Source of the DNA: Geotalea uraniireducens Rf4
Lineage (GTDB): Bacteria > Desulfobacterota > Desulfuromonadia > Geobacterales > Geobacteraceae
NCBI RefSeq assembly: GCF_000016745.1
Contig: NC_009483.1
Span: forward strand, 3,600,001-3,632,000
Reading direction: 5' to 3'
Length of the DNA: 32,000 nucleotides
Shown: in pieces, positions 1 to 32,000 of the stretch
Position numbering within the stretch: position 1 is the stretch's first letter
Layout of the letters: every line of letters begins with the position of its first letter
Made by a program: the position numbers and the translations under genes
The notes under the pieces: generated by a model
What the model saw: only the letters and a program-made list of their open reading frames with translations
What the model was told of the DNA's origin: nothing
Database searches by the model: none

Positions 1-381
1 GGAAGGACTGATGTTGTTGAACCCACCGGGCGCCCAATAGATCCAAAAGTCCGATTGGGTCGGGTCGTTACACGACATGTTGCCGTAGTAGTAAACGTTG
101 GTGAAAGCGATGTAGAAGGATTGCTGTTGGGGAAAATTAAAATTGATGTTGGTGATTGGGAAACCGCCCATGGACTGCGGAAAGTTCTTTACCGTGCAGT
201 TCATGTCAATCCCGAACGTGGAGGCAGATTGAATGGCCGCTAAGATAGCGGGGTTATAACCGTCAACGACTCCGCCAAACTGGGAGCAGAAAACGCCCGC
301 AGCCTGCGCACGCGAGGCCGCACCCAGCACCAGGAGCAGAAGAGCAATGACGATATTGAAGCGAAGTGAGTAAATTTTCAT
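1..381 (-). CDS. Hypothetical secreted protein, partial (first 127 codons; continues past the window start)
   Basis: Absent from the supplied ORF track because it has no stop in the window. The reverse-strand ATG at 379-381 opens a frame that stays open to nt 1: MKIYSLRFNIVIALLLLVLGAASRAQA/AGVFCSQFGGVVDGYNPAILAAIQ... It has a classic n-h-c signal peptide with an AxA site. It lies 44 nt downstream of riboswitch terminator copy 1. No family recognised, and the SD is weak. Confidence 0.6.
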   Translation of the reverse strand, partial: MKIYSLRFNIVIALLLLVLGAASRAQAAGVFCSQFGGVVDGYNPAILAAIQSASTFGIDMNCTVKNFPQSMGGFPITNINFNFPQQQSFYIAFTNVYYYGNMSCNDPTQSDFWIYWAPGGFNNISPS

Positions 382-424
382 AACGATTCGCACTCAGCCC
401 TCGACAAGAATTGCACAGACATCC

Positions 425-465
425 AAAAATAAATAAGCGCTCTCACCTTCCGAAGATGAGAGCGC
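425..465 (-). terminator. Intrinsic terminator, expression platform of riboswitch copy 1
   Basis: The minus-strand RNA reads GCGCUCUCAUCUUCGGAAGGUGAGAGCGC (perfect GC-rich hairpin, plus-strand 437-465) followed by UUAUUUAUUUUU. Confidence 0.75.
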
Positions 466-504
466 CTTGTTGTCGGTAAAAACCGGGTACCAAGAGGCAA
501 ACTC

Positions 505-592
505 ATCTCTTCGGCAACCCGGCTATCCTTTTAGGTCAGGACCCGTGGCTTTGCGTCACCAGATTGCTCTGGTTTTGCCCGTTCGGAGAACG
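505..592 (-). promoter_or_regulatory. GEMM-I (c-di-GMP-I class) riboswitch aptamer, copy 1
   Basis: The minus-strand RNA reads ...UCUCCGAACGGGCAAAACCAGAGCAAUCUGGUGACGCAAAGCCACGGGUCCUGACCUAAAAGGAUAGCCGGGUUGCCGAAGAGA... It contains the conserved GEMM-I cores as I recall them from V. cholerae Vc2: GGGCAAA(A)CC, a GNRA-capped helix (CCAGA-GCAA-UCUGG), GACGCAAAGCC and GGGUU(G/A)CCGA. Confidence 0.85.
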
Positions 593-625
593 TTTTGAAG
601 CTTAGAACTGTTGACTGCGTAAACG

Positions 626-671
626 AAAAAACCCGCGCCATAGCCGATGATTCGACTGATAGCGCGGGTTT
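626..671 (-). terminator. Probable intrinsic terminator after the 54-aa ORF
   Basis: A 7-bp GC stem (632-638 cccgcgc paired with 662-668 gcgcggg) is flanked by an A-run (626-631) and ttt (669-671). On the minus strand this gives AAACCCGCGC...GCGCGGGUUUUUU. The loop is long (23 nt), so confidence is moderate. Confidence 0.5.
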
Positions 672-777
672 CACTTGCCCCGTAAGGATGAGACTTACCG
701 CTTTGTTCTATTCAATTCTGCCAGCAGAAATAACTTCTATTCGCCAGCATCATGCTTTGTTGGCAAAAGTCGCGAAA

Positions 778-942
778 TTATTTCAGGCGTTCCTGCTTCA
801 TCACATCGGACACCCGGTAATCGGCAACATTGATCGTCACCTGGAGACACGGCGCGGAGAGTAGGCCAATCTCTTTCATGCACTCGGTCAGCTTCCGCTT
901 CCACTCCGGGTCAAGGCCCGGTTTTCGTATGATCTTCTCCAT
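778..942 (-). CDS. Hypothetical small protein (54 aa), riboswitch-controlled
   Basis: ATG at 940-942 with GAGG 8 nt upstream; stop at 778-780. Sequence: MEKIIRKPGLDPEWKRKLTECMKEIGLLSAPCLQVTINVADYRVSDVMKQERLK. Track ORF 778..1047 would run through the riboswitch terminator, so the internal ATG is preferred. It is bracketed by terminator copy 2 upstream and a hairpin plus U-run downstream. No family recognised. Confidence 0.4.
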   Translation of the reverse strand: MEKIIRKPGLDPEWKRKLTECMKEIGLLSAPCLQVTINVADYRVSDVMKQERLK

Positions 943-963
943 GGCTATACCTCGTAGACCGAT

Positions 964-1007
964 AAAAAAAGGAGCACTCTCATCTTCCGAAGATAAGAGT
1001 GCTCCTT
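964..1007 (-). terminator. Intrinsic terminator, expression platform of riboswitch copy 2
   Basis: The minus-strand RNA reads GGAGCACUCUUAUCUUCGGAAGAUGAGAGUGCUCC (about 15-bp stem) followed by UUUUUUU. Confidence 0.85.
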
Positions 1008-1044
1008 TGTGTCGGTAACATACCGGGTGCCAGGATGCATATCT

Positions 1045-1132
1045 CATCTCTTCGGCAACCCGGCTATCCTTTAGGTCAGGACCCGTGGCTTTGCGTCACC
1101 AGATTACTCTGGTTTTGCCCGTTCGGAGAACG
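1045..1132 (-). promoter_or_regulatory. GEMM-I (c-di-GMP-I class) riboswitch aptamer, copy 2
   Basis: Same conserved cores as copy 1. The capped helix here is CCAGA-GUAA-UCUGG, so GCAA in copy 1 versus GUAA here preserves the GNRA tetraloop. Confidence 0.85.
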
Positions 1133-1206
1133 TTTTGAAGCTTAGATCAAATCGATGAACACCTCGCTCCTGCGCTTTTGAACAAAAAAATTACCTGCAC
1201 ATTCAA

Positions 1207-1250
1207 TAAAAAAAGGAGCACTCTTATCTTCCGAAGATAAGAGCGCTCCT
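1207..1250 (-). terminator. Intrinsic terminator, expression platform of riboswitch copy 3
   Basis: The minus-strand RNA reads AGGAGCGCUCUUAUCUUCGGAAGAUAAGAGUGCUCCU followed by a U-run. There is one C-A mismatch in the stem. Confidence 0.75.
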
Positions 1251-1285
1251 TGTGTCGGTAATATACCGGGTACCAAGATGCATAT

Positions 1286-1375
1286 CTCATCTCTTCGGCA
1301 ACCCGGCTATCCTTTTAGGTCAGGACCCGTAGCTTTGCGTCACCAGATTACTCTGGTTTTGCCCGTTCGGAGAAC
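1286..1375 (-). promoter_or_regulatory. GEMM-I (c-di-GMP-I class) riboswitch aptamer, copy 3
   Basis: Same cores as copies 1 and 2 (GGGCAAAACCAGAGUAAUCUGGUGACGCAAAGCUACGGGUCCUGACCUAAAAGGAUAGCCGGGUUGCCGAAGAGA). It differs from copy 2 by one C-to-U change after the GCAAAGC core. Confidence 0.8.
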
Positions 1376-1580
1376 GTTTTTTCATTGCTTAAATCGAATG
1401 GTTTTTCTTTTATCAAATGCCCCAAAGAATAGCAACAATTTTTTTGGCTGAGCAGAATATTTTTGCTCTTCAAGTGATTTTCGAGAAACTGTTTACTGTT
1501 GGCGTGACGTTCCCCCCCAAAAACTGACCCCAAAAGTTGTGTGAGACTTTCACAATTCGAAAGGACGCACAATAGGGGCG

Positions 1581-1629
1581 GAAAAAGCAAAAGGCCCTGA
1601 CTGCGAAAGAACTGCGAAAGTCAGGGGCC
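1581..1629 (-). terminator. Intrinsic terminator downstream of the tRNA-Gly fragment
   Basis: The minus-strand RNA reads GGCCCCUGAC-(18-nt loop)-GUCAGGGCC (9 bp with a 1-nt bulge) followed by UUUUGCUUUUU. It begins about 35 nt past the CCA end of the tRNA fragment. Confidence 0.6.
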
Positions 1630-1663
1630 AAAGCTTATAAGTAACTGATTTTAGAAATAAAAT

Positions 1664-1713
1664 TGGAGCGGGAAACGGGATTCGAAGCCGCGACCTTCAG
1701 CTTGGGAATCTGA
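1664..1713 (-). pseudogene. 3' fragment of tRNA-Gly(CCC) (anticodon arm to CCA); putative integrase att core
   Basis: The reverse complement reads tcaga-TTCCCAA-gctga aggtc GCGGC-TTCGAAT-CCCGT TTCCCGC T CCA. That gives an anticodon loop with CCC, a T-arm, and an acceptor 3' strand identical to E. coli tRNA-Gly (GTTTCCCGCTCCA). There is no D-arm or 5' acceptor strand upstream. The near-invariant G53 is C here, breaking the G53-C61 pair. Confidence 0.7.
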
Positions 1714-1883
1714 AATTTTATGGTTTCAGAATTATTCTGCGCGTCTCACCACCCCCTACATTACGTCCTTAACTAGTTGACATAGCAAGATTTGTCTTGT
1801 ATATCCCTTCCTATTCCTTCCAAATATTTTTGATCGTTGCCAAGACAGTAGAGGTTACACAGAGGTTACACGTGCCCGATACG

Positions 1884-3197
1884 ATGACACCCCAAAATCG
1901 ACAGCGCAAGCGTGAACAACGTAAACCCGGTCCTTTCACTGACAGGTTCATAAAAAGCCTCAAACCTGAAAGCGAAATGTACCAGGTGCGTGAGGGACGA
2001 GGATTTGCCATCCGTGTTCTACCAACAGGGGTCAAAACCTGGTACTACATCTACACCTTTAACGGCAAACGCAGACAACTCAATCTCGGCAACTACCCTG
2101 ACAAGAGCCTGGAAGACGCGCACAAGGTTTATCTGGAGTCCGCCGCCCTCGTAAAAAATGGCGTAGATCCCATGGACAAACCCGTTGCTGCAGACCCACC
2201 ACCCCCGCAGGTTGAGCTGACAGTGCGGCGCCTCGCCGTTGACCTCTATCTTGATGAGTGGTCGAAGATCCACCATTCGGAAAGATGGCATTACAATAAT
2301 AAGAAAGCCCTGGAAGCCGATGTTTTGCCGGCCTGGGGTGACCGTTTGGCTGCCGATATTCGCCGAAAGGATGCAGTGGAAATTCTGGAGCTCGTGGCGA
2401 AACGTGCGCCCGGCCAGGCCCGGAATGTTCTGAAGGCGGCAAGGGGTATGTATACCTACGCCGTCGACAGGGAACTGCTGGAGTACAACCCTTTCACCGA
2501 TATCAAGATATCCAGGACAATCCCCAAGATGCAGCCCATGTCCCGGGATCGTGAGCTCTCAGAAAAAGAAATCAAGCACCTCTGGAACGCGATAGATGAA
2601 GGAGGAGGGAGTGACGGCACAAAGCGTGCGCTGAAATTAATCCTGATCACCGGTCAGAGACCGGGTGAAGTCGTGGGGATGCACCGGCAGGAAATTGAAG
2701 GAAAATGGTGGACGATACCGTGGCAACGTATCAAGACCCGCAAGCGCCGCCAGGAAGATCATCGTATATACCTTTCGCCTCTGGCCATGTCGCTTATCGG
2801 AGATGGCAAGGGATTCATCTTCTCCGATCCATCCGGCGAAAACTCCATGACTGAGAATGCCCTGAGTCACCATGTTCGAAAAGACATTCCGGATACAGTA
2901 AAAAAGCCGTATTACGGTCTCCCCCGCTGGACGCCACATGATCTCCGCCGCACGGCGGCTACCAGACTGTCCAGGATCGGGGCATCCGACGAAATCATCG
3001 ACGTAATTCTGAACCACGCAAAAAAAGGGGTTAGCGGAATTTACAATCGGAACAAGTACGACAAGGAAAAACAACAGTGGCTCACCAAGTGGTCTCAGCA
3101 TCTGGAGAAACTTATAAATGGCAAACAAGCTGCCACCAGCACGAGTAACCGTGGCAAAAAGCGAGGTAAGAAGGCCGGCGACGACAAGAAATCTTGA
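1884..3197 (+). CDS. int: Tyrosine recombinase, P4-type phage/island integrase
   Basis: The N-terminal arm-type domain (FTDRFIKSLKPESEMYQVREGRGFAIRVLPTGVKTWYYIYTFNGKRRQLNLGNYPDKSLEDAH) is typical of tRNA-targeting integrases. The catalytic region has HDLRRTAATRL and ILNHAKKGVSGIYNRNKY. The ATG at 1884 is preferred over the track start at 1797, because homology begins near MTPQNRQ. Confidence 0.9.
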   Translation: MTPQNRQRKREQRKPGPFTDRFIKSLKPESEMYQVREGRGFAIRVLPTGVKTWYYIYTFNGKRRQLNLGNYPDKSLEDAHKVYLESAALVKNGVDPMDKPVAADPPPPQVELTVRRLAVDLYLDEWSKIHHSERWHYNNKKALEADVLPAWGDRLAADIRRKDAVEILELVAKRAPGQARNVLKAARGMYTYAVDRELLEYNPFTDIKISRTIPKMQPMSRDRELSEKEIKHLWNAIDEGGGSDGTKRALKLILITGQRPGEVVGMHRQEIEGKWWTIPWQRIKTRKRRQEDHRIYLSPLAMSLIGDGKGFIFSDPSGENSMTENALSHHVRKDIPDTVKKPYYGLPRWTPHDLRRTAATRLSRIGASDEIIDVILNHAKKGVSGIYNRNKYDKEKQQWLTKWSQHLEKLINGKQAATSTSNRGKKRGKKAGDDKKS

Positions 3198-3320
3198 TGC
3201 AGCTCCTCCCTCCCCCCCAAGTCCCCTGTTTAGTATTTCTAACTGATTGCTTTAGTTGCCGACATATGTTACATAATGTAGGCATATATTATTATCTGCC
3301 GACGTAATATCACCATAACC

Positions 3321-3923
3321 ATGAAAATTTCACCGATAGAAAAAATAATCAGCCTTGCCAAGGAAGGGGGCATCATCCGTCCCCGTGATCTGGATGCATA
3401 TGGCATCCCCAGGGAATACCTGCGCCGCCTTAGTGTCAAGGGAATCCTGGAGCGCCAGTCCCGCGGCATCTATACCCTTCATGAGGTCGAACTGACCCAG
3501 CATCACAGCCTGATGCAGGCATGCAAGCGGCTGCCGAAAGGGGTGGTCTGTCTCCTCTCCGCGCTCCGCTATCATGGTCTCACCACCCAGGCACCCTTTG
3601 AGATCTGGATGGCCATTGACCGCAAGGCACGGCTTCCCAAGGTGGAAGGGGTGCCGCTTCATCTCGTCCGTTTTTCCGGTGAGGCCCTCACTGAAGGAAT
3701 CGAGCGCCATCGGATCGAAGGTGTGGACGTGAGTGTCTATTGTCCGGCCAAGACCGTCGCCGACTGCTTCAAATACCGTAACAAGATCGGGCTGGATGTG
3801 GCACTCGAGGCCCTGCGCGAATGTCGGCGCGAGCGCCGCTGCACCATGGACGATCTTTGGCGCTATGCAAAGATCTGCCGGGTGGCAAACGTCATACGCC
3901 CCTACCTGGAGGCTCTTTCGTGA
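3321..3923 (+). CDS. abiEi: AbiEi-family antitoxin / transcriptional regulator (type IV TA)
   Basis: The N-terminal winged-helix region (IISLAKEGGIIRPRDLDAYGIPREYLRRLSVKGILERQSRGIYTL) and overall layout match AbiEi antitoxins as I recall them. Its stop overlaps the next gene's start in GTGA (3920-3923). Confidence 0.8.
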   Translation: MKISPIEKIISLAKEGGIIRPRDLDAYGIPREYLRRLSVKGILERQSRGIYTLHEVELTQHHSLMQACKRLPKGVVCLLSALRYHGLTTQAPFEIWMAIDRKARLPKVEGVPLHLVRFSGEALTEGIERHRIEGVDVSVYCPAKTVADCFKYRNKIGLDVALEALRECRRERRCTMDDLWRYAKICRVANVIRPYLEALS

Positions 3924-4854
3924 CCAGAAAGAATCCGTCTGACATTTCCGCTTCCGTGCGGCAACGTCCTAAATAGATCCAAGGGGCAAGGCGAAGATTT
4001 CCAGCTTGTCCTTACCCGTTTCGTCCTGGAAAGACTCCTTTACCGTCTAGGCCGTTCCCAGTTCCGAGAACAGTTCATTCTCAAGGGGGCCATGCTCTTT
4101 TCCCTGTGGGGCGACACACCTCACCGCGCCACACGCGACATTGACTTTCTCGGCTTTGGAGAAAGTGCAGTTAACCGGCTTGTACAGATTTTTCAAGCCG
4201 TATGCCTGACTCGGGTTGAAGAGGACGGAGTCATTTTCCTTCAGGAAAGCGTCAGGGGTATGGGAAATACGTGAAGACCAGGAATACGACGGGGTGCGGA
4301 TCACCTTGGAGGCTCGCCTGGGAGGGGCACGGATACCGGTGCAAGTGGACGTCGGCTTCGGTGATACGGTTACTCCCGAGGCGGACTATGCTGATTATCC
4401 GACCACGCTCGACTTCCCCGCGCCATATATCCGCGTCTACCCCCGAGAAACCGTGGTTGCGGAGAAATTTCAGGCAATGATATATCTCGGCATGGCTAAC
4501 AGCCGAATGAAAGATTTCTATGACCTCTGGATCATAGGAAAGACGTTCCCATTTGAGGGAAGAATCCTGGCACAGGCGATCATGGCCACATTTTCACGAC
4601 GCAGAACCGCTTTAACTGATGTCCTCCCCCTGGCTCTAACAGTGGAATTTTCAGAAGACTCCGGCAAGCAGACGCAATGGCGAGCGTTTATCAAAAGGAA
4701 CCAACTGGCACCAGCCGATTTATCTCTGCCCACGGTTATTGCCGAAATTAGGGAGTTTATCCAGCCGACGATGAATGCCACTGCACGGGGAGAAACTTTC
4801 GATTTTACCTGGCCACCGGGAGGACCGTGGCGGCATGTAGCAGGCGAAGCATGA
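3920..4854 (+). pseudogene. abiEii: AbiEii/AbiGii-family nucleotidyltransferase toxin, disrupted by two frameshifts
   Basis: The family-typical sequence is spread over three frames. The first piece is VTRKNPSDISASVRQR (3920-, stop TAG 3974-3976). The second is LNRSKGQGEDFQLVLTRFVLERLLYRLGRSQFREQFILKGAMLFSLWGDTPHRATRDIDFLG...ESVRG (frame open 3924-4274). The third is EIREDQEYDGVRITLEARLGGARIPVQVDVGFGD... to 4854. The shifts are near 3965 and 4258. Confidence 0.75.
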
Positions 4855-4897
4855 TTATTGCAGATTCTACTGCCTTCCGGCAGGAAACCCTGAAAAT

Positions 4898-5368
4898 ATG
4901 AGACACGAGCAGATTTCGATTATTGAGGCTATCAGACTCGATGAAGCCCGGCTTGCCCGACTGGATGAAGAAAGACAGGTTGTCAACGACCGATTACGGC
5001 ACCTGCATGCCCAACTCGCAGCCCTAGAAGTAGCAGCAACTCCTACCGTTGAATCTTCCTCTCTCTCGCCTGACGAAAAGATTGCCTTGTTTCGCTCCAT
5101 CTTCAGAGGGCGGGAAGATGTATTTCCCAAGCTCTGGATCAGTCAGAAAGGTGACCGTAAAGGCTATATGCCGGCTTGTGTCAATGACGGCAGCTACGCG
5201 ACCGGGGTCCTGGACGTGGCCATGATGCAGAGTCTGGTACGTAAAGAGGAGGTCGCCGACCTGGTGGCCGACTATGGCCAGGTCATCGTGGATGAATGTC
5301 ATCATCTGCCGGCATTCTCCTTCGAGCGGGTGCTGGCCGAGGTCAACGTTGGCAAGGGTCTGCTGTGA
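4898..5368 (+). pseudogene. Remnant of a primase-helicase (DEAD/DEAH-box) gene with internal and 3' deletions
   Basis: It starts with an N-terminal coiled coil plus SPDEKIALFRSIFRGREDVFPKLW...GYMPAC, typical of the N-terminus of large AEP-primase/helicase proteins. It then jumps directly to a helicase motif II segment (GVLDVAMMQSL...YGQVIVDECHHLPAFSFERVL) and stops. Only 156 aa remain of what is normally a protein several-fold larger. Confidence 0.5.
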
Positions 5369-5369
5369 G

Positions 5370-6252
5370 CTGTATCAAACTCCATATCTTGCCAGGCATA
5401 GGTCATATGGAAATAGCGACCGTACGACATAAACATGCCGTATCGCTCATCCAGTCGATTGCTTCCACCGTGCCGGGATCAGCACGTAACACTATGAAAT
5501 TTGCCAGACAGATGTTTAAATACGCTTGTCGCCAGGAATGGGCCAAAATTCAGCCATTCATCGAGATTACGGAAGCGGTGCCAAAGATTGCGCCGAAAGC
5601 TGATGAGCGTCACCTTGATGATGACGAGATCGTCAAGGCGTGGGATGAAATCAGCAAATCATCGAGCTCTCTCGAAGTAAAAAGGGCATTGAAGCTTATA
5701 CTCGTGACAACGCAGCGTCCCGGCGAAGTGGCACAAATGCACCGCGATCAGATTAAAGGGAGATGGTGGACAATCCCGTCTGAGGTAGCTGGGAAAAATG
5801 AGCGAGAGCATCGGGTCTACCTGACGGACACGGCCCTTGAGTTGATCGGGGATGGCAAGGGCTATATTTTCCACTCAGAGAGTGGAAAACGCGGGCATGT
5901 TTCAGGTAACACACTATCCCAAGCAATAAACCGCGGGTATTTGAGCGATGAAATAGTGAAGGTCGTCGGCAATCGGAAAATCAAGGCAAGAAAGGAACCC
6001 TATTTTGGCATGAAGCCTTGGTCACCCCATGATCTTCGTCGCACCGCTCGCACAAATATGGCACGTGTTGGGGTATCAGATGAAGTGGGTGAGGAAGTAG
6101 TGAACCACACAAAGCCAGGTGTGGTGGGGGTGTATAACAAGTACCGCTACGATAACGAGAAAAAAGACGCCCTTCTCAAATGGGAAAACCTTCTCCTAGA
6201 AATCCTGAAAGCTAAACCTGCAACCGCAGAAGATGTCGCAGAGGTTGCGTGA
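5370..6252 (+). pseudogene. N-terminally truncated P4-type integrase (second copy)
   Basis: It aligns to the integrase at 1884-3197 from about its residue 130 onward (KLHILPGIGHMEIATVRHKHAVSLI versus EADVLPAWGDRLAADIRRKDAVEIL; RALKLILVTTQRPGEV; HDLRRTARTNM; VVNHTKPGVVGVYNKYRY). The arm-binding N-terminal domain is absent. The leading 25 codons of track ORF 5296..6252 are out-of-frame overlap with the helicase remnant. Confidence 0.75.
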
Positions 6253-6416
6253 AGCTTGGATTTGCCGCTCGCAATAATCCCTGAACTGCTTTCGCTCATG
6301 ATCGTTATTTTGCGTCCTCGGGTTTATTACTAACGGTTACCAATATTCACCGAACAAATGACAACATAAGCCGAGACTATAATTTGAATTTCATATAAAT
6401 TAAAATTTAAATAAAG

Positions 6417-7650
6417 TCACTACTGTCCCATAGTTAGTACATAAAAGAAGAGGCTCGGAGAGCTACTTGTGGCATATTCAGTTCGTCAAAACACGAATAT
6501 AAACAAGGAAATCCGAGCCGTGGCCCATTGTAACGCAGTGCTGAATCACGTGGTGACTCAAGAGACATGAATTTGAATCCCTCGCACGCAAACATCATGT
6601 AGGGAGCTGCTTCAGATCGTTCAACCGCTGGACTCAGTTTATGGCGCTGCTGGTAGGTCAGCTTTCGGGGCGTAAAACTCTGCGCGATCTGGTAGAGAAC
6701 CTGGCAGTTCAAGGCCACAAGCTGTATCACCTCGGAATGAAGAAGGTTCCCCGCACAACGCTGGCCCGGGTGAACGAGGAGCAGCCGCACCAACTGTAAG
6801 ATGCTGGGGCGATGTGAAGCCACCGCCCCCAAAGAGTCGCTTCAAGCTGAATGCAAAGCTATTTCTACTGGACGCTACGGTCATCAACCTAAACCTGAAG
6901 GTCTTTCCCTGGGCGACTTACCAGCAGAAGAAGGGAGCCATTAAGCTTCATGTTGGCCTCTCTGCCGACGGCTATTTGCCTGAATTCTTTGATATGACGA
7001 CCGGCAAGGAGCACGAAATTAACTGGGCCAGAGCCTTGAAGCTGCCGGCCGGTTCCTTCGTCATCTTTGACCGCGGGTACACCGACTACACTTGGTACCA
7101 GACCCTCGTGGAGGAGGGCATTTTCTTCGTAGCAAGGCTCAAAGACAATGCTTTCGTCGAGTACTTCAAGAAACGGCGTGACAAATAAGCCAAAGGTGTT
7201 GTTGACCAGGAAGTCGCGCTTAAGGGCATCAAAGAGAGACTGCGGTTCGTGCAGTTCAACGCCGAAGACGGTAACGAGTACCGGTTCATCACCAACGTGC
7301 ACCACCCGAAGGCCGACGTCATTGCAGAGCTTTATCATTGCAGAGCTTTACAAGCAGCGGTGGCAGATAGAGTTGTTCTTCAAGTGGATCAAGCAGAACT
7401 TGAAGGTGAAGACGTTCCTGGGGACTTCCGAGAACGCTGTGCAGACTCAACTCTGGATCGCAATGTGCGTCTATCTGCTGCTCGCATGGCTGAAGTTCAA
7501 ATCAAAGCTTGGGCTGTCAGCGCAGCAGATGTTGCGATTATTACAACTGAATTTGTTCGCACGGCGGAATCTGGAACACCTATTTCGACCACCTCAAATT
7601 ACGCCAAACCCACAGCTGGCGCTGCTTTGAAAGCTATGGGACAGCAGTGT
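6417..7650 (+). mobile_element. IS4-family insertion sequence, decayed
   Basis: Terminal inverted repeats are tcactaCTGTCCCATAGtt (6417-6435) and the reverse complement of 7632-7650, acactgCTGTCCCATAGct (16/19 match). They enclose a DDE transposase reading frame. No clear target-site duplication was seen. Confidence 0.75.
6469..7630 (+). pseudogene. IS4-family DDE transposase with at least five lesions
   Basis: The start is GGAGAG-N6-GTG (6469). Family-typical pieces are HEFESLARKHHVGSCFRSFNRWTQFMALLVGQLSGRKTLRDL, LLDATVINLNLKVFPWA, FVIFDRGYTDY and AELYKQRWQIELFFKWIKQNLKVKTF. Lesions are: a frameshift near 6553; a stop or deletion at 6797-6799; a frameshift in the C-run near 6826-6832; an in-frame TAA at 7186-7188; and a 16-bp tandem duplication at 7320-7351. 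Confidence 0.8.
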
Positions 7651-8332
7651 GGTGTCACATAAGTGAACAATGCCTCTGTTTTGCTGTCTGATCCGCGCAT
7701 AACATTCCTCAACAATAGCAGTGAGTTACGCGCGGCAATATATCATAAAATAGCTGTTTTATCTATTTGAATTTCAACAACCTGCTTGGGCGAAGCAACG
7801 GAGAAAGAACTGGGGATTGCCATATAACCCGAGAAGGACGCAGCGGAATCTGAAGAGTGGCAATCCAGGGAGCGTATGCGATTCTCGGGAGCAAGAGCGC
7901 CGAAAGCAGCTTGCTGCGGCAGTTGCATGAACGTGTATCAAGGCAGAGAGGAAAAGAAGTGCTCTGGTAGGGTTAGTCAGGAGGATGCTGCAGGTCTATT
8001 TTTTTTACGTGATCCGCGCAGATCTGAGTATCAACTCCTTCACAATATCAGCGAGAATTATGAAAAACAAAGAGCCTGAGAAAGCATGAATCTGCAGGAG
8101 GCAACGATTAGCCCTCATATTTTCATTGGTTACAAAACTGGCTTGGAGAATGGGCGTGCTAACAGCATCAGTAAGGTGGGCCGCTTTGAGCGTGAGATCC
8201 GAATGGTATGGCGGGGTCCCTTATATGACGATGAATCCTAATGGCTGAATGATAGATAATGAAAATATGAAGAAACAAGAAGAGTGTTTATAAACTGTGT
8301 GCTTGGCATAAGCACCATTCATTGGAGGTAAT

Positions 8333-9676
8333 ATGAAAATTTTGTTAGTTCAACCCAGAGCTCATAAGATACCGAAAGGGCAAGGTGCCAGGTTTAACAT
8401 TCCGCCGTGGTCCCTCTGCGCTATCGCTGGGCTGACTCCTGAGAAGCACGAGATCGAGATAATCGACGAATTACATGATGACATCAATTTTGACGAGAAA
8501 AACCTGGGGTTAGTTGGAATAACCGCAGCCACCGCTGCCGTAAAACGTGGCTATGAGATAGCTGATGAATTTCGCAAAAGAGGCGTAAAAGTCGTAATGG
8601 GTGGGATACATGTTACAGCAATGCCTGAGGAGGCCCTGGAACATTGTGATGCCGTTGCAATCGGTGAAGCAGAACTGATCTGGGAAAAGATCCTGGAAGA
8701 CGCAGAAAACAATTGTCTGAAACCGACCTACAAAGCAGATGTGTATTTCGATATGAAAAACATGAAAAAGCCAAGATTTGACCTGATAAATCATCGGGAA
8801 AGATATCTATGCTACCAGTTTGTGCAGACAACCCGGGGTTGTCCGTTCAACTGTGAATTTTGCTCGGCAACAAAGTTTTGGGGAAATAAATACAGGTATC
8901 GCCCTATCGATGAAGTGATTGAAGAACTAAAGACCTTTGATAGAACGCAGAGGGTATTCATTGTCGATGACCACATTGGAGCAAATCCTGCGCACGCGAA
9001 AGAATTATTCGACAAACTAACCCCGCTTAAAATGAGCTGGGCCAGTCAAACAGGCGTAAAAACTGCTCTCAGAGAAGGCTTTTTGAAACATGCTGCTGAA
9101 AGTGGATGCAAGCATTTGTTTATCGGTTTTGAATCAATCAACGAAGAGAGCTTGAAAAACTCCAACAAGAAGCAGAATGACCCCAAGGAATTTAAGAAGA
9201 TTGTTGAAGAAGCTCATAAGTACGGAATTCTGATTCAAGGAGCTTTTGTCATCGGCTTGGATGACGACAAAGCTGATATTTTCAAAAGATTGCACCGCTT
9301 TGTGGAGGAGATGAAATTCGATCATATTCAATTCAACGTCCCGTATCCCTATCCCGGGACTGCACTACAAGAGCGCCTTATCAAAGAAAACAGAATAACT
9401 AGCTTTGATTACGACAATTACGTATATGACGGGATCAATTTCATTCCTAAGAACATGACTCAAGAAGAGTTACACAAAGGCTACAGGTGGCTTTACCAGA
9501 AAAACTCCTCGATATGGATTTTATTTAAGAGGAGCATGAGAAAGGTGTTACGAGGTCAGTTCCTTCTGGCCATTTTAGCTCTTTTCATCAATCTCGGAAC
9601 CAGACGCGGATATCTGTTCATGAAAAAATGCGGCAATGAATACAACCCGATTAAGTATCCTGACACAACTGCCTAA
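8333..9676 (+). CDS. B12-binding-domain radical SAM protein (class B rSAM)
   Basis: GGAGG lies 5 nt before the ATG. The N-terminal cobalamin-binding-like Rossmann region is KILLVQP...LVGITAATAAVKRGYEIADEFRKRGVKVVMGGIHVT. The radical SAM cluster motif is CPFNCEFC (codons 8840-8863). GC is about 40% by hand count. Confidence 0.9.
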   Translation: MKILLVQPRAHKIPKGQGARFNIPPWSLCAIAGLTPEKHEIEIIDELHDDINFDEKNLGLVGITAATAAVKRGYEIADEFRKRGVKVVMGGIHVTAMPEEALEHCDAVAIGEAELIWEKILEDAENNCLKPTYKADVYFDMKNMKKPRFDLINHRERYLCYQFVQTTRGCPFNCEFCSATKFWGNKYRYRPIDEVIEELKTFDRTQRVFIVDDHIGANPAHAKELFDKLTPLKMSWASQTGVKTALREGFLKHAAESGCKHLFIGFESINEESLKNSNKKQNDPKEFKKIVEEAHKYGILIQGAFVIGLDDDKADIFKRLHRFVEEMKFDHIQFNVPYPYPGTALQERLIKENRITSFDYDNYVYDGINFIPKNMTQEELHKGYRWLYQKNSSIWILFKRSMRKVLRGQFLLAILALFINLGTRRGYLFMKKCGNEYNPIKYPDTTA

Positions 9677-9928
9677 CAAGGCACCGGTCTCAATCGACGA
9701 CCATGAAGGATCACCCACCCGGCAGGCATCGAGGGCAGGTGTTTTTTTCGAGAGAGAAGCGACGGGCGGCATAGAAACATACGAAGGGATGCACTGAAGG
9801 GCTTTCACGCATATGCAACTGCCAGGCTGGATGACTAACCGAGCGCGATTACTCGCACTCCAGGGAAGGGGCAGCATATTAACGATCAGTCACAGGGTCG
9901 TATATTAGGCTGGTTTTGAGGTGGTTTA

Positions 9929-11215
9929 ATGCATCGACTGCTTTTGTTGTGCCTTGGGGTTCTTGTTCTTCCTGGGGTGACCCTAGCACTTACGCTGGAT
10001 GAAGGACTGAAAATAGTGGCTGAGATGGGACGTGATGTCAAGATCGCCCGCGCCTACGAAGACGCGGCCCAAGGAGGTGTACGGCTTTCTCGTTCAGCAT
10101 TACTTCCCCGAATAGACGCGTATGTAAACCAGACCTGGCTCAGACACCAGCCCCAGGCAAGAATATCCTTTGCGGGAAGCACGGTTACTGCCGCCAACGC
10201 TAACAAGGATTTCCTATCCTATGGCGTTATCGCCACACAGATTTTATATGACTTCGGGAAAACCTCCTCATCCATCAGTGCGGCAAAGTACGCTCTTAAG
10301 GCAAAGGAGATCGAGACTCAGCGTGCCCGAAACCGGTCAGCGTTGGACTTCACCATCGTATATTACGACCTGTTGGAGGCGGAAAAGCTTCTGCAGGTGG
10401 CACACGAGGACGTGCAGCGCTATGCGGCGCACAAAAAAGACGCCGATGCGCGCTTCGGCAGAGGAGTTGTCACGCGGAACGAGGCCTTGAAGCCGACGTC
10501 AAGATGGCTGATGCGCGCCAGCGGTACCTGATTGCGGACAATCGTCGGTCCTTCCGCGCGTCGTGTCTGAACAGCTTGCTTCTGCGGCCCCTAAACGATG
10601 CTGTACAGCCCGTAGAGGTCGCTAAGACCCCTTCGGCAGGCATCACTCTCGAACAAGCATGGACAACGGCAGAGACAGAGAGCCCCGAAATCAGGGTGAT
10701 CGATGCGGAGATCCAGGAGCAAGTAGAAAATTTAAAGTCTATACGTGCCGAGTATCTCCCGGACCTGTTTCTTCAGGGAGGATATCAGCACCAGGATAAT
10801 TCGTACGTTGTGCACGAGGACAACTGGTCGATGATCGCAGGCCTGACGTCAACCTTTCCTCCGGCGGGGCTACCAGCGCAAAAATGGCCACGGGAAAGGC
10901 AGAGCTTTCAGCTTTGCAGCTCACCAGGGAGCAGGTCGTTGACGCAGTGCGGCTTGACGTCAAAAACGCCCACCAAGACCTGCAAAGCTTTGCGCAGCGG
11001 ATCGAGGTCATGAAAACCTCGGTTGGTCAAGCAGAGGAAAACCTGCGTCTCCAGCGGCTGCGCTACCAGGAGGGCGTGGGAACAGCCATTGAGGTCCTAC
11101 GTTGCTATCAACCGCGCAGACCGACTGGTGGCGGGCACAATACGACTTCGAACGGGCCGAGGCCGGATTGTTATATGCCATGGGCAAAGAGTTCAGGAGA
11201 ATGTACAAAAGCTGA
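9929..11215 (+). pseudogene. TolC-like outer membrane efflux protein, disrupted by three frameshifts
   Basis: There is a signal peptide, MHRLLLLCLGVLVLPGVTLA. TolC-family sequence continues across four frames: ...ARFGRGVVTRNEAL / LEADVKMADARQRYLIADN...NWSMIAGL / VNLSSGGATSAKMATGKAELSALQLTREQ...GVGTAIEVL / TLLSTAQTDWWRAQYDFERAEAGLLYAMGKEFRRMYKS (stop 11213-11215). The shifts are near 10485, 10845 and 11097. Confidence 0.75.
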
Positions 11216-11297
11216 AACCAGCTCAAGCTCGATCTCAAATTGATTCCAAGCTATTGAAATGAGCCATGGGTACCCATTTCTTAGGAGAAGTTAGAAA

Positions 11298-12302
11298 ATG
11301 GCAGAAGAGCAGAACGGAAATAGTCGGAAAAAGAAGAAAGCTTTCGCGATAGTCAGTGTCATTGTGGTCATTTGCCTGATCGCAACCTATTTCTATTCGT
11401 CATACCGCAAGACGCATATCTCCACCGACGACGCCTTTATTGATGGCAACATCCATACGATCGCCGCGAAGATTAACGGCACCGTGAAGTCGGTCAATGT
11501 CACGGACAACCAGCCGGTAAAAAAAGGCAGTCTCCTGATAGAACTCGATCCCGTAGATTATTCCGTGCGACTTCAGGAAGCAGCGTCCGCCGTGGGTGCG
11601 GAACGGGCCAAGTTCTCCGAGGCCGACACGAGGATTTCGGCGGCTAAAGCTACCCTTGATCTGCAGCGGGCTAACTTTAAGTTTGCAGAAATCGAAAAGA
11701 ACCGTGCGGAGAACCTGTACCAAAAAGAGGTCTACTCACGCGTCCAATACGAACGCGCCATGACTGCGTATGAGGTTACCGCGGCCCAAGTAAAAGGAGC
11801 GGAAGAACAGCTCAGGAACACGGAATCGCAGAAGTTGACCCAATCGTTCACCATCGACGAAAAAAAAGCCACCGCCGCAATGGCCGCGCTCAATTACAAT
11901 TACACGAAAATTTACGCGCCGGTGGACGGGTACGTCACCAAAAAATCCGTGCAGCTCGGCAACCAGATCCAGGCGGGTCAGCCGCTCATGGCGATGGTGG
12001 GGTCGAACGAAATCTGGCTGACCGCCAATTTCAAGGAAACCCAGATTGAATATATCCGCCCGGGCCAGACTGTTGAATTCTCGGTGGACTCGTATCCCGG
12101 TAGAAAGTTCAAGGGAAAAGTCGACAGCATCATGCCAGGAACCGGTGTGACTTTTTCGGCCTTCCCCGCGGAAAACGCAACAGGGAATTACGTGAAGGTC
12201 GTACAGCGTATCCCGGTAAAGATCGTCGTCACGGAAGGCATGGACAAAAAACACGTGCTGCGGATCGGCATGTCCGCGGAGCCCACGGTACTGGCAAAAT
12301 GA
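11298..12302 (+). CDS. HlyD/EmrA-family membrane fusion protein
   Basis: AGGAGAAG SD. It has one N-terminal TM helix (FAIVSVIVVICLIATYFY), then TDDAFIDGNIHTIAAKINGTVKSVNVTDNQPVKKGSLLIELDP (lipoyl-like), a coiled coil, and YTKIYAPVDGYVTKKSVQLGNQIQAGQPLMAMV. This is typical of EmrA-like proteins. Confidence 0.9.
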   Translation: MAEEQNGNSRKKKKAFAIVSVIVVICLIATYFYSSYRKTHISTDDAFIDGNIHTIAAKINGTVKSVNVTDNQPVKKGSLLIELDPVDYSVRLQEAASAVGAERAKFSEADTRISAAKATLDLQRANFKFAEIEKNRAENLYQKEVYSRVQYERAMTAYEVTAAQVKGAEEQLRNTESQKLTQSFTIDEKKATAAMAALNYNYTKIYAPVDGYVTKKSVQLGNQIQAGQPLMAMVGSNEIWLTANFKETQIEYIRPGQTVEFSVDSYPGRKFKGKVDSIMPGTGVTFSAFPAENATGNYVKVVQRIPVKIVVTEGMDKKHVLRIGMSAEPTVLAK

Positions 12303-13819
12303 ATCCATGGCTTGTTGCACTGACCGTGATGATTCCCTGCCTGATCGAGATCATCGACACCTCGATCGTGAATGTGTCGCTCGGCCACATTCGAGGATCG
12401 CTCTCGGCGAGTTTTGATGAATCCACCTGGGCCATTACCGCCTATCTCGTGTCGAATGCCATAGTGATTCCCATGGCAGCCTGGCTCTCCCGGCTCATCG
12501 GTAGAAAAAACTATCTCCTCAGCTCCATCGTATTGTTCACCTTTAGCTCATTCATGTGTGGCTCGGCCTGGAGCCTGCAGAGCCTGGTATTCTTCCGGAT
12601 CGTCCAGGGCATCGGCGGCGGCGGGCTCATTCCGCTCTCCCAGTCCATCCTGCTGGAGAGTTTCCCGCGTGAAAAGCACGGCACAGCAATGGCCATCTTC
12701 GGCATGGGAGCCATGCTGGGCCCCATCGTGGGCCCCTTGCTCGGCGGGTGGATTACCGACACCTGGTCCTGGCGCTGGATATTCTATATCAACATCCCCA
12801 TCGGCATCCTTTCCATTATCCTGAATATCGTTGTGATCCATGATCCGCCTTACATGAAGCGGCAGAAAATGAAGATCGATTATTGGGGACTCATTTTTCT
12901 TTCAGTGGGACTCGGGTCGCTCCAGCTCATTCTTGACAAAGGAGAGCGGGAGGACTGGTTTGCTTCCGATCTGATACTGACGTTCGGCGTTATTGCAGTG
13001 GTGGCACTTGTTCTGCTGGTGATCAACGAATACTACGCGGACCGCCCGATCGTGAATCTGAAATTACTTAGGGACCGGACATTCACCAGTGGGTGCATGG
13101 TACTATTCTTTGTATTTTTGAACCTTTTCGGGGGGATAGTGCTGCTGCCCATCTTCCTGCAAATGCTGATGGGTTACACGTCAATGGACGCGGGCCTGGT
13201 GCTCGGCCCGGGCGGAATCGCCTCCATGATCGCCATGCCGATAACAGGCAAACTCGTGAGTGTAGTCGATCCAAAGCGCATCCTTGCCGTGGGCGTGTCC
13301 GTCTGCGCTCTTAGCACCTATATGATGTCGCAGTTCAACCTCGCCACGGATTTTTGGACCTTTGTCTTGCCCCGGGTGGCCAGCGGTTTGGGAATGGGAC
13401 TCACGTTTATTCCGCTCACGACCATGACGCTGTCTCATATACCGCGTGAAGACATGACCGAAGCAACTTCCCTGTACAACCTGATCCGCAACCTGGGCGC
13501 CAGCGTGGGCATTGCGCTGTCGGCAACCATAGTCTCACGCCAGGCACAATTGCATCAGAATCGGCTTGCGAGTCACTTGTCTCCGTTTGATTCCAGATAC
13601 ACCTCTTACCATGACAGTATTGCAAAATTTTTGGGCGTGCAGGGAATATCACCTGCTGGCGCTGATGGTGTGATCTACCGGGAACTAGTCCGGCAATCTA
13701 CGGCGCAGGGGTTCAACGATGCATTTCTGATAATGAGTTTGCTAACCCTGTGCATTCTTCCGTTCGTATTTCTCATGCGGCGCACTGATGCACCCACTGG
13801 ACCGCCATCAGTGCACTGA
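12299..13819 (+). CDS. MFS transporter, DHA2 (EmrB/QacA) family, 14-TM type
   Basis: ATGA overlap with the upstream gene. Typical motifs are LDTSIVNV-like (IIDTSIVNVSLGHI), GRKNYLLSSIVLFTFSSFMCG and RIVQGIGGGGLIP. The length of 506 aa fits the family. Confidence 0.9.
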   Translation: MNPWLVALTVMIPCLIEIIDTSIVNVSLGHIRGSLSASFDESTWAITAYLVSNAIVIPMAAWLSRLIGRKNYLLSSIVLFTFSSFMCGSAWSLQSLVFFRIVQGIGGGGLIPLSQSILLESFPREKHGTAMAIFGMGAMLGPIVGPLLGGWITDTWSWRWIFYINIPIGILSIILNIVVIHDPPYMKRQKMKIDYWGLIFLSVGLGSLQLILDKGEREDWFASDLILTFGVIAVVALVLLVINEYYADRPIVNLKLLRDRTFTSGCMVLFFVFLNLFGGIVLLPIFLQMLMGYTSMDAGLVLGPGGIASMIAMPITGKLVSVVDPKRILAVGVSVCALSTYMMSQFNLATDFWTFVLPRVASGLGMGLTFIPLTTMTLSHIPREDMTEATSLYNLIRNLGASVGIALSATIVSRQAQLHQNRLASHLSPFDSRYTSYHDSIAKFLGVQGISPAGADGVIYRELVRQSTAQGFNDAFLIMSLLTLCILPFVFLMRRTDAPTGPPSVH

Positions 13820-13914
13820 CGCAGACTAAAATGCAGGATGATCAGACATGGCTCCGCCGAGGTAATCATCCGGCACTTTAGCACCGTCTTCGAACAGCGG
13901 CAGAATGTGGGCGG

Positions 13915-15147
13915 TCAACCATTGACAGGTGTCACTTCTCTTAAATCGAAATACCCATTATAGCCTTTCATATAAACTGCGGCGCGATGACCGAATAGCA
14001 GAATTGCTTCGGTTTTGGTTTCCAACTCAATATCATAAATATCCGAGGTAACCCTTTTCCCCACCGAATAGGTTTGGTTCCAGCGCTCAACGAGTTCTTG
14101 ACCATTAAGTGAGGGGTTTTTGAGTGCTGTTGTCTTTTCAGCGTCGCAATCTGGTATAGAAATTTTGGCAGCTGTTTCTCTGATGGGCATCGGTTCTTCG
14201 CTAATATCTGCGGCTTTAACGATTGGATTGGAATTCTCGACTTTATCAGCGCCTGATTCGACTTTTTGTTCAGGTAGTTCCTTAGAGCTTTCCCTAGCGG
14301 AGGCCCAATCTCTCTTAATAGAGACGACTAACTTGGTGAGAACGTCTCCTACACCTACTTCCAAAAATTCCATATCACCTTGTTCTAACAAATACATAAC
14401 ACTGTCATTCCATCTAACGCTGCTAGTGATCTGGCGAGTCAGGTTTTGGACGACTGCTTTTGAGTCGTATGGCGTCGCTGTCACATTGGATATTACTGGG
14501 ATTTGCGGCTCTAAAAGGGTAAAGCTGTCAACGTATTCTTTAAATTCCTTCTCAGCTTGTTCCATATAACGGGAATGAAAGGCTCCATTGGTGTTAAGTG
14601 GAATAAACATGATTTTTGCTTTTTCAAAAAACTGTTGAGAGTTATTGATATCTTCCTTCAATCCGGAAATGACAATTTGAGCTGAACTGTTAAGGTTTGC
14701 GATATCGATGGTGGACAGATTCGCATCTTGCAAAATCTTGAGAATTTCATTTTCCGTAGAGTTTATAATAGCGGCCATCCCACCATTTCTGGCTTGCCCC
14801 ATCAACTCCCCTCTTTTCTTAACAAGTCTGACACCATCTTCAAAACTAAATACTCCAGCAGCCTGGAGCGCGTTATACTCACCTAAACTATGTCCGGTTA
14901 AAAAATCCGGCTTTTCACCAGTATCTTGTGTCTTTCCTACATATGACAATGCATTCACAATATACATTGCAGGTTGCGTATACTCGGTCTTATTCAGCTT
15001 ATGTTCCGGATCGTTCAGACAAAGATCCTTGATCGAATATCCCAATATGCTATCCGCCATATTGGTCATAGCCGGGAAACGATCAAAAAGACCCTCACCC
15101 ATTCCTTTTCGTTGGGAGCCTTGACCTGGGAACATGTACGTCTTCAT
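13915..15147 (-). CDS. Free-standing (trans-acting) acyltransferase, malonyl-CoA:ACP transacylase type, with C-terminal extension
   Basis: GGAGGA lies 5 nt before the ATG at 15145-15147 (the track start at 15159 is less likely). Motifs are FPGQGSQ, GHSLGE (Ser codon 14887-14889) and GAFHS (malonyl-type). The core ends near ...GDVLTKLVVSIKRD, followed by about 130 extra residues. Confidence 0.9.
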   Translation of the reverse strand: MKTYMFPGQGSQRKGMGEGLFDRFPAMTNMADSILGYSIKDLCLNDPEHKLNKTEYTQPAMYIVNALSYVGKTQDTGEKPDFLTGHSLGEYNALQAAGVFSFEDGVRLVKKRGELMGQARNGGMAAIINSTENEILKILQDANLSTIDIANLNSSAQIVISGLKEDINNSQQFFEKAKIMFIPLNTNGAFHSRYMEQAEKEFKEYVDSFTLLEPQIPVISNVTATPYDSKAVVQNLTRQITSSVRWNDSVMYLLEQGDMEFLEVGVGDVLTKLVVSIKRDWASARESSKELPEQKVESGADKVENSNPIVKAADISEEPMPIRETAAKISIPDCDAEKTTALKNPSLNGQELVERWNQTYSVGKRVTSDIYDIELETKTEAILLFGHRAAVYMKGYNGYFDLREVTPVNG

Positions 15148-15182
15148 ATTTTCCTCCATAATATAGAGTTACTTTTATAAAA

Positions 15183-18100
15183 TCAGGGCATTACCATCCA
15201 GTGACTCTCTTGGGCAAAGGGATATGACGGCAAGCTTATTCTCCGTGGCTTTTTGCCTTCGTACAGCTTGTTCCAGTCTATGACAGAGCCCTTAACCCAG
15301 AGGGCTGCCAGCTTTTCATAATTCCTACTACTCATCCACTTATGGACTGCTTCCTGCTCTTTTCCGTCGGCCGGCGTTGCTGATGGCATCTTGCTATGCT
15401 TTTTGGCTTGCCCAAAGAATATCCGGGCATTGTTATTTTCTCTGTTTAAATAGCAGGTGAGTTTCTCGATCGCCTCTTTATTCGTTTTTGCTGTGAATCC
15501 TAGCCTGCTTTTCATGGCCTCACGTCCTACCTGCAACGTATAGGCAACCTGCATTAGCCTTTCATCTCCAAACGTCTCTCCTTCGAGCCACTCTATCAAA
15601 TCCTTCACACGCTCGTTCAGCCTTTCCGCATTCTGCGCCGATACCACAAATATCGCCGGCGTACCCTCGCTCACATTGCACGAGTCGTCATCTTTGCCGA
15701 CAAACTCTGCTACAACAACATGCGCGTTCGACCCACCAGCTCCAAACGATGAAACTCCCGCGATTCTCGGAGCATCGCTTTTCCACTCAGTCAATTCCCT
15801 TTGCACGACAAAAGGGGTGTTCTCGAAATCAATATGAGGGTTCAAATTTTCCGCGAAGAGGCTTGGAACGATTTTGCCGTGTTTCATTTGCAATAATACT
15901 TTGGTCAAGGCTGCGATTCCGATCGCGCATTCGCAATGACCAATGTTTGAGTTTACGGATCCTATCGCACAAAATTGTTTGTCATCTGTGTGATGTTGAA
16001 ACGCTTTGGTCAATCCTGATATTTCAACCGGGTCGCCAAGAGGTGTCCCTGTCCCGTTGGCCTCGATATAGCTAATGGATCTTGCATTTACACCCGACCG
16101 TTCTATTGCCTCCCGAATGACTTGACCCTGGGACACGGGATTCGGCGCCATGAACGCATTCGTCCTGCCACCGTTATTGATCATACTGCCCTTGATAATT
16201 CCATATATGTTGTCGCCGTCATTGATAGCCTGAGCTAAAGGTTTAAGCAGAACCGCTCCGACCCCTTCACCTGTAACAAACCCATCTGCTTCTGCTCCAA
16301 AGGCACTGCAGCGATCTGTAGCTGAAAGGACACCCAGGGCTGAGAGTATCGTATAGTGATTGGGCGACAAAATCAGATTGACACCGCCTGCGATAGCGCG
16401 ATCGCAGGCACCGCTATGGAGGCTGTCGAGCGCCAAATGGACCGCTGTCAGTGAGGAGGAACTGGCGCTATTGACAACCATACTCGGACCTTGGAAATTA
16501 TAGGTGTACGAAACTCTATTTGCGATTACAAAGGGATGACTGCCCTTGAAATAGTCTGCGTTCATTACACCAACAAAGACCCCGATTTTTCGACTATCAC
16601 AGATGGTGTCCGGCGTGTAACCCGCATTTTCAATACAGCTATAGGTTTCCTGTAAAAACAGCCTCTCCTGAGGATCCATGATCTGTGCTTCACGGGGTGA
16701 TATATTGAAAAATTGATGATCGAATTTGTCTATATCTTCTAAAAATCCACCCCACTTGCTGTACATCTTTCCTGCTTTCCCTTTCTCCTTGTCAAAATAT
16801 TCCCTCCAATTCCAACGCTCCTGCGGTATCTCGGTTATGTTGGATTTACCTTCTTTCAGATTATTCCAGAATTCGTTTATATGGCTGGCACCAGGGTACC
16901 GAACGGATACCCCGATAATCGCTATATCAGCTGGTCCTTTTTTCTTCTCAATGTTTCCATTCAAGACTGGATCTAGGTTTTTCAACTGCACAGAAGATCC
17001 TACTTTCTGCAGTGTTGCGTTTAGTATCTTGGCTATCATCTCACCTGTTTCAGTCACTACTATCGCATCGAACGATATGTAATCCGATTTTTCAACGCGG
17101 ATTTTTTTAATGACATACGCTATCTCTGTAGTCGGTCTGTAGACCGTAATGCTGTCGATCGATAAGGGCACTTTAATTTCAGGATCAACGGTAACCGGAT
17201 CGGCCATGAGATAGCAACTATTTAACAAGAGGGGATCGAATACGAGGTTCTCACTGTTTCCCCTCTTCTGACTACCTGCCATAGTAATCTTTGCAACCAA
17301 TGTGACCTTGTCATACGCATACAAAGCTTCTATTGTCTTCAGCGTTTTTTCAATTTTTATGTCATGAATCATCTTGTATATTTTTTCGATGGTTCCTGGC
17401 GCAAACATTTTAGATTGGCTAACAATGGATTGAATCTCCAATCTCTCAGGGATGCTGTCAACCGTTCCAATAAAATCTCCCGCACAGTTCCTTTCTTTAT
17501 TACTTGTACCGAAAAGAGTTTCAAAACCGTTTACCCCTTTGGACTTCACTTCAACTTCAACGGTTTCATTTTTATTCAATCCTACAGGTCCGCCGTAAAA
17601 ACGGATATTTCTGAGGCCCAGCGGGTATCCTTCAGGATTGTTTTTCAAATAAGTTTCTATAGCAAGGCAGGGGTAAGTCACTCCCATGATCGCTGGGCGT
17701 GCATACACCTGGTGGTCCTGCAAAAAAGGTTCACTACCATAAAATTCATATTTATCCGAAGGAATTGTGAGCGTTCCGCTTTCAGTACTCCAGTTTTGAC
17801 TTTTCGTCCCACCTTCAGCCAGTTTTTTCTCCAGATAACCGGCCAAGGCAATGAAGTTACTATATTCAAACAACAGGCTGGGACTTAGCGACAGTTCAAA
17901 TTGTTCCTCTATATCTTTGACCAATTCCAAAAGCTGAGAAGATTCCATGCCCAATTCTAAGAAGCCCAGATTCTCAAGCTGATCCATGTTTGTATTTACA
18001 TATTTCGCGAAAATCTTCTTCAGCGGTTCCTCTACAGAGGGAAGGCTGGCATGCCTTACGTTTCCTCCGTCTTCATGGACTGGGGAACTGATGTTGTCAT

Positions 18101-18971
18101 CCCTTTCCGCCTGTTCCGCCTTTACCCGTTCAGGGTCTATTTGGCTCGGGTCTTTCACAAGTTTGATAGTCAGCCCGCTCAGTTTTGCGGTAAGATGGCC
18201 TCCCGTGTCAAAGAAGTCCATATCTACGGTAGTAATATCATTCACTGTGCGAATCGAGGATCTTTCGATTCTCACGTAACAACGGTCCAACAATGGTCCT
18301 TTACTGTAAAAAGTCTCATAAGATAAGGGGAGATATAGATCAGCTATACTGTCAGGCATCCCCTCTCTAATCAATATCATGGATGACATAGCCGCACCAT
18401 CCATTAAAGCGGGGTGAAACAGATAATTCTGTGCCGTATCTTGGTTCGCTAGATTTGCGTTTACATCTATTAAGCAGCCGCTATCAGTTATATAAACATT
18501 GCCTGTAGCCTTTATCATCCCCTGATGGACTAATCCGGCCTTGCGCGCTTCGGAATATGTTGTCTCCATGTCATAGGTTTTGGTAGAAAGCTGCTTCACA
18601 GCTTCTACGTCAATTACCTCTTCGAGGAAATCCACTTTCTTCTGCAATTCCGCCGTCACATATAGCATCCCTGCCTGCGATTCTTTGTGGATGTCGGTCT
18701 CCACACCTGCAACACTAATCTTCCAGTTTCTTTGCTTTCTTTCGAAAGTAATTTTCACGCGGACCGGTTTTTCTTTGCTCACCACCAGTGGTTTGTATAT
18801 GGCTAACCTTTTCAAGCAGTGATCATCACTACTTAGGTTTAACCCGTCTTTCGCCAATTGATACAACATATCAATGTATGCCAACCCTGGTAATACAGAG
18901 TGACCATATACCTGGTGGCTCTTCACTATCGGGTTATCTAAGGTCAACTGGAAGTTAAATATTTTTTTCAT
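15183..18971 (-). CDS. trans-AT polyketide synthase, DH-ACP-DH*-KS(Ser/Asn variant)-flanking subdomain
   Basis: The start ATG at 18969-18971 (MKKIFNFQLTL...) is preceded by GGGGAGAG and overlaps the upstream PKS gene by 17 nt. There is no AT domain. Domain motifs are listed under the sub-features. The stop is at 15183-15185. Confidence 0.9.
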   Translation of the reverse strand: MKKIFNFQLTLDNPIVKSHQVYGHSVLPGLAYIDMLYQLAKDGLNLSSDDHCLKRLAIYKPLVVSKEKPVRVKITFERKQRNWKISVAGVETDIHKESQAGMLYVTAELQKKVDFLEEVIDVEAVKQLSTKTYDMETTYSEARKAGLVHQGMIKATGNVYITDSGCLIDVNANLANQDTAQNYLFHPALMDGAAMSSMILIREGMPDSIADLYLPLSYETFYSKGPLLDRCYVRIERSSIRTVNDITTVDMDFFDTGGHLTAKLSGLTIKLVKDPSQIDPERVKAEQAERDDNISSPVHEDGGNVRHASLPSVEEPLKKIFAKYVNTNMDQLENLGFLELGMESSQLLELVKDIEEQFELSLSPSLLFEYSNFIALAGYLEKKLAEGGTKSQNWSTESGTLTIPSDKYEFYGSEPFLQDHQVYARPAIMGVTYPCLAIETYLKNNPEGYPLGLRNIRFYGGPVGLNKNETVEVEVKSKGVNGFETLFGTSNKERNCAGDFIGTVDSIPERLEIQSIVSQSKMFAPGTIEKIYKMIHDIKIEKTLKTIEALYAYDKVTLVAKITMAGSQKRGNSENLVFDPLLLNSCYLMADPVTVDPEIKVPLSIDSITVYRPTTEIAYVIKKIRVEKSDYISFDAIVVTETGEMIAKILNATLQKVGSSVQLKNLDPVLNGNIEKKKGPADIAIIGVSVRYPGASHINEFWNNLKEGKSNITEIPQERWNWREYFDKEKGKAGKMYSKWGGFLEDIDKFDHQFFNISPREAQIMDPQERLFLQETYSCIENAGYTPDTICDSRKIGVFVGVMNADYFKGSHPFVIANRVSYTYNFQGPSMVVNSASSSSLTAVHLALDSLHSGACDRAIAGGVNLILSPNHYTILSALGVLSATDRCSAFGAEADGFVTGEGVGAVLLKPLAQAINDGDNIYGIIKGSMINNGGRTNAFMAPNPVSQGQVIREAIERSGVNARSISYIEANGTGTPLGDPVEISGLTKAFQHHTDDKQFCAIGSVNSNIGHCECAIGIAALTKVLLQMKHGKIVPSLFAENLNPHIDFENTPFVVQRELTEWKSDAPRIAGVSSFGAGGSNAHVVVAEFVGKDDDSCNVSEGTPAIFVVSAQNAERLNERVKDLIEWLEGETFGDERLMQVAYTLQVGREAMKSRLGFTAKTNKEAIEKLTCYLNRENNNARIFFGQAKKHSKMPSATPADGKEQEAVHKWMSSRNYEKLAALWVKGSVIDWNKLYEGKKPRRISLPSYPFAQESHWMVMP
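15702..16931 (-). other. PKS domain: degenerate ketosynthase (Cys replaced by Ser and first His by Asn), followed by a flanking subdomain at 15186-15701
   Basis: ADIAIIGVSVRYP. SMVVNSASSSSLTA aligns with SMAVDTMCSSSLTA, giving Ser codon AGT at 16461-16463 in place of Cys. YIEANGTGT has Asn codon 16056-16058. NSNIGHCECA is retained. The flank ends SLPSYPFAQESHWMVMP-stop. Confidence 0.85.
16977..17765 (-). other. PKS domain: DH-like variant DH* (candidate enoyl-isomerase or pyran-synthase type)
   Basis: HQVYARPAIM keeps the His (codon 17712-17714), but Gly is replaced by Ala and Pro by Met relative to HxxxGxxxxP. The second motif reads FDPLLLNSCYL, with Asn (codon 17220-17222) where DH-a and DH1/2 have the catalytic Asp. 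Confidence 0.65.
17817..18041 (-). other. PKS domain: ACP4
   Basis: LGFLELGMESSQLLELV. Ser codon at 17940-17942 (GMES instead of the usual GxDS). Confidence 0.75.
18147..18971 (-). other. PKS domain: dehydratase DH-a at the N-terminus of the second PKS protein (approximate)
   Basis: HQVYGHSVLP matches HxxxGxxxxP (His codon 18915-18917). FHPALMDGAAM has the Asp present, with the usual Q/H position occupied by Met. Confidence 0.75.
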
Positions 18972-21900
18972 CAAACTCTCCCCAGACGTTTTTAACCGAA
19001 GACTGCACAGCTTCAAGATTTATCATCTGATTATCGATCGACTTAAACCTGTCAATGAAATCGTCTATACTGTCTTCGTTAGTCGACTTCACCAGTGAGT
19101 CTTGCTGAAACGTGACAGTTCGTGATGATGCAAAGCTACGTTTATTCATTGCCGGAGCTGCCAGAGAGAACAGCCGCTGGGTATAGTTCACTTCCGGAAC
19201 AAATTCTTCCATGATCACATGGCAGTTTGTACCTCCATCGGGGAATGAATTCTGAGCAGCAATGCGCTTACGCCCCGACTCTATTAGCCAGTCGGAACAT
19301 TCCCGATTGAAAGCTATACGGGACGCGGTGAAATCGTAATGCTCAAACGGCTCCAGCGCCGATAAAAACGGCGGTATCTTCTTCTCTTCAAGGCTGAGCA
19401 TGCACCGTATGAATCCGGCCAACCCTGAAGTCAGCAGAAGGTGTCCTATATTGGGCTTTATAGATCCCACTACGCATGACTTCATTTTTTTGTCATCCAA
19501 CCGGTATATTTCCGACAGCGCTCTGATTTCTATTGAATCTACCACAGGTGAGCCGCCGCCATTGACCTCGATATAACCTATGTCTTCCGGCGTCTTCCCG
19601 CTAAGCTCCAGGGCCTCTTTCATTACCTGCTTTTGAGTCTCCATGTTAGGCGAACCAGGACCCAATGTCCTTCCATCGTTGTTCACCGCTATCGCCTTGA
19701 TGACTCCATAAATCTTATTCCCGTCCCTTACTGCATCGCTTAACCTCTTCAATACGACTACGCCTGCTCCTTCTCCCAGTACTTCTCCACCTGCTTGCTT
19801 CTCAAATATTTTGAAATCTCCGTTTTTGCTCAGTATTTTTCTGGCCTCAAACAGTCGATGGGTAAATGGATTCAATATCAGGTTTACCGCACCCGCCATT
19901 GCCATATCTATCCGTCCGTTTTTCAAGGTATCCGATGCCATCGATATTGCCGTTAATCCTGACGAACACGCGGTGTCTACCACCAGGCTCGGACCGGTTA
20001 TATTTAGAAACCGAGAAATGTTGGTCGCTAGATAGTTCTGTCCCAGCCCCAATATCGGATTAGTGGCCTCCAGAACCTTTTCGATGTCCTGAGTTATCTG
20101 GGCACGCCCTCCTAGGTAAACTCCGACCCTTTGCCCGGAGACGTCCTTACTTTCATATCCAGCGTCATAAATCGCCTTCAGACCCTCTTCCAGTACCACC
20201 CTGGCTTGCGGATCCATGATCATCGCATCGTTTTCCTTCAGCTTAAAGAACTCCGGATCAAACATATCGATGTCATCGATCCAACCGCCATAATCCCTCC
20301 TGCCATTGCTTTCCCACCGGTTTTCCGGCACCTCACGGATCGCCTTCTCCCCCTTTGCCAGCAATTCCCAATAGGCCTCTTTGGTTGGTGAATCAGGGAA
20401 CCGGCAGGATATCCCGACGACCGCAATATCTTCCGGCGCCGTGACTATTTCATTGCGAGCAATTGGCTCATTTCCGCCAAGCCCCTCAAACGCCGGCTCT
20501 TTCATCTGAGCAGTGCTGTCTTCGCTAAGTGCAGCTTCCGCGGGAGTGCTCGCTGCGAGGTCAGCCTGGAACTGATCTGCGTGATGAGCACTGAAGTAAT
20601 CCGTCAAGGCTGCCAGGGTGGTATGCTCGAAAAGCAAGGCAGGATCCAATTTGCCCTGCACTCCTTTTTCGAGTGTCTGCACCAATTGGGCGAACATGAT
20701 CGAATCGATACCGTAGTCGTCAAAGGACGTGTCTTCATCCAGTTGATCTGCCGTCAGCTTCAATTCCGTCATGAATGTGTTTCGCAGCCACTGACGGACG
20801 GACTCCTTTACACCTGCTGTCAACCGGTGCGCTGGAGGCAATTGGGGCGCAGCAGAAACAGCGCGCGCGGGTTGCAGGTCAACCTTCAGCGTCGTTTTCA
20901 ACAACTGATCATGTCTGAATTCGTGAGGAATGACGACACAGGGCAAGGACACCCTGTAGGAACCATTTTTAATAACATCCAAGAGCATTAAGCCGTTTGC
21001 GGTTGAAACAAGGGCAAGGCCTGTCTTCTTATACGCCGGGGTTTGCTGTCCGTTTGCCGCCATGCCTGTTTCGCCCCAGGCAGGCCACTGAATCGACTTC
21101 ACATAGGCATGGCCGTGGCTGGCTTGATACTCGGCGAAATAGTCCATATAGGCATTGGCCATGGCATAGTCGCTTTGACTTGTGGATAAGGTAGGGGCGA
21201 CGCTTGATATGGACGAAAACAATATGAAAAACGCCAACGGCTCGGTTTCTACTACCTTGTGCAGGGTGGCAAGGCCGGTCATCTTGGGCTCGCACACCGA
21301 CTCGATCTCCGAGTAGGTTTTGTTGAAAAACACAGGTTTTTTGCCGGTGACACCCGCGCAGTGGAATATACCGGTGAGGGGGCCGGCATGCCGATGGATG
21401 TCGTCCACCATATCCCGTAACCCGTCCTGGTCCGTGAGTGGCGTGGTGTAATAGCGGACTCGCACTCCCTGCTCGACGAAGGATTGCATGCGCCGGAGTT
21501 TTTCAGACATTTCCGGCATGTCGTTCCGTTCAAGCACCGTTTTCCACTCGGATTGTTCCGGCAATGCTTCCCGGCCCAGAATGGCGAGGTTCCGGCAGCC
21601 CTGCGAAACGAGATGCTCAGCAATCGACGCACCTATCCCGCGCGATCCGCCGGTGATGAGAATGACGTCCACGGACCGATAGCGCTCCGTTTCTGGATAG
21701 TTCTTCTCAATGTCTACATCGGTCTGACCTATCCTTAATTGGGGTTCGTACCGCCTGTCGTTTCGATAACAACTCTCGGAAACATGCTCCTGGCAGGTAT
21801 TGGCAAATTCGTTTTTGATCTGCGCCGCCAGTTTCTCCTTCATTGCCAGCGGGCAATCACTATCCATCGTGAGAGAAAGGATTTGCTTGTACTCTGAGCC

Positions 21901-24900
21901 TAACATGCGGTACAGCCCGGCCAGACGAGCGCCTTGCAGGGTCGTCGTTGCTAGGTGAAAAGCGTGCAATGCATGTGTGACCTGTAAGAGCGTAAATCTT
22001 TCGCTCCGATCATACTCGATCAGCTTTTGCAGAAATGCTATTTTCCCGGACTCGACCGCAACAGATCGTTCATACTCGCTGTCATATGCGGTAAGGTCGA
22101 TTACGCCGAGCAGCTTCCGGTTAAGTCTCCGCTCCCTGATCTGGTGATACAGATCCTCCCCTGCCGAAGCCGAATAAAAATCAGTGGGTATCGCGTCGCT
22201 CGACGACAATGCGTCGTGAACAACATGGATTGCCCGAATGTCGGTTCTCTGGCTGAAGAGCTCGGCTGCAAGCTCCGCTGTTGCCGCGGTTCCCAAGACG
22301 ATTATCAGGCCGGAGGGAATATCCGACGCTGCGCCCGCATTCTTTTGCTGCCAGTCTTTAATCAGGATTACTCTTTCCCTTTGGCTGTCGGAGACCACAG
22401 CAGGGGCGACCCCTGCCACGGATGACTGGGCCATTTCCGGCACCCAATACCGTTCGCCGGCAAAAGGATAGGTGGGAAGGCCGATCCTGCGAGGCTTGGC
22501 AGCACCGTACAACCTGTTCCAGTCAAAATGCATCCCCTTGACCCAAAGCTCCAGAAGTCGTGCGTATTTTCCTTTGCTGACCCAGGCGTCGATCGTTTTT
22601 GCCATGTCCTCATCGACGGCGTAAAGCCATGCACTATCGTTGTCACGTTTAACGTTGCCCTTATAGAGGTCTTCGATGTCATTCGTGCCGTCCAGGAAGC
22701 CACTCAGTTTCTCTTCCAGCTCCTTGATCGACGCGACCACCAATGCCAACCGTGCATCCATGGCTTCTCGGCCGACCTGCAGCGTGTACGCCGCATCTGC
22801 CAGATCGGCATCGCTGAATTGCCGTTCCTGGATCGCCCCCAGCAATCGCCGCGCCTGCTCCTCAAGCCGCTTTTCATTCTTCGCCGACAATACGACGATC
22901 GCCGGATGCTGTGCGCTGACCCGGACCGGGATCCGCTCCCCTCCCTCAGGGATGTATTCTTCGATTACCACGTGAGCGTTGGAGCCCCCGGCCCCAAAGG
23001 ATGAAATACCGGCGATCCGCGGATATTCCCTGGTCTGGCCGTTAATCTCGACGACCGGACGCTTCCATTCGGCAAGTTGCTGTTGAACCACGAAAGGCGT
23101 GGTACTGAAATCTATGTTCGGGTTCAGCACTTCGGAATGTAGCGACGGAGCTAACTGGCGGTGCTTGAGCTGAAGCAGCACCTTCGTCACCCCAGCGATG
23201 CCCGCCGCGCTCTCGCAGTGCCCGATGTTGGACTTTGCCGAGCCGATGGAGCAGAACTGTTTTTCCTTGGTGTGTTCCTGGAAGGTCTTGGCCAAGCCCG
23301 CGATCTCTATCGGGTCTCCCAATGAGGTCCCCGTGCCGTGGGCTTCTATGTAGCTGATGGTCCGGGGATGTACCCCGGATTGCTGCAACGCCCGCCCGAT
23401 GACGCTTGCTTGCGCATTCGGGTTAGGGACCGTGTAACCGTTGGTCTTTCCGCCGTGATTAATCGTGGACGCCTTGATGACCCCGTAAATCTGATCTCCG
23501 TCGGCAACGGCTTTCGCCAGAGGTTTGAGCAGCACCGCTCCCACGCCTTCTCCTGGGACATAACCATCTCCGCCCTCGCCAAAACTCTCGCACCGCCCTT
23601 TGCTCGATACAAACTTGCCTTGGCCGAGAAACATGTACTTATTGGGATGGACCGAGACGTTCACCCCACCGGCGATCGCCACCTCGCAGCCGCCCCGTTG
23701 CAGGCTTTGACAAGCCAGATGGATGGCGGTCAGCGATGAAGAACACATGGTGTCCACTGCCATGCTGGGTCCATGGAAATTACAAAAATACGATACGCGG
23801 TTGGCTATCGACGAGGGGGAACCGGAAAGGGCGAGCGGCCTGCCCAAGGCTGTTTCCTGGGCCCCGTAGAGTTGGTACTCCTCGTACATTACGCCGACAT
23901 AGACGCCCACGTTACCGTCGAGGCCAGTCCCCAGAACTTCTCGCGTGTATCCTGCATTCTCCAGGGTTTCATACACGCACTGTAAGAATAGTCGCTCCTG
24001 CGGATCCAATATCTCGGCTTCACGCGGCGTGATATTGAAGAAAAGCGTGTCAAAGCGATCCACTCCATCCAGGAACCCTCCCCACTTGCTGTAGGTCTTT
24101 CCCTTCTTGTTCTTATCGGCGTCGAAGTACAGACTATGGTCCCAGCGCTCTTTGGGAATCTCGGTGATGCAATCCTTGCCGTCCCGGAGATTCTTCCAGA
24201 ACTCCCCGATATTTTCCGCGCCCGGATAGCGCCCGGAAACACCGATGATGGCAATATCTGACTCCTCGTTGGCTTTTTCCTCCTGCGATTCAGCGCGGCA
24301 GGCGAACCGCGCCTGCCTGCGGTTAAGGGCGGCCGTCTGCACGGATTTGGGCGCGGCAACGGAATTTTGGGAGGAATCGGCAGCAGTTGTGGGTTTCTGC
24401 TCTATTTCCAGCAATCCCATCAATTGATCACGGTGCGATTCAAGAAAGTACCCGGACAATGCCTGGATGGTCTGGTACTCGAAAAAGAGGGTTTTGGGCA
24501 ATGAACCGAATGCTTTTTCCAGCTGATTGGTCAATTGCATTACCATGATCGAGTCAATTCCGTACTTTTCCATCGGAGCATTGGCGTCGATCTTACTGGC
24601 AGGGTACTTGATGACGGAAGAGATCAGCTTCTTGAGATAGTCGGTGGCCTTTTCCTGAAGCAGATCCTGTGCAACTGCCGGAACTGTTTTTCCCTCCTCT
24701 GCGGCACAGCTTAACGTCGAGGTCTCGGTAGCGTCCTGTCGGTCCAAAAGCACGGCACGGAGTCGCTCGACATCCCCTTCCAGCGGCATGACCTGATCCC
24801 TGCCGCAGGCCAGGCACTGATACAAGGCCCTGATACCCGTCTGCGTCTGCAAGGAGATCATCCCCGTGCGTTGCAGCGACATGCTCTCGGTTTTCGCATC

Positions 24901-27900
24901 GATCCGCATGCCTCCCTCTTGCCAGAGCGGCCAATTGATCGAAAAGGTTCTGCCCAGGCGTTCGTTTCTGGCCACCAGGCCGTTGCGATATGCTGCATAG
25001 GCATCCATGAAGGCGTTCGCCGCAGCGTAGTCGGCCTGACCGATATTGCCGAGAAGTCCAGCTCCGGAGGAAAACAGTATGAAGAGATCCTGGTTTAGAT
25101 GCTTCGTTTCCTGATCCAGGTTCACCAGCCCCATGACTTTGGGTGCGAGGACTTCTAAGAGCTCTTCCTGTGTCTTTTTTATGATGAAGTTGTCACGGAC
25201 GACCCCGGCCGCATGGATAATGCCGGTGAGCGTCCCGAACTCCTTCATGATGTTTTGGATCAATTCGGCAACGGCTTCGCGCCGGGTGACATCGACCTCT
25301 TTATAGACGATCCTCGCGCCCGCTCCTTCCAGTTCCTTTAACCGGGATCGTCTCTCGTCGTTGAGGGAGGACCTACCGGTAAGAACGAGGGTCACGCTCC
25401 TGACCTTATGCGCGATCTCTCCGGCGAAAATCATTCCCAGTCCTCCGGCTCCGCCGGTAATAAGGTAAACGCCGCCTTCCTTCCAGGGAATGTTTTCTTC
25501 TGCGCCCGGTACTTCCAGTTCGCTCAGCCCGGCAACAAACCTTTTGCCATCACGATAGCGAATATGAGTAGCCAAGGGATCGTGGCTGTTCTGGTTCAGT
25601 TTCTCTACGATCGATTCCGAGGTTTCCCGTGCTTCCACTTCTATCAACTGCCCGATGAGCCTCGGATTCTCCATGCGGGCGGATTTGAGGAGGCCCAGGA
25701 GGCCCGTGAACAGAAGGCCTTCGGGGTCGGCAGGCAATACGACTTGGACCAGCACGCTCCCCCGGTGCTTTTCTCTCAGAATCCCTTGGAGTTCTGCGAA
25801 CAGCCGGGCTGCATGGTCCGTGAAGCGCTCCTCTATGCCTTTTTGCTCCGATTGCAGGGCAACGCAGCGTGTCCCGCTCATCTGGCTTGTGACGGCTTCC
25901 GGAATACCGTTTTCCAGCCCGCACAACAGCACCAGATGTGTCGCCAGATCGGGCGCCGTGGCTATTTCAGCAAGAGCCTGCTCGTTCCAGACCGGCTCAA
26001 GCATCAGGGTTCCTATGCTTGCAGAGGCGCCTACTGAAGGGACCTCTCCCTCCAGGCTGCGCAACGATAGCCCCTTGATCACAACCTGCACGTTGCCGTG
26101 TTCGTCGCATACCGTGATATCTATTTTTTGCACCGCATCGCCTGGCTTGCTCCCGTTGCCGTATCGAATCAATGCCCACATCGAGGAGCTGCACCTGCCG
26201 AGGATTTCCAGTTCCTGCAAGGCAAAGGGCAGGATCGGCTTGGACGGAGCGCTGCCAGAAGCTGCCTGGCTGCCGAATGAGTCCATGAGGCCAGCGCATG
26301 CCTGGAACGCGGAATCCATGATGCTGGGATGCAGAACGAACTGATCTACCGTTTGGCAGACTGAGGAAGGCAGGGACAGCTTGGCAAGCGCCTGGTTGGC
26401 ACCGACAAAGATGTGCTCAATGCCGCGATGTCCGCTGCCATACTCGATCCCCATGGCCCTGAATCCACCATAGCATTGGGCGGGCGTCAGGGTCCCTAGG
26501 TTACACGCGGCCCGTAAGGCGCTAATATCCAACGTTGATTTCCCCGAGGAAGGCAGAAGCTTTGCCTGCCCCTGGCTATGTACCACAGTGCCTGCCTCAG
26601 GTGACTCGCTGTAAACCTCATAGCCAATCTCCCCGTTGTCTTCAGGGAAAAGACCGATATGCACCTGAACCGGCCGGTCATTGACGATGATCGGTCTTGC
26701 CCACACGACATGTTTGAGGGAGATCCCCGTCAAAGCCTGCTTCAGGCCCCCCGCAGCCCGGTCCACCGCGGCCCGCGCCATCTCCAGATACGCCACCCCT
26801 GGGAACACCCTCTCGCCCCTGACTACGTGGTCGGAAAGGAAGAATTCCTGCCCGGTAAAGGTCGAACTGAATCTCTGCTCGGTTAGGTCCGAGGTGTTCT
26901 GATGCAGCAGGGGATGTAAGGCGTTGCCGCTTCCTGGTGCCCCCTGGCCTGCAGCGTCCAACCTCTGTCCTTTGATCTCGGGCAGCCAATAGCGCTCACC
27001 GGCAAAGGGATATGCGGGTAGACTGATCCGGCGAGGGGTGCTGTCGCCGTAGAGCACGTTCCAGTCAACGGGTATTCCCTGAACCCAAAGATCCAGAACT
27101 TTTGAGTATTTTCTTTTCCTGATCCATTTGCCGATAGCTTCCTGCATGTCATCGTCAGCAGTAAACACCGCCAACATATCGTTATCGCGCTTCACCTGAC
27201 CCATGGAGAGGCCTTCGATGTCATCCTTGCCGTTCAGATAATCCTTTAGCTTCTGTTCCAGTTCACTGACCGTTGCAACGATCAAAGCCATCCGCTCTTC
27301 CATTGCTTCCCGGCCGATTTGCAGGGTGTACGCCACATCCGCCAGGTCCGCATCGGTAAAACGCTGAGAGCTTTGCGCACCCAGCAAACGCTCAACGCTG
27401 GCACGCAGCCGCTCACCGTCCCGGGCCGACAGCACAATGAGCGCGGGATGCTGGGCGTTAATGGCAACGCGGGTACGCTCTTCGTCTCCAGGAGCATATT
27501 CCTCGAGTATCACATGGGCATTGGATCCTCCTGCTCCGAAGGAAGAAATCCCCGCTATCCTCGGATACTCACGGGTTTCCCCGTCAATCTCAACAACCGG
27601 ACGTACCCATTCGGACAGCTCTTGCTGAACGGTAAAGGGAGTCTTGGCGAAATCGATGTTCGGGTTCAGGTTCACCGAGTGCAGACTCGGCACGTGGGAG
27701 CGATGTTTCATCTGCAATACGATCTTGGTTACGCCTGCTATGCCTGCTGCTGCTTCCAGATGGCCGATATTGGACTTTACTGATCCAATAGCGCAGTATC
27801 CCGTGTCGGCGGTATCCTTGTGGAAGGCCTGTGCCAGCCCCGTTATCTCTATTGGGTCGCCCAGCTTGGTTCCTGTCCCATGAGCTTCTATATAACTGAC

Positions 27901-30900
27901 TGCCCGGGCATGTATCCCGGCTTTATCCAGTGTCTCCCGGATGAGTTCACCCTGGGCGACCGGGCTGGGAACGGTATATCCGTTGGTTTTGCCGCCATGA
28001 TTGGTTCTGCTGCCGCGGATAACGGCATGAATTTGGTCGCGATCGGCGATCGCCCGGGACAGAGGCTTCAGTAAGACGACGCCCACTCCTTCCCCCGGTA
28101 CAAATCCGTTGCCGTCCAGGCCGAAGCTTTTACACTGTCCGTCGGTGGAAAGCATCTGTAGGGCGCAAAGCTCGACATAGCTCGCCGGATGCAGATACAG
28201 ATTTACCCCGCCAGCGATCGCCATCTCGCATTCTTTGTGGTGCAGATGCTCACATGCCTCATGAATTGCAGTGAGCGAGGCGGAACACATGGTGTCGACC
28301 GCCATGCTCGGACCACGCAAGTTAAAGAGATAGGAAACTCGATTTGCAACCGAGCTAAATGAGGTGCGGGGGCTGATGGTTTCACCCTGCCTCCATAAGT
28401 CAGGGCCGTATAAAGCAAAACCATTCTTGGTAATTCCGGCAAAGACGCCGACCCGGCCCTTGAACTGTGCCGCAAGCTGCTCTCTTGTGTATCCGGCATC
28501 CTCGAACACTTCCCAGCAGGATTGAATAAACAACCGTTCCTGAGGGTCGGTATTTATGGCATCTAGGGCAGAAATATTGAAAAACAACGGATCGAAATCC
28601 GCAAATCCACGCACAAAGCCGCCCCATTTGCTGTAGCTTTTTCTCATTTCCACGGCTTCCTGAGGGTCTGCATGGTAAAATCCGTCCAGCGGCCAGCGGT
28701 CTTCGGGGATCTCTGTAATACAATCCCTGCCTGCTTTTAAATTCTCCCAATAATCGCCCAGGTTATCGGCCTGGGGATAACGACCGCTCATCCCGATGAT
28801 CGCGATAGGCTCTCGATTGCCATGGTTTTCCTGAGTTCCGCTGAAACTCCGCCTGGATGTTTTCGCTATTTTAAAGGACGTAAGGACAGGGAAATCACCA
28901 TCTTGATGCAGATCCTCTGCTGACGCCTTTTGTCCTGTCGGGATCGAATCTCGAAGTCCCGTCCATTGCAGGCACCGTTGTGGATAGCCGGTGATGAAAT
29001 ACGCCGCCAAGGCATCCAGATCTTGATACTCATAAAATAGGGTTTTTGACAGCTCGCCGAAAATTTTGGCAAGCTCCTGATTCAATTGGGTGATCATGAT
29101 CGAATCAATCCCATAGCTTTCCAGAGGCTCGTGCGCATCTATCCTATGGGCCGATAATTTTACAACCCTCCCCAACAGCACCTTGAGTTGATAGACGACT
29201 TTTTCTTTGAGCACTAGAGAATCAGCTTGCAGTATCAATTCGTCACCGGGAGAAGAAGGGAGTTCCGAGATAGTATCCAGCAACTGTTCCTGTATCCGGG
29301 CTCTATTACCATGCAACACTAAGGTCTGGTCGAACCCGGCGACTAAGCCAGTATGGAATGCCTGGATGCCGGCTAGGCTCGGCAAGGGTCTTAGGCCAAG
29401 TTTGTGCTGCATCATCTTCTCTGTCTCAGCGTCGACCTGCATGCCGCCTTCCCGCCAGAGCGGCCAGTTAATAGAGAGTGTTGCACCAAAACGCTCCCCT
29501 TTCTGAACCAGGGCGTTGCGCTGTGCGGCATAACAATCCATGAATGCGTTGGCCGTGGAGTAATCTGCCTGGCCTGGACTGCCGAAGGCGCCTGCAACAG
29601 AGGAAAACAAAACGAAAAAGTCCAGGCCAAGATCCTTGCTGGCGTAATCCAGGTTCACGAGTCCCGCGACTTTTGGGGACAGCACTTCGTGAAATTCTTC
29701 CACCGTCTTCTTGATGATGAAATTGTCTTTATTTACGCCGGCGCTATGAATTATCCCGTTGAGGTTCCCATGATCATCCACGATGGATTTAACCAACTGC
29801 TCGACCGAGTTCCTTTCAGTTACGTCCGTTTGCCGGTATTGGGCCCGCGCACCCAGGCTTTCCAGCTCTTGGAGTAGTGCCTGTTTCGCATCGCCGTGCG
29901 CGGACCTGCCGGTCAGGATGAGGGTGATGCCGTTTGCCTTCCGAGCCAGTTCTTTGGCAAAAATAAACCCTAAGCCGCCTGCTCCGCCGGTGATGAGATA
30001 GACGCCTTGCTCCTTCCACTGCATGCCCACGGAGGCCTGGGAGACCCCTATTTCCTTCCAGCGGACGACCTGCCGTTTCCCCTCCTCGTAGCGGACCCGA
30101 TCGTCGGCAGGACACCGGCTGTTGTATTTCAGCTTTTCTACTGTTTTGTCTGCATCTTCCGTCGAATCCACTGCGATCAGTTGGCCGGTCAGCTTGGGAT
30201 TCTCCTGGTGCGCTGTTTTTAGTACTCCATTGAGCGCGGCCAGAAGATTTCCCTCCCCATTATTGGGAATTACCATCTGAACCAGAACTTTGCCTTTAGG
30301 TTTCTCATTCAGCAGGCTCTGGATTTGTTCGAATACCTGCTGTGCATAGACCGGGAAGCGCTTTTCCATCTCCCGCTCTTCAGAGCTGATGATGAGGCTA
30401 CGAACTCCGTCCATTTGAACTTCAACTCCTTCTTTCAGGACATTGCTCATCTGGCAAAGGATGACCAGATGCCCGGCATACTCCGGCGCTCTGCCTTCCT
30501 TAACATCGGCCGGTGCCTCCCAGACCGGCTTAAGCACCAAGGTTTCTTGATCCGCCGCTGCGCCGACCGTGCCCTGCCCGCCTTCGAGTACCCGGAAAGA
30601 GAGTCCCCTCATACGGACGCAAACGCTCCCGTTCTCATCGCATAGATCGACATCAACGTTGTTAGCCCTGCCCGCGGCTTCGCCGCTGTTGCCGGACCGG
30701 ATCACTGCCCACATCAAAGAGGTGCAGCGCTGGAGAATTTCAAGCTGGTGCAGAGTAGACGGAACCATCGGTTTTGGCGCCGCCATGCTGGCAGGCTCTC
30801 CAACGATCAGGAGTGAGGCCTGCATTGCGGAATCGAGCATGCTGGGATGCAGAAGGTAATGATCCTCTGTTTCTGAAATCGAGGAAGGCAGCGAGAGTTT

Positions 30901-32000
30901 TGCAAGCACAGTAGTGGATCCTGCGTAGGCCCTCTCGATGCCTCGATGTCTCGCGCCGTACTCGCTTCCCATCGTTTTAAACGCATCGTAACACTGGGCA
31001 GAACTCAACTCCCGGTCGCACTCTGATTGCACGTCCAGGAGATTTATAACCGGAATATCCGCAACCGGACCGAACAGGGCACTGCCCTGGCTGTTGATAA
31101 TGGTCTCAGCGCTATGCTCTGTCGATTCGCTGTAAATCTCATAGCCAATCTCGCCGTTATCTTTGGGGAAAAGGCCGACATGCACCTGAACCGGTTGGCC
31201 GGTTACGGTAATCGGCCTTGCCCACACGATGTTTTTAAGGGAGATACCCTTCTGAGACGGGTTCCATGACCCCGCGGCCCGGTCCACTGCTGCCCGGGCC
31301 ATCTCCAAATAAGCCGCCACGGGAAGAATTTTCTCGCCGCTCACTGCGTGGTCCGCCAGGAAAAATTCCTCCCCGGTAAAGATCGAGCTGAACCTTTGCT
31401 CGGTCAGGTCCGAGGTGTTCTGGTGCAGCAGAGGGTGAATCGAATGTGCAACCGGCAGTAGCGCCGATGCGCCGGCGGTCTGGGCGATCTCCGGCACCCA
31501 ATACCGGTCTCCGGCAAAGGGATAGGTGGGAAGGCTGATCCTGTGAGGCTTGGCTGCACCGTACAACCTGTTCCAGTCAAAATTGAGTCCCTTGACCCAA
31601 AGATCCAGAAGGCGCGCGTACTTTCCTTTGCTGACCCAGGCGTCGATTGTTTTTGCCATGTCCTCATCGACGGCGTAAAGCCATGCACTGTCGTTATCCC
31701 TGTCCCGTTTAACATGCCCCTTATGAAGATGTTCAAGGTCACTCTTGCCATCCAGATACCCACTCAGTTTCTCTTCCAGGTCCTTGATGGACGCGACAAC
31801 CATTGCCAATCGTGCGTCCATGGCTTCACGGCCAACCTGCAGCGTGTACGCCGCATCTGCCAGATCGGCATCGCTGAATTGCCGTTCCTGGATCGCCCCC
31901 AGCAATCGCCGCGCCTGCTCCTCAAGCCGCTTTTCATTCTTCGCCGACAATACGACGATCGCCGGATGCTGTGCGCTGACCCGGACCGGGATCCGCTCCC
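18955..32000 (-). CDS. trans-AT polyketide megasynthase, 5'-partial: [KS-flank]-DH-KR-ACP-KS-DH-KR-ACP-KS-KR-ACP-KS0-tail
   Basis: One uninterrupted minus-strand frame runs from the window end to the stop at 18955-18957. The first in-window ATG (31950) lies inside a KS-flanking subdomain and the frame is open to nt 32000, so the true start is upstream. There are no embedded AT domains. Each KS is followed by a flanking subdomain of about 170 aa ending in PxYPFAGxRYW. Confidence 0.95.
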   Translation of the reverse strand, partial: ERIPVRVSAQHPAIVVLSAKNEKRLEEQARRLLGAIQERQFSDADLADAAYTLQVGREAMDARLAMVVASIKDLEEKLSGYLDGKSDLEHLHKGHVKRDRDNDSAWLYAVDEDMAKTIDAWVSKGKYARLLDLWVKGLNFDWNRLYGAAKPHRISLPTYPFAGDRYWVPEIAQTAGASALLPVAHSIHPLLHQNTSDLTEQRFSSIFTGEEFFLADHAVSGEKILPVAAYLEMARAAVDRAAGSWNPSQKGISLKNIVWARPITVTGQPVQVHVGLFPKDNGEIGYEIYSESTEHSAETIINSQGSALFGPVADIPVINLLDVQSECDRELSSAQCYDAFKTMGSEYGARHRGIERAYAGSTTVLAKLSLPSSISETEDHYLLHPSMLDSAMQASLLIVGEPASMAAPKPMVPSTLHQLEILQRCTSLMWAVIRSGNSGEAAGRANNVDVDLCDENGSVCVRMRGLSFRVLEGGQGTVGAAADQETLVLKPVWEAPADVKEGRAPEYAGHLVILCQMSNVLKEGVEVQMDGVRSLIISSEEREMEKRFPVYAQQVFEQIQSLLNEKPKGKVLVQMVIPNNGEGNLLAALNGVLKTAHQENPKLTGQLIAVDSTEDADKTVEKLKYNSRCPADDRVRYEEGKRQVVRWKEIGVSQASVGMQWKEQGVYLITGGAGGLGFIFAKELARKANGITLILTGRSAHGDAKQALLQELESLGARAQYRQTDVTERNSVEQLVKSIVDDHGNLNGIIHSAGVNKDNFIIKKTVEEFHEVLSPKVAGLVNLDYASKDLGLDFFVLFSSVAGAFGSPGQADYSTANAFMDCYAAQRNALVQKGERFGATLSINWPLWREGGMQVDAETEKMMQHKLGLRPLPSLAGIQAFHTGLVAGFDQTLVLHGNRARIQEQLLDTISELPSSPGDELILQADSLVLKEKVVYQLKVLLGRVVKLSAHRIDAHEPLESYGIDSIMITQLNQELAKIFGELSKTLFYEYQDLDALAAYFITGYPQRCLQWTGLRDSIPTGQKASAEDLHQDGDFPVLTSFKIAKTSRRSFSGTQENHGNREPIAIIGMSGRYPQADNLGDYWENLKAGRDCITEIPEDRWPLDGFYHADPQEAVEMRKSYSKWGGFVRGFADFDPLFFNISALDAINTDPQERLFIQSCWEVFEDAGYTREQLAAQFKGRVGVFAGITKNGFALYGPDLWRQGETISPRTSFSSVANRVSYLFNLRGPSMAVDTMCSASLTAIHEACEHLHHKECEMAIAGGVNLYLHPASYVELCALQMLSTDGQCKSFGLDGNGFVPGEGVGVVLLKPLSRAIADRDQIHAVIRGSRTNHGGKTNGYTVPSPVAQGELIRETLDKAGIHARAVSYIEAHGTGTKLGDPIEITGLAQAFHKDTADTGYCAIGSVKSNIGHLEAAAGIAGVTKIVLQMKHRSHVPSLHSVNLNPNIDFAKTPFTVQQELSEWVRPVVEIDGETREYPRIAGISSFGAGGSNAHVILEEYAPGDEERTRVAINAQHPALIVLSARDGERLRASVERLLGAQSSQRFTDADLADVAYTLQIGREAMEERMALIVATVSELEQKLKDYLNGKDDIEGLSMGQVKRDNDMLAVFTADDDMQEAIGKWIRKRKYSKVLDLWVQGIPVDWNVLYGDSTPRRISLPAYPFAGERYWLPEIKGQRLDAAGQGAPGSGNALHPLLHQNTSDLTEQRFSSTFTGQEFFLSDHVVRGERVFPGVAYLEMARAAVDRAAGGLKQALTGISLKHVVWARPIIVNDRPVQVHIGLFPEDNGEIGYEVYSESPEAGTVVHSQGQAKLLPSSGKSTLDISALRAACNLGTLTPAQCYGGFRAMGIEYGSGHRGIEHIFVGANQALAKLSLPSSVCQTVDQFVLHPSIMDSAFQACAGLMDSFGSQAASGSAPSKPILPFALQELEILGRCSSSMWALIRYGNGSKPGDAVQKIDITVCDEHGNVQVVIKGLSLRSLEGEVPSVGASASIGTLMLEPVWNEQALAEIATAPDLATHLVLLCGLENGIPEAVTSQMSGTRCVALQSEQKGIEERFTDHAARLFAELQGILREKHRGSVLVQVVLPADPEGLLFTGLLGLLKSARMENPRLIGQLIEVEARETSESIVEKLNQNSHDPLATHIRYRDGKRFVAGLSELEVPGAEENIPWKEGGVYLITGGAGGLGMIFAGEIAHKVRSVTLVLTGRSSLNDERRSRLKELEGAGARIVYKEVDVTRREAVAELIQNIMKEFGTLTGIIHAAGVVRDNFIIKKTQEELLEVLAPKVMGLVNLDQETKHLNQDLFILFSSGAGLLGNIGQADYAAANAFMDAYAAYRNGLVARNERLGRTFSINWPLWQEGGMRIDAKTESMSLQRTGMISLQTQTGIRALYQCLACGRDQVMPLEGDVERLRAVLLDRQDATETSTLSCAAEEGKTVPAVAQDLLQEKATDYLKKLISSVIKYPASKIDANAPMEKYGIDSIMVMQLTNQLEKAFGSLPKTLFFEYQTIQALSGYFLESHRDQLMGLLEIEQKPTTAADSSQNSVAAPKSVQTAALNRRQARFACRAESQEEKANEESDIAIIGVSGRYPGAENIGEFWKNLRDGKDCITEIPKERWDHSLYFDADKNKKGKTYSKWGGFLDGVDRFDTLFFNITPREAEILDPQERLFLQCVYETLENAGYTREVLGTGLDGNVGVYVGVMYEEYQLYGAQETALGRPLALSGSPSSIANRVSYFCNFHGPSMAVDTMCSSSLTAIHLACQSLQRGGCEVAIAGGVNVSVHPNKYMFLGQGKFVSSKGRCESFGEGGDGYVPGEGVGAVLLKPLAKAVADGDQIYGVIKASTINHGGKTNGYTVPNPNAQASVIGRALQQSGVHPRTISYIEAHGTGTSLGDPIEIAGLAKTFQEHTKEKQFCSIGSAKSNIGHCESAAGIAGVTKVLLQLKHRQLAPSLHSEVLNPNIDFSTTPFVVQQQLAEWKRPVVEINGQTREYPRIAGISSFGAGGSNAHVVIEEYIPEGGERIPVRVSAQHPAIVVLSAKNEKRLEEQARRLLGAIQERQFSDADLADAAYTLQVGREAMDARLALVVASIKELEEKLSGFLDGTNDIEDLYKGNVKRDNDSAWLYAVDEDMAKTIDAWVSKGKYARLLELWVKGMHFDWNRLYGAAKPRRIGLPTYPFAGERYWVPEMAQSSVAGVAPAVVSDSQRERVILIKDWQQKNAGAASDIPSGLIIVLGTAATAELAAELFSQRTDIRAIHVVHDALSSSDAIPTDFYSASAGEDLYHQIRERRLNRKLLGVIDLTAYDSEYERSVAVESGKIAFLQKLIEYDRSERFTLLQVTHALHAFHLATTTLQGARLAGLYRMLGSEYKQILSLTMDSDCPLAMKEKLAAQIKNEFANTCQEHVSESCYRNDRRYEPQLRIGQTDVDIEKNYPETERYRSVDVILITGGSRGIGASIAEHLVSQGCRNLAILGREALPEQSEWKTVLERNDMPEMSEKLRRMQSFVEQGVRVRYYTTPLTDQDGLRDMVDDIHRHAGPLTGIFHCAGVTGKKPVFFNKTYSEIESVCEPKMTGLATLHKVVETEPLAFFILFSSISSVAPTLSTSQSDYAMANAYMDYFAEYQASHGHAYVKSIQWPAWGETGMAANGQQTPAYKKTGLALVSTANGLMLLDVIKNGSYRVSLPCVVIPHEFRHDQLLKTTLKVDLQPARAVSAAPQLPPAHRLTAGVKESVRQWLRNTFMTELKLTADQLDEDTSFDDYGIDSIMFAQLVQTLEKGVQGKLDPALLFEHTTLAALTDYFSAHHADQFQADLAASTPAEAALSEDSTAQMKEPAFEGLGGNEPIARNEIVTAPEDIAVVGISCRFPDSPTKEAYWELLAKGEKAIREVPENRWESNGRRDYGGWIDDIDMFDPEFFKLKENDAMIMDPQARVVLEEGLKAIYDAGYESKDVSGQRVGVYLGGRAQITQDIEKVLEATNPILGLGQNYLATNISRFLNITGPSLVVDTACSSGLTAISMASDTLKNGRIDMAMAGAVNLILNPFTHRLFEARKILSKNGDFKIFEKQAGGEVLGEGAGVVVLKRLSDAVRDGNKIYGVIKAIAVNNDGRTLGPGSPNMETQKQVMKEALELSGKTPEDIGYIEVNGGGSPVVDSIEIRALSEIYRLDDKKMKSCVVGSIKPNIGHLLLTSGLAGFIRCMLSLEEKKIPPFLSALEPFEHYDFTASRIAFNRECSDWLIESGRKRIAAQNSFPDGGTNCHVIMEEFVPEVNYTQRLFSLAAPAMNKRSFASSRTVTFQQDSLVKSTNEDSIDDFIDRFKSIDNQMINLEAVQSSVKNVWGEFDEKNI
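19201..20433 (-). other. PKS domain: non-elongating ketosynthase KS0 (Cys kept, first His replaced by Asn)
   Basis: EDIAVVGISCRFP; VDTACSSG (Cys codon 19966-19968); YIEVNGGGS instead of EAHGTGT (Asn codon 19561-19563); KPNIGH retained. An 81-aa tail with no recognisable domain follows (18958-19200). Confidence 0.85.
20581..20817 (-). other. PKS domain: ACP3
   Basis: FDDYGIDSIMFAQL. Ser codon at 20701-20703. Confidence 0.85.
20911..22383 (-). other. PKS domain: ketoreductase KR3 including a long structural subdomain; no DH in this module (approximate)
   Basis: VILITGGSRGIG, HCAGVTGKKPVF (no Asp at the position where KR1 and KR2 have KDN/RDN), SQSDYAMANAYMD. Confidence 0.75.
22428..22940 (-). 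repeat. Intragenic repeat, copy A (KS2 C-terminus and flanking subdomain)
   Basis: It aligns with 31482-32000. Positions 22775-22940 are base-for-base identical to 31835-32000 (166 nt, offset 9,060). The remainder is roughly 85% identical by eye, with one 6-nt indel. Confidence 0.9.
22954..24258 (-). other. PKS domain: ketosynthase KS2 (elongation-competent triad)
   Basis: SDIAIIGVSGRYP; VDTMCSSS (Cys codon 23743-23745); YIEAHGTGT; KSNIGHCESAAG; ends NAHVVIEEY. Confidence 0.9.
24436..24669 (-). other. PKS domain: ACP2
   Basis: MEKYGIDSIMVMQL. Ser codon at 24550-24552. Confidence 0.85.
24766..25938 (-). other. PKS domain: ketoreductase KR2 including the structural subdomain (approximate)
   Basis: GVYLITGGAGGLG, HAAGVVRDNF, GQADYAAANAFMD. 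Confidence 0.8.
26047..26916 (-). other. PKS domain: dehydratase DH2 (approximate)
   Basis: HPLLHQNTSDL; HVVRGERVFP (His codon 26827-26829); LHPSIMDSAFQ. Confidence 0.8.
27496..28812 (-). other. PKS domain: ketosynthase KS1 (elongation-competent triad)
   Basis: EPIAIIGMSGRYP start; VDTMCSAS (Cys codon 28285-28287); YIEAHGTGT; KSNIGHLEAAAG; ends GGSNAHVILEEY. Confidence 0.9.
28987..29217 (-). other. PKS domain: ACP1
   Basis: LESYGIDSIMITQL. Phosphopantetheine Ser codon at 29101-29103. Confidence 0.85.
29296..30468 (-). other. PKS domain: ketoreductase KR1 including the structural subdomain (approximate)
   Basis: GVYLITGGAGGLG Rossmann motif, HSAGVNKDNF, and the catalytic Tyr in GQADYSTANAFMD. 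Confidence 0.8.
30586..31437 (-). other. PKS domain: dehydratase DH1 (approximate borders)
   Basis: HPLLHQNTSDL start; HAVSGEKILP matches HxxxGxxxxP (His codon 31348-31350); LHPSMLDSAMQ matches DxxxQ. Confidence 0.8.
31482..32000 (-). repeat. Intragenic repeat, copy B (flanking subdomain of the KS lying beyond the window end)
   Basis: See copy A. The identity is still perfect at the window edge, so the repeat probably extends further. Confidence 0.9.

Follow-up and report, generated by a model that had tools for sequence, protein, structure and literature searches.

Gene A, a megasynthase gene in a large trans-AT polyketide synthase (PKS) cluster of Geotalea (Geobacter) uraniireducens Rf4, contains a seam at which DNA of two compositional classes meets, a high-GC (H) and a low-GC (L) class. 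We consider it probable, at roughly 0.7, that this H-to-L seam was left by homologous or domain-boundary recombination in a patchwork of the two classes. A recombination seam is supported, and represents a good new example of the known module swapping in assembly-line PKSs.

The seam would cut a type A split dehydrating bimodule, with KS2-KR-ACP on the H side and KS0//DH-ACP and its continuation on the L side. A crossover in the ACP-KS0 linker or in the first ~50 KS0 codons may have swapped one half of the bimodule, the downstream or the upstream one, for its counterpart in a different lineage of this module family, and a later exchange with a second KS0 of the same genome, by duplication or gene conversion, would have given the KS0 pair its identity of 82-84%. 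We infer rather than observe which way the exchange went, how many events took place, and that the L class arrived after the H class.

Domain order and compositional mosaic

The window, i.e., the whole stretch of 32,000 nucleotides analysed here, contains the 3' end of the cluster, which adjoins a decayed integrase/AbiE island; a search for a tRNA at the island border found none. Pfam revealed three KS domains in the product of gene A and one in that of gene B, along with KR, DH, ACP, and RhiE-like linkers, as characteristic of a trans-AT PKS, and no Acyl_transf_1 in either of the two PKS proteins, while the trans-AT gene product of 414 aa has Acyl_transf_1 as its sole domain (E=2e-36). According to Pfam and motifs, the H part of gene A displays the order post-KS linker-DH-KR-ACP-KS1-DH-KR-ACP-KS2-linker-KR-ACP and is open past the window end, with no in-frame stop codon upstream of 31,950. 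Gene B encodes a DH (HQVYGHSVLP), an ACP, a second DH-like domain, a KS, and a linker; its start (ATG at 18,971) overlaps the gene A tail by 17 nt, and the same 17-nt overlap is present in the paralogue L007. The order is thus KS-KR-ACP-KS0 up to the protein end and DH-ACP at the start of the next protein, that of a type A split dehydrating bimodule, whose Cys-Asn-His residues are also found in KS0 (DTACSS at aa 3992, EVNGGGS at aa 4128, NIGH at aa 4167). With its Cys kept and the first catalytic His replaced, KS0 is predicted to be non-elongating.

Table 1. Features of the window, with coordinates counted from its first nucleotide
Feature	Position	Strand	Evidence or content
trans-AT PKS gene A, H part	20434..32000	-	Pfam domains, motif positions, composition, codon usage
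Post-KS2 linker, internal repeat copy	22430..22940	-	partner copy 31,480-32,000
H-to-L junction interval	19968..20578	-	codon-position model, GC change points, MaxChi, paralogue identity
KS0, predicted non-elongating ketosynthase	19194..20433 (start also given as 20,460)	-	motifs, composition
Gene A C-terminal tail after KS0	18955..19193	-	bimodule split point
Gene B, L class	15183..18971	-	Pfam, motifs
LPSYPFAQESHW motif, LPTYPFx5W type	15198..15233	-	motif position
Free-standing acyltransferase (trans-AT), L class	13915..15159	-	Pfam, composition, codon usage
Efflux genes, H class, GC 0.539	9680..13920	+	frameshifted OEP, HlyD-type adaptor, MFS pump
B12-binding radical SAM gene (rSAM), L class, GC 0.429	8333..9676	+	composition, codon usage

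Recursive Bernoulli segmentation of the raw GC divided the window into segments of 0.508 (1-7996), 0.426 (7997-9679, rSAM), 0.539 (9680-13920, efflux), 0.450 (13921-20294, including the AT gene, gene B, and KS0), and 0.556 (20295-32000). To the H class (GC ~0.55) belong the efflux genes and the greater part of gene A. The L class (GC 0.42-0.50), whose coding strand is purine-loaded, comprises KS0, gene B, the trans-AT gene, and the rSAM gene. GC and GC3 were 0.547 and 0.627 for gene A overall, 0.555 and ~0.63 for its H part (purine 0.534), 0.452 and 0.485 for gene B, 0.422 and 0.410 for the trans-AT gene, and 0.429 and 0.475 for the rSAM gene. Across the step, GC3 changes from 0.63 to 0.48-0.53, GC1 and GC2 fall too, and the intragenic step is also visible in codon usage and purine loading. 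KS0 itself is compositionally intermediate (GC 0.495, GC3 ~0.54, purine 0.587, coding-strand GC skew +0.23), and the transition is more a ramp than a step.

Codon usage (RSCU) fell into two classes as well: r was 0.74-0.87 among the efflux genes and the high-GC part of gene A (0.74-0.84 for this part against the efflux genes) and 0.39-0.50 among gene B, the AT gene, and the rSAM gene (rSAM against AT and B 0.49-0.50), and correlations across the two classes ranged from -0.16 to 0.32. Since its codon usage resembles that of the neighbouring efflux genes, the H class appears resident-like. The host genome has a mean GC that we take to be about 54%, and one flanking chromosomal gene in a 98% relative has a GC of 0.62-0.64; we found no usable literature on the host GC or earlier descriptions of the Rf4 cluster. 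The purine and GC-skew signature is common to the L block of the window, the L block of L007, and L006.

To judge how rare such a step is, the GC of 5 kb upstream minus that of 5.1 kb downstream of the equivalent site was taken in 36 homologous loci of other genomes. These share the same domain order, yet their difference was 0.003 +/- 0.017 and at most 0.054, compared to 0.096 in the window, which places the intragenic step 5.5 SD outside their range. The GC mosaic of the original prediction was therefore confirmed far beyond chance, by the segmentation and by the 36 loci, and a step was found both by segmentation and in likelihood profiles, though one closer to a ramp. The hand-counted values behind it fared less well: instead of 37-43% in the 3' part of the megasynthase, we computed 0.476-0.489 for 18,955-19,900, and the 57-58% assigned to the region from 20.3 kb to the window end became an average of 0.556 with a range of 0.48-0.60, while the higher GC of the efflux genes was borne out (0.53-0.56).

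Position and ancestry of the seam

Within 15,183-32,000, the best single GC change point was 20,099 (2-lnL support interval 19,872-20,340). A change point at the gene border (~19,000) was ~12 lnL units worse, so the step does not lie at a gene border, in agreement with the original prediction. A codon-position-specific four-letter model of gene A alone gave 20,514 on a flat plateau of 19,968-20,578. Composition thus places the step within ~19,970-20,580; this is compatible with the predicted position in the N-terminal third of KS0, but the inside of KS0 and the ACP/KS0 edge are not separable by composition. The junction interval in Table 1 takes in the ACP-KS0 linker together with ~155 codons at the start of KS0. 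Within KS0, GC3 is 0.60 in the N-terminal third and 0.52 in the rest, a difference that is not significant (p=0.18). Reading a junction inside KS0 from its GC3-rich N-terminal third, a trait that the paralogue has too, was considered and rejected, as Bacillus and other relatives show the same bump; with this bump and the p value, the GC3-rich third is unusable as evidence.

A point against this reading of the seam is that the breakpoint estimates vary between methods: 20,099, 20,294, and 20,514 by composition, 20,277-20,355 and 20,685 by MaxChi, and 20,433 by paralogue identity. MaxChi, which provided the recombination test against homologues that had been suggested, located breakpoints between ~20,280 and 20,690 with p<=0.001, those with four alternative parents at 20,313-20,685. 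Comparisons of clade 1 with clade 2 mostly gave 20,277-20,355, above the permutation maximum in most pairs, and the first ~110 KS0 codons carry no clade signal (~14:13).

Neighbour-joining (NJ) trees on protein distances with 200 bootstrap replicates unveiled a change of relatives along the gene. For the upstream linker-KR-ACP (22,650-20,476), the nearest sequences are P0080, P0091, P0083, and P0090 of the Methylomusa/Desulfocucumis type, while KS0 has the L007 KS0 as its sister in 200/200 replicates (N-terminal third 198/200, C-terminal part 200/200), followed by L006, P0092, and P0095. The KR-ACP of the window and that of the paralogue belong to different clades. Where the composition steps, ancestry therefore genuinely changes as well, seen as a significant shift of phylogenetic affinity along the alignment in both the NJ bootstraps and MaxChi.

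Relatives on both sides of the seam nevertheless form one collinear family of type A split dehydrating bimodules (KS-KR-ACP-KS0//DH-ACP). Linker-KR-ACP-KS0 is matched over 95-100% of its length by ~20 proteins in the database, and L007, L006, and L008 are collinear across the junction, with identities of 47-59% upstream and 49-55% downstream of it. In database searches, the three segments have named relatives that belong mostly to the same Bacillota genera, and a scan of a genome collection in which the window's own species was absent or masked gave a best match of 47% identity. No donor lineage was identified for either side, the best non-paralogous relatives showing 45-60% identity on both sides in the same taxa. 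That the two halves stem from different taxa was rejected because all segments share the same types of relatives at similar identity; the common collinear family points to homologous exchange inside a single conserved type of module. The proposed recombination between two PKS loci of different origin thus stands for the seam, which NJ, MaxChi, and codon usage support, but not for unrelated loci, and an identical set of closest relatives for both halves, named in advance as evidence against it, was partly encountered in this collinear family.

Conversion, amelioration, and codon choice as alternatives

KS0 finds its closest partner in a paralogue of the same genome, so intra-genomic gene conversion contributes to the pattern. 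The proteins of the window and the homologue of B' (ABQ27261.1, WP_049818939.1; Geotalea uraniireducens Rf4) are encoded on the same replicon of 5,136,364 bp. KS0 shares 83-88% aa and 82-84% nt identity with the L007 KS0 from the first KS0 codon, identity rising from 0.50 to 0.82 at 20,433; sliding identity is 0.72-0.80 in KS2, 0.34-0.56 in linker-KR-ACP, 0.81-0.89 in KS0, and 0.58-0.70 in DH-ACP, and four-fold synonymous identity is ~0.53 in KS0 and ~0.27 upstream.

It is unlikely, however, that conversion explains everything, i.e., that the KS0 of the other bimodule, with its low-GC surroundings, overwrote that of gene A and no foreign DNA was involved. Such an event would fit the raised identity, also at synonymous sites, that begins exactly at the first KS0 codon in a pair sharing one 5.14-Mb replicon, as well as a further conversion-like repeat in gene A, and gene conversion is on record for assembly-line PKSs (PMC8256042). 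The L class, however, spans 6.4 kb, well past the high-identity tract: the second half of gene B is only 52-60% identical to B' at the nt level and still of the L class, as are AT and rSAM. The different clades of the two KR-ACP regions would be left unexplained, and between-strain variants in KS0 do not favour the L007 allele (35 vs 38). A recent conversion from an L007-type KS0 into one strain was rejected on the same even split.

Steps were also found in the paralogous region. In L007, GC changes at 6,094 (support 6,056-6,165), on GANAHVVMEE, i.e., the NAHVILEE motif, and a second step, at 16,978 (6,896-6,945 in L058), falls in an ACP/KS linker. L007 and L058 are candidates for contiguity with the window, as the last 141 nt of L007 are exactly the first 141 nt of L001 and the gene orders fit; L058 stops short of the window.

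The sharpness of these steps (support 50-110 nt) and their location on domain edges speak against a single uptake of the entire cluster from a donor of low GC with uneven amelioration, where repeated modules reached a host-like GC faster and unique parts lagged, which we regard as very unlikely. As an example of a driver, GC-biased conversion among paralogous DH-KR-ACP-KS modules can be named, with KS0, B, AT, and rSAM lagging. All parts do have mostly Bacillota-type relatives, the H-class modules are repeated with conversion tracts, and the cluster adjoins integrases, all of which fits such a history; yet the phylogenies are incongruent at the seam, parts of the L class also have paralogues (KS0/KS0', B/B'), and the efflux genes are non-repeated yet of the H class.

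That no historical event occurred, and that amino-acid composition or expression-linked codon choice made the difference, can practically be dismissed: KS0 is slightly GC3-richer than the upstream linkers in several genomes and GC1 and GC2 take part in the fall, but the 36 loci lack the step, GC3 and RSCU change strongly, and unrelated proteins such as AT and rSAM share the L signature.

Comparison with known systems

That trans-AT PKSs evolve as mosaics, through recombination of module blocks, was described by Nguyen et al. 2008, as cited in PMC8256042, and the theme was taken up by Helfrich et al. 2021 (PMC7930024) and Mabesoone et al. 2024 (PMC11260071). Natural exchange commonly takes place behind the KS, from NAHVILEE to LPTYPFx5W (PMC11260071, PMC7930024); according to Helfrich et al., the exact recombination loci are still to be identified (PMC7930024), and Mabesoone et al. 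could localise the natural site no better than to ~100 residues because of sequence divergence (PMC11260071). As in these mosaics, module series of different ancestry meet at KS-domain borders, and the step in L007 lies behind a KS exactly on the NAHVILEE motif, within the reported site. The seam of the window, in contrast, lies N-terminal of a KS, before or at the start of KS0 (in the ACP/KS0 linker or the first ~50 codons), and not between NAHVILEE and LPTYPFx5W; the expectation of the original prediction that KS regions are the proposed exchange points thus differs from the site given in the literature. It follows from this position that KS0 would travel together with the DH-ACP downstream of it and not with the KR-ACP upstream. 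In the window, a compositional scar (delta GC ~0.10) also remains from the exchange, and a search of three papers on such mosaics yielded no mention of GC content.

Compared to the type A split dehydrating bimodule KS-KR-ACP-KS0//DH-ACP of Luo et al. 2021 (PMC8456789), the window displays the same domain order, a KS0 with Cys-Asn-His, a polypeptide split right after KS0, and a next protein whose first domain is a DH with HxxxGxxxxP and whose second is an ACP. In contrast, the two halves differ in composition and ancestry, and the second protein adds a DH-like domain and a KS without the Cys and His. KS0 also shares features with GRINS, defined by >500 bp that are >80% identical elsewhere in the same PKS and a mean absolute GC skew and TA skew >0.15 (PMC8256042): its tract of 1.24 kb is 82-84% identical to a PKS region of the same genome, with a mean GC skew of +0.23. 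However, its skew is of the purine type (G>C, A>T) and not a correlated G+T, its mean absolute TA skew is 0.12, the same skew is common to the whole L class and to relatives in other genomes, and GRINS are rare in trans-AT PKSs and proteobacterium-type hosts such as this. A GRINS identity was rejected for the wrong type of skew and an AT skew (+0.12) under the threshold.

The natural recombination sites of trans-AT PKSs are an open practical question, and here canonical (NAHVILEE, LPTYPFx5W) and non-canonical (ACP/KS) seam sites occur side by side in one cluster. Due to the GC difference of 0.10-0.13 between blocks, seams can be placed to 50-600 nt without close relatives. We tentatively suggest, while holding it to be doubtful, that the cluster keeps near-nucleotide scars of several module-block exchanges, two of them non-canonical and N-terminal to a KS (ACP/KS0 and the paralogous ACP/KS). 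If true, KS0 would be inherited with the downstream DH-ACP, an exception to the co-evolution of KS domains with upstream domains, and the seam would give the engineering of dehydrating bimodules one more fusion site, validated by nature. If the ACP/KS0 seam gives a working enzyme, KS0-DH-ACP may be a portable unit; a seam by itself is no proof of a functional hybrid.

The KS of gene B has its catalytic Cys replaced by Ser (NSASSSS) and the first His by Asn (EANGTGT) and is predicted from these residues to be dead, while the paralogue B' keeps DSMCSS and EAHGTGT. Together with the frameshifted efflux gene, this dead terminal KS is a warning that the assembly line may be decaying. All relatives of gene B start at the same residue. 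Relatives run on past the LPTYPFx5W motif into a DH, and gene B stops 4 codons after LPSYPFAQESHW, with the AT gene following 24 nt further on. The internal repeat of gene A, with an identity of ~89% overall and a ~120-nt run at 100%, ends ~30 nt past LPTYPFx5W, so that, as in other trans-AT PKS mosaics, the repeat tract and gene B both stop at this motif.

Composition of the synthase genes

Gene A, a large trans-AT polyketide synthase (PKS) gene ending in the non-elongating ketosynthase KS0, is overlapped by the next PKS gene, gene B, which starts 17 nt ahead of the gene A stop and encodes an N-terminal DH (HQVYGHSVLP) followed by an ACP. This arrangement matches the order KS-KR-ACP-KS0//DH-ACP described for type A split dehydrating bimodules (PMC8456789), and judged by sequence the end of gene A and the start of gene B can be classified as such a bimodule.

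Features of the PKS cluster and its surroundings
Feature	Position (nt)	Strand	Remarks
Island left of the PKS cluster	1,797-7,630		decayed; two integrases, AbiEi/AbiEii, AEP-primase fragment, DDE transposase fragment
B12-radical SAM (rSAM) gene	8,333-9,676	plus
Efflux set	9,929-13,819	plus	frameshifted OEP, HlyD-type adaptor, MFS pump
Free-standing AT	13,915-15,159	minus	next after gene B
Gene B	15,183-18,971	minus	next after gene A
Gene A (trans-AT PKS)	18,955 to beyond 32,000	minus	no in-frame stop up to window end; post-KS linker-DH-KR-ACP-KS1-DH-KR-ACP-KS2-linker-KR-ACP-KS0
KS0	19,194-20,433	minus	motifs DTACSS, EVNGGGS, NIGH (Cys-Asn-His)

Segmentation of raw GC gave values of 0.426 (7,997-9,679), 0.539 (9,680-13,920), 0.450 (13,921-20,294) and 0.556 (20,295-32,000), confirming the GC mosaic with an intragenic step of the original prediction: the difference across the step amounts to 0.096, versus 0.003 +/- 0.017 (maximum 0.054) in 36 homologous loci of named genomes. 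The change point within gene A lies at 20,099-20,294 (support 19,872-20,340), the gene A/B border being about 12 lnL units worse, and a codon-position-specific model of gene A alone revealed a plateau at 19,968-20,578. Some of the hand-counted values had been inaccurate: the 3' end of gene A has a GC of 0.48, not 0.37-0.43, and the high-GC part averages 0.556 rather than about 57-58%.

GC3 falls from about 0.63 to 0.48-0.53 across the step, and codon usage forms two classes; the high-GC part of gene A correlates with the HlyD and MFS genes at r=0.74-0.87, gene B, AT and rSAM showed r=0.39-0.50, and KS0 lies between both classes. The coding strand is purine-rich in the low-GC class (KS0 purine 0.587, GC skew +0.23), compared to 0.53 in the high-GC class. 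The host GC content is probably about 54%; in one relative of 98% identity, a gene flanking the region reaches 0.62-0.64. A local dip to 0.48-0.51 (GC3 0.51-0.56) at 28,200-29,250, near ACP1 and the beginning of KS1 in the high-GC part of gene A, was not separated by the segmentation at the threshold applied. A large step also occurs in the PKS region of the relative L006 (16,015-25,514), where GC falls from 0.46 to 0.29-0.34, so that compositional mosaics may be common in this PKS family.

Relatedness on both sides of the step

The same mosaic is present in the metagenome contigs L001-L005, which are 98% identical to the window. The collinear block KS2-linker-KR-ACP-KS0/B-like occurs in L007, L006 and L008 (identity 47-59% upstream and 49-55% downstream of the step), and about 20 database proteins cover linker-KR-ACP-KS0 over 95-100%. 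For each of the three PKS segments, most of the named relatives belong to the Bacillota (Methylomusa, Desulfocucumis, Pelosinus, Paenibacillus, Bacillus), which rules out an assignment of the two halves to separate taxa of origin. Given the collinear relatives and shared kin on both sides, the module architecture spanning the step is ancestral.

Within this architecture, ancestry switches at KS0. Identity to L007, which carries a second KS0 and B', a paralogue of gene B, is 0.72-0.80 in KS2, 0.34-0.56 in linker-KR-ACP, 0.81-0.89 in KS0, 0.58-0.70 in DH-ACP and 0.26-0.70 in the remaining part of gene B. Nucleotide identity rises from 0.50 to 0.82 where the first codon of KS0 begins (20,433); at four-fold synonymous sites it reaches about 0.53 in KS0 versus about 0.27 upstream. 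Neighbor-joining (NJ) analysis placed both KS0 domains as sisters in 200/200 bootstrap replicates, grouped with L006 and the database proteins P0092 and P0095; upstream of KS0, the window is closest to P0080, P0091, P0083 and P0090, and L007 to P0092 and L006. MaxChi breakpoints (p<=0.001) fell at 20,313-20,685, and between clades 1 and 2 mostly at 20,277-20,355 (whole range 20,094-20,889), with an uninformative clade signal (about 14:13) in the first ~110 KS0 codons. All estimates agree on a seam somewhere from the ACP-KS0 linker to about the first third of KS0, and none places it more finely; the N-terminal third of KS0, as originally proposed, is compatible with this range, but the linker lies equally inside it.

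The PKS is a patchwork of high- and low-GC blocks joined at KS edges, and the seam is best read as a recombination junction inside a conserved bimodule type. The ancestry switch and the MaxChi results support recombination between two PKS loci in kind, but not in its details, since the kin of both halves are the same taxa and the bimodule is conserved. A later homogenisation of both KS0 domains is probably superimposed on the junction. Mosaicism and post-KS exchange sites are already established for trans-AT PKSs (PMC7930024, PMC11260071); compared to these sites, a seam ahead of KS0 and a compositional scar are unusual, making the window a new, well-marked case of a known process.

GRINS do not account for the KS0 tract. 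In the C-terminal half of KS0, about 300 nt (19,225-19,530) differ by about 12% from L001, L002 and L004, otherwise 98-99% identical, and probably form a separate strain-level recombination tract; 13 variants match the window and 16 match L001 in the L007 paralogue, ruling it out as their source.

Paralogous region, further seams and decay

Clustering at 90% groups the B-like protein of L007 with ABQ27261.1 and WP_049818939.1 from Geotalea uraniireducens Rf4, so the L007-type region is a second dehydrating bimodule region of this genome, probably located upstream of the window in the same cluster. The window edge cuts gene A within a post-KS linker, and the contig ends of L007 and L058 fall within a KS of gene 3; in L007, this KS shares 85-95% identity with the N-terminal portion of the window KS2. 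The final 141 nt of L007 (22,059-22,199) equal L001 1-141 exactly, both stemming from one k=141 assembly, which could mean either that the two contigs are truly adjacent in this strain or that they share a repeat. Two steps sharper than that of the window were found in this region: 0.595 to 0.462 at 6,094 of L007 (support 6,056-6,165), on GANAHVVMEE, and 0.462 to 0.578 at 16,978 (L058: 6,896-6,945), in an ACP/KS linker.

Gene B stops 4 codons past LPSYPFAQESHW (LPTYPFx5W motif), with no ACP or TE downstream. Its KS (15,850-16,930), the last of the assembly line, has the catalytic Cys replaced by Ser (NSASSSS) and the first His by Asn (EANGTGT; sites 16,341-16,520 and ~16,064), while the KS of B' is intact with both residues present. 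The low-GC block thus resembles a copy that was truncated at the canonical site of exchange and whose orphan KS has decayed. An internal repeat of gene A (31,480-32,000/22,430-22,940; ~89% identity, one ~120-nt run at 100%) covers the post-KS linker, ends ~30 nt past LPTYPFx5W, and accounts for the metagenome contig breaks inside this gene.

The OEP gene (9,929-11,243) consists of three overlapping ORFs (200, 169 and 119 aa), and the 98% relatives L001-L004 instead lack 654 bp (window 10,269-10,924); decay of this gene is under way in both lineages. In the island, AbiEii has 212 aa versus 311 in the 98% relatives, and the second integrase 318 aa versus 418-468. No tRNA gene was found in the 32,000-nt window. 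The minus strand carries three aptamers of the c-di-GMP-I-GGC riboswitch class (RF03167; scores of 64-65 bits, gathering score 59) within 900 nt (509-588, 1,050-1,128, 1,293-1,372), in a stretch without an ORF of at least 100 aa; the next gene in their direction in the 98% relative L055 encodes a giant CLIPPER/DUF11-repeat surface protein (>2,861 aa, GC 0.62-0.64).

Follow-up and report, generated by a model that had tools for sequence, protein, structure and literature searches.

The DNA analysed in this study (the window, 32,000 nucleotides of the Geotalea uraniireducens Rf4 chromosome) probably contains the final 18 kb of a single, very long trans-AT polyketide synthase (PKS) operon, in which polyene-forming modules would be followed by a split type A dehydrating bimodule, an enoyl-isomerase (EI)-type domain and, unusually, a catalytically dead terminal KS. 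Judged by its domains and motifs, the locus is a real trans-AT PKS operon end. It is an orphan representative of an already known class, lies in a complete, publicly available genome and contains no new module type.

Three co-directional PKS genes were read on the minus strand of the window, and all PKS features described below lie on that strand. The large ORF (18955..>32000) covers the 3'-terminal 13 kb of a giant trans-AT PKS gene, 4347 aa of whose product are visible, and going by accession numbering it is taken to be ABQ27260 of G. uraniireducens Rf4. Because no stop codon occurs up to position 31998, its start is placed beyond the window, where the assembly line had been expected to begin. 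Its end overlaps by 17 nt (gene boundary 18955/18971) the start of the PKS2 gene (15183..18971), which encodes a 1262-aa synthase identical to ABQ27259.1. A discrete acyltransferase (AT) gene follows (13915..15159); this 414-aa ORF matches ABQ27258.1, whose annotation is shorter by 4 aa. By protein matching, six proteins of the window were identical to Rf4 proteins (ABQ27254–ABQ27259), and the weak guess of a Geobacter-like host made in the original prediction was therefore correct. Pfam analysis revealed three KS, three KR, two DH, three ACP and three RhiE-like KS linkers in the large ORF, and one KS, two double-hotdog domains, one ACP and one linker in PKS2, the domain order in view being …DH-KR-ACP / KS-DH-KR-ACP / KS-KR-ACP-KS0 // DH-ACP-EI-KS(dead). 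Acyl_transf_1 was confined to the 414-aa ORF; no match to it was obtained in the 5609 aa of megasynthase, in which four RhiE-like linkers were matched. The trans-AT architecture that had been proposed is supported by these KSs without an integrated AT, by the linkers and by the free-standing malonyl AT, and no TE, C, MT or ER domain was found by Pfam in either megasynthase within the window, as had also been noted. Four flanking subdomains ending in PxYPFxxxxxW are likewise present and belong to a KS upstream of the window, KS1, KS2 and KS4; the earlier statement that one follows every KS does not hold for KS3, which has no flank.

The visible part of the large ORF begins with the flanking (linker) subdomain of a KS just upstream of the window (31486..31998, ending PTYPFAGDRYW), the DNA of which is ~90% identical to that of the flank after KS2. 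It is followed by DH1 (30580..31449, with intact HxxxGxxxxP and HPSMLDSAMQ motifs), KR1 (catalytic part 29335..30081, B-type, with the Asp present in HSAGVNKDNF) and ACP1 (28993..29214, GIDSIM). The next module consists of the elongating KS1 (27661..28806; DTMCSAS, HGTGT, NIGH) with its flanking subdomain (26929..27498, PAYPFAGERYW), DH2 (26044..26928, catalytic His and Asp present), KR2 (catalytic part 24799..25548, B-type, HAAGVVRDNF) and ACP2 (24439..24678, recognized by Pfam and motif). The elongating KS2 (23119..24273; DTMCSSS, HGTGT, NIGH) and its flank (22432..22956, PTYPFAGERYW) lead to KR3 (catalytic part 21019..21798), which lacks the B-type Asp (HCAGVTGKKPVF) and is therefore classified as A-type, and to ACP3 (20593..20811, Pfam and motif). 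Upon direct motif reading, the catalytic motifs were found intact in the PKS domains of the window apart from KS4. Each of the two KS-DH-KR(B-type)-ACP modules would add one E double bond, and KS2-KR3(A-type)-ACP3 would extend the chain and then reduce it to a hydroxyl; the Pfam domains and motifs agree with the two enoyl-forming modules and one hydroxyl-forming module that had been proposed.

The AT scored 332 bits on TIGR00128 (cut-off 261), contains the motifs GHSLGE and GAFHS, and matched PksC (2.9e-97) and DisD (7.5e-90), with PksC, PksE and DisD all at ~1e-90 to 1e-97. By these matches it is a FabD/PksC/DisD-like, malonyl-type enzyme, which bears out the discrete malonyl AT that had been said to close the operon, and malonyl units would be supplied in trans by this PksC/DisD-like AT encoded last in the operon. 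A role as proofreading acyl hydrolase was rejected, the match to PksD (8.5e-18) being far weaker than those to PksC, PksE and DisD. Behind a low-complexity linker the AT protein has a C-terminal domain of ~70 aa (13927..14142), which is also present in PDB 3G87 (2e-18). A convergent operon on the plus strand (8333..13819) comprises genes for a B12-binding radical SAM enzyme, an EmrA-type adaptor and an EmrB-type DHA2 pump together with a broken OEP gene; it adjoins the PKS genes in 98%-identical relatives too and may have a role in export and tailoring. A 51-aa ORF upstream of the radical SAM gene was considered as an obvious RiPP precursor and discarded, as no suggestive sequence features were found in it.

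Upstream of the window, the operon contains two more DH-KR-ACP modules, recovered on contigs L051 and L049. The L051 contig encodes the exact Rf4 RefSeq protein WP_049818939.1 and, downstream of it, DH-KR-ACP-KS-DH-KR-ACP-KS, and the final 141 nt of the L049 contig are identical to the start of L023. ABQ27261, encoded upstream in the same operon, is an active paralogue of PKS2 and the Rf4 orthologue of the homologous subunit P0003. No AT domain was found in the ~20 kb of recovered upstream sequence, where an AT within the megasynthase had been named as a finding that would overturn the trans-AT reading; high identity to a characterised cluster had been named as another, and the best homologues were 40-58% identical. 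With the two recovered modules, five consecutive olefin-forming extensions are predicted and the product would be an unbranched polyenoyl chain. The contigs of the 98% relatives all break inside the repeated KS-flank, and because such repeats break every assembly, the stretch from the upstream contigs to the window might hold further modules. Species-representative genomes scanned with the window end gave matches of at most 58% identity only, the metagenome contigs contained no exact copy of a 53-mer taken from the window end, and scanning those contigs with the DH1-KR1 protein yielded no match above 51% identity. The first 1099 aa within the window and the L049 upstream protein were also used as queries for homologues, and neither retrieved anything above ~60% identity or any protein longer than ~2200 aa.

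ACP3 is followed by KS3 (19174..20448), a non-elongating KS0 with a Cys-Asn-His triad (DTACSSG, EVNGGGS, NIGH), and on account of this triad KS3 should merely pass the chain on. Type A dehydrating bimodules, in which the KS0 is defined by Cys-Asn-His replacing Cys-His-His, have been linked to Z olefins (PMC8456789). The order KS-KR-ACP-KS0//DH-ACP with the split after KS0 is present in the window, and the Cys-Asn-His KS0 is accompanied by a predicted A-type KR, while KR1 and KR2 both have the B-type Asp. As far as order and motifs can tell, the KR-ACP-KS0//DH-ACP unit is a known split type A dehydrating bimodule, and the non-elongating dehydrating step of the original prediction was confirmed in this form (PMC8456789). 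The C-terminal tail of KS3 (18955..19173, ~70-85 aa) has no flanking subdomain and ends ...SSVKNVWGEF; alignment of four KS0//DH junctions revealed the conserved motif ...SS(V/F)xN(V/F)WGE(F/L/I) in the tail after KS0. The tail is probably a KS-to-DH docking element and would serve as a dock for the N-terminal DH of PKS2. This DH (18102..18971) has the catalytic His and Asp, its top solved match is the PksL DH (5E1V, 1.5e-44), a bimodule DH, and it would dehydrate the chain on ACP4 (17832..18023, LGMESS), a step usually linked to a Z olefin.

An EI-type double-hotdog domain (16977..17756), absent from the original prediction, lies between ACP4 and KS4. EIs keep the catalytic His and carry a hydrophobic residue in place of the Pro of HxxxGxxxxP (PMC11672594), and the Gln or His of DxxxQ/H is missing from them (PMC9600693). 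In the PKS2 domain the His is kept, the Pro is replaced by Met (HQVYARPAIM) and the DxxxQ position reads NSCY (NSAY in the PksR EI), and the domain is nearer to a solved EI than to dehydratases. Its top solved match was the PksR enoyl-isomerase 4U3V (2.4e-8 with the single sequence), and the family profile gave 5.3e-16 for 4U3V and 4.2e-11 for the next match, the CurH DH. This similarity is distant, and together with the motifs it suggests that the second double-hotdog domain of PKS2 is of the enoyl-isomerase type; such a domain would move the double bond from α,β to β,γ. Because it stands after ACP4, conjugation between the thioester and the last double bond is probably lost. The polyene logic of the unbranched conjugated segment that had been predicted therefore holds, with the exception of this last, probably shifted, bond. 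That the domain is instead a pyran synthase or an inactive DH relic appears quite unlikely. It does lack the catalytic Asp, as pyran synthases do too, and its resemblance to 4U3V is modest, but its N-S-x-Y motif is the same as in the PksR EI, its catalytic His is invariant in 10 family members and 12 homologues share its placement behind the ACP. Furthermore, oxa-Michael ring closure would require a free hydroxyl, and none remains after the modules in view; 5HQW and 5J6O (deposited as 'putative polyketide synthase'), which presumably include pyran synthase structures, were matched by the family profile 8 to 13 orders of magnitude less well than EI, and a pyran synthase identity was rejected on these scores.

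Behind the EI-type domain lies KS4 (15837..16931), in which DTMC has become NSAS, HGTGT has become NGTGT and GSVKSNIGH has become GSVNSNIGH. These three catalytic losses (Cys→Ser, the first His→Asn and Lys→Asn) had been overlooked previously, and a KS with such motifs is predicted to be catalytically dead. The flanking subdomain after KS4 (15195..15659) ends in PSYPFAQESHW, and PKS2 stops 6 aa past this motif, with no ACP, TE or docking tail. Among DH-ACP-EI-KS homologues, the Cys, both His and the Lys are kept in 11 of 11 and are lost solely in PKS2 and its 98% relative. The identity of KS4 to the homologues is 56%, against 66% among the homologues themselves, and the other domains have no such deficit; KS4 has diverged faster than the other domains. 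Between KS4 and its 98% relatives there are three synonymous differences and one non-synonymous difference, a divergence too small for a selection test. The homologues end in ACP-TE (P0015) or ACP (P0008), or continue into DH (P0002, P0003) or DH-KR (P0012), and P0003 and P0005 also end soon after the flank, with ~35-45 more residues than PKS2. The assembly line would most likely end on ACP4, KS4 would be the vestige of a longer ancestor (...KS-ACP-TE or ...KS//DH-KR-ACP), and chain release would depend on a function outside the window; the decay of the terminal KS apparently came after the shortening of the line. Taken to its full extent, this leads to a tentative and rather unlikely proposal: a naturally shortened line with a vestigial KS end and no thioesterase would release a β,γ-shifted polyenoic acid from its last ACP by a mechanism undescribed for the class, with a trans-acting hydrolase or the AT C-terminal domain as candidates, and the acid would be the first polyketide from a Geobacteraceae metal reducer. 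It is also doubtful that the line goes on past PKS2, with the ACP4 chain handed to a subunit encoded upstream of the window, KS4 and its flank confined to a scaffold role in structure or docking, and the product set free by an upstream TE. The gene order of trans-AT clusters need not match the biosynthetic order, the start of the cluster is outside the recovered sequence, and KS4 is little changed between relatives, so that its fold may still be needed. Bypass of inactive KS domains by ACP-to-ACP transfer or skipping has been proposed for other trans-AT lines (PMC9600693). PKS2, however, lacks a docking tail, its 6 aa after the flank motif contrasting with the extra residues of P0003 and P0005, and the order of the genes recovered upstream is collinear with that of the window (ProtA -> ABQ27261 -> large ORF -> PKS2). 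A TE, a hydrolase or further modules may be encoded upstream of the recovered sequence.

The dead KS also bears on a reading that we consider very improbable, in which the locus is what remains of a horizontally acquired cluster that is decaying and no longer functional. The OEP gene next door is broken, debris of integrase, IS and toxin-antitoxin genes lies 6-12 kb away, the DH between ABQ27261 and the large ORF is split by an insertion, and the GC content is mosaic. Nevertheless, the reading frame is uninterrupted over >17 kb, the catalytic motifs outside KS4 are all intact, and a GGAGGAG ribosome-binding site precedes the point at which the split gene restarts. Against the 98% relatives, PKS2 has a dN/dS of 0.39 and the C-terminal 1620 aa of the large ORF have one of 0.18, and four metagenome contigs show an identical PKS gene order, the arrangement being kept in several environmental relatives. 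Intact frames, dN/dS values and conserved gene order argue for functional PKS genes. As an operon end with an EI-type domain and a dead terminal KS, the locus offers a concrete, mostly intact polyketide target in the cultivable type strain Rf4, and the predicted long polyene should be easily spotted by UV. It also puts the evolution of a trans-AT line on show, with near-identical KS-flank repeats, a low-GC duplicated bimodule-EI block and a decayed terminal KS; its value is that of a genome-mining lead and an evolutionary example, not of a new mechanism.

Domain order, split, KS0 triad and A-type KR are shared by the window with the type A bimodules of hangtaimycin HtmA1 (dissected), bacillaene, difficidin, batumin, kirromycin and gladiolin (PMC8456789). 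In contrast to those, the Rf4 unit has an EI-type domain after the ACP and is present twice in the line, the second copy being formed by ABQ27261 and the preceding subunit. Glutarimide-type trans-AT PKSs, defined by conserved first five modules, an amidotransferase and a branching module, have been predicted in Geobacter by a global transPACT survey (PMC7930024), and trans-AT PKSs of Geobacter have been catalogued computationally (PMC7930024, PMC10574677). The accessible portions of the survey point to the same genus as the Rf4 locus and name no species (PMC7930024), and a glutarimide block would be expected in the opening modules of the line, outside the recovered sequence. Literature searches found no paper naming G. 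uraniireducens together with trans-AT, and none under the guessed locus-tag prefixes Gura_308 to Gura_311 or for the sample accessions. To our knowledge, Geobacteraceae have yet to yield an isolated polyketide, and in the literature searched the computational prediction of glutarimide-type trans-AT PKSs was the sole mention for Geobacter.

The bacillaene synthase (pksX/bae) of Bacillus resembles the Rf4 locus in being a trans-AT system with a discrete PksC-type AT and consecutive KS-DH-KR-ACP polyene modules; the PksL DH and PksR EI are the nearest solved matches of the window DH and EI, and many window homologues are annotated as PksN or PksM. In bacillaene, the C-terminus of PksN and the N-terminus of PksR form a split KS0//DH-ACP bimodule followed by an enoyl-isomerase, and by analogy the Rf4 junction appears to resemble the PksN/PksR junction. 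The Rf4 proteins, however, are only ~40% identical to their Bacillus homologues, no NRPS modules or β-branching cassette were found in the window or the recovered upstream 20 kb, beyond which the cluster starts, and the host is a Gram-negative anaerobe. In Rf4, moreover, the EI is followed by a dead KS with which the protein ends, and there is no terminal TE on the PksR-like subunit. The same domain order is found in the uncharacterised DH-ACP-EI-KS subunits P0002-P0015 from Firmicutes (including Paenibacillus and Bacillus) and metagenomes, which are 40-54% identical over the full length; all of these have retained an active KS and continue with ACP-TE, ACP or more modules, whereas Rf4 PKS2 is truncated after its dead KS.

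Three closely spaced, co-directional ORFs occupy positions 13915-32000 on the minus strand: a large ORF from 18955 to beyond 32000 (4347 codons visible, stop-free up to 31998), a second PKS of 1262 aa at 15183-18971 whose start overlaps the preceding stop by 17 nt, and an acyltransferase (AT) ORF of 414 aa at 13915-15159 that starts 24 nt past the preceding stop. In the large ORF, Pfam analysis identified three KS, three KR, two DH and three ACP domains together with three RhiE-like KS linkers; in the second PKS it identified a DH, an ACP, a second PS-DH, a KS and one linker. Among the three ORFs, Acyl_transf_1 was confined to the small one, and no match to thioesterase, condensation, methyltransferase or enoylreductase families was obtained by Pfam in any of them. 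The small protein scored above the FabD equivalog cut-off (332 bits vs 261), was nearest to free-standing trans-AT acyltransferases (PksC, 2.9e-97; PksE AT, 1.1e-96; DisD, 7.5e-90), matched the hydrolase-type PksD at only 8.5e-18, and contains the GHSLGE and GAFHS motifs. The Pfam domain pattern, the FabD score, these closest relatives and the motifs thus confirmed both the trans-AT architecture and the malonyl-type AT closing the operon, as proposed in the original prediction. Beyond a low-complexity linker the AT protein also has a C-terminal domain of ~70 aa (13927-14142, minus), which is found in the solved FabD-like protein 3G87 (2e-18).

A flanking subdomain had been expected after each KS. 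Four PxYPFxxxxxW motifs are indeed present, belonging to the KS upstream of the window, KS1, KS2 and KS4, but KS3 was found to be without such a subdomain by Pfam and motif positions. It is followed instead by ~85 residues with the terminus ...SSVKNVWGEFDEKNI, and in alignment this tail and its terminal motif are also present at three other junctions between a non-elongating KS (KS0) and a DH in related loci. Given this recurrence, and a KS-to-DH docking element of gladiolin mentioned in the hangtaimycin paper (PMC8456789), the tail fits a docking element of that kind. Cys, HGTGT and NIGH are all present in KS1 and KS2, whereas KS3 keeps the Cys and has EVNGGGS instead of HGTGT. Type A dehydrating bimodules are ordered KS-KR-ACP-KS0//DH-ACP, split after KS0, and their KS0 carries a Cys-Asn-His signature (PMC8456789); the unit in the window has the identical order, the split after KS0 and Cys-Asn-His in KS3. 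The B-type reductase Asp is present in KR1 (GVNKDNF) and KR2 (GVVRDNF) and missing from KR3 (GVTGKKPVF), in keeping with the A-type KR that these bimodules should contain. For the DH at the N-terminus of the second PKS, the closest match was the PksL DH of bacillaene synthase (5E1V, 1.5e-44).

The original prediction was largely right about the locus but incomplete. It overlooked a second double-hotdog domain between ACP4 and KS4. The best solved relative of this domain was the PksR enoyl-isomerase (4U3V, 2.4e-8), and with a profile of ten family members the match reached 5.3e-16, five orders of magnitude above any dehydratase. The His is kept, the Pro of HxxxGxxxxP is replaced by Met, and NSCY stands where dehydratases have DxxxQ and PksR has NSAY. 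A retained His, a replaced Pro and a changed DxxxQ are the criteria for double-bond-shifting domains (PMC11672594; PMC9600693). From this agreement and the closeness to 4U3V we infer enoyl-isomerase (EI) activity for the domain.

KS4 has NSAS for DTMC, NGTGT for HGTGT and GSVNSNIGH for GSVKSNIGH. Every residue changed there is retained in all 11 DH-ACP-EI-KS homologues of the second PKS (40-54% identical), and the loss is limited to the second PKS and its 98%-identical relative. KS4 shares 56% identity with the homologues, which share 66% among themselves, and no comparable deficit was detected in the DH, ACP, EI or flank. C-terminally, the homologues continue into ACP-TE (P0015), ACP (P0008), DH (P0002) or DH-KR (P0012), and P0003, encoded on the upstream contig L049, continues into a separate next subunit; the second PKS extends 6 residues past its flank motif, with the AT gene next in line. 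The simplest reading of these sequences is a shortened assembly line whose last KS has lost its function, in which case the chain would end on ACP4. The point of interest is termination, with a seemingly vestigial KS, no carrier protein behind it and, within the window, no enzyme to release an ACP4-bound chain.

By exact protein look-up, the AbiEi protein, EmrA-type adaptor, EmrB-type pump and second PKS were identical to ABQ27254, ABQ27256, ABQ27257 and ABQ27259 of Geotalea (Geobacter) uraniireducens Rf4, and the B12 radical SAM enzyme and AbiEii-family toxin to WP_049818938 and WP_198134480 of the same strain; the AT matches Rf4 ABQ27258, whose annotation is shorter by four residues. These six identical proteins bear out the Geobacter-like host that had been inferred weakly from GEMM-I motifs. 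Four metagenome assemblies and one Logan (read-archive) assembly contained relatives with 98% identity, and the gene order of PKS, AT and convergent efflux and radical SAM genes was kept in all four sufficiently long contigs. All contigs of these relatives end within the repeated KS-flank, and these repeats account for the metagenome assemblies all breaking at the locus. L049 overlaps the window-matching contig from the same assembly: its last 141 nt and the first 141 nt of that contig are identical. P0003, whose KS is active as judged by motifs, is a paralogue of the second PKS at 54% identity, and its Rf4 orthologue is ABQ27261, two accessions above ABQ27259. A further upstream contig, L051, encodes the exact Rf4 RefSeq version of ABQ27261, followed by a gene beginning DH-KR-ACP-KS-flank-DH-KR-ACP-KS. 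Based on the overlap, the orthology and this downstream gene, the operon upstream of the window would read ...KS-DH-ACP-KS-KR-ACP-KS0 // DH-ACP-EI-KS // DH-KR-ACP-KS-DH-KR-ACP-KS- (recovered modules only, with a repeat gap before the window), and its window part DH-KR-ACP-KS-DH-KR-ACP-KS-KR-ACP-KS0 // DH-ACP-EI-KS(dead), then AT. A non-coding insert (L051 4147-4463, ~320 nt, Rf4-type; L049 13958-14519, ~560 nt, relative) that lies upstream of the window and is flanked by an imperfect ~25-nt direct repeat splits the DH N-terminus between ABQ27261 and the large ORF, and the ORF downstream of it restarts at an ATG behind GGAGGAG.

In the flank described as GEMM-I-rich, three tandem c-di-GMP-I-GGC aptamers were called by Rfam on the minus strand (509-588, 1050-1128 and 1293-1372) at 64-65 bits, above the gathering score of 59. 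A GC-rich hairpin and a run of T residues come behind each aptamer, and behind the third lies an ORF (ATG at 380) that encodes a signal peptide and continues past the start of the window. A degenerate tRNA-like sequence (1672-1737, minus, anticodon CCC), which reached 20.6 bits against an Rfam threshold of 29 and was not called by ARAGORN, adjoins a P4-type integrase (1797-3197) and is possibly an attachment-site remnant at an island border. Between this possible border and the efflux operon, 3321-6252 (+) is mobile-element and defence debris, comprising an AbiEi antitoxin, an AbiEii toxin shortened to 212 aa (its cluster relatives have 311 aa), a second integrase, which is truncated, and an AEP-TOTE fragment. 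The B12-binding radical SAM gene (8333-9676, +), beside a 51-aa ORF at 8086-8241, is the first of the efflux operon convergent with the PKS and is kept in the 98% relatives; its product falls under all NCBIfam cut-offs, with HpnJ-like and BchE-like best matches, and is a possible candidate for tailoring the polyketide. The outer-membrane efflux protein (OEP) gene of this EmrAB-type operon (9929-11013, +) is split into two overlapping ORFs and contains 654 nt (10270-10923) that the 98% relatives lack; their ORF has only 213 aa, and the gene appears disrupted in both lineages.

The nearby integrase, toxin-antitoxin and IS debris and the broken OEP gene could suggest a dead cluster. However, dN/dS values against the 98% relatives (0.18 for the C-terminal 1620 aa of the large ORF and 0.39 for the second PKS), the intactness of every reading frame in the PKS locus and the presence of all other catalytic motifs argue against this. 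KS-flank DNA after KS2 (22414-22934) and after the upstream KS (31468-31994) is ~90% identical at a distance of ~9 kb, which points to a recent module-block duplication or gene conversion. GC content is 41-48% in both KS0//DH-ACP-EI-KS blocks and the AT (window 13915-20448; L049) and 54-60% in the DH-KR-ACP modules (window 20449-32000), a mosaic which suggests blocks of different origin. At the sequence level, there is clear evidence for block duplication and a mosaic origin of the locus.

This locus of a complete and publicly available genome encodes a genuine trans-AT PKS built from known types of module, and its visible segment presumably resembles the PksN/PksR junction of bacillaene synthase. 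The solved PksL DH and PksR EI of that synthase are the best structural relatives of the DH and EI in the window, and many homologues are annotated as PksN or PksM. The locus does not represent a bacillaene cluster: it shares ~40% identity with the Bacillus proteins and lacks the terminal TE, and no NRPS modules or β-branching genes can be seen in the visible part. No report on the product of the Rf4 trans-AT PKS was found in the literature; predicted glutarimide-type PKSs in Geobacter, species not named, have been mentioned in a global survey (PMC7930024). According to the same survey, assembly-line shortening is a common evolutionary pattern, and polyene module blocks are common to the bacillaene and thailandamide synthases.

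Follow-up and report, generated by a model that had tools for sequence, protein, structure and literature searches.

Prediction tools and engineers sort the ketosynthase (KS) domains of trans-acyltransferase (trans-AT) polyketide synthases (PKSs) into elongating domains and Cys-dependent KS0 domains. The latter retain the active-site Cys together with the catalytic Lys, while the HGTGT His is lost; an acceptor ACP comes after them, and the C-terminal end of a subunit is a frequent location. A releasing function was ascribed to one of them: in the enacyloxin line, which is devoid of thioesterase (TE), the Cys of the non-elongating KS0 closing the last PKS subunit (Bamb_5919) reportedly moves the chain to a stand-alone PCP, and esterification is then said to be performed by a C domain. 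For the elongating type, Cys, His, and Lys of DEBS KS1 were proved essential for C–C bond formation, each of the variants C211A, H346A, and K379A being nearly inactive (PMC7327777). Ser in place of Cys is described for KS-S domains of polyene loading modules (NysA, RimA, AmphA, and PimS0), which belong to cis-AT systems, stand at the start of the line, are non-condensing and are regarded as selectors or decarboxylases (PMC4540446). According to the transPACT study, trans-AT clusters often depart from a colinear arrangement of genes, and shortening of assembly lines is common; it also predicted a glutarimide-type PKS in “Geobacter”, a prediction that could not be connected with the Geotalea cluster (PMC7930024). 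Our literature search found no paper on a trans-AT PKS of G. uraniireducens. Here, we describe the KS domain closing the terminal PKS of this cluster, further designated KS(Ser), which fits neither of the two accepted classes, and weigh the roles that may be attributed to it.

Terminal PKS gene and its genomic context

The terminal PKS gene of Geotalea (Geobacter) uraniireducens Rf4 (15183..18971, minus strand; ABQ27259.1 / WP_011939926.1; 3789 nt, 1262 aa) is the last-encoded PKS gene of the cluster within the analysed stretch of 32,000 nt (hereafter the window), the cluster itself extending past position 32000. Its ATG overlaps by 17 nt the stop codon of an upstream mega-ORF (18955..32000, minus strand), which encodes more than 4331 aa, continues beyond the window and has the domain order linker-DH-KR-ACP-KS-linker-DH-KR-ACP-KS-linker-KR-ACP-KS0. 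The KS0 at its C-terminus (19219..20445, minus strand) is an ordinary one, with Cys kept and the motif EVNGGGS, and serves as the partner in a split KS0/DH-ACP dehydrating bimodule, the second half of which is opened by the N-terminal DH of the terminal protein (18102..18971, minus strand; residues 1–290; Pfam PKS_DH_N / PS-DH; motifs HQVYGHSVLP and LMDGAAM). Further along the terminal protein, all on the minus strand, lie the ACP (17772..17996; residues 326–400; Pfam PP-binding), beyond which the window shows no further carrier domain of the assembly line, an enoyl-isomerase-type DH-like domain (EI, 16932..17741; Pfam PS-DH), the KS(Ser) core (15702..16931), and the KS flanking, or AT-docking, linker subdomain (15186..15701; Pfam RhiE-like_linker, CurL-like_PKS_C, and KAsynt_C_assoc). 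The only PDB match of the EI domain is 4U3V, the PksR enoyl-isomerase; its His is kept, and the DH Asp is changed to Asn (DPLLLNS). The span proposed for the KS core by the first-pass annotation coincides exactly with residues 681–1090. By fold and context, this is a trans-AT PKS ketosynthase: it carries the flanking linker, has no cis AT and is adjacent to a separate AT gene, it matches PF00109 (1e-83), PF02801 (1e-38), PF16197, PF22336, and PF22621, and its best PDB matches are the trans-AT KS domains 7ZMA, 4Z37, and 5ERB.

The linker subdomain is complete and ends in LPSYPFAQESHW, after which just 4 residues precede the stop codon. This tail, counted after the YPF..W motif, is the shortest among 33 proteins ending in KS-linker; in the others it comprises 8–79 residues, in many cases with a docking-type helix, so a C-terminal docking tail is absent here. 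The trans-acting malonyl acyltransferase gene (13915..15159, minus strand; ABQ27258) follows 23 nt downstream of the PKS stop; its product passes the FabD equivalog cut-off and bears a 130-aa C-terminal extension that gives no Pfam match even at E = 5. After the trans-AT gene, which an MFS efflux gene faces head-on, comes a convergent efflux operon. With the stop codon followed by the AT gene and then by the convergent MFS gene, there is no acceptor carrier downstream of KS(Ser) in the window; no carrier, C domain or hydrolase is encoded in the 13 kb downstream, neither a stand-alone carrier protein nor a condensation enzyme occurs in 1–15159, and no TE is seen in the visible downstream flank. 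The earlier statement that no ACP or TE comes after the terminal KS thus holds within the window.

GC content amounts to 0.42–0.49 in the terminal gene and the AT gene versus 0.54–0.57 upstream, this step indicating mosaic origin of the cluster. Beside the cluster lie integrases, remnants of transposases, and an AbiE toxin-antitoxin pair that is truncated, and the reading frame of the adjoining outer-membrane efflux gene is broken by two frameshifts. For the upstream part of the cluster, relatives were found at no more than 43% identity by scanning genome contigs and at most at 53% by scanning metagenome contigs, while the protein matches of the upstream ORF stayed at or below 55% identity and did not exceed about 2100 aa in length. 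Exact-protein look-ups gave matching contigs that break 0.25–4.8 kb upstream of the terminal gene.

Catalytic positions, ancestry and selection

At the active-site Cys position, KS(Ser) has Ser837 encoded by AGT (16461..16463, minus strand; motif GPSMVVNSASSSSLTA), and the D and T immediately preceding this position are N and S, whereas the other three KS domains of the window all retain Cys (VDTMCSASL, VDTMCSSSL, and VDTACSSGL). The first catalytic His is replaced by Asn972 (16056..16058, minus strand), so that EAHGTGT of both elongating KS domains of the window reads EANGTGT (16044–16064). Both changes had been reported by the first-pass annotation, yet its list turned out to be incomplete, since the catalytic Lys of KSNIGH is also lost, being Asn1007 in SVNSNIGH (15951..15953, minus strand), and since the N and S ahead of Ser837 were missing from it as well. 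The second catalytic His (His1012; 15936..15938, minus strand) is kept. In an alignment to the solved trans-AT KS 7ZMA, Ser837, Asn972, and Asn1007 fall on Cys, His, and Lys, respectively; each of the three replacements is single-base and near-isosteric. Thus, KS(Ser) lacks the Cys-His-His triad with catalytic Lys that defines an elongating KS; it shares with KS0 domains of trans-AT PKSs the fold, the flanking linker, the C-terminal position in the subunit, and the lost HGTGT His, but departs from them in having Ser and Asn instead of Cys and Lys and no ACP after. Condensation is ruled out, as judged from DEBS KS1: the equivalents of its essential Cys, His, and Lys are all gone. As for decarboxylation of the KS-S/KS-Q loading type, this candidate was rejected: KS(Ser) resembles the polyene domains in Ser for Cys and would likewise be non-condensing, but it is C-terminal, and the loss of both His and Lys, each changed to Asn, rules the reaction out.

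A sequencing error at the Ser codon was considered and rejected. Two Logan assemblies from separate runs (SRR9436596 and SRR9436595) have no nucleotide differences from the window across the 3789-nt gene, and S/N/N recurs in an orthologue of 98% identity, present on five contigs from metagenomes (L016–L020). AGT Ser is found in eight independent sequences, in all of which the domain is free of stops and frameshifts; the alternative that reads would reveal a TGT codon is thereby removed.

Ancestry of the domain can be traced with its homologues. Judged from the sequence, the ancestor of KS(Ser) was the elongating KS found in a conserved trans-AT cassette, KR-ACP-KS0/DH-ACP-enoyl-isomerase-KS. 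The KS domains at the same cassette position (P0002–P0005; solved relatives, 7ZMA and 4Z37; the EI counterpart being 4U3V of bacillaene PksR) possess the Cys/His/Lys/His set and pass the chain to further modules, in contrast to Ser/Asn/Asn/His with nothing after. All DH-ACP-DH-KS homologues retrieved (P0002–P0014, 40–54% identity) have Cys and His; in L021 and L022, DH-KR-ACP-KS and additional modules come after the homologous cassette, and a 2.9-kb block from KS0 to the start of EI is 75% identical to L021 at the DNA level. KS(Ser) is 60–66% identical to the nearest elongating KS domains. A search with the KS alone yielded no closer Ser-KS relative among proteins, the best 120 matches all having Cys except one N-terminal fragment.

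The degree of preservation was estimated over 72 columns conserved at ≥90% among 907 KS domains. KS(Ser) deviates at four of them, each located at the active site (T835S, C837S, H972N, and K1007N), compared with a median of 2 for elongating KS and of 11 for KS0 domains, being therefore much less degenerate than KS0 elsewhere. Three of these four deviations fall on the four catalytic residues (hypergeometric chance ~2.7e-4), which points to loss that is targeted at catalytic positions rather than scattered over conserved ones. On a broader scale, divergence from the architectural homologues is 1.5-fold higher for this domain than for its neighbors in the same protein: its identity to the homologues is 62.5% versus 74.8% among the homologues themselves, while DH, ACP, EI, and the linker show no excess divergence, and the Geotalea domains upstream of KS(Ser) match the homologues no less closely than the homologues match one another. 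KS(Ser) carries twelve unique changes at positions that do not vary among its 15 closest elongating KS relatives (2–7 such changes for each of those), and these changes cluster in active-site loops, as in the transition from GGKTNGYTVPNP to GGRTNAFMAPNP. Taken as a rate signal, these data suggest that the KS(Ser) lineage was accelerated in the past.

Comparison with the 98% relative gives a different picture for the present. The KS core has one non-synonymous and three synonymous changes (omega 0.09, from a single pairwise comparison with few events and a low KS dS of 0.011), versus 29.5 and 18.5 in the rest of the protein (omega 0.42), and the non-synonymous contrast is significant (Fisher p = 2e-4). 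KS2, KS0, and AT have omega values of 0.01–0.18, and among the 172 codons of the flanking linker there are 10 non-synonymous changes (omega 0.5). With three of four catalytic residues lost, the frame intact in all copies and omega of about 0.09 from few events, KS(Ser) has the features of a pseudo-enzyme. The initial impression of a well-preserved domain not subjected to drift was correct in that it is not decaying, as judged from 4/72 deviations and the single non-synonymous change versus the 98% relative, but it overlooked the 1.5-fold excess divergence and the 12 changes at otherwise invariant positions.

Cys-less KS domains in other assembly lines

The occurrence of similar domains was surveyed in 150 proteins obtained by an exhaustive representative search, which ranked giant multi-KS proteins by summed score and from which the nearest neighbors of KS(Ser) did not originate. 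Cys was kept in 70 of 70 KS0 domains, bearing out the assertion that KS0 domains ordinarily keep it, and was lost in only three independent non-N-terminal KS domains. The residue set CNKH was seen 10 times, Asn being a common replacement of His in KS0. Three N-terminal Ser-KS domains have SHKH, that is, His, Lys, and His kept, a combination compatible with decarboxylation.

Two other C-terminal Cys-less KS domains were found in the last PKS gene of trans-AT-type clusters, P0328 (L057) with residues S/G/K/H and 24/72 deviations, and P0220 (L058/L059) with D/Y/A/H and 21/72; in both, the first His is lost as well. There is no TE in the 8-kb flank downstream of P0328 or in the fetched downstream flank of P0220. 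P0328 is an unrelated line that also ends in a Ser-KS, with no TE in that 8-kb flank. Unlike KS(Ser), both domains are far more degenerate, belong to unrelated clusters and have other replacement residues, and P0328 has lost the flanking linker. Such recurrence, with other residues and stronger degeneration, fits loss of catalysis with the fold kept rather than a shared new catalytic site. A link through B12 radical-SAM proteins between a gene of the window and a neighbor of P0220 was rejected, since their 26% identity is similarity at the family level. With a Cys-less KS at the end of three independent assembly lines, the pattern seems to merit systematic survey.

Possible roles of the terminal KS

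We consider it slightly more probable than the opposite that KS(Ser) is a condensation-dead remnant of a shortened assembly line, retained for structural reasons. In related clusters, the KS of the cassette passes the chain on, and the Geotalea line, as far as it is visible in the window, lacks the downstream modules; KS(Ser) would therefore have nothing to extend onto. Replacement of Cys, the first His, and Lys would remove acyl capture, malonyl decarboxylation, and C–C bond formation, respectively, whereas the KS fold and the flanking linker would have stayed intact under purifying selection. The dimeric KS-linker body may serve as a scaffold that keeps the last subunit (DH-ACP-EI) assembled and in register, and we infer that the loss of Cys is of benefit because a completed chain could no longer become stuck on a KS leading nowhere. 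The chain would then have to leave the last ACP by some other means, none being visible in the window. Among the three roles envisaged by the first-pass annotation, the purely structural scaffold gives the best fit, though part of the data sits uneasily with it: the active-site architecture seems more intact than a purely structural domain would need, and better than in transacylating KS0, while Ser, and not Ala or Gly, occupies the nucleophile position and His1012 persists, making Ser-His chemistry conceivable. If the structural cap is real, trans-AT subunits need the KS-linker body even without chemistry, which bears on safe cut points in engineering and on natural shortening of synthases.

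The same features of the active site can be read in favor of a repurposed off-loading catalyst, in which Ser837 activated by His1012 would accept the chain carried by the last ACP, forming an oxyester, and pass it on to water or another nucleophile, a KS-derived thioesterase or transacylase replacing the missing TE. Retention of Ser and His1012 in a conserved core almost untouched at 4/72 columns, the episode of rapid change in the active-site loops and the strong constraint after it, as expected for a shift of function, the absence of a visible downstream TE, and the Ser-KS at the end of the unrelated P0328 line with no TE in the following 8 kb all agree with it. Nevertheless, we regard this reading as unlikely, for no residue set is common to the three Cys-less terminal KS domains (S/N/N/H, S/G/K/H, and D/Y/A/H), a TE may sit in the part of the cluster upstream of the window, and the enacyloxin route reportedly uses the KS0 Cys, a stand-alone PCP, and a C domain, none of which is present in the visible flank. 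To our knowledge, the use of Ser as acyl acceptor has not been demonstrated for any thiolase-fold KS of a modular PKS. The Ser-bearing polyene KS-S are themselves regarded as non-condensing selectors or decarboxylases (PMC4540446). The parallel with enacyloxin extends to the C-terminal position in the last subunit and, on the visible 3′ side only, to the lack of TE, but the key residue differs, Ser for Cys, and no PCP or C-domain gene occurs in 13 kb downstream, so the off-loading by oxyester proposed earlier after this model finds no support in the visible flank. That the Ser837/His1012 dyad in the KS fold actually constitutes a working release enzyme, substituting for a thioesterase, appears quite improbable. 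Were it catalytic, a new route of polyketide release would be at hand, and Cys-less-KS-terminated lines would form a small unrecognised class of TE-less trans-AT termination modules.

Similarly improbable is a non-catalytic adaptor, by which the KS-linker unit would recruit a releasing enzyme (TE, acyl hydrolase, or condensation enzyme) or a PKS subunit to the last ACP, or would dock the trans-AT. The complete linker subdomain and the trans-AT gene located 23 nt on, with its unexplained 130-aa C-terminal extension, speak for this reading, and a partner might be encoded at a distance, given that trans-AT gene order is often not colinear (PMC7930024) and that the cluster continues upstream of the window. 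However, the tail of only 4 residues leaves no docking tail of the kind present in other KS-linker-ending proteins, which weakens the earlier idea of a partner for a downstream protein; a Cys-less KS cannot hand the chain to a next module, the 13 kb downstream are without carrier, C domain or hydrolase, and the linker is fast-evolving (omega 0.5 versus the 98% relative), opposite to what is expected of a conserved interface. For the orphan G. uraniireducens cluster itself, simple colinearity does not allow the product to be predicted at the last step.

Finally, a neutral relic, that is, a non-producing cluster truncated by recombination in a genomic island with its terminal KS heading to decay, is rather doubtful: the integrases, truncated AbiE pair and transposase remnants beside it, the adjoining efflux gene broken by two frameshifts, the GC step with its mosaic origin, and the accelerated KS lineage would suit it, but the PKS reading frame is unbroken over more than 17 kb in Rf4, a population diverged by ~2% also has these genes intact, the omega values of KS2, KS0, AT, and KS(Ser) itself are low, no stops or frameshifts occur in the domain across the eight independent sequences, and its substitutions hit catalytic positions specifically.

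Active site and gene context of the last ketosynthase

The PKS genes, all on the minus strand, extend from the window edge at 32000, which they overrun, to 13915. The first is a mega-ORF (18955 to beyond 32000, minus strand) of the domain order linker-DH-KR-ACP-KS-linker-DH-KR-ACP-KS-linker-KR-ACP-KS0, whose stop codon is overlapped by the ATG of the terminal PKS gene (15183-18971, minus strand). According to exact-sequence look-up, the latter encodes ABQ27259.1 / WP_011939926.1 of Geotalea (formerly Geobacter) uraniireducens Rf4, a protein of 1262 aa composed of DH (residues 1-290), ACP (326-400), second DH-like domain (411-680), KS (681-1090; window 15702-16931, exactly the interval delineated in the first-pass annotation) and complete flanking linker (1091-1262). 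The same look-up identified the trans-AT ABQ27258 (13915-15159, minus strand), the MFS transporter ABQ27257, the HlyD protein ABQ27256 and the radical-SAM protein ABQ27255. The AT scores above the FabD equivalog cut-off, and its C-terminal extension of 130 residues (13918-14307, minus strand) was without a Pfam match at a threshold as permissive as E = 5. The AT gene is convergent with an efflux operon comprising the MFS, HlyD and broken outer-membrane factor genes, past which the B12 radical-SAM gene and genomic-island remnants are located.

The terminal KS (hereinafter Ser-KS) carries Ser, encoded by AGT at 16461-16463 within the motif GPSMVVNSASSSSLTA, at a position where the window's three remaining KS domains have the active-site Cys, and EANGTGT instead of EAHGTGT, the first catalytic His being replaced by Asn (codon 16056-16058). 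Both losses had been described in the first-pass annotation and are real, but their extent was understated, since Asn also stands in for the Lys of KSNIGH (SVNSNIGH, 15951-15953); the second His persists. When the domain is aligned with 7ZMA, a trans-AT KS of solved structure, its Ser, Asn and Asn come to lie over Cys, His and Lys. Sequencing error as a source of the Ser codon was rejected: two independent read assemblies (L023 and L024) are identical across all 3789 nt of the gene, and five metagenome contigs (L016-L020) contain a 98%-identical orthologue with all three substitutions and the same gene order downstream. Ser-KS is a real, uncommon KS variant.

Loss of Cys, His and Lys altogether excludes condensation, because Cys, His and Lys mutants of DEBS KS1 are each almost inactive (PMC7327777). 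Decarboxylation of the KS-Q/KS-S type, the KS-S loading domains being described in PMC4540446, is excluded with His and Lys gone; the presence of Ser also excludes transfer through a Cys, as by KS0 domains or in the enacyloxin system. Most likely, Ser-KS is a retained non-catalytic cap. The reading in best agreement with all measurements is that it represents a pseudo-enzyme, namely the KS-linker body of a module which lost its downstream half in the course of line shortening, and this stands in our estimation a little better than an even chance; according to the transPACT study (PMC7930024), lines are often shortened in this way, and the synthases that result can be functional.

Cys-less domains and the end of the line

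The occurrence of such variants was assessed on 909 full-length KS domains, aligned to one profile; they represent all proteins collected for the analysis, a convenience sample and not a census. Cys was found at the nucleophile position of 899 of them. Three of the ten exceptions are the terminal PKS protein itself and its near-identical copies; five more are N-terminal domains of loading type, with Ser in three, His in two and His-Lys-His kept throughout. The two His-bearing domains (P0213 and P0268), like the three with Ser, are loading-type variants in trans-AT-like megasynthases. None of the 736 internal KS domains in the survey lacks Cys, and ordinary KS0 domains, which have lost the His, retain it in 70 of 70 cases, in line with the initial expectation that KS0 normally preserve this residue. 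No other domain with the Ser/Asn/Asn combination was present among the 120 best matches of a KS-only search.

The two remaining exceptions are C-terminal, and in both clusters the Cys-less KS closes the final PKS gene: P0328 (L057:8001-23156) with Ser/Gly/Lys/His and P0220 (L058/L059:8001-27941) with Asp/Tyr/Ala/His at the Cys, first His, Lys and second His positions. Their lines are of trans-AT type and unrelated, and in both only tailoring genes come after this final PKS gene. P0328 is followed by genes for acyl-CoA dehydrogenase, Rieske oxygenase, glycosyltransferase, sugar-nucleotide metabolism, methyltransferase and MarR regulator, whereas immediately past P0220 lie a KAS III-like gene and a free-standing ACP, and then a beta-branching cassette. 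Loss of the Cys is therefore linked with terminal placement in three lines that are independent of one another; the three domains share no new active site, their replacement residues being different. Such lack of a common residue pattern, together with the lack of precedent, makes it unlikely that Ser-KS acts as a Ser-His off-loading catalyst, even though the choice of Ser at the nucleophile position, retention of the second His and the pristine state of the core speak in favor of this minority possibility, which, if true, would mean a new type of release domain.

Downstream of the terminal PKS gene, no gene for a carrier protein, condensation enzyme or hydrolase was found in the window. The tail past the YPF..W motif is limited to four residues (MVMP), the shortest among 33 proteins ending soon after a KS-linker; the others have tails of 8-79 residues, many with recognizable helical docking sequence. 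As the cluster was covered upstream only as far as 32000, "end of the assembly line" denotes here that the row of genes ends and that a docking tail is lacking; it does not stand for a proven end of biosynthesis. It appears improbable that Ser-KS is an adaptor whose partner is encoded elsewhere, given the missing docking tail and the fast evolution of the linker.

Descent from an elongating domain and probable subsequent constraint

All proteins with the same DH-ACP-DH-KS layout (40-54% identity) possess both Cys and His. Contigs L021 and L016 originate from one metagenome. On L021, DH-KR-ACP-KS-DH-KR-ACP-KS and more follow the cassette KR-ACP-KS0 / DH-ACP-DH-KS; the KS0 there is 85% identical to that of the window, and DNA identity is 75% over 2.9 kb, a stretch running from KS0 up to where the second DH-like domain begins. 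Contig L022 bears two copies of the cassette, and its line also goes on. The enoyl-isomerase of bacillaene PksR is the only solved structure matched by the second DH-like domain, which shares with it the His and the Asn that replaces the DH Asp. The homologous cassettes and this match define the cassette as a dehydrating bimodule with double-bond shift. Ser-KS thus clearly descends from an elongating KS that normally carried the shifted chain onward, and the onward modules are missing here. The closest Cys-containing homologue, P0003 (L021:13800-14520), ends within the first DH motif (HPLLHENISDL...), and the next PKS gene begins with a DH 560 bp past this end, which looks like a frameshift, insertion or assembly break in possibly one continuous gene.

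At 72 columns with a conservation of 90% or more across the KS domains, Ser-KS deviates only four times (T835S, C837S, H972N and K1007N), with medians of 2 for elongating KS and 11 for KS0; P0328 and P0220 are much more degenerate (24/72 and 21/72). All four deviations fall at the active site and three are among the four catalytic residues; by a hypergeometric calculation, at least three of four random hits in 72 columns would fall on these residues with a probability of about 2.7e-4. The catalytic changes are all single-base and near-isosteric. Relative to the homologous proteins P0002-P0005 and P0007, ratios of to-homologue over among-homologue distance are 0.92-0.99 for DH1, ACP, the enoyl-isomerase-like domain and linker, and 1.49 for Ser-KS (62.5% identity versus 74.8% among the homologues). 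Ser-KS has 12 changes at positions invariant in the 15 nearest elongating relatives (2-7 per relative), clustered in active-site loops. Against the 98%-identical relative, its core shows one non-synonymous and three synonymous substitutions (omega 0.09), the remaining terminal protein 29.5 and 18.5 (omega 0.42), so that non-synonymous changes are depleted in the core (Fisher p = 2e-4); omega is 0.01 for KS2, 0.15 for KS0 and 0.18 for AT. The targeted losses, divergence of the KS and low omega imply an earlier burst of change centered on the catalytic site followed by present constraint on the whole fold, the evidence for the latter being moderate, as the events are few and local dS is low (0.011). 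With a reading frame of more than 17 kb intact in two diverged populations and omega values low, a neutral relic of a dying cluster is quite improbable. For the non-catalytic cap, the scenario would be that the line was shortened, the downstream half of the module was lost while its KS-linker body stayed, and the active site was disarmed with the fold kept, presumably in the service of the last subunit's dimeric architecture.

Probable mosaic origin of the locus

The TolC/OEP outer-membrane factor of the HlyD-MFS system (9929-11243, plus strand) is split into three frames by at least two frameshifts, and the OEP ORF called in the 98% relative is limited to 213 aa. GenBank numbering passes from the radical-SAM ABQ27255 to the HlyD ABQ27256 with no number between, so the factor is presumably annotated as a pseudogene. 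The island remnants at 1797-6252 (plus strand) include a tyrosine integrase with Arm DNA-binding domain, AbiEi antitoxin, AbiEii toxin covering profile positions 79-229 only, a second integrase and a 156-aa fragment of an AEP-type primase domain; no tRNA gene was found in the window. GC content steps inside the PKS (13915-20445 versus 20446-32000), from 0.42-0.49 in AT and the terminal gene through 0.50 in KS0 to 0.54-0.57 in the upstream modules, suggesting that the terminal cassette and AT came from a lower-GC donor via recombination. Two KS-linker segments located two modules apart (22414-22934 and 31468-31994) share 90-91% DNA identity, a third copy (26956-27476) being weaker, which indicates recent module duplication or gene conversion within the mega-ORF; all metagenome contigs break in this ORF, probably because of these repeats. 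Finally, dS against the 98% relative (window 18955-23817 versus L016:1-4863) is very uneven, with 0.12-0.14 for KS2 and KS0, 0.02-0.03 for the KR-ACP region and AT and 0.011 for Ser-KS, and points to a mosaic recombination history between the two populations.
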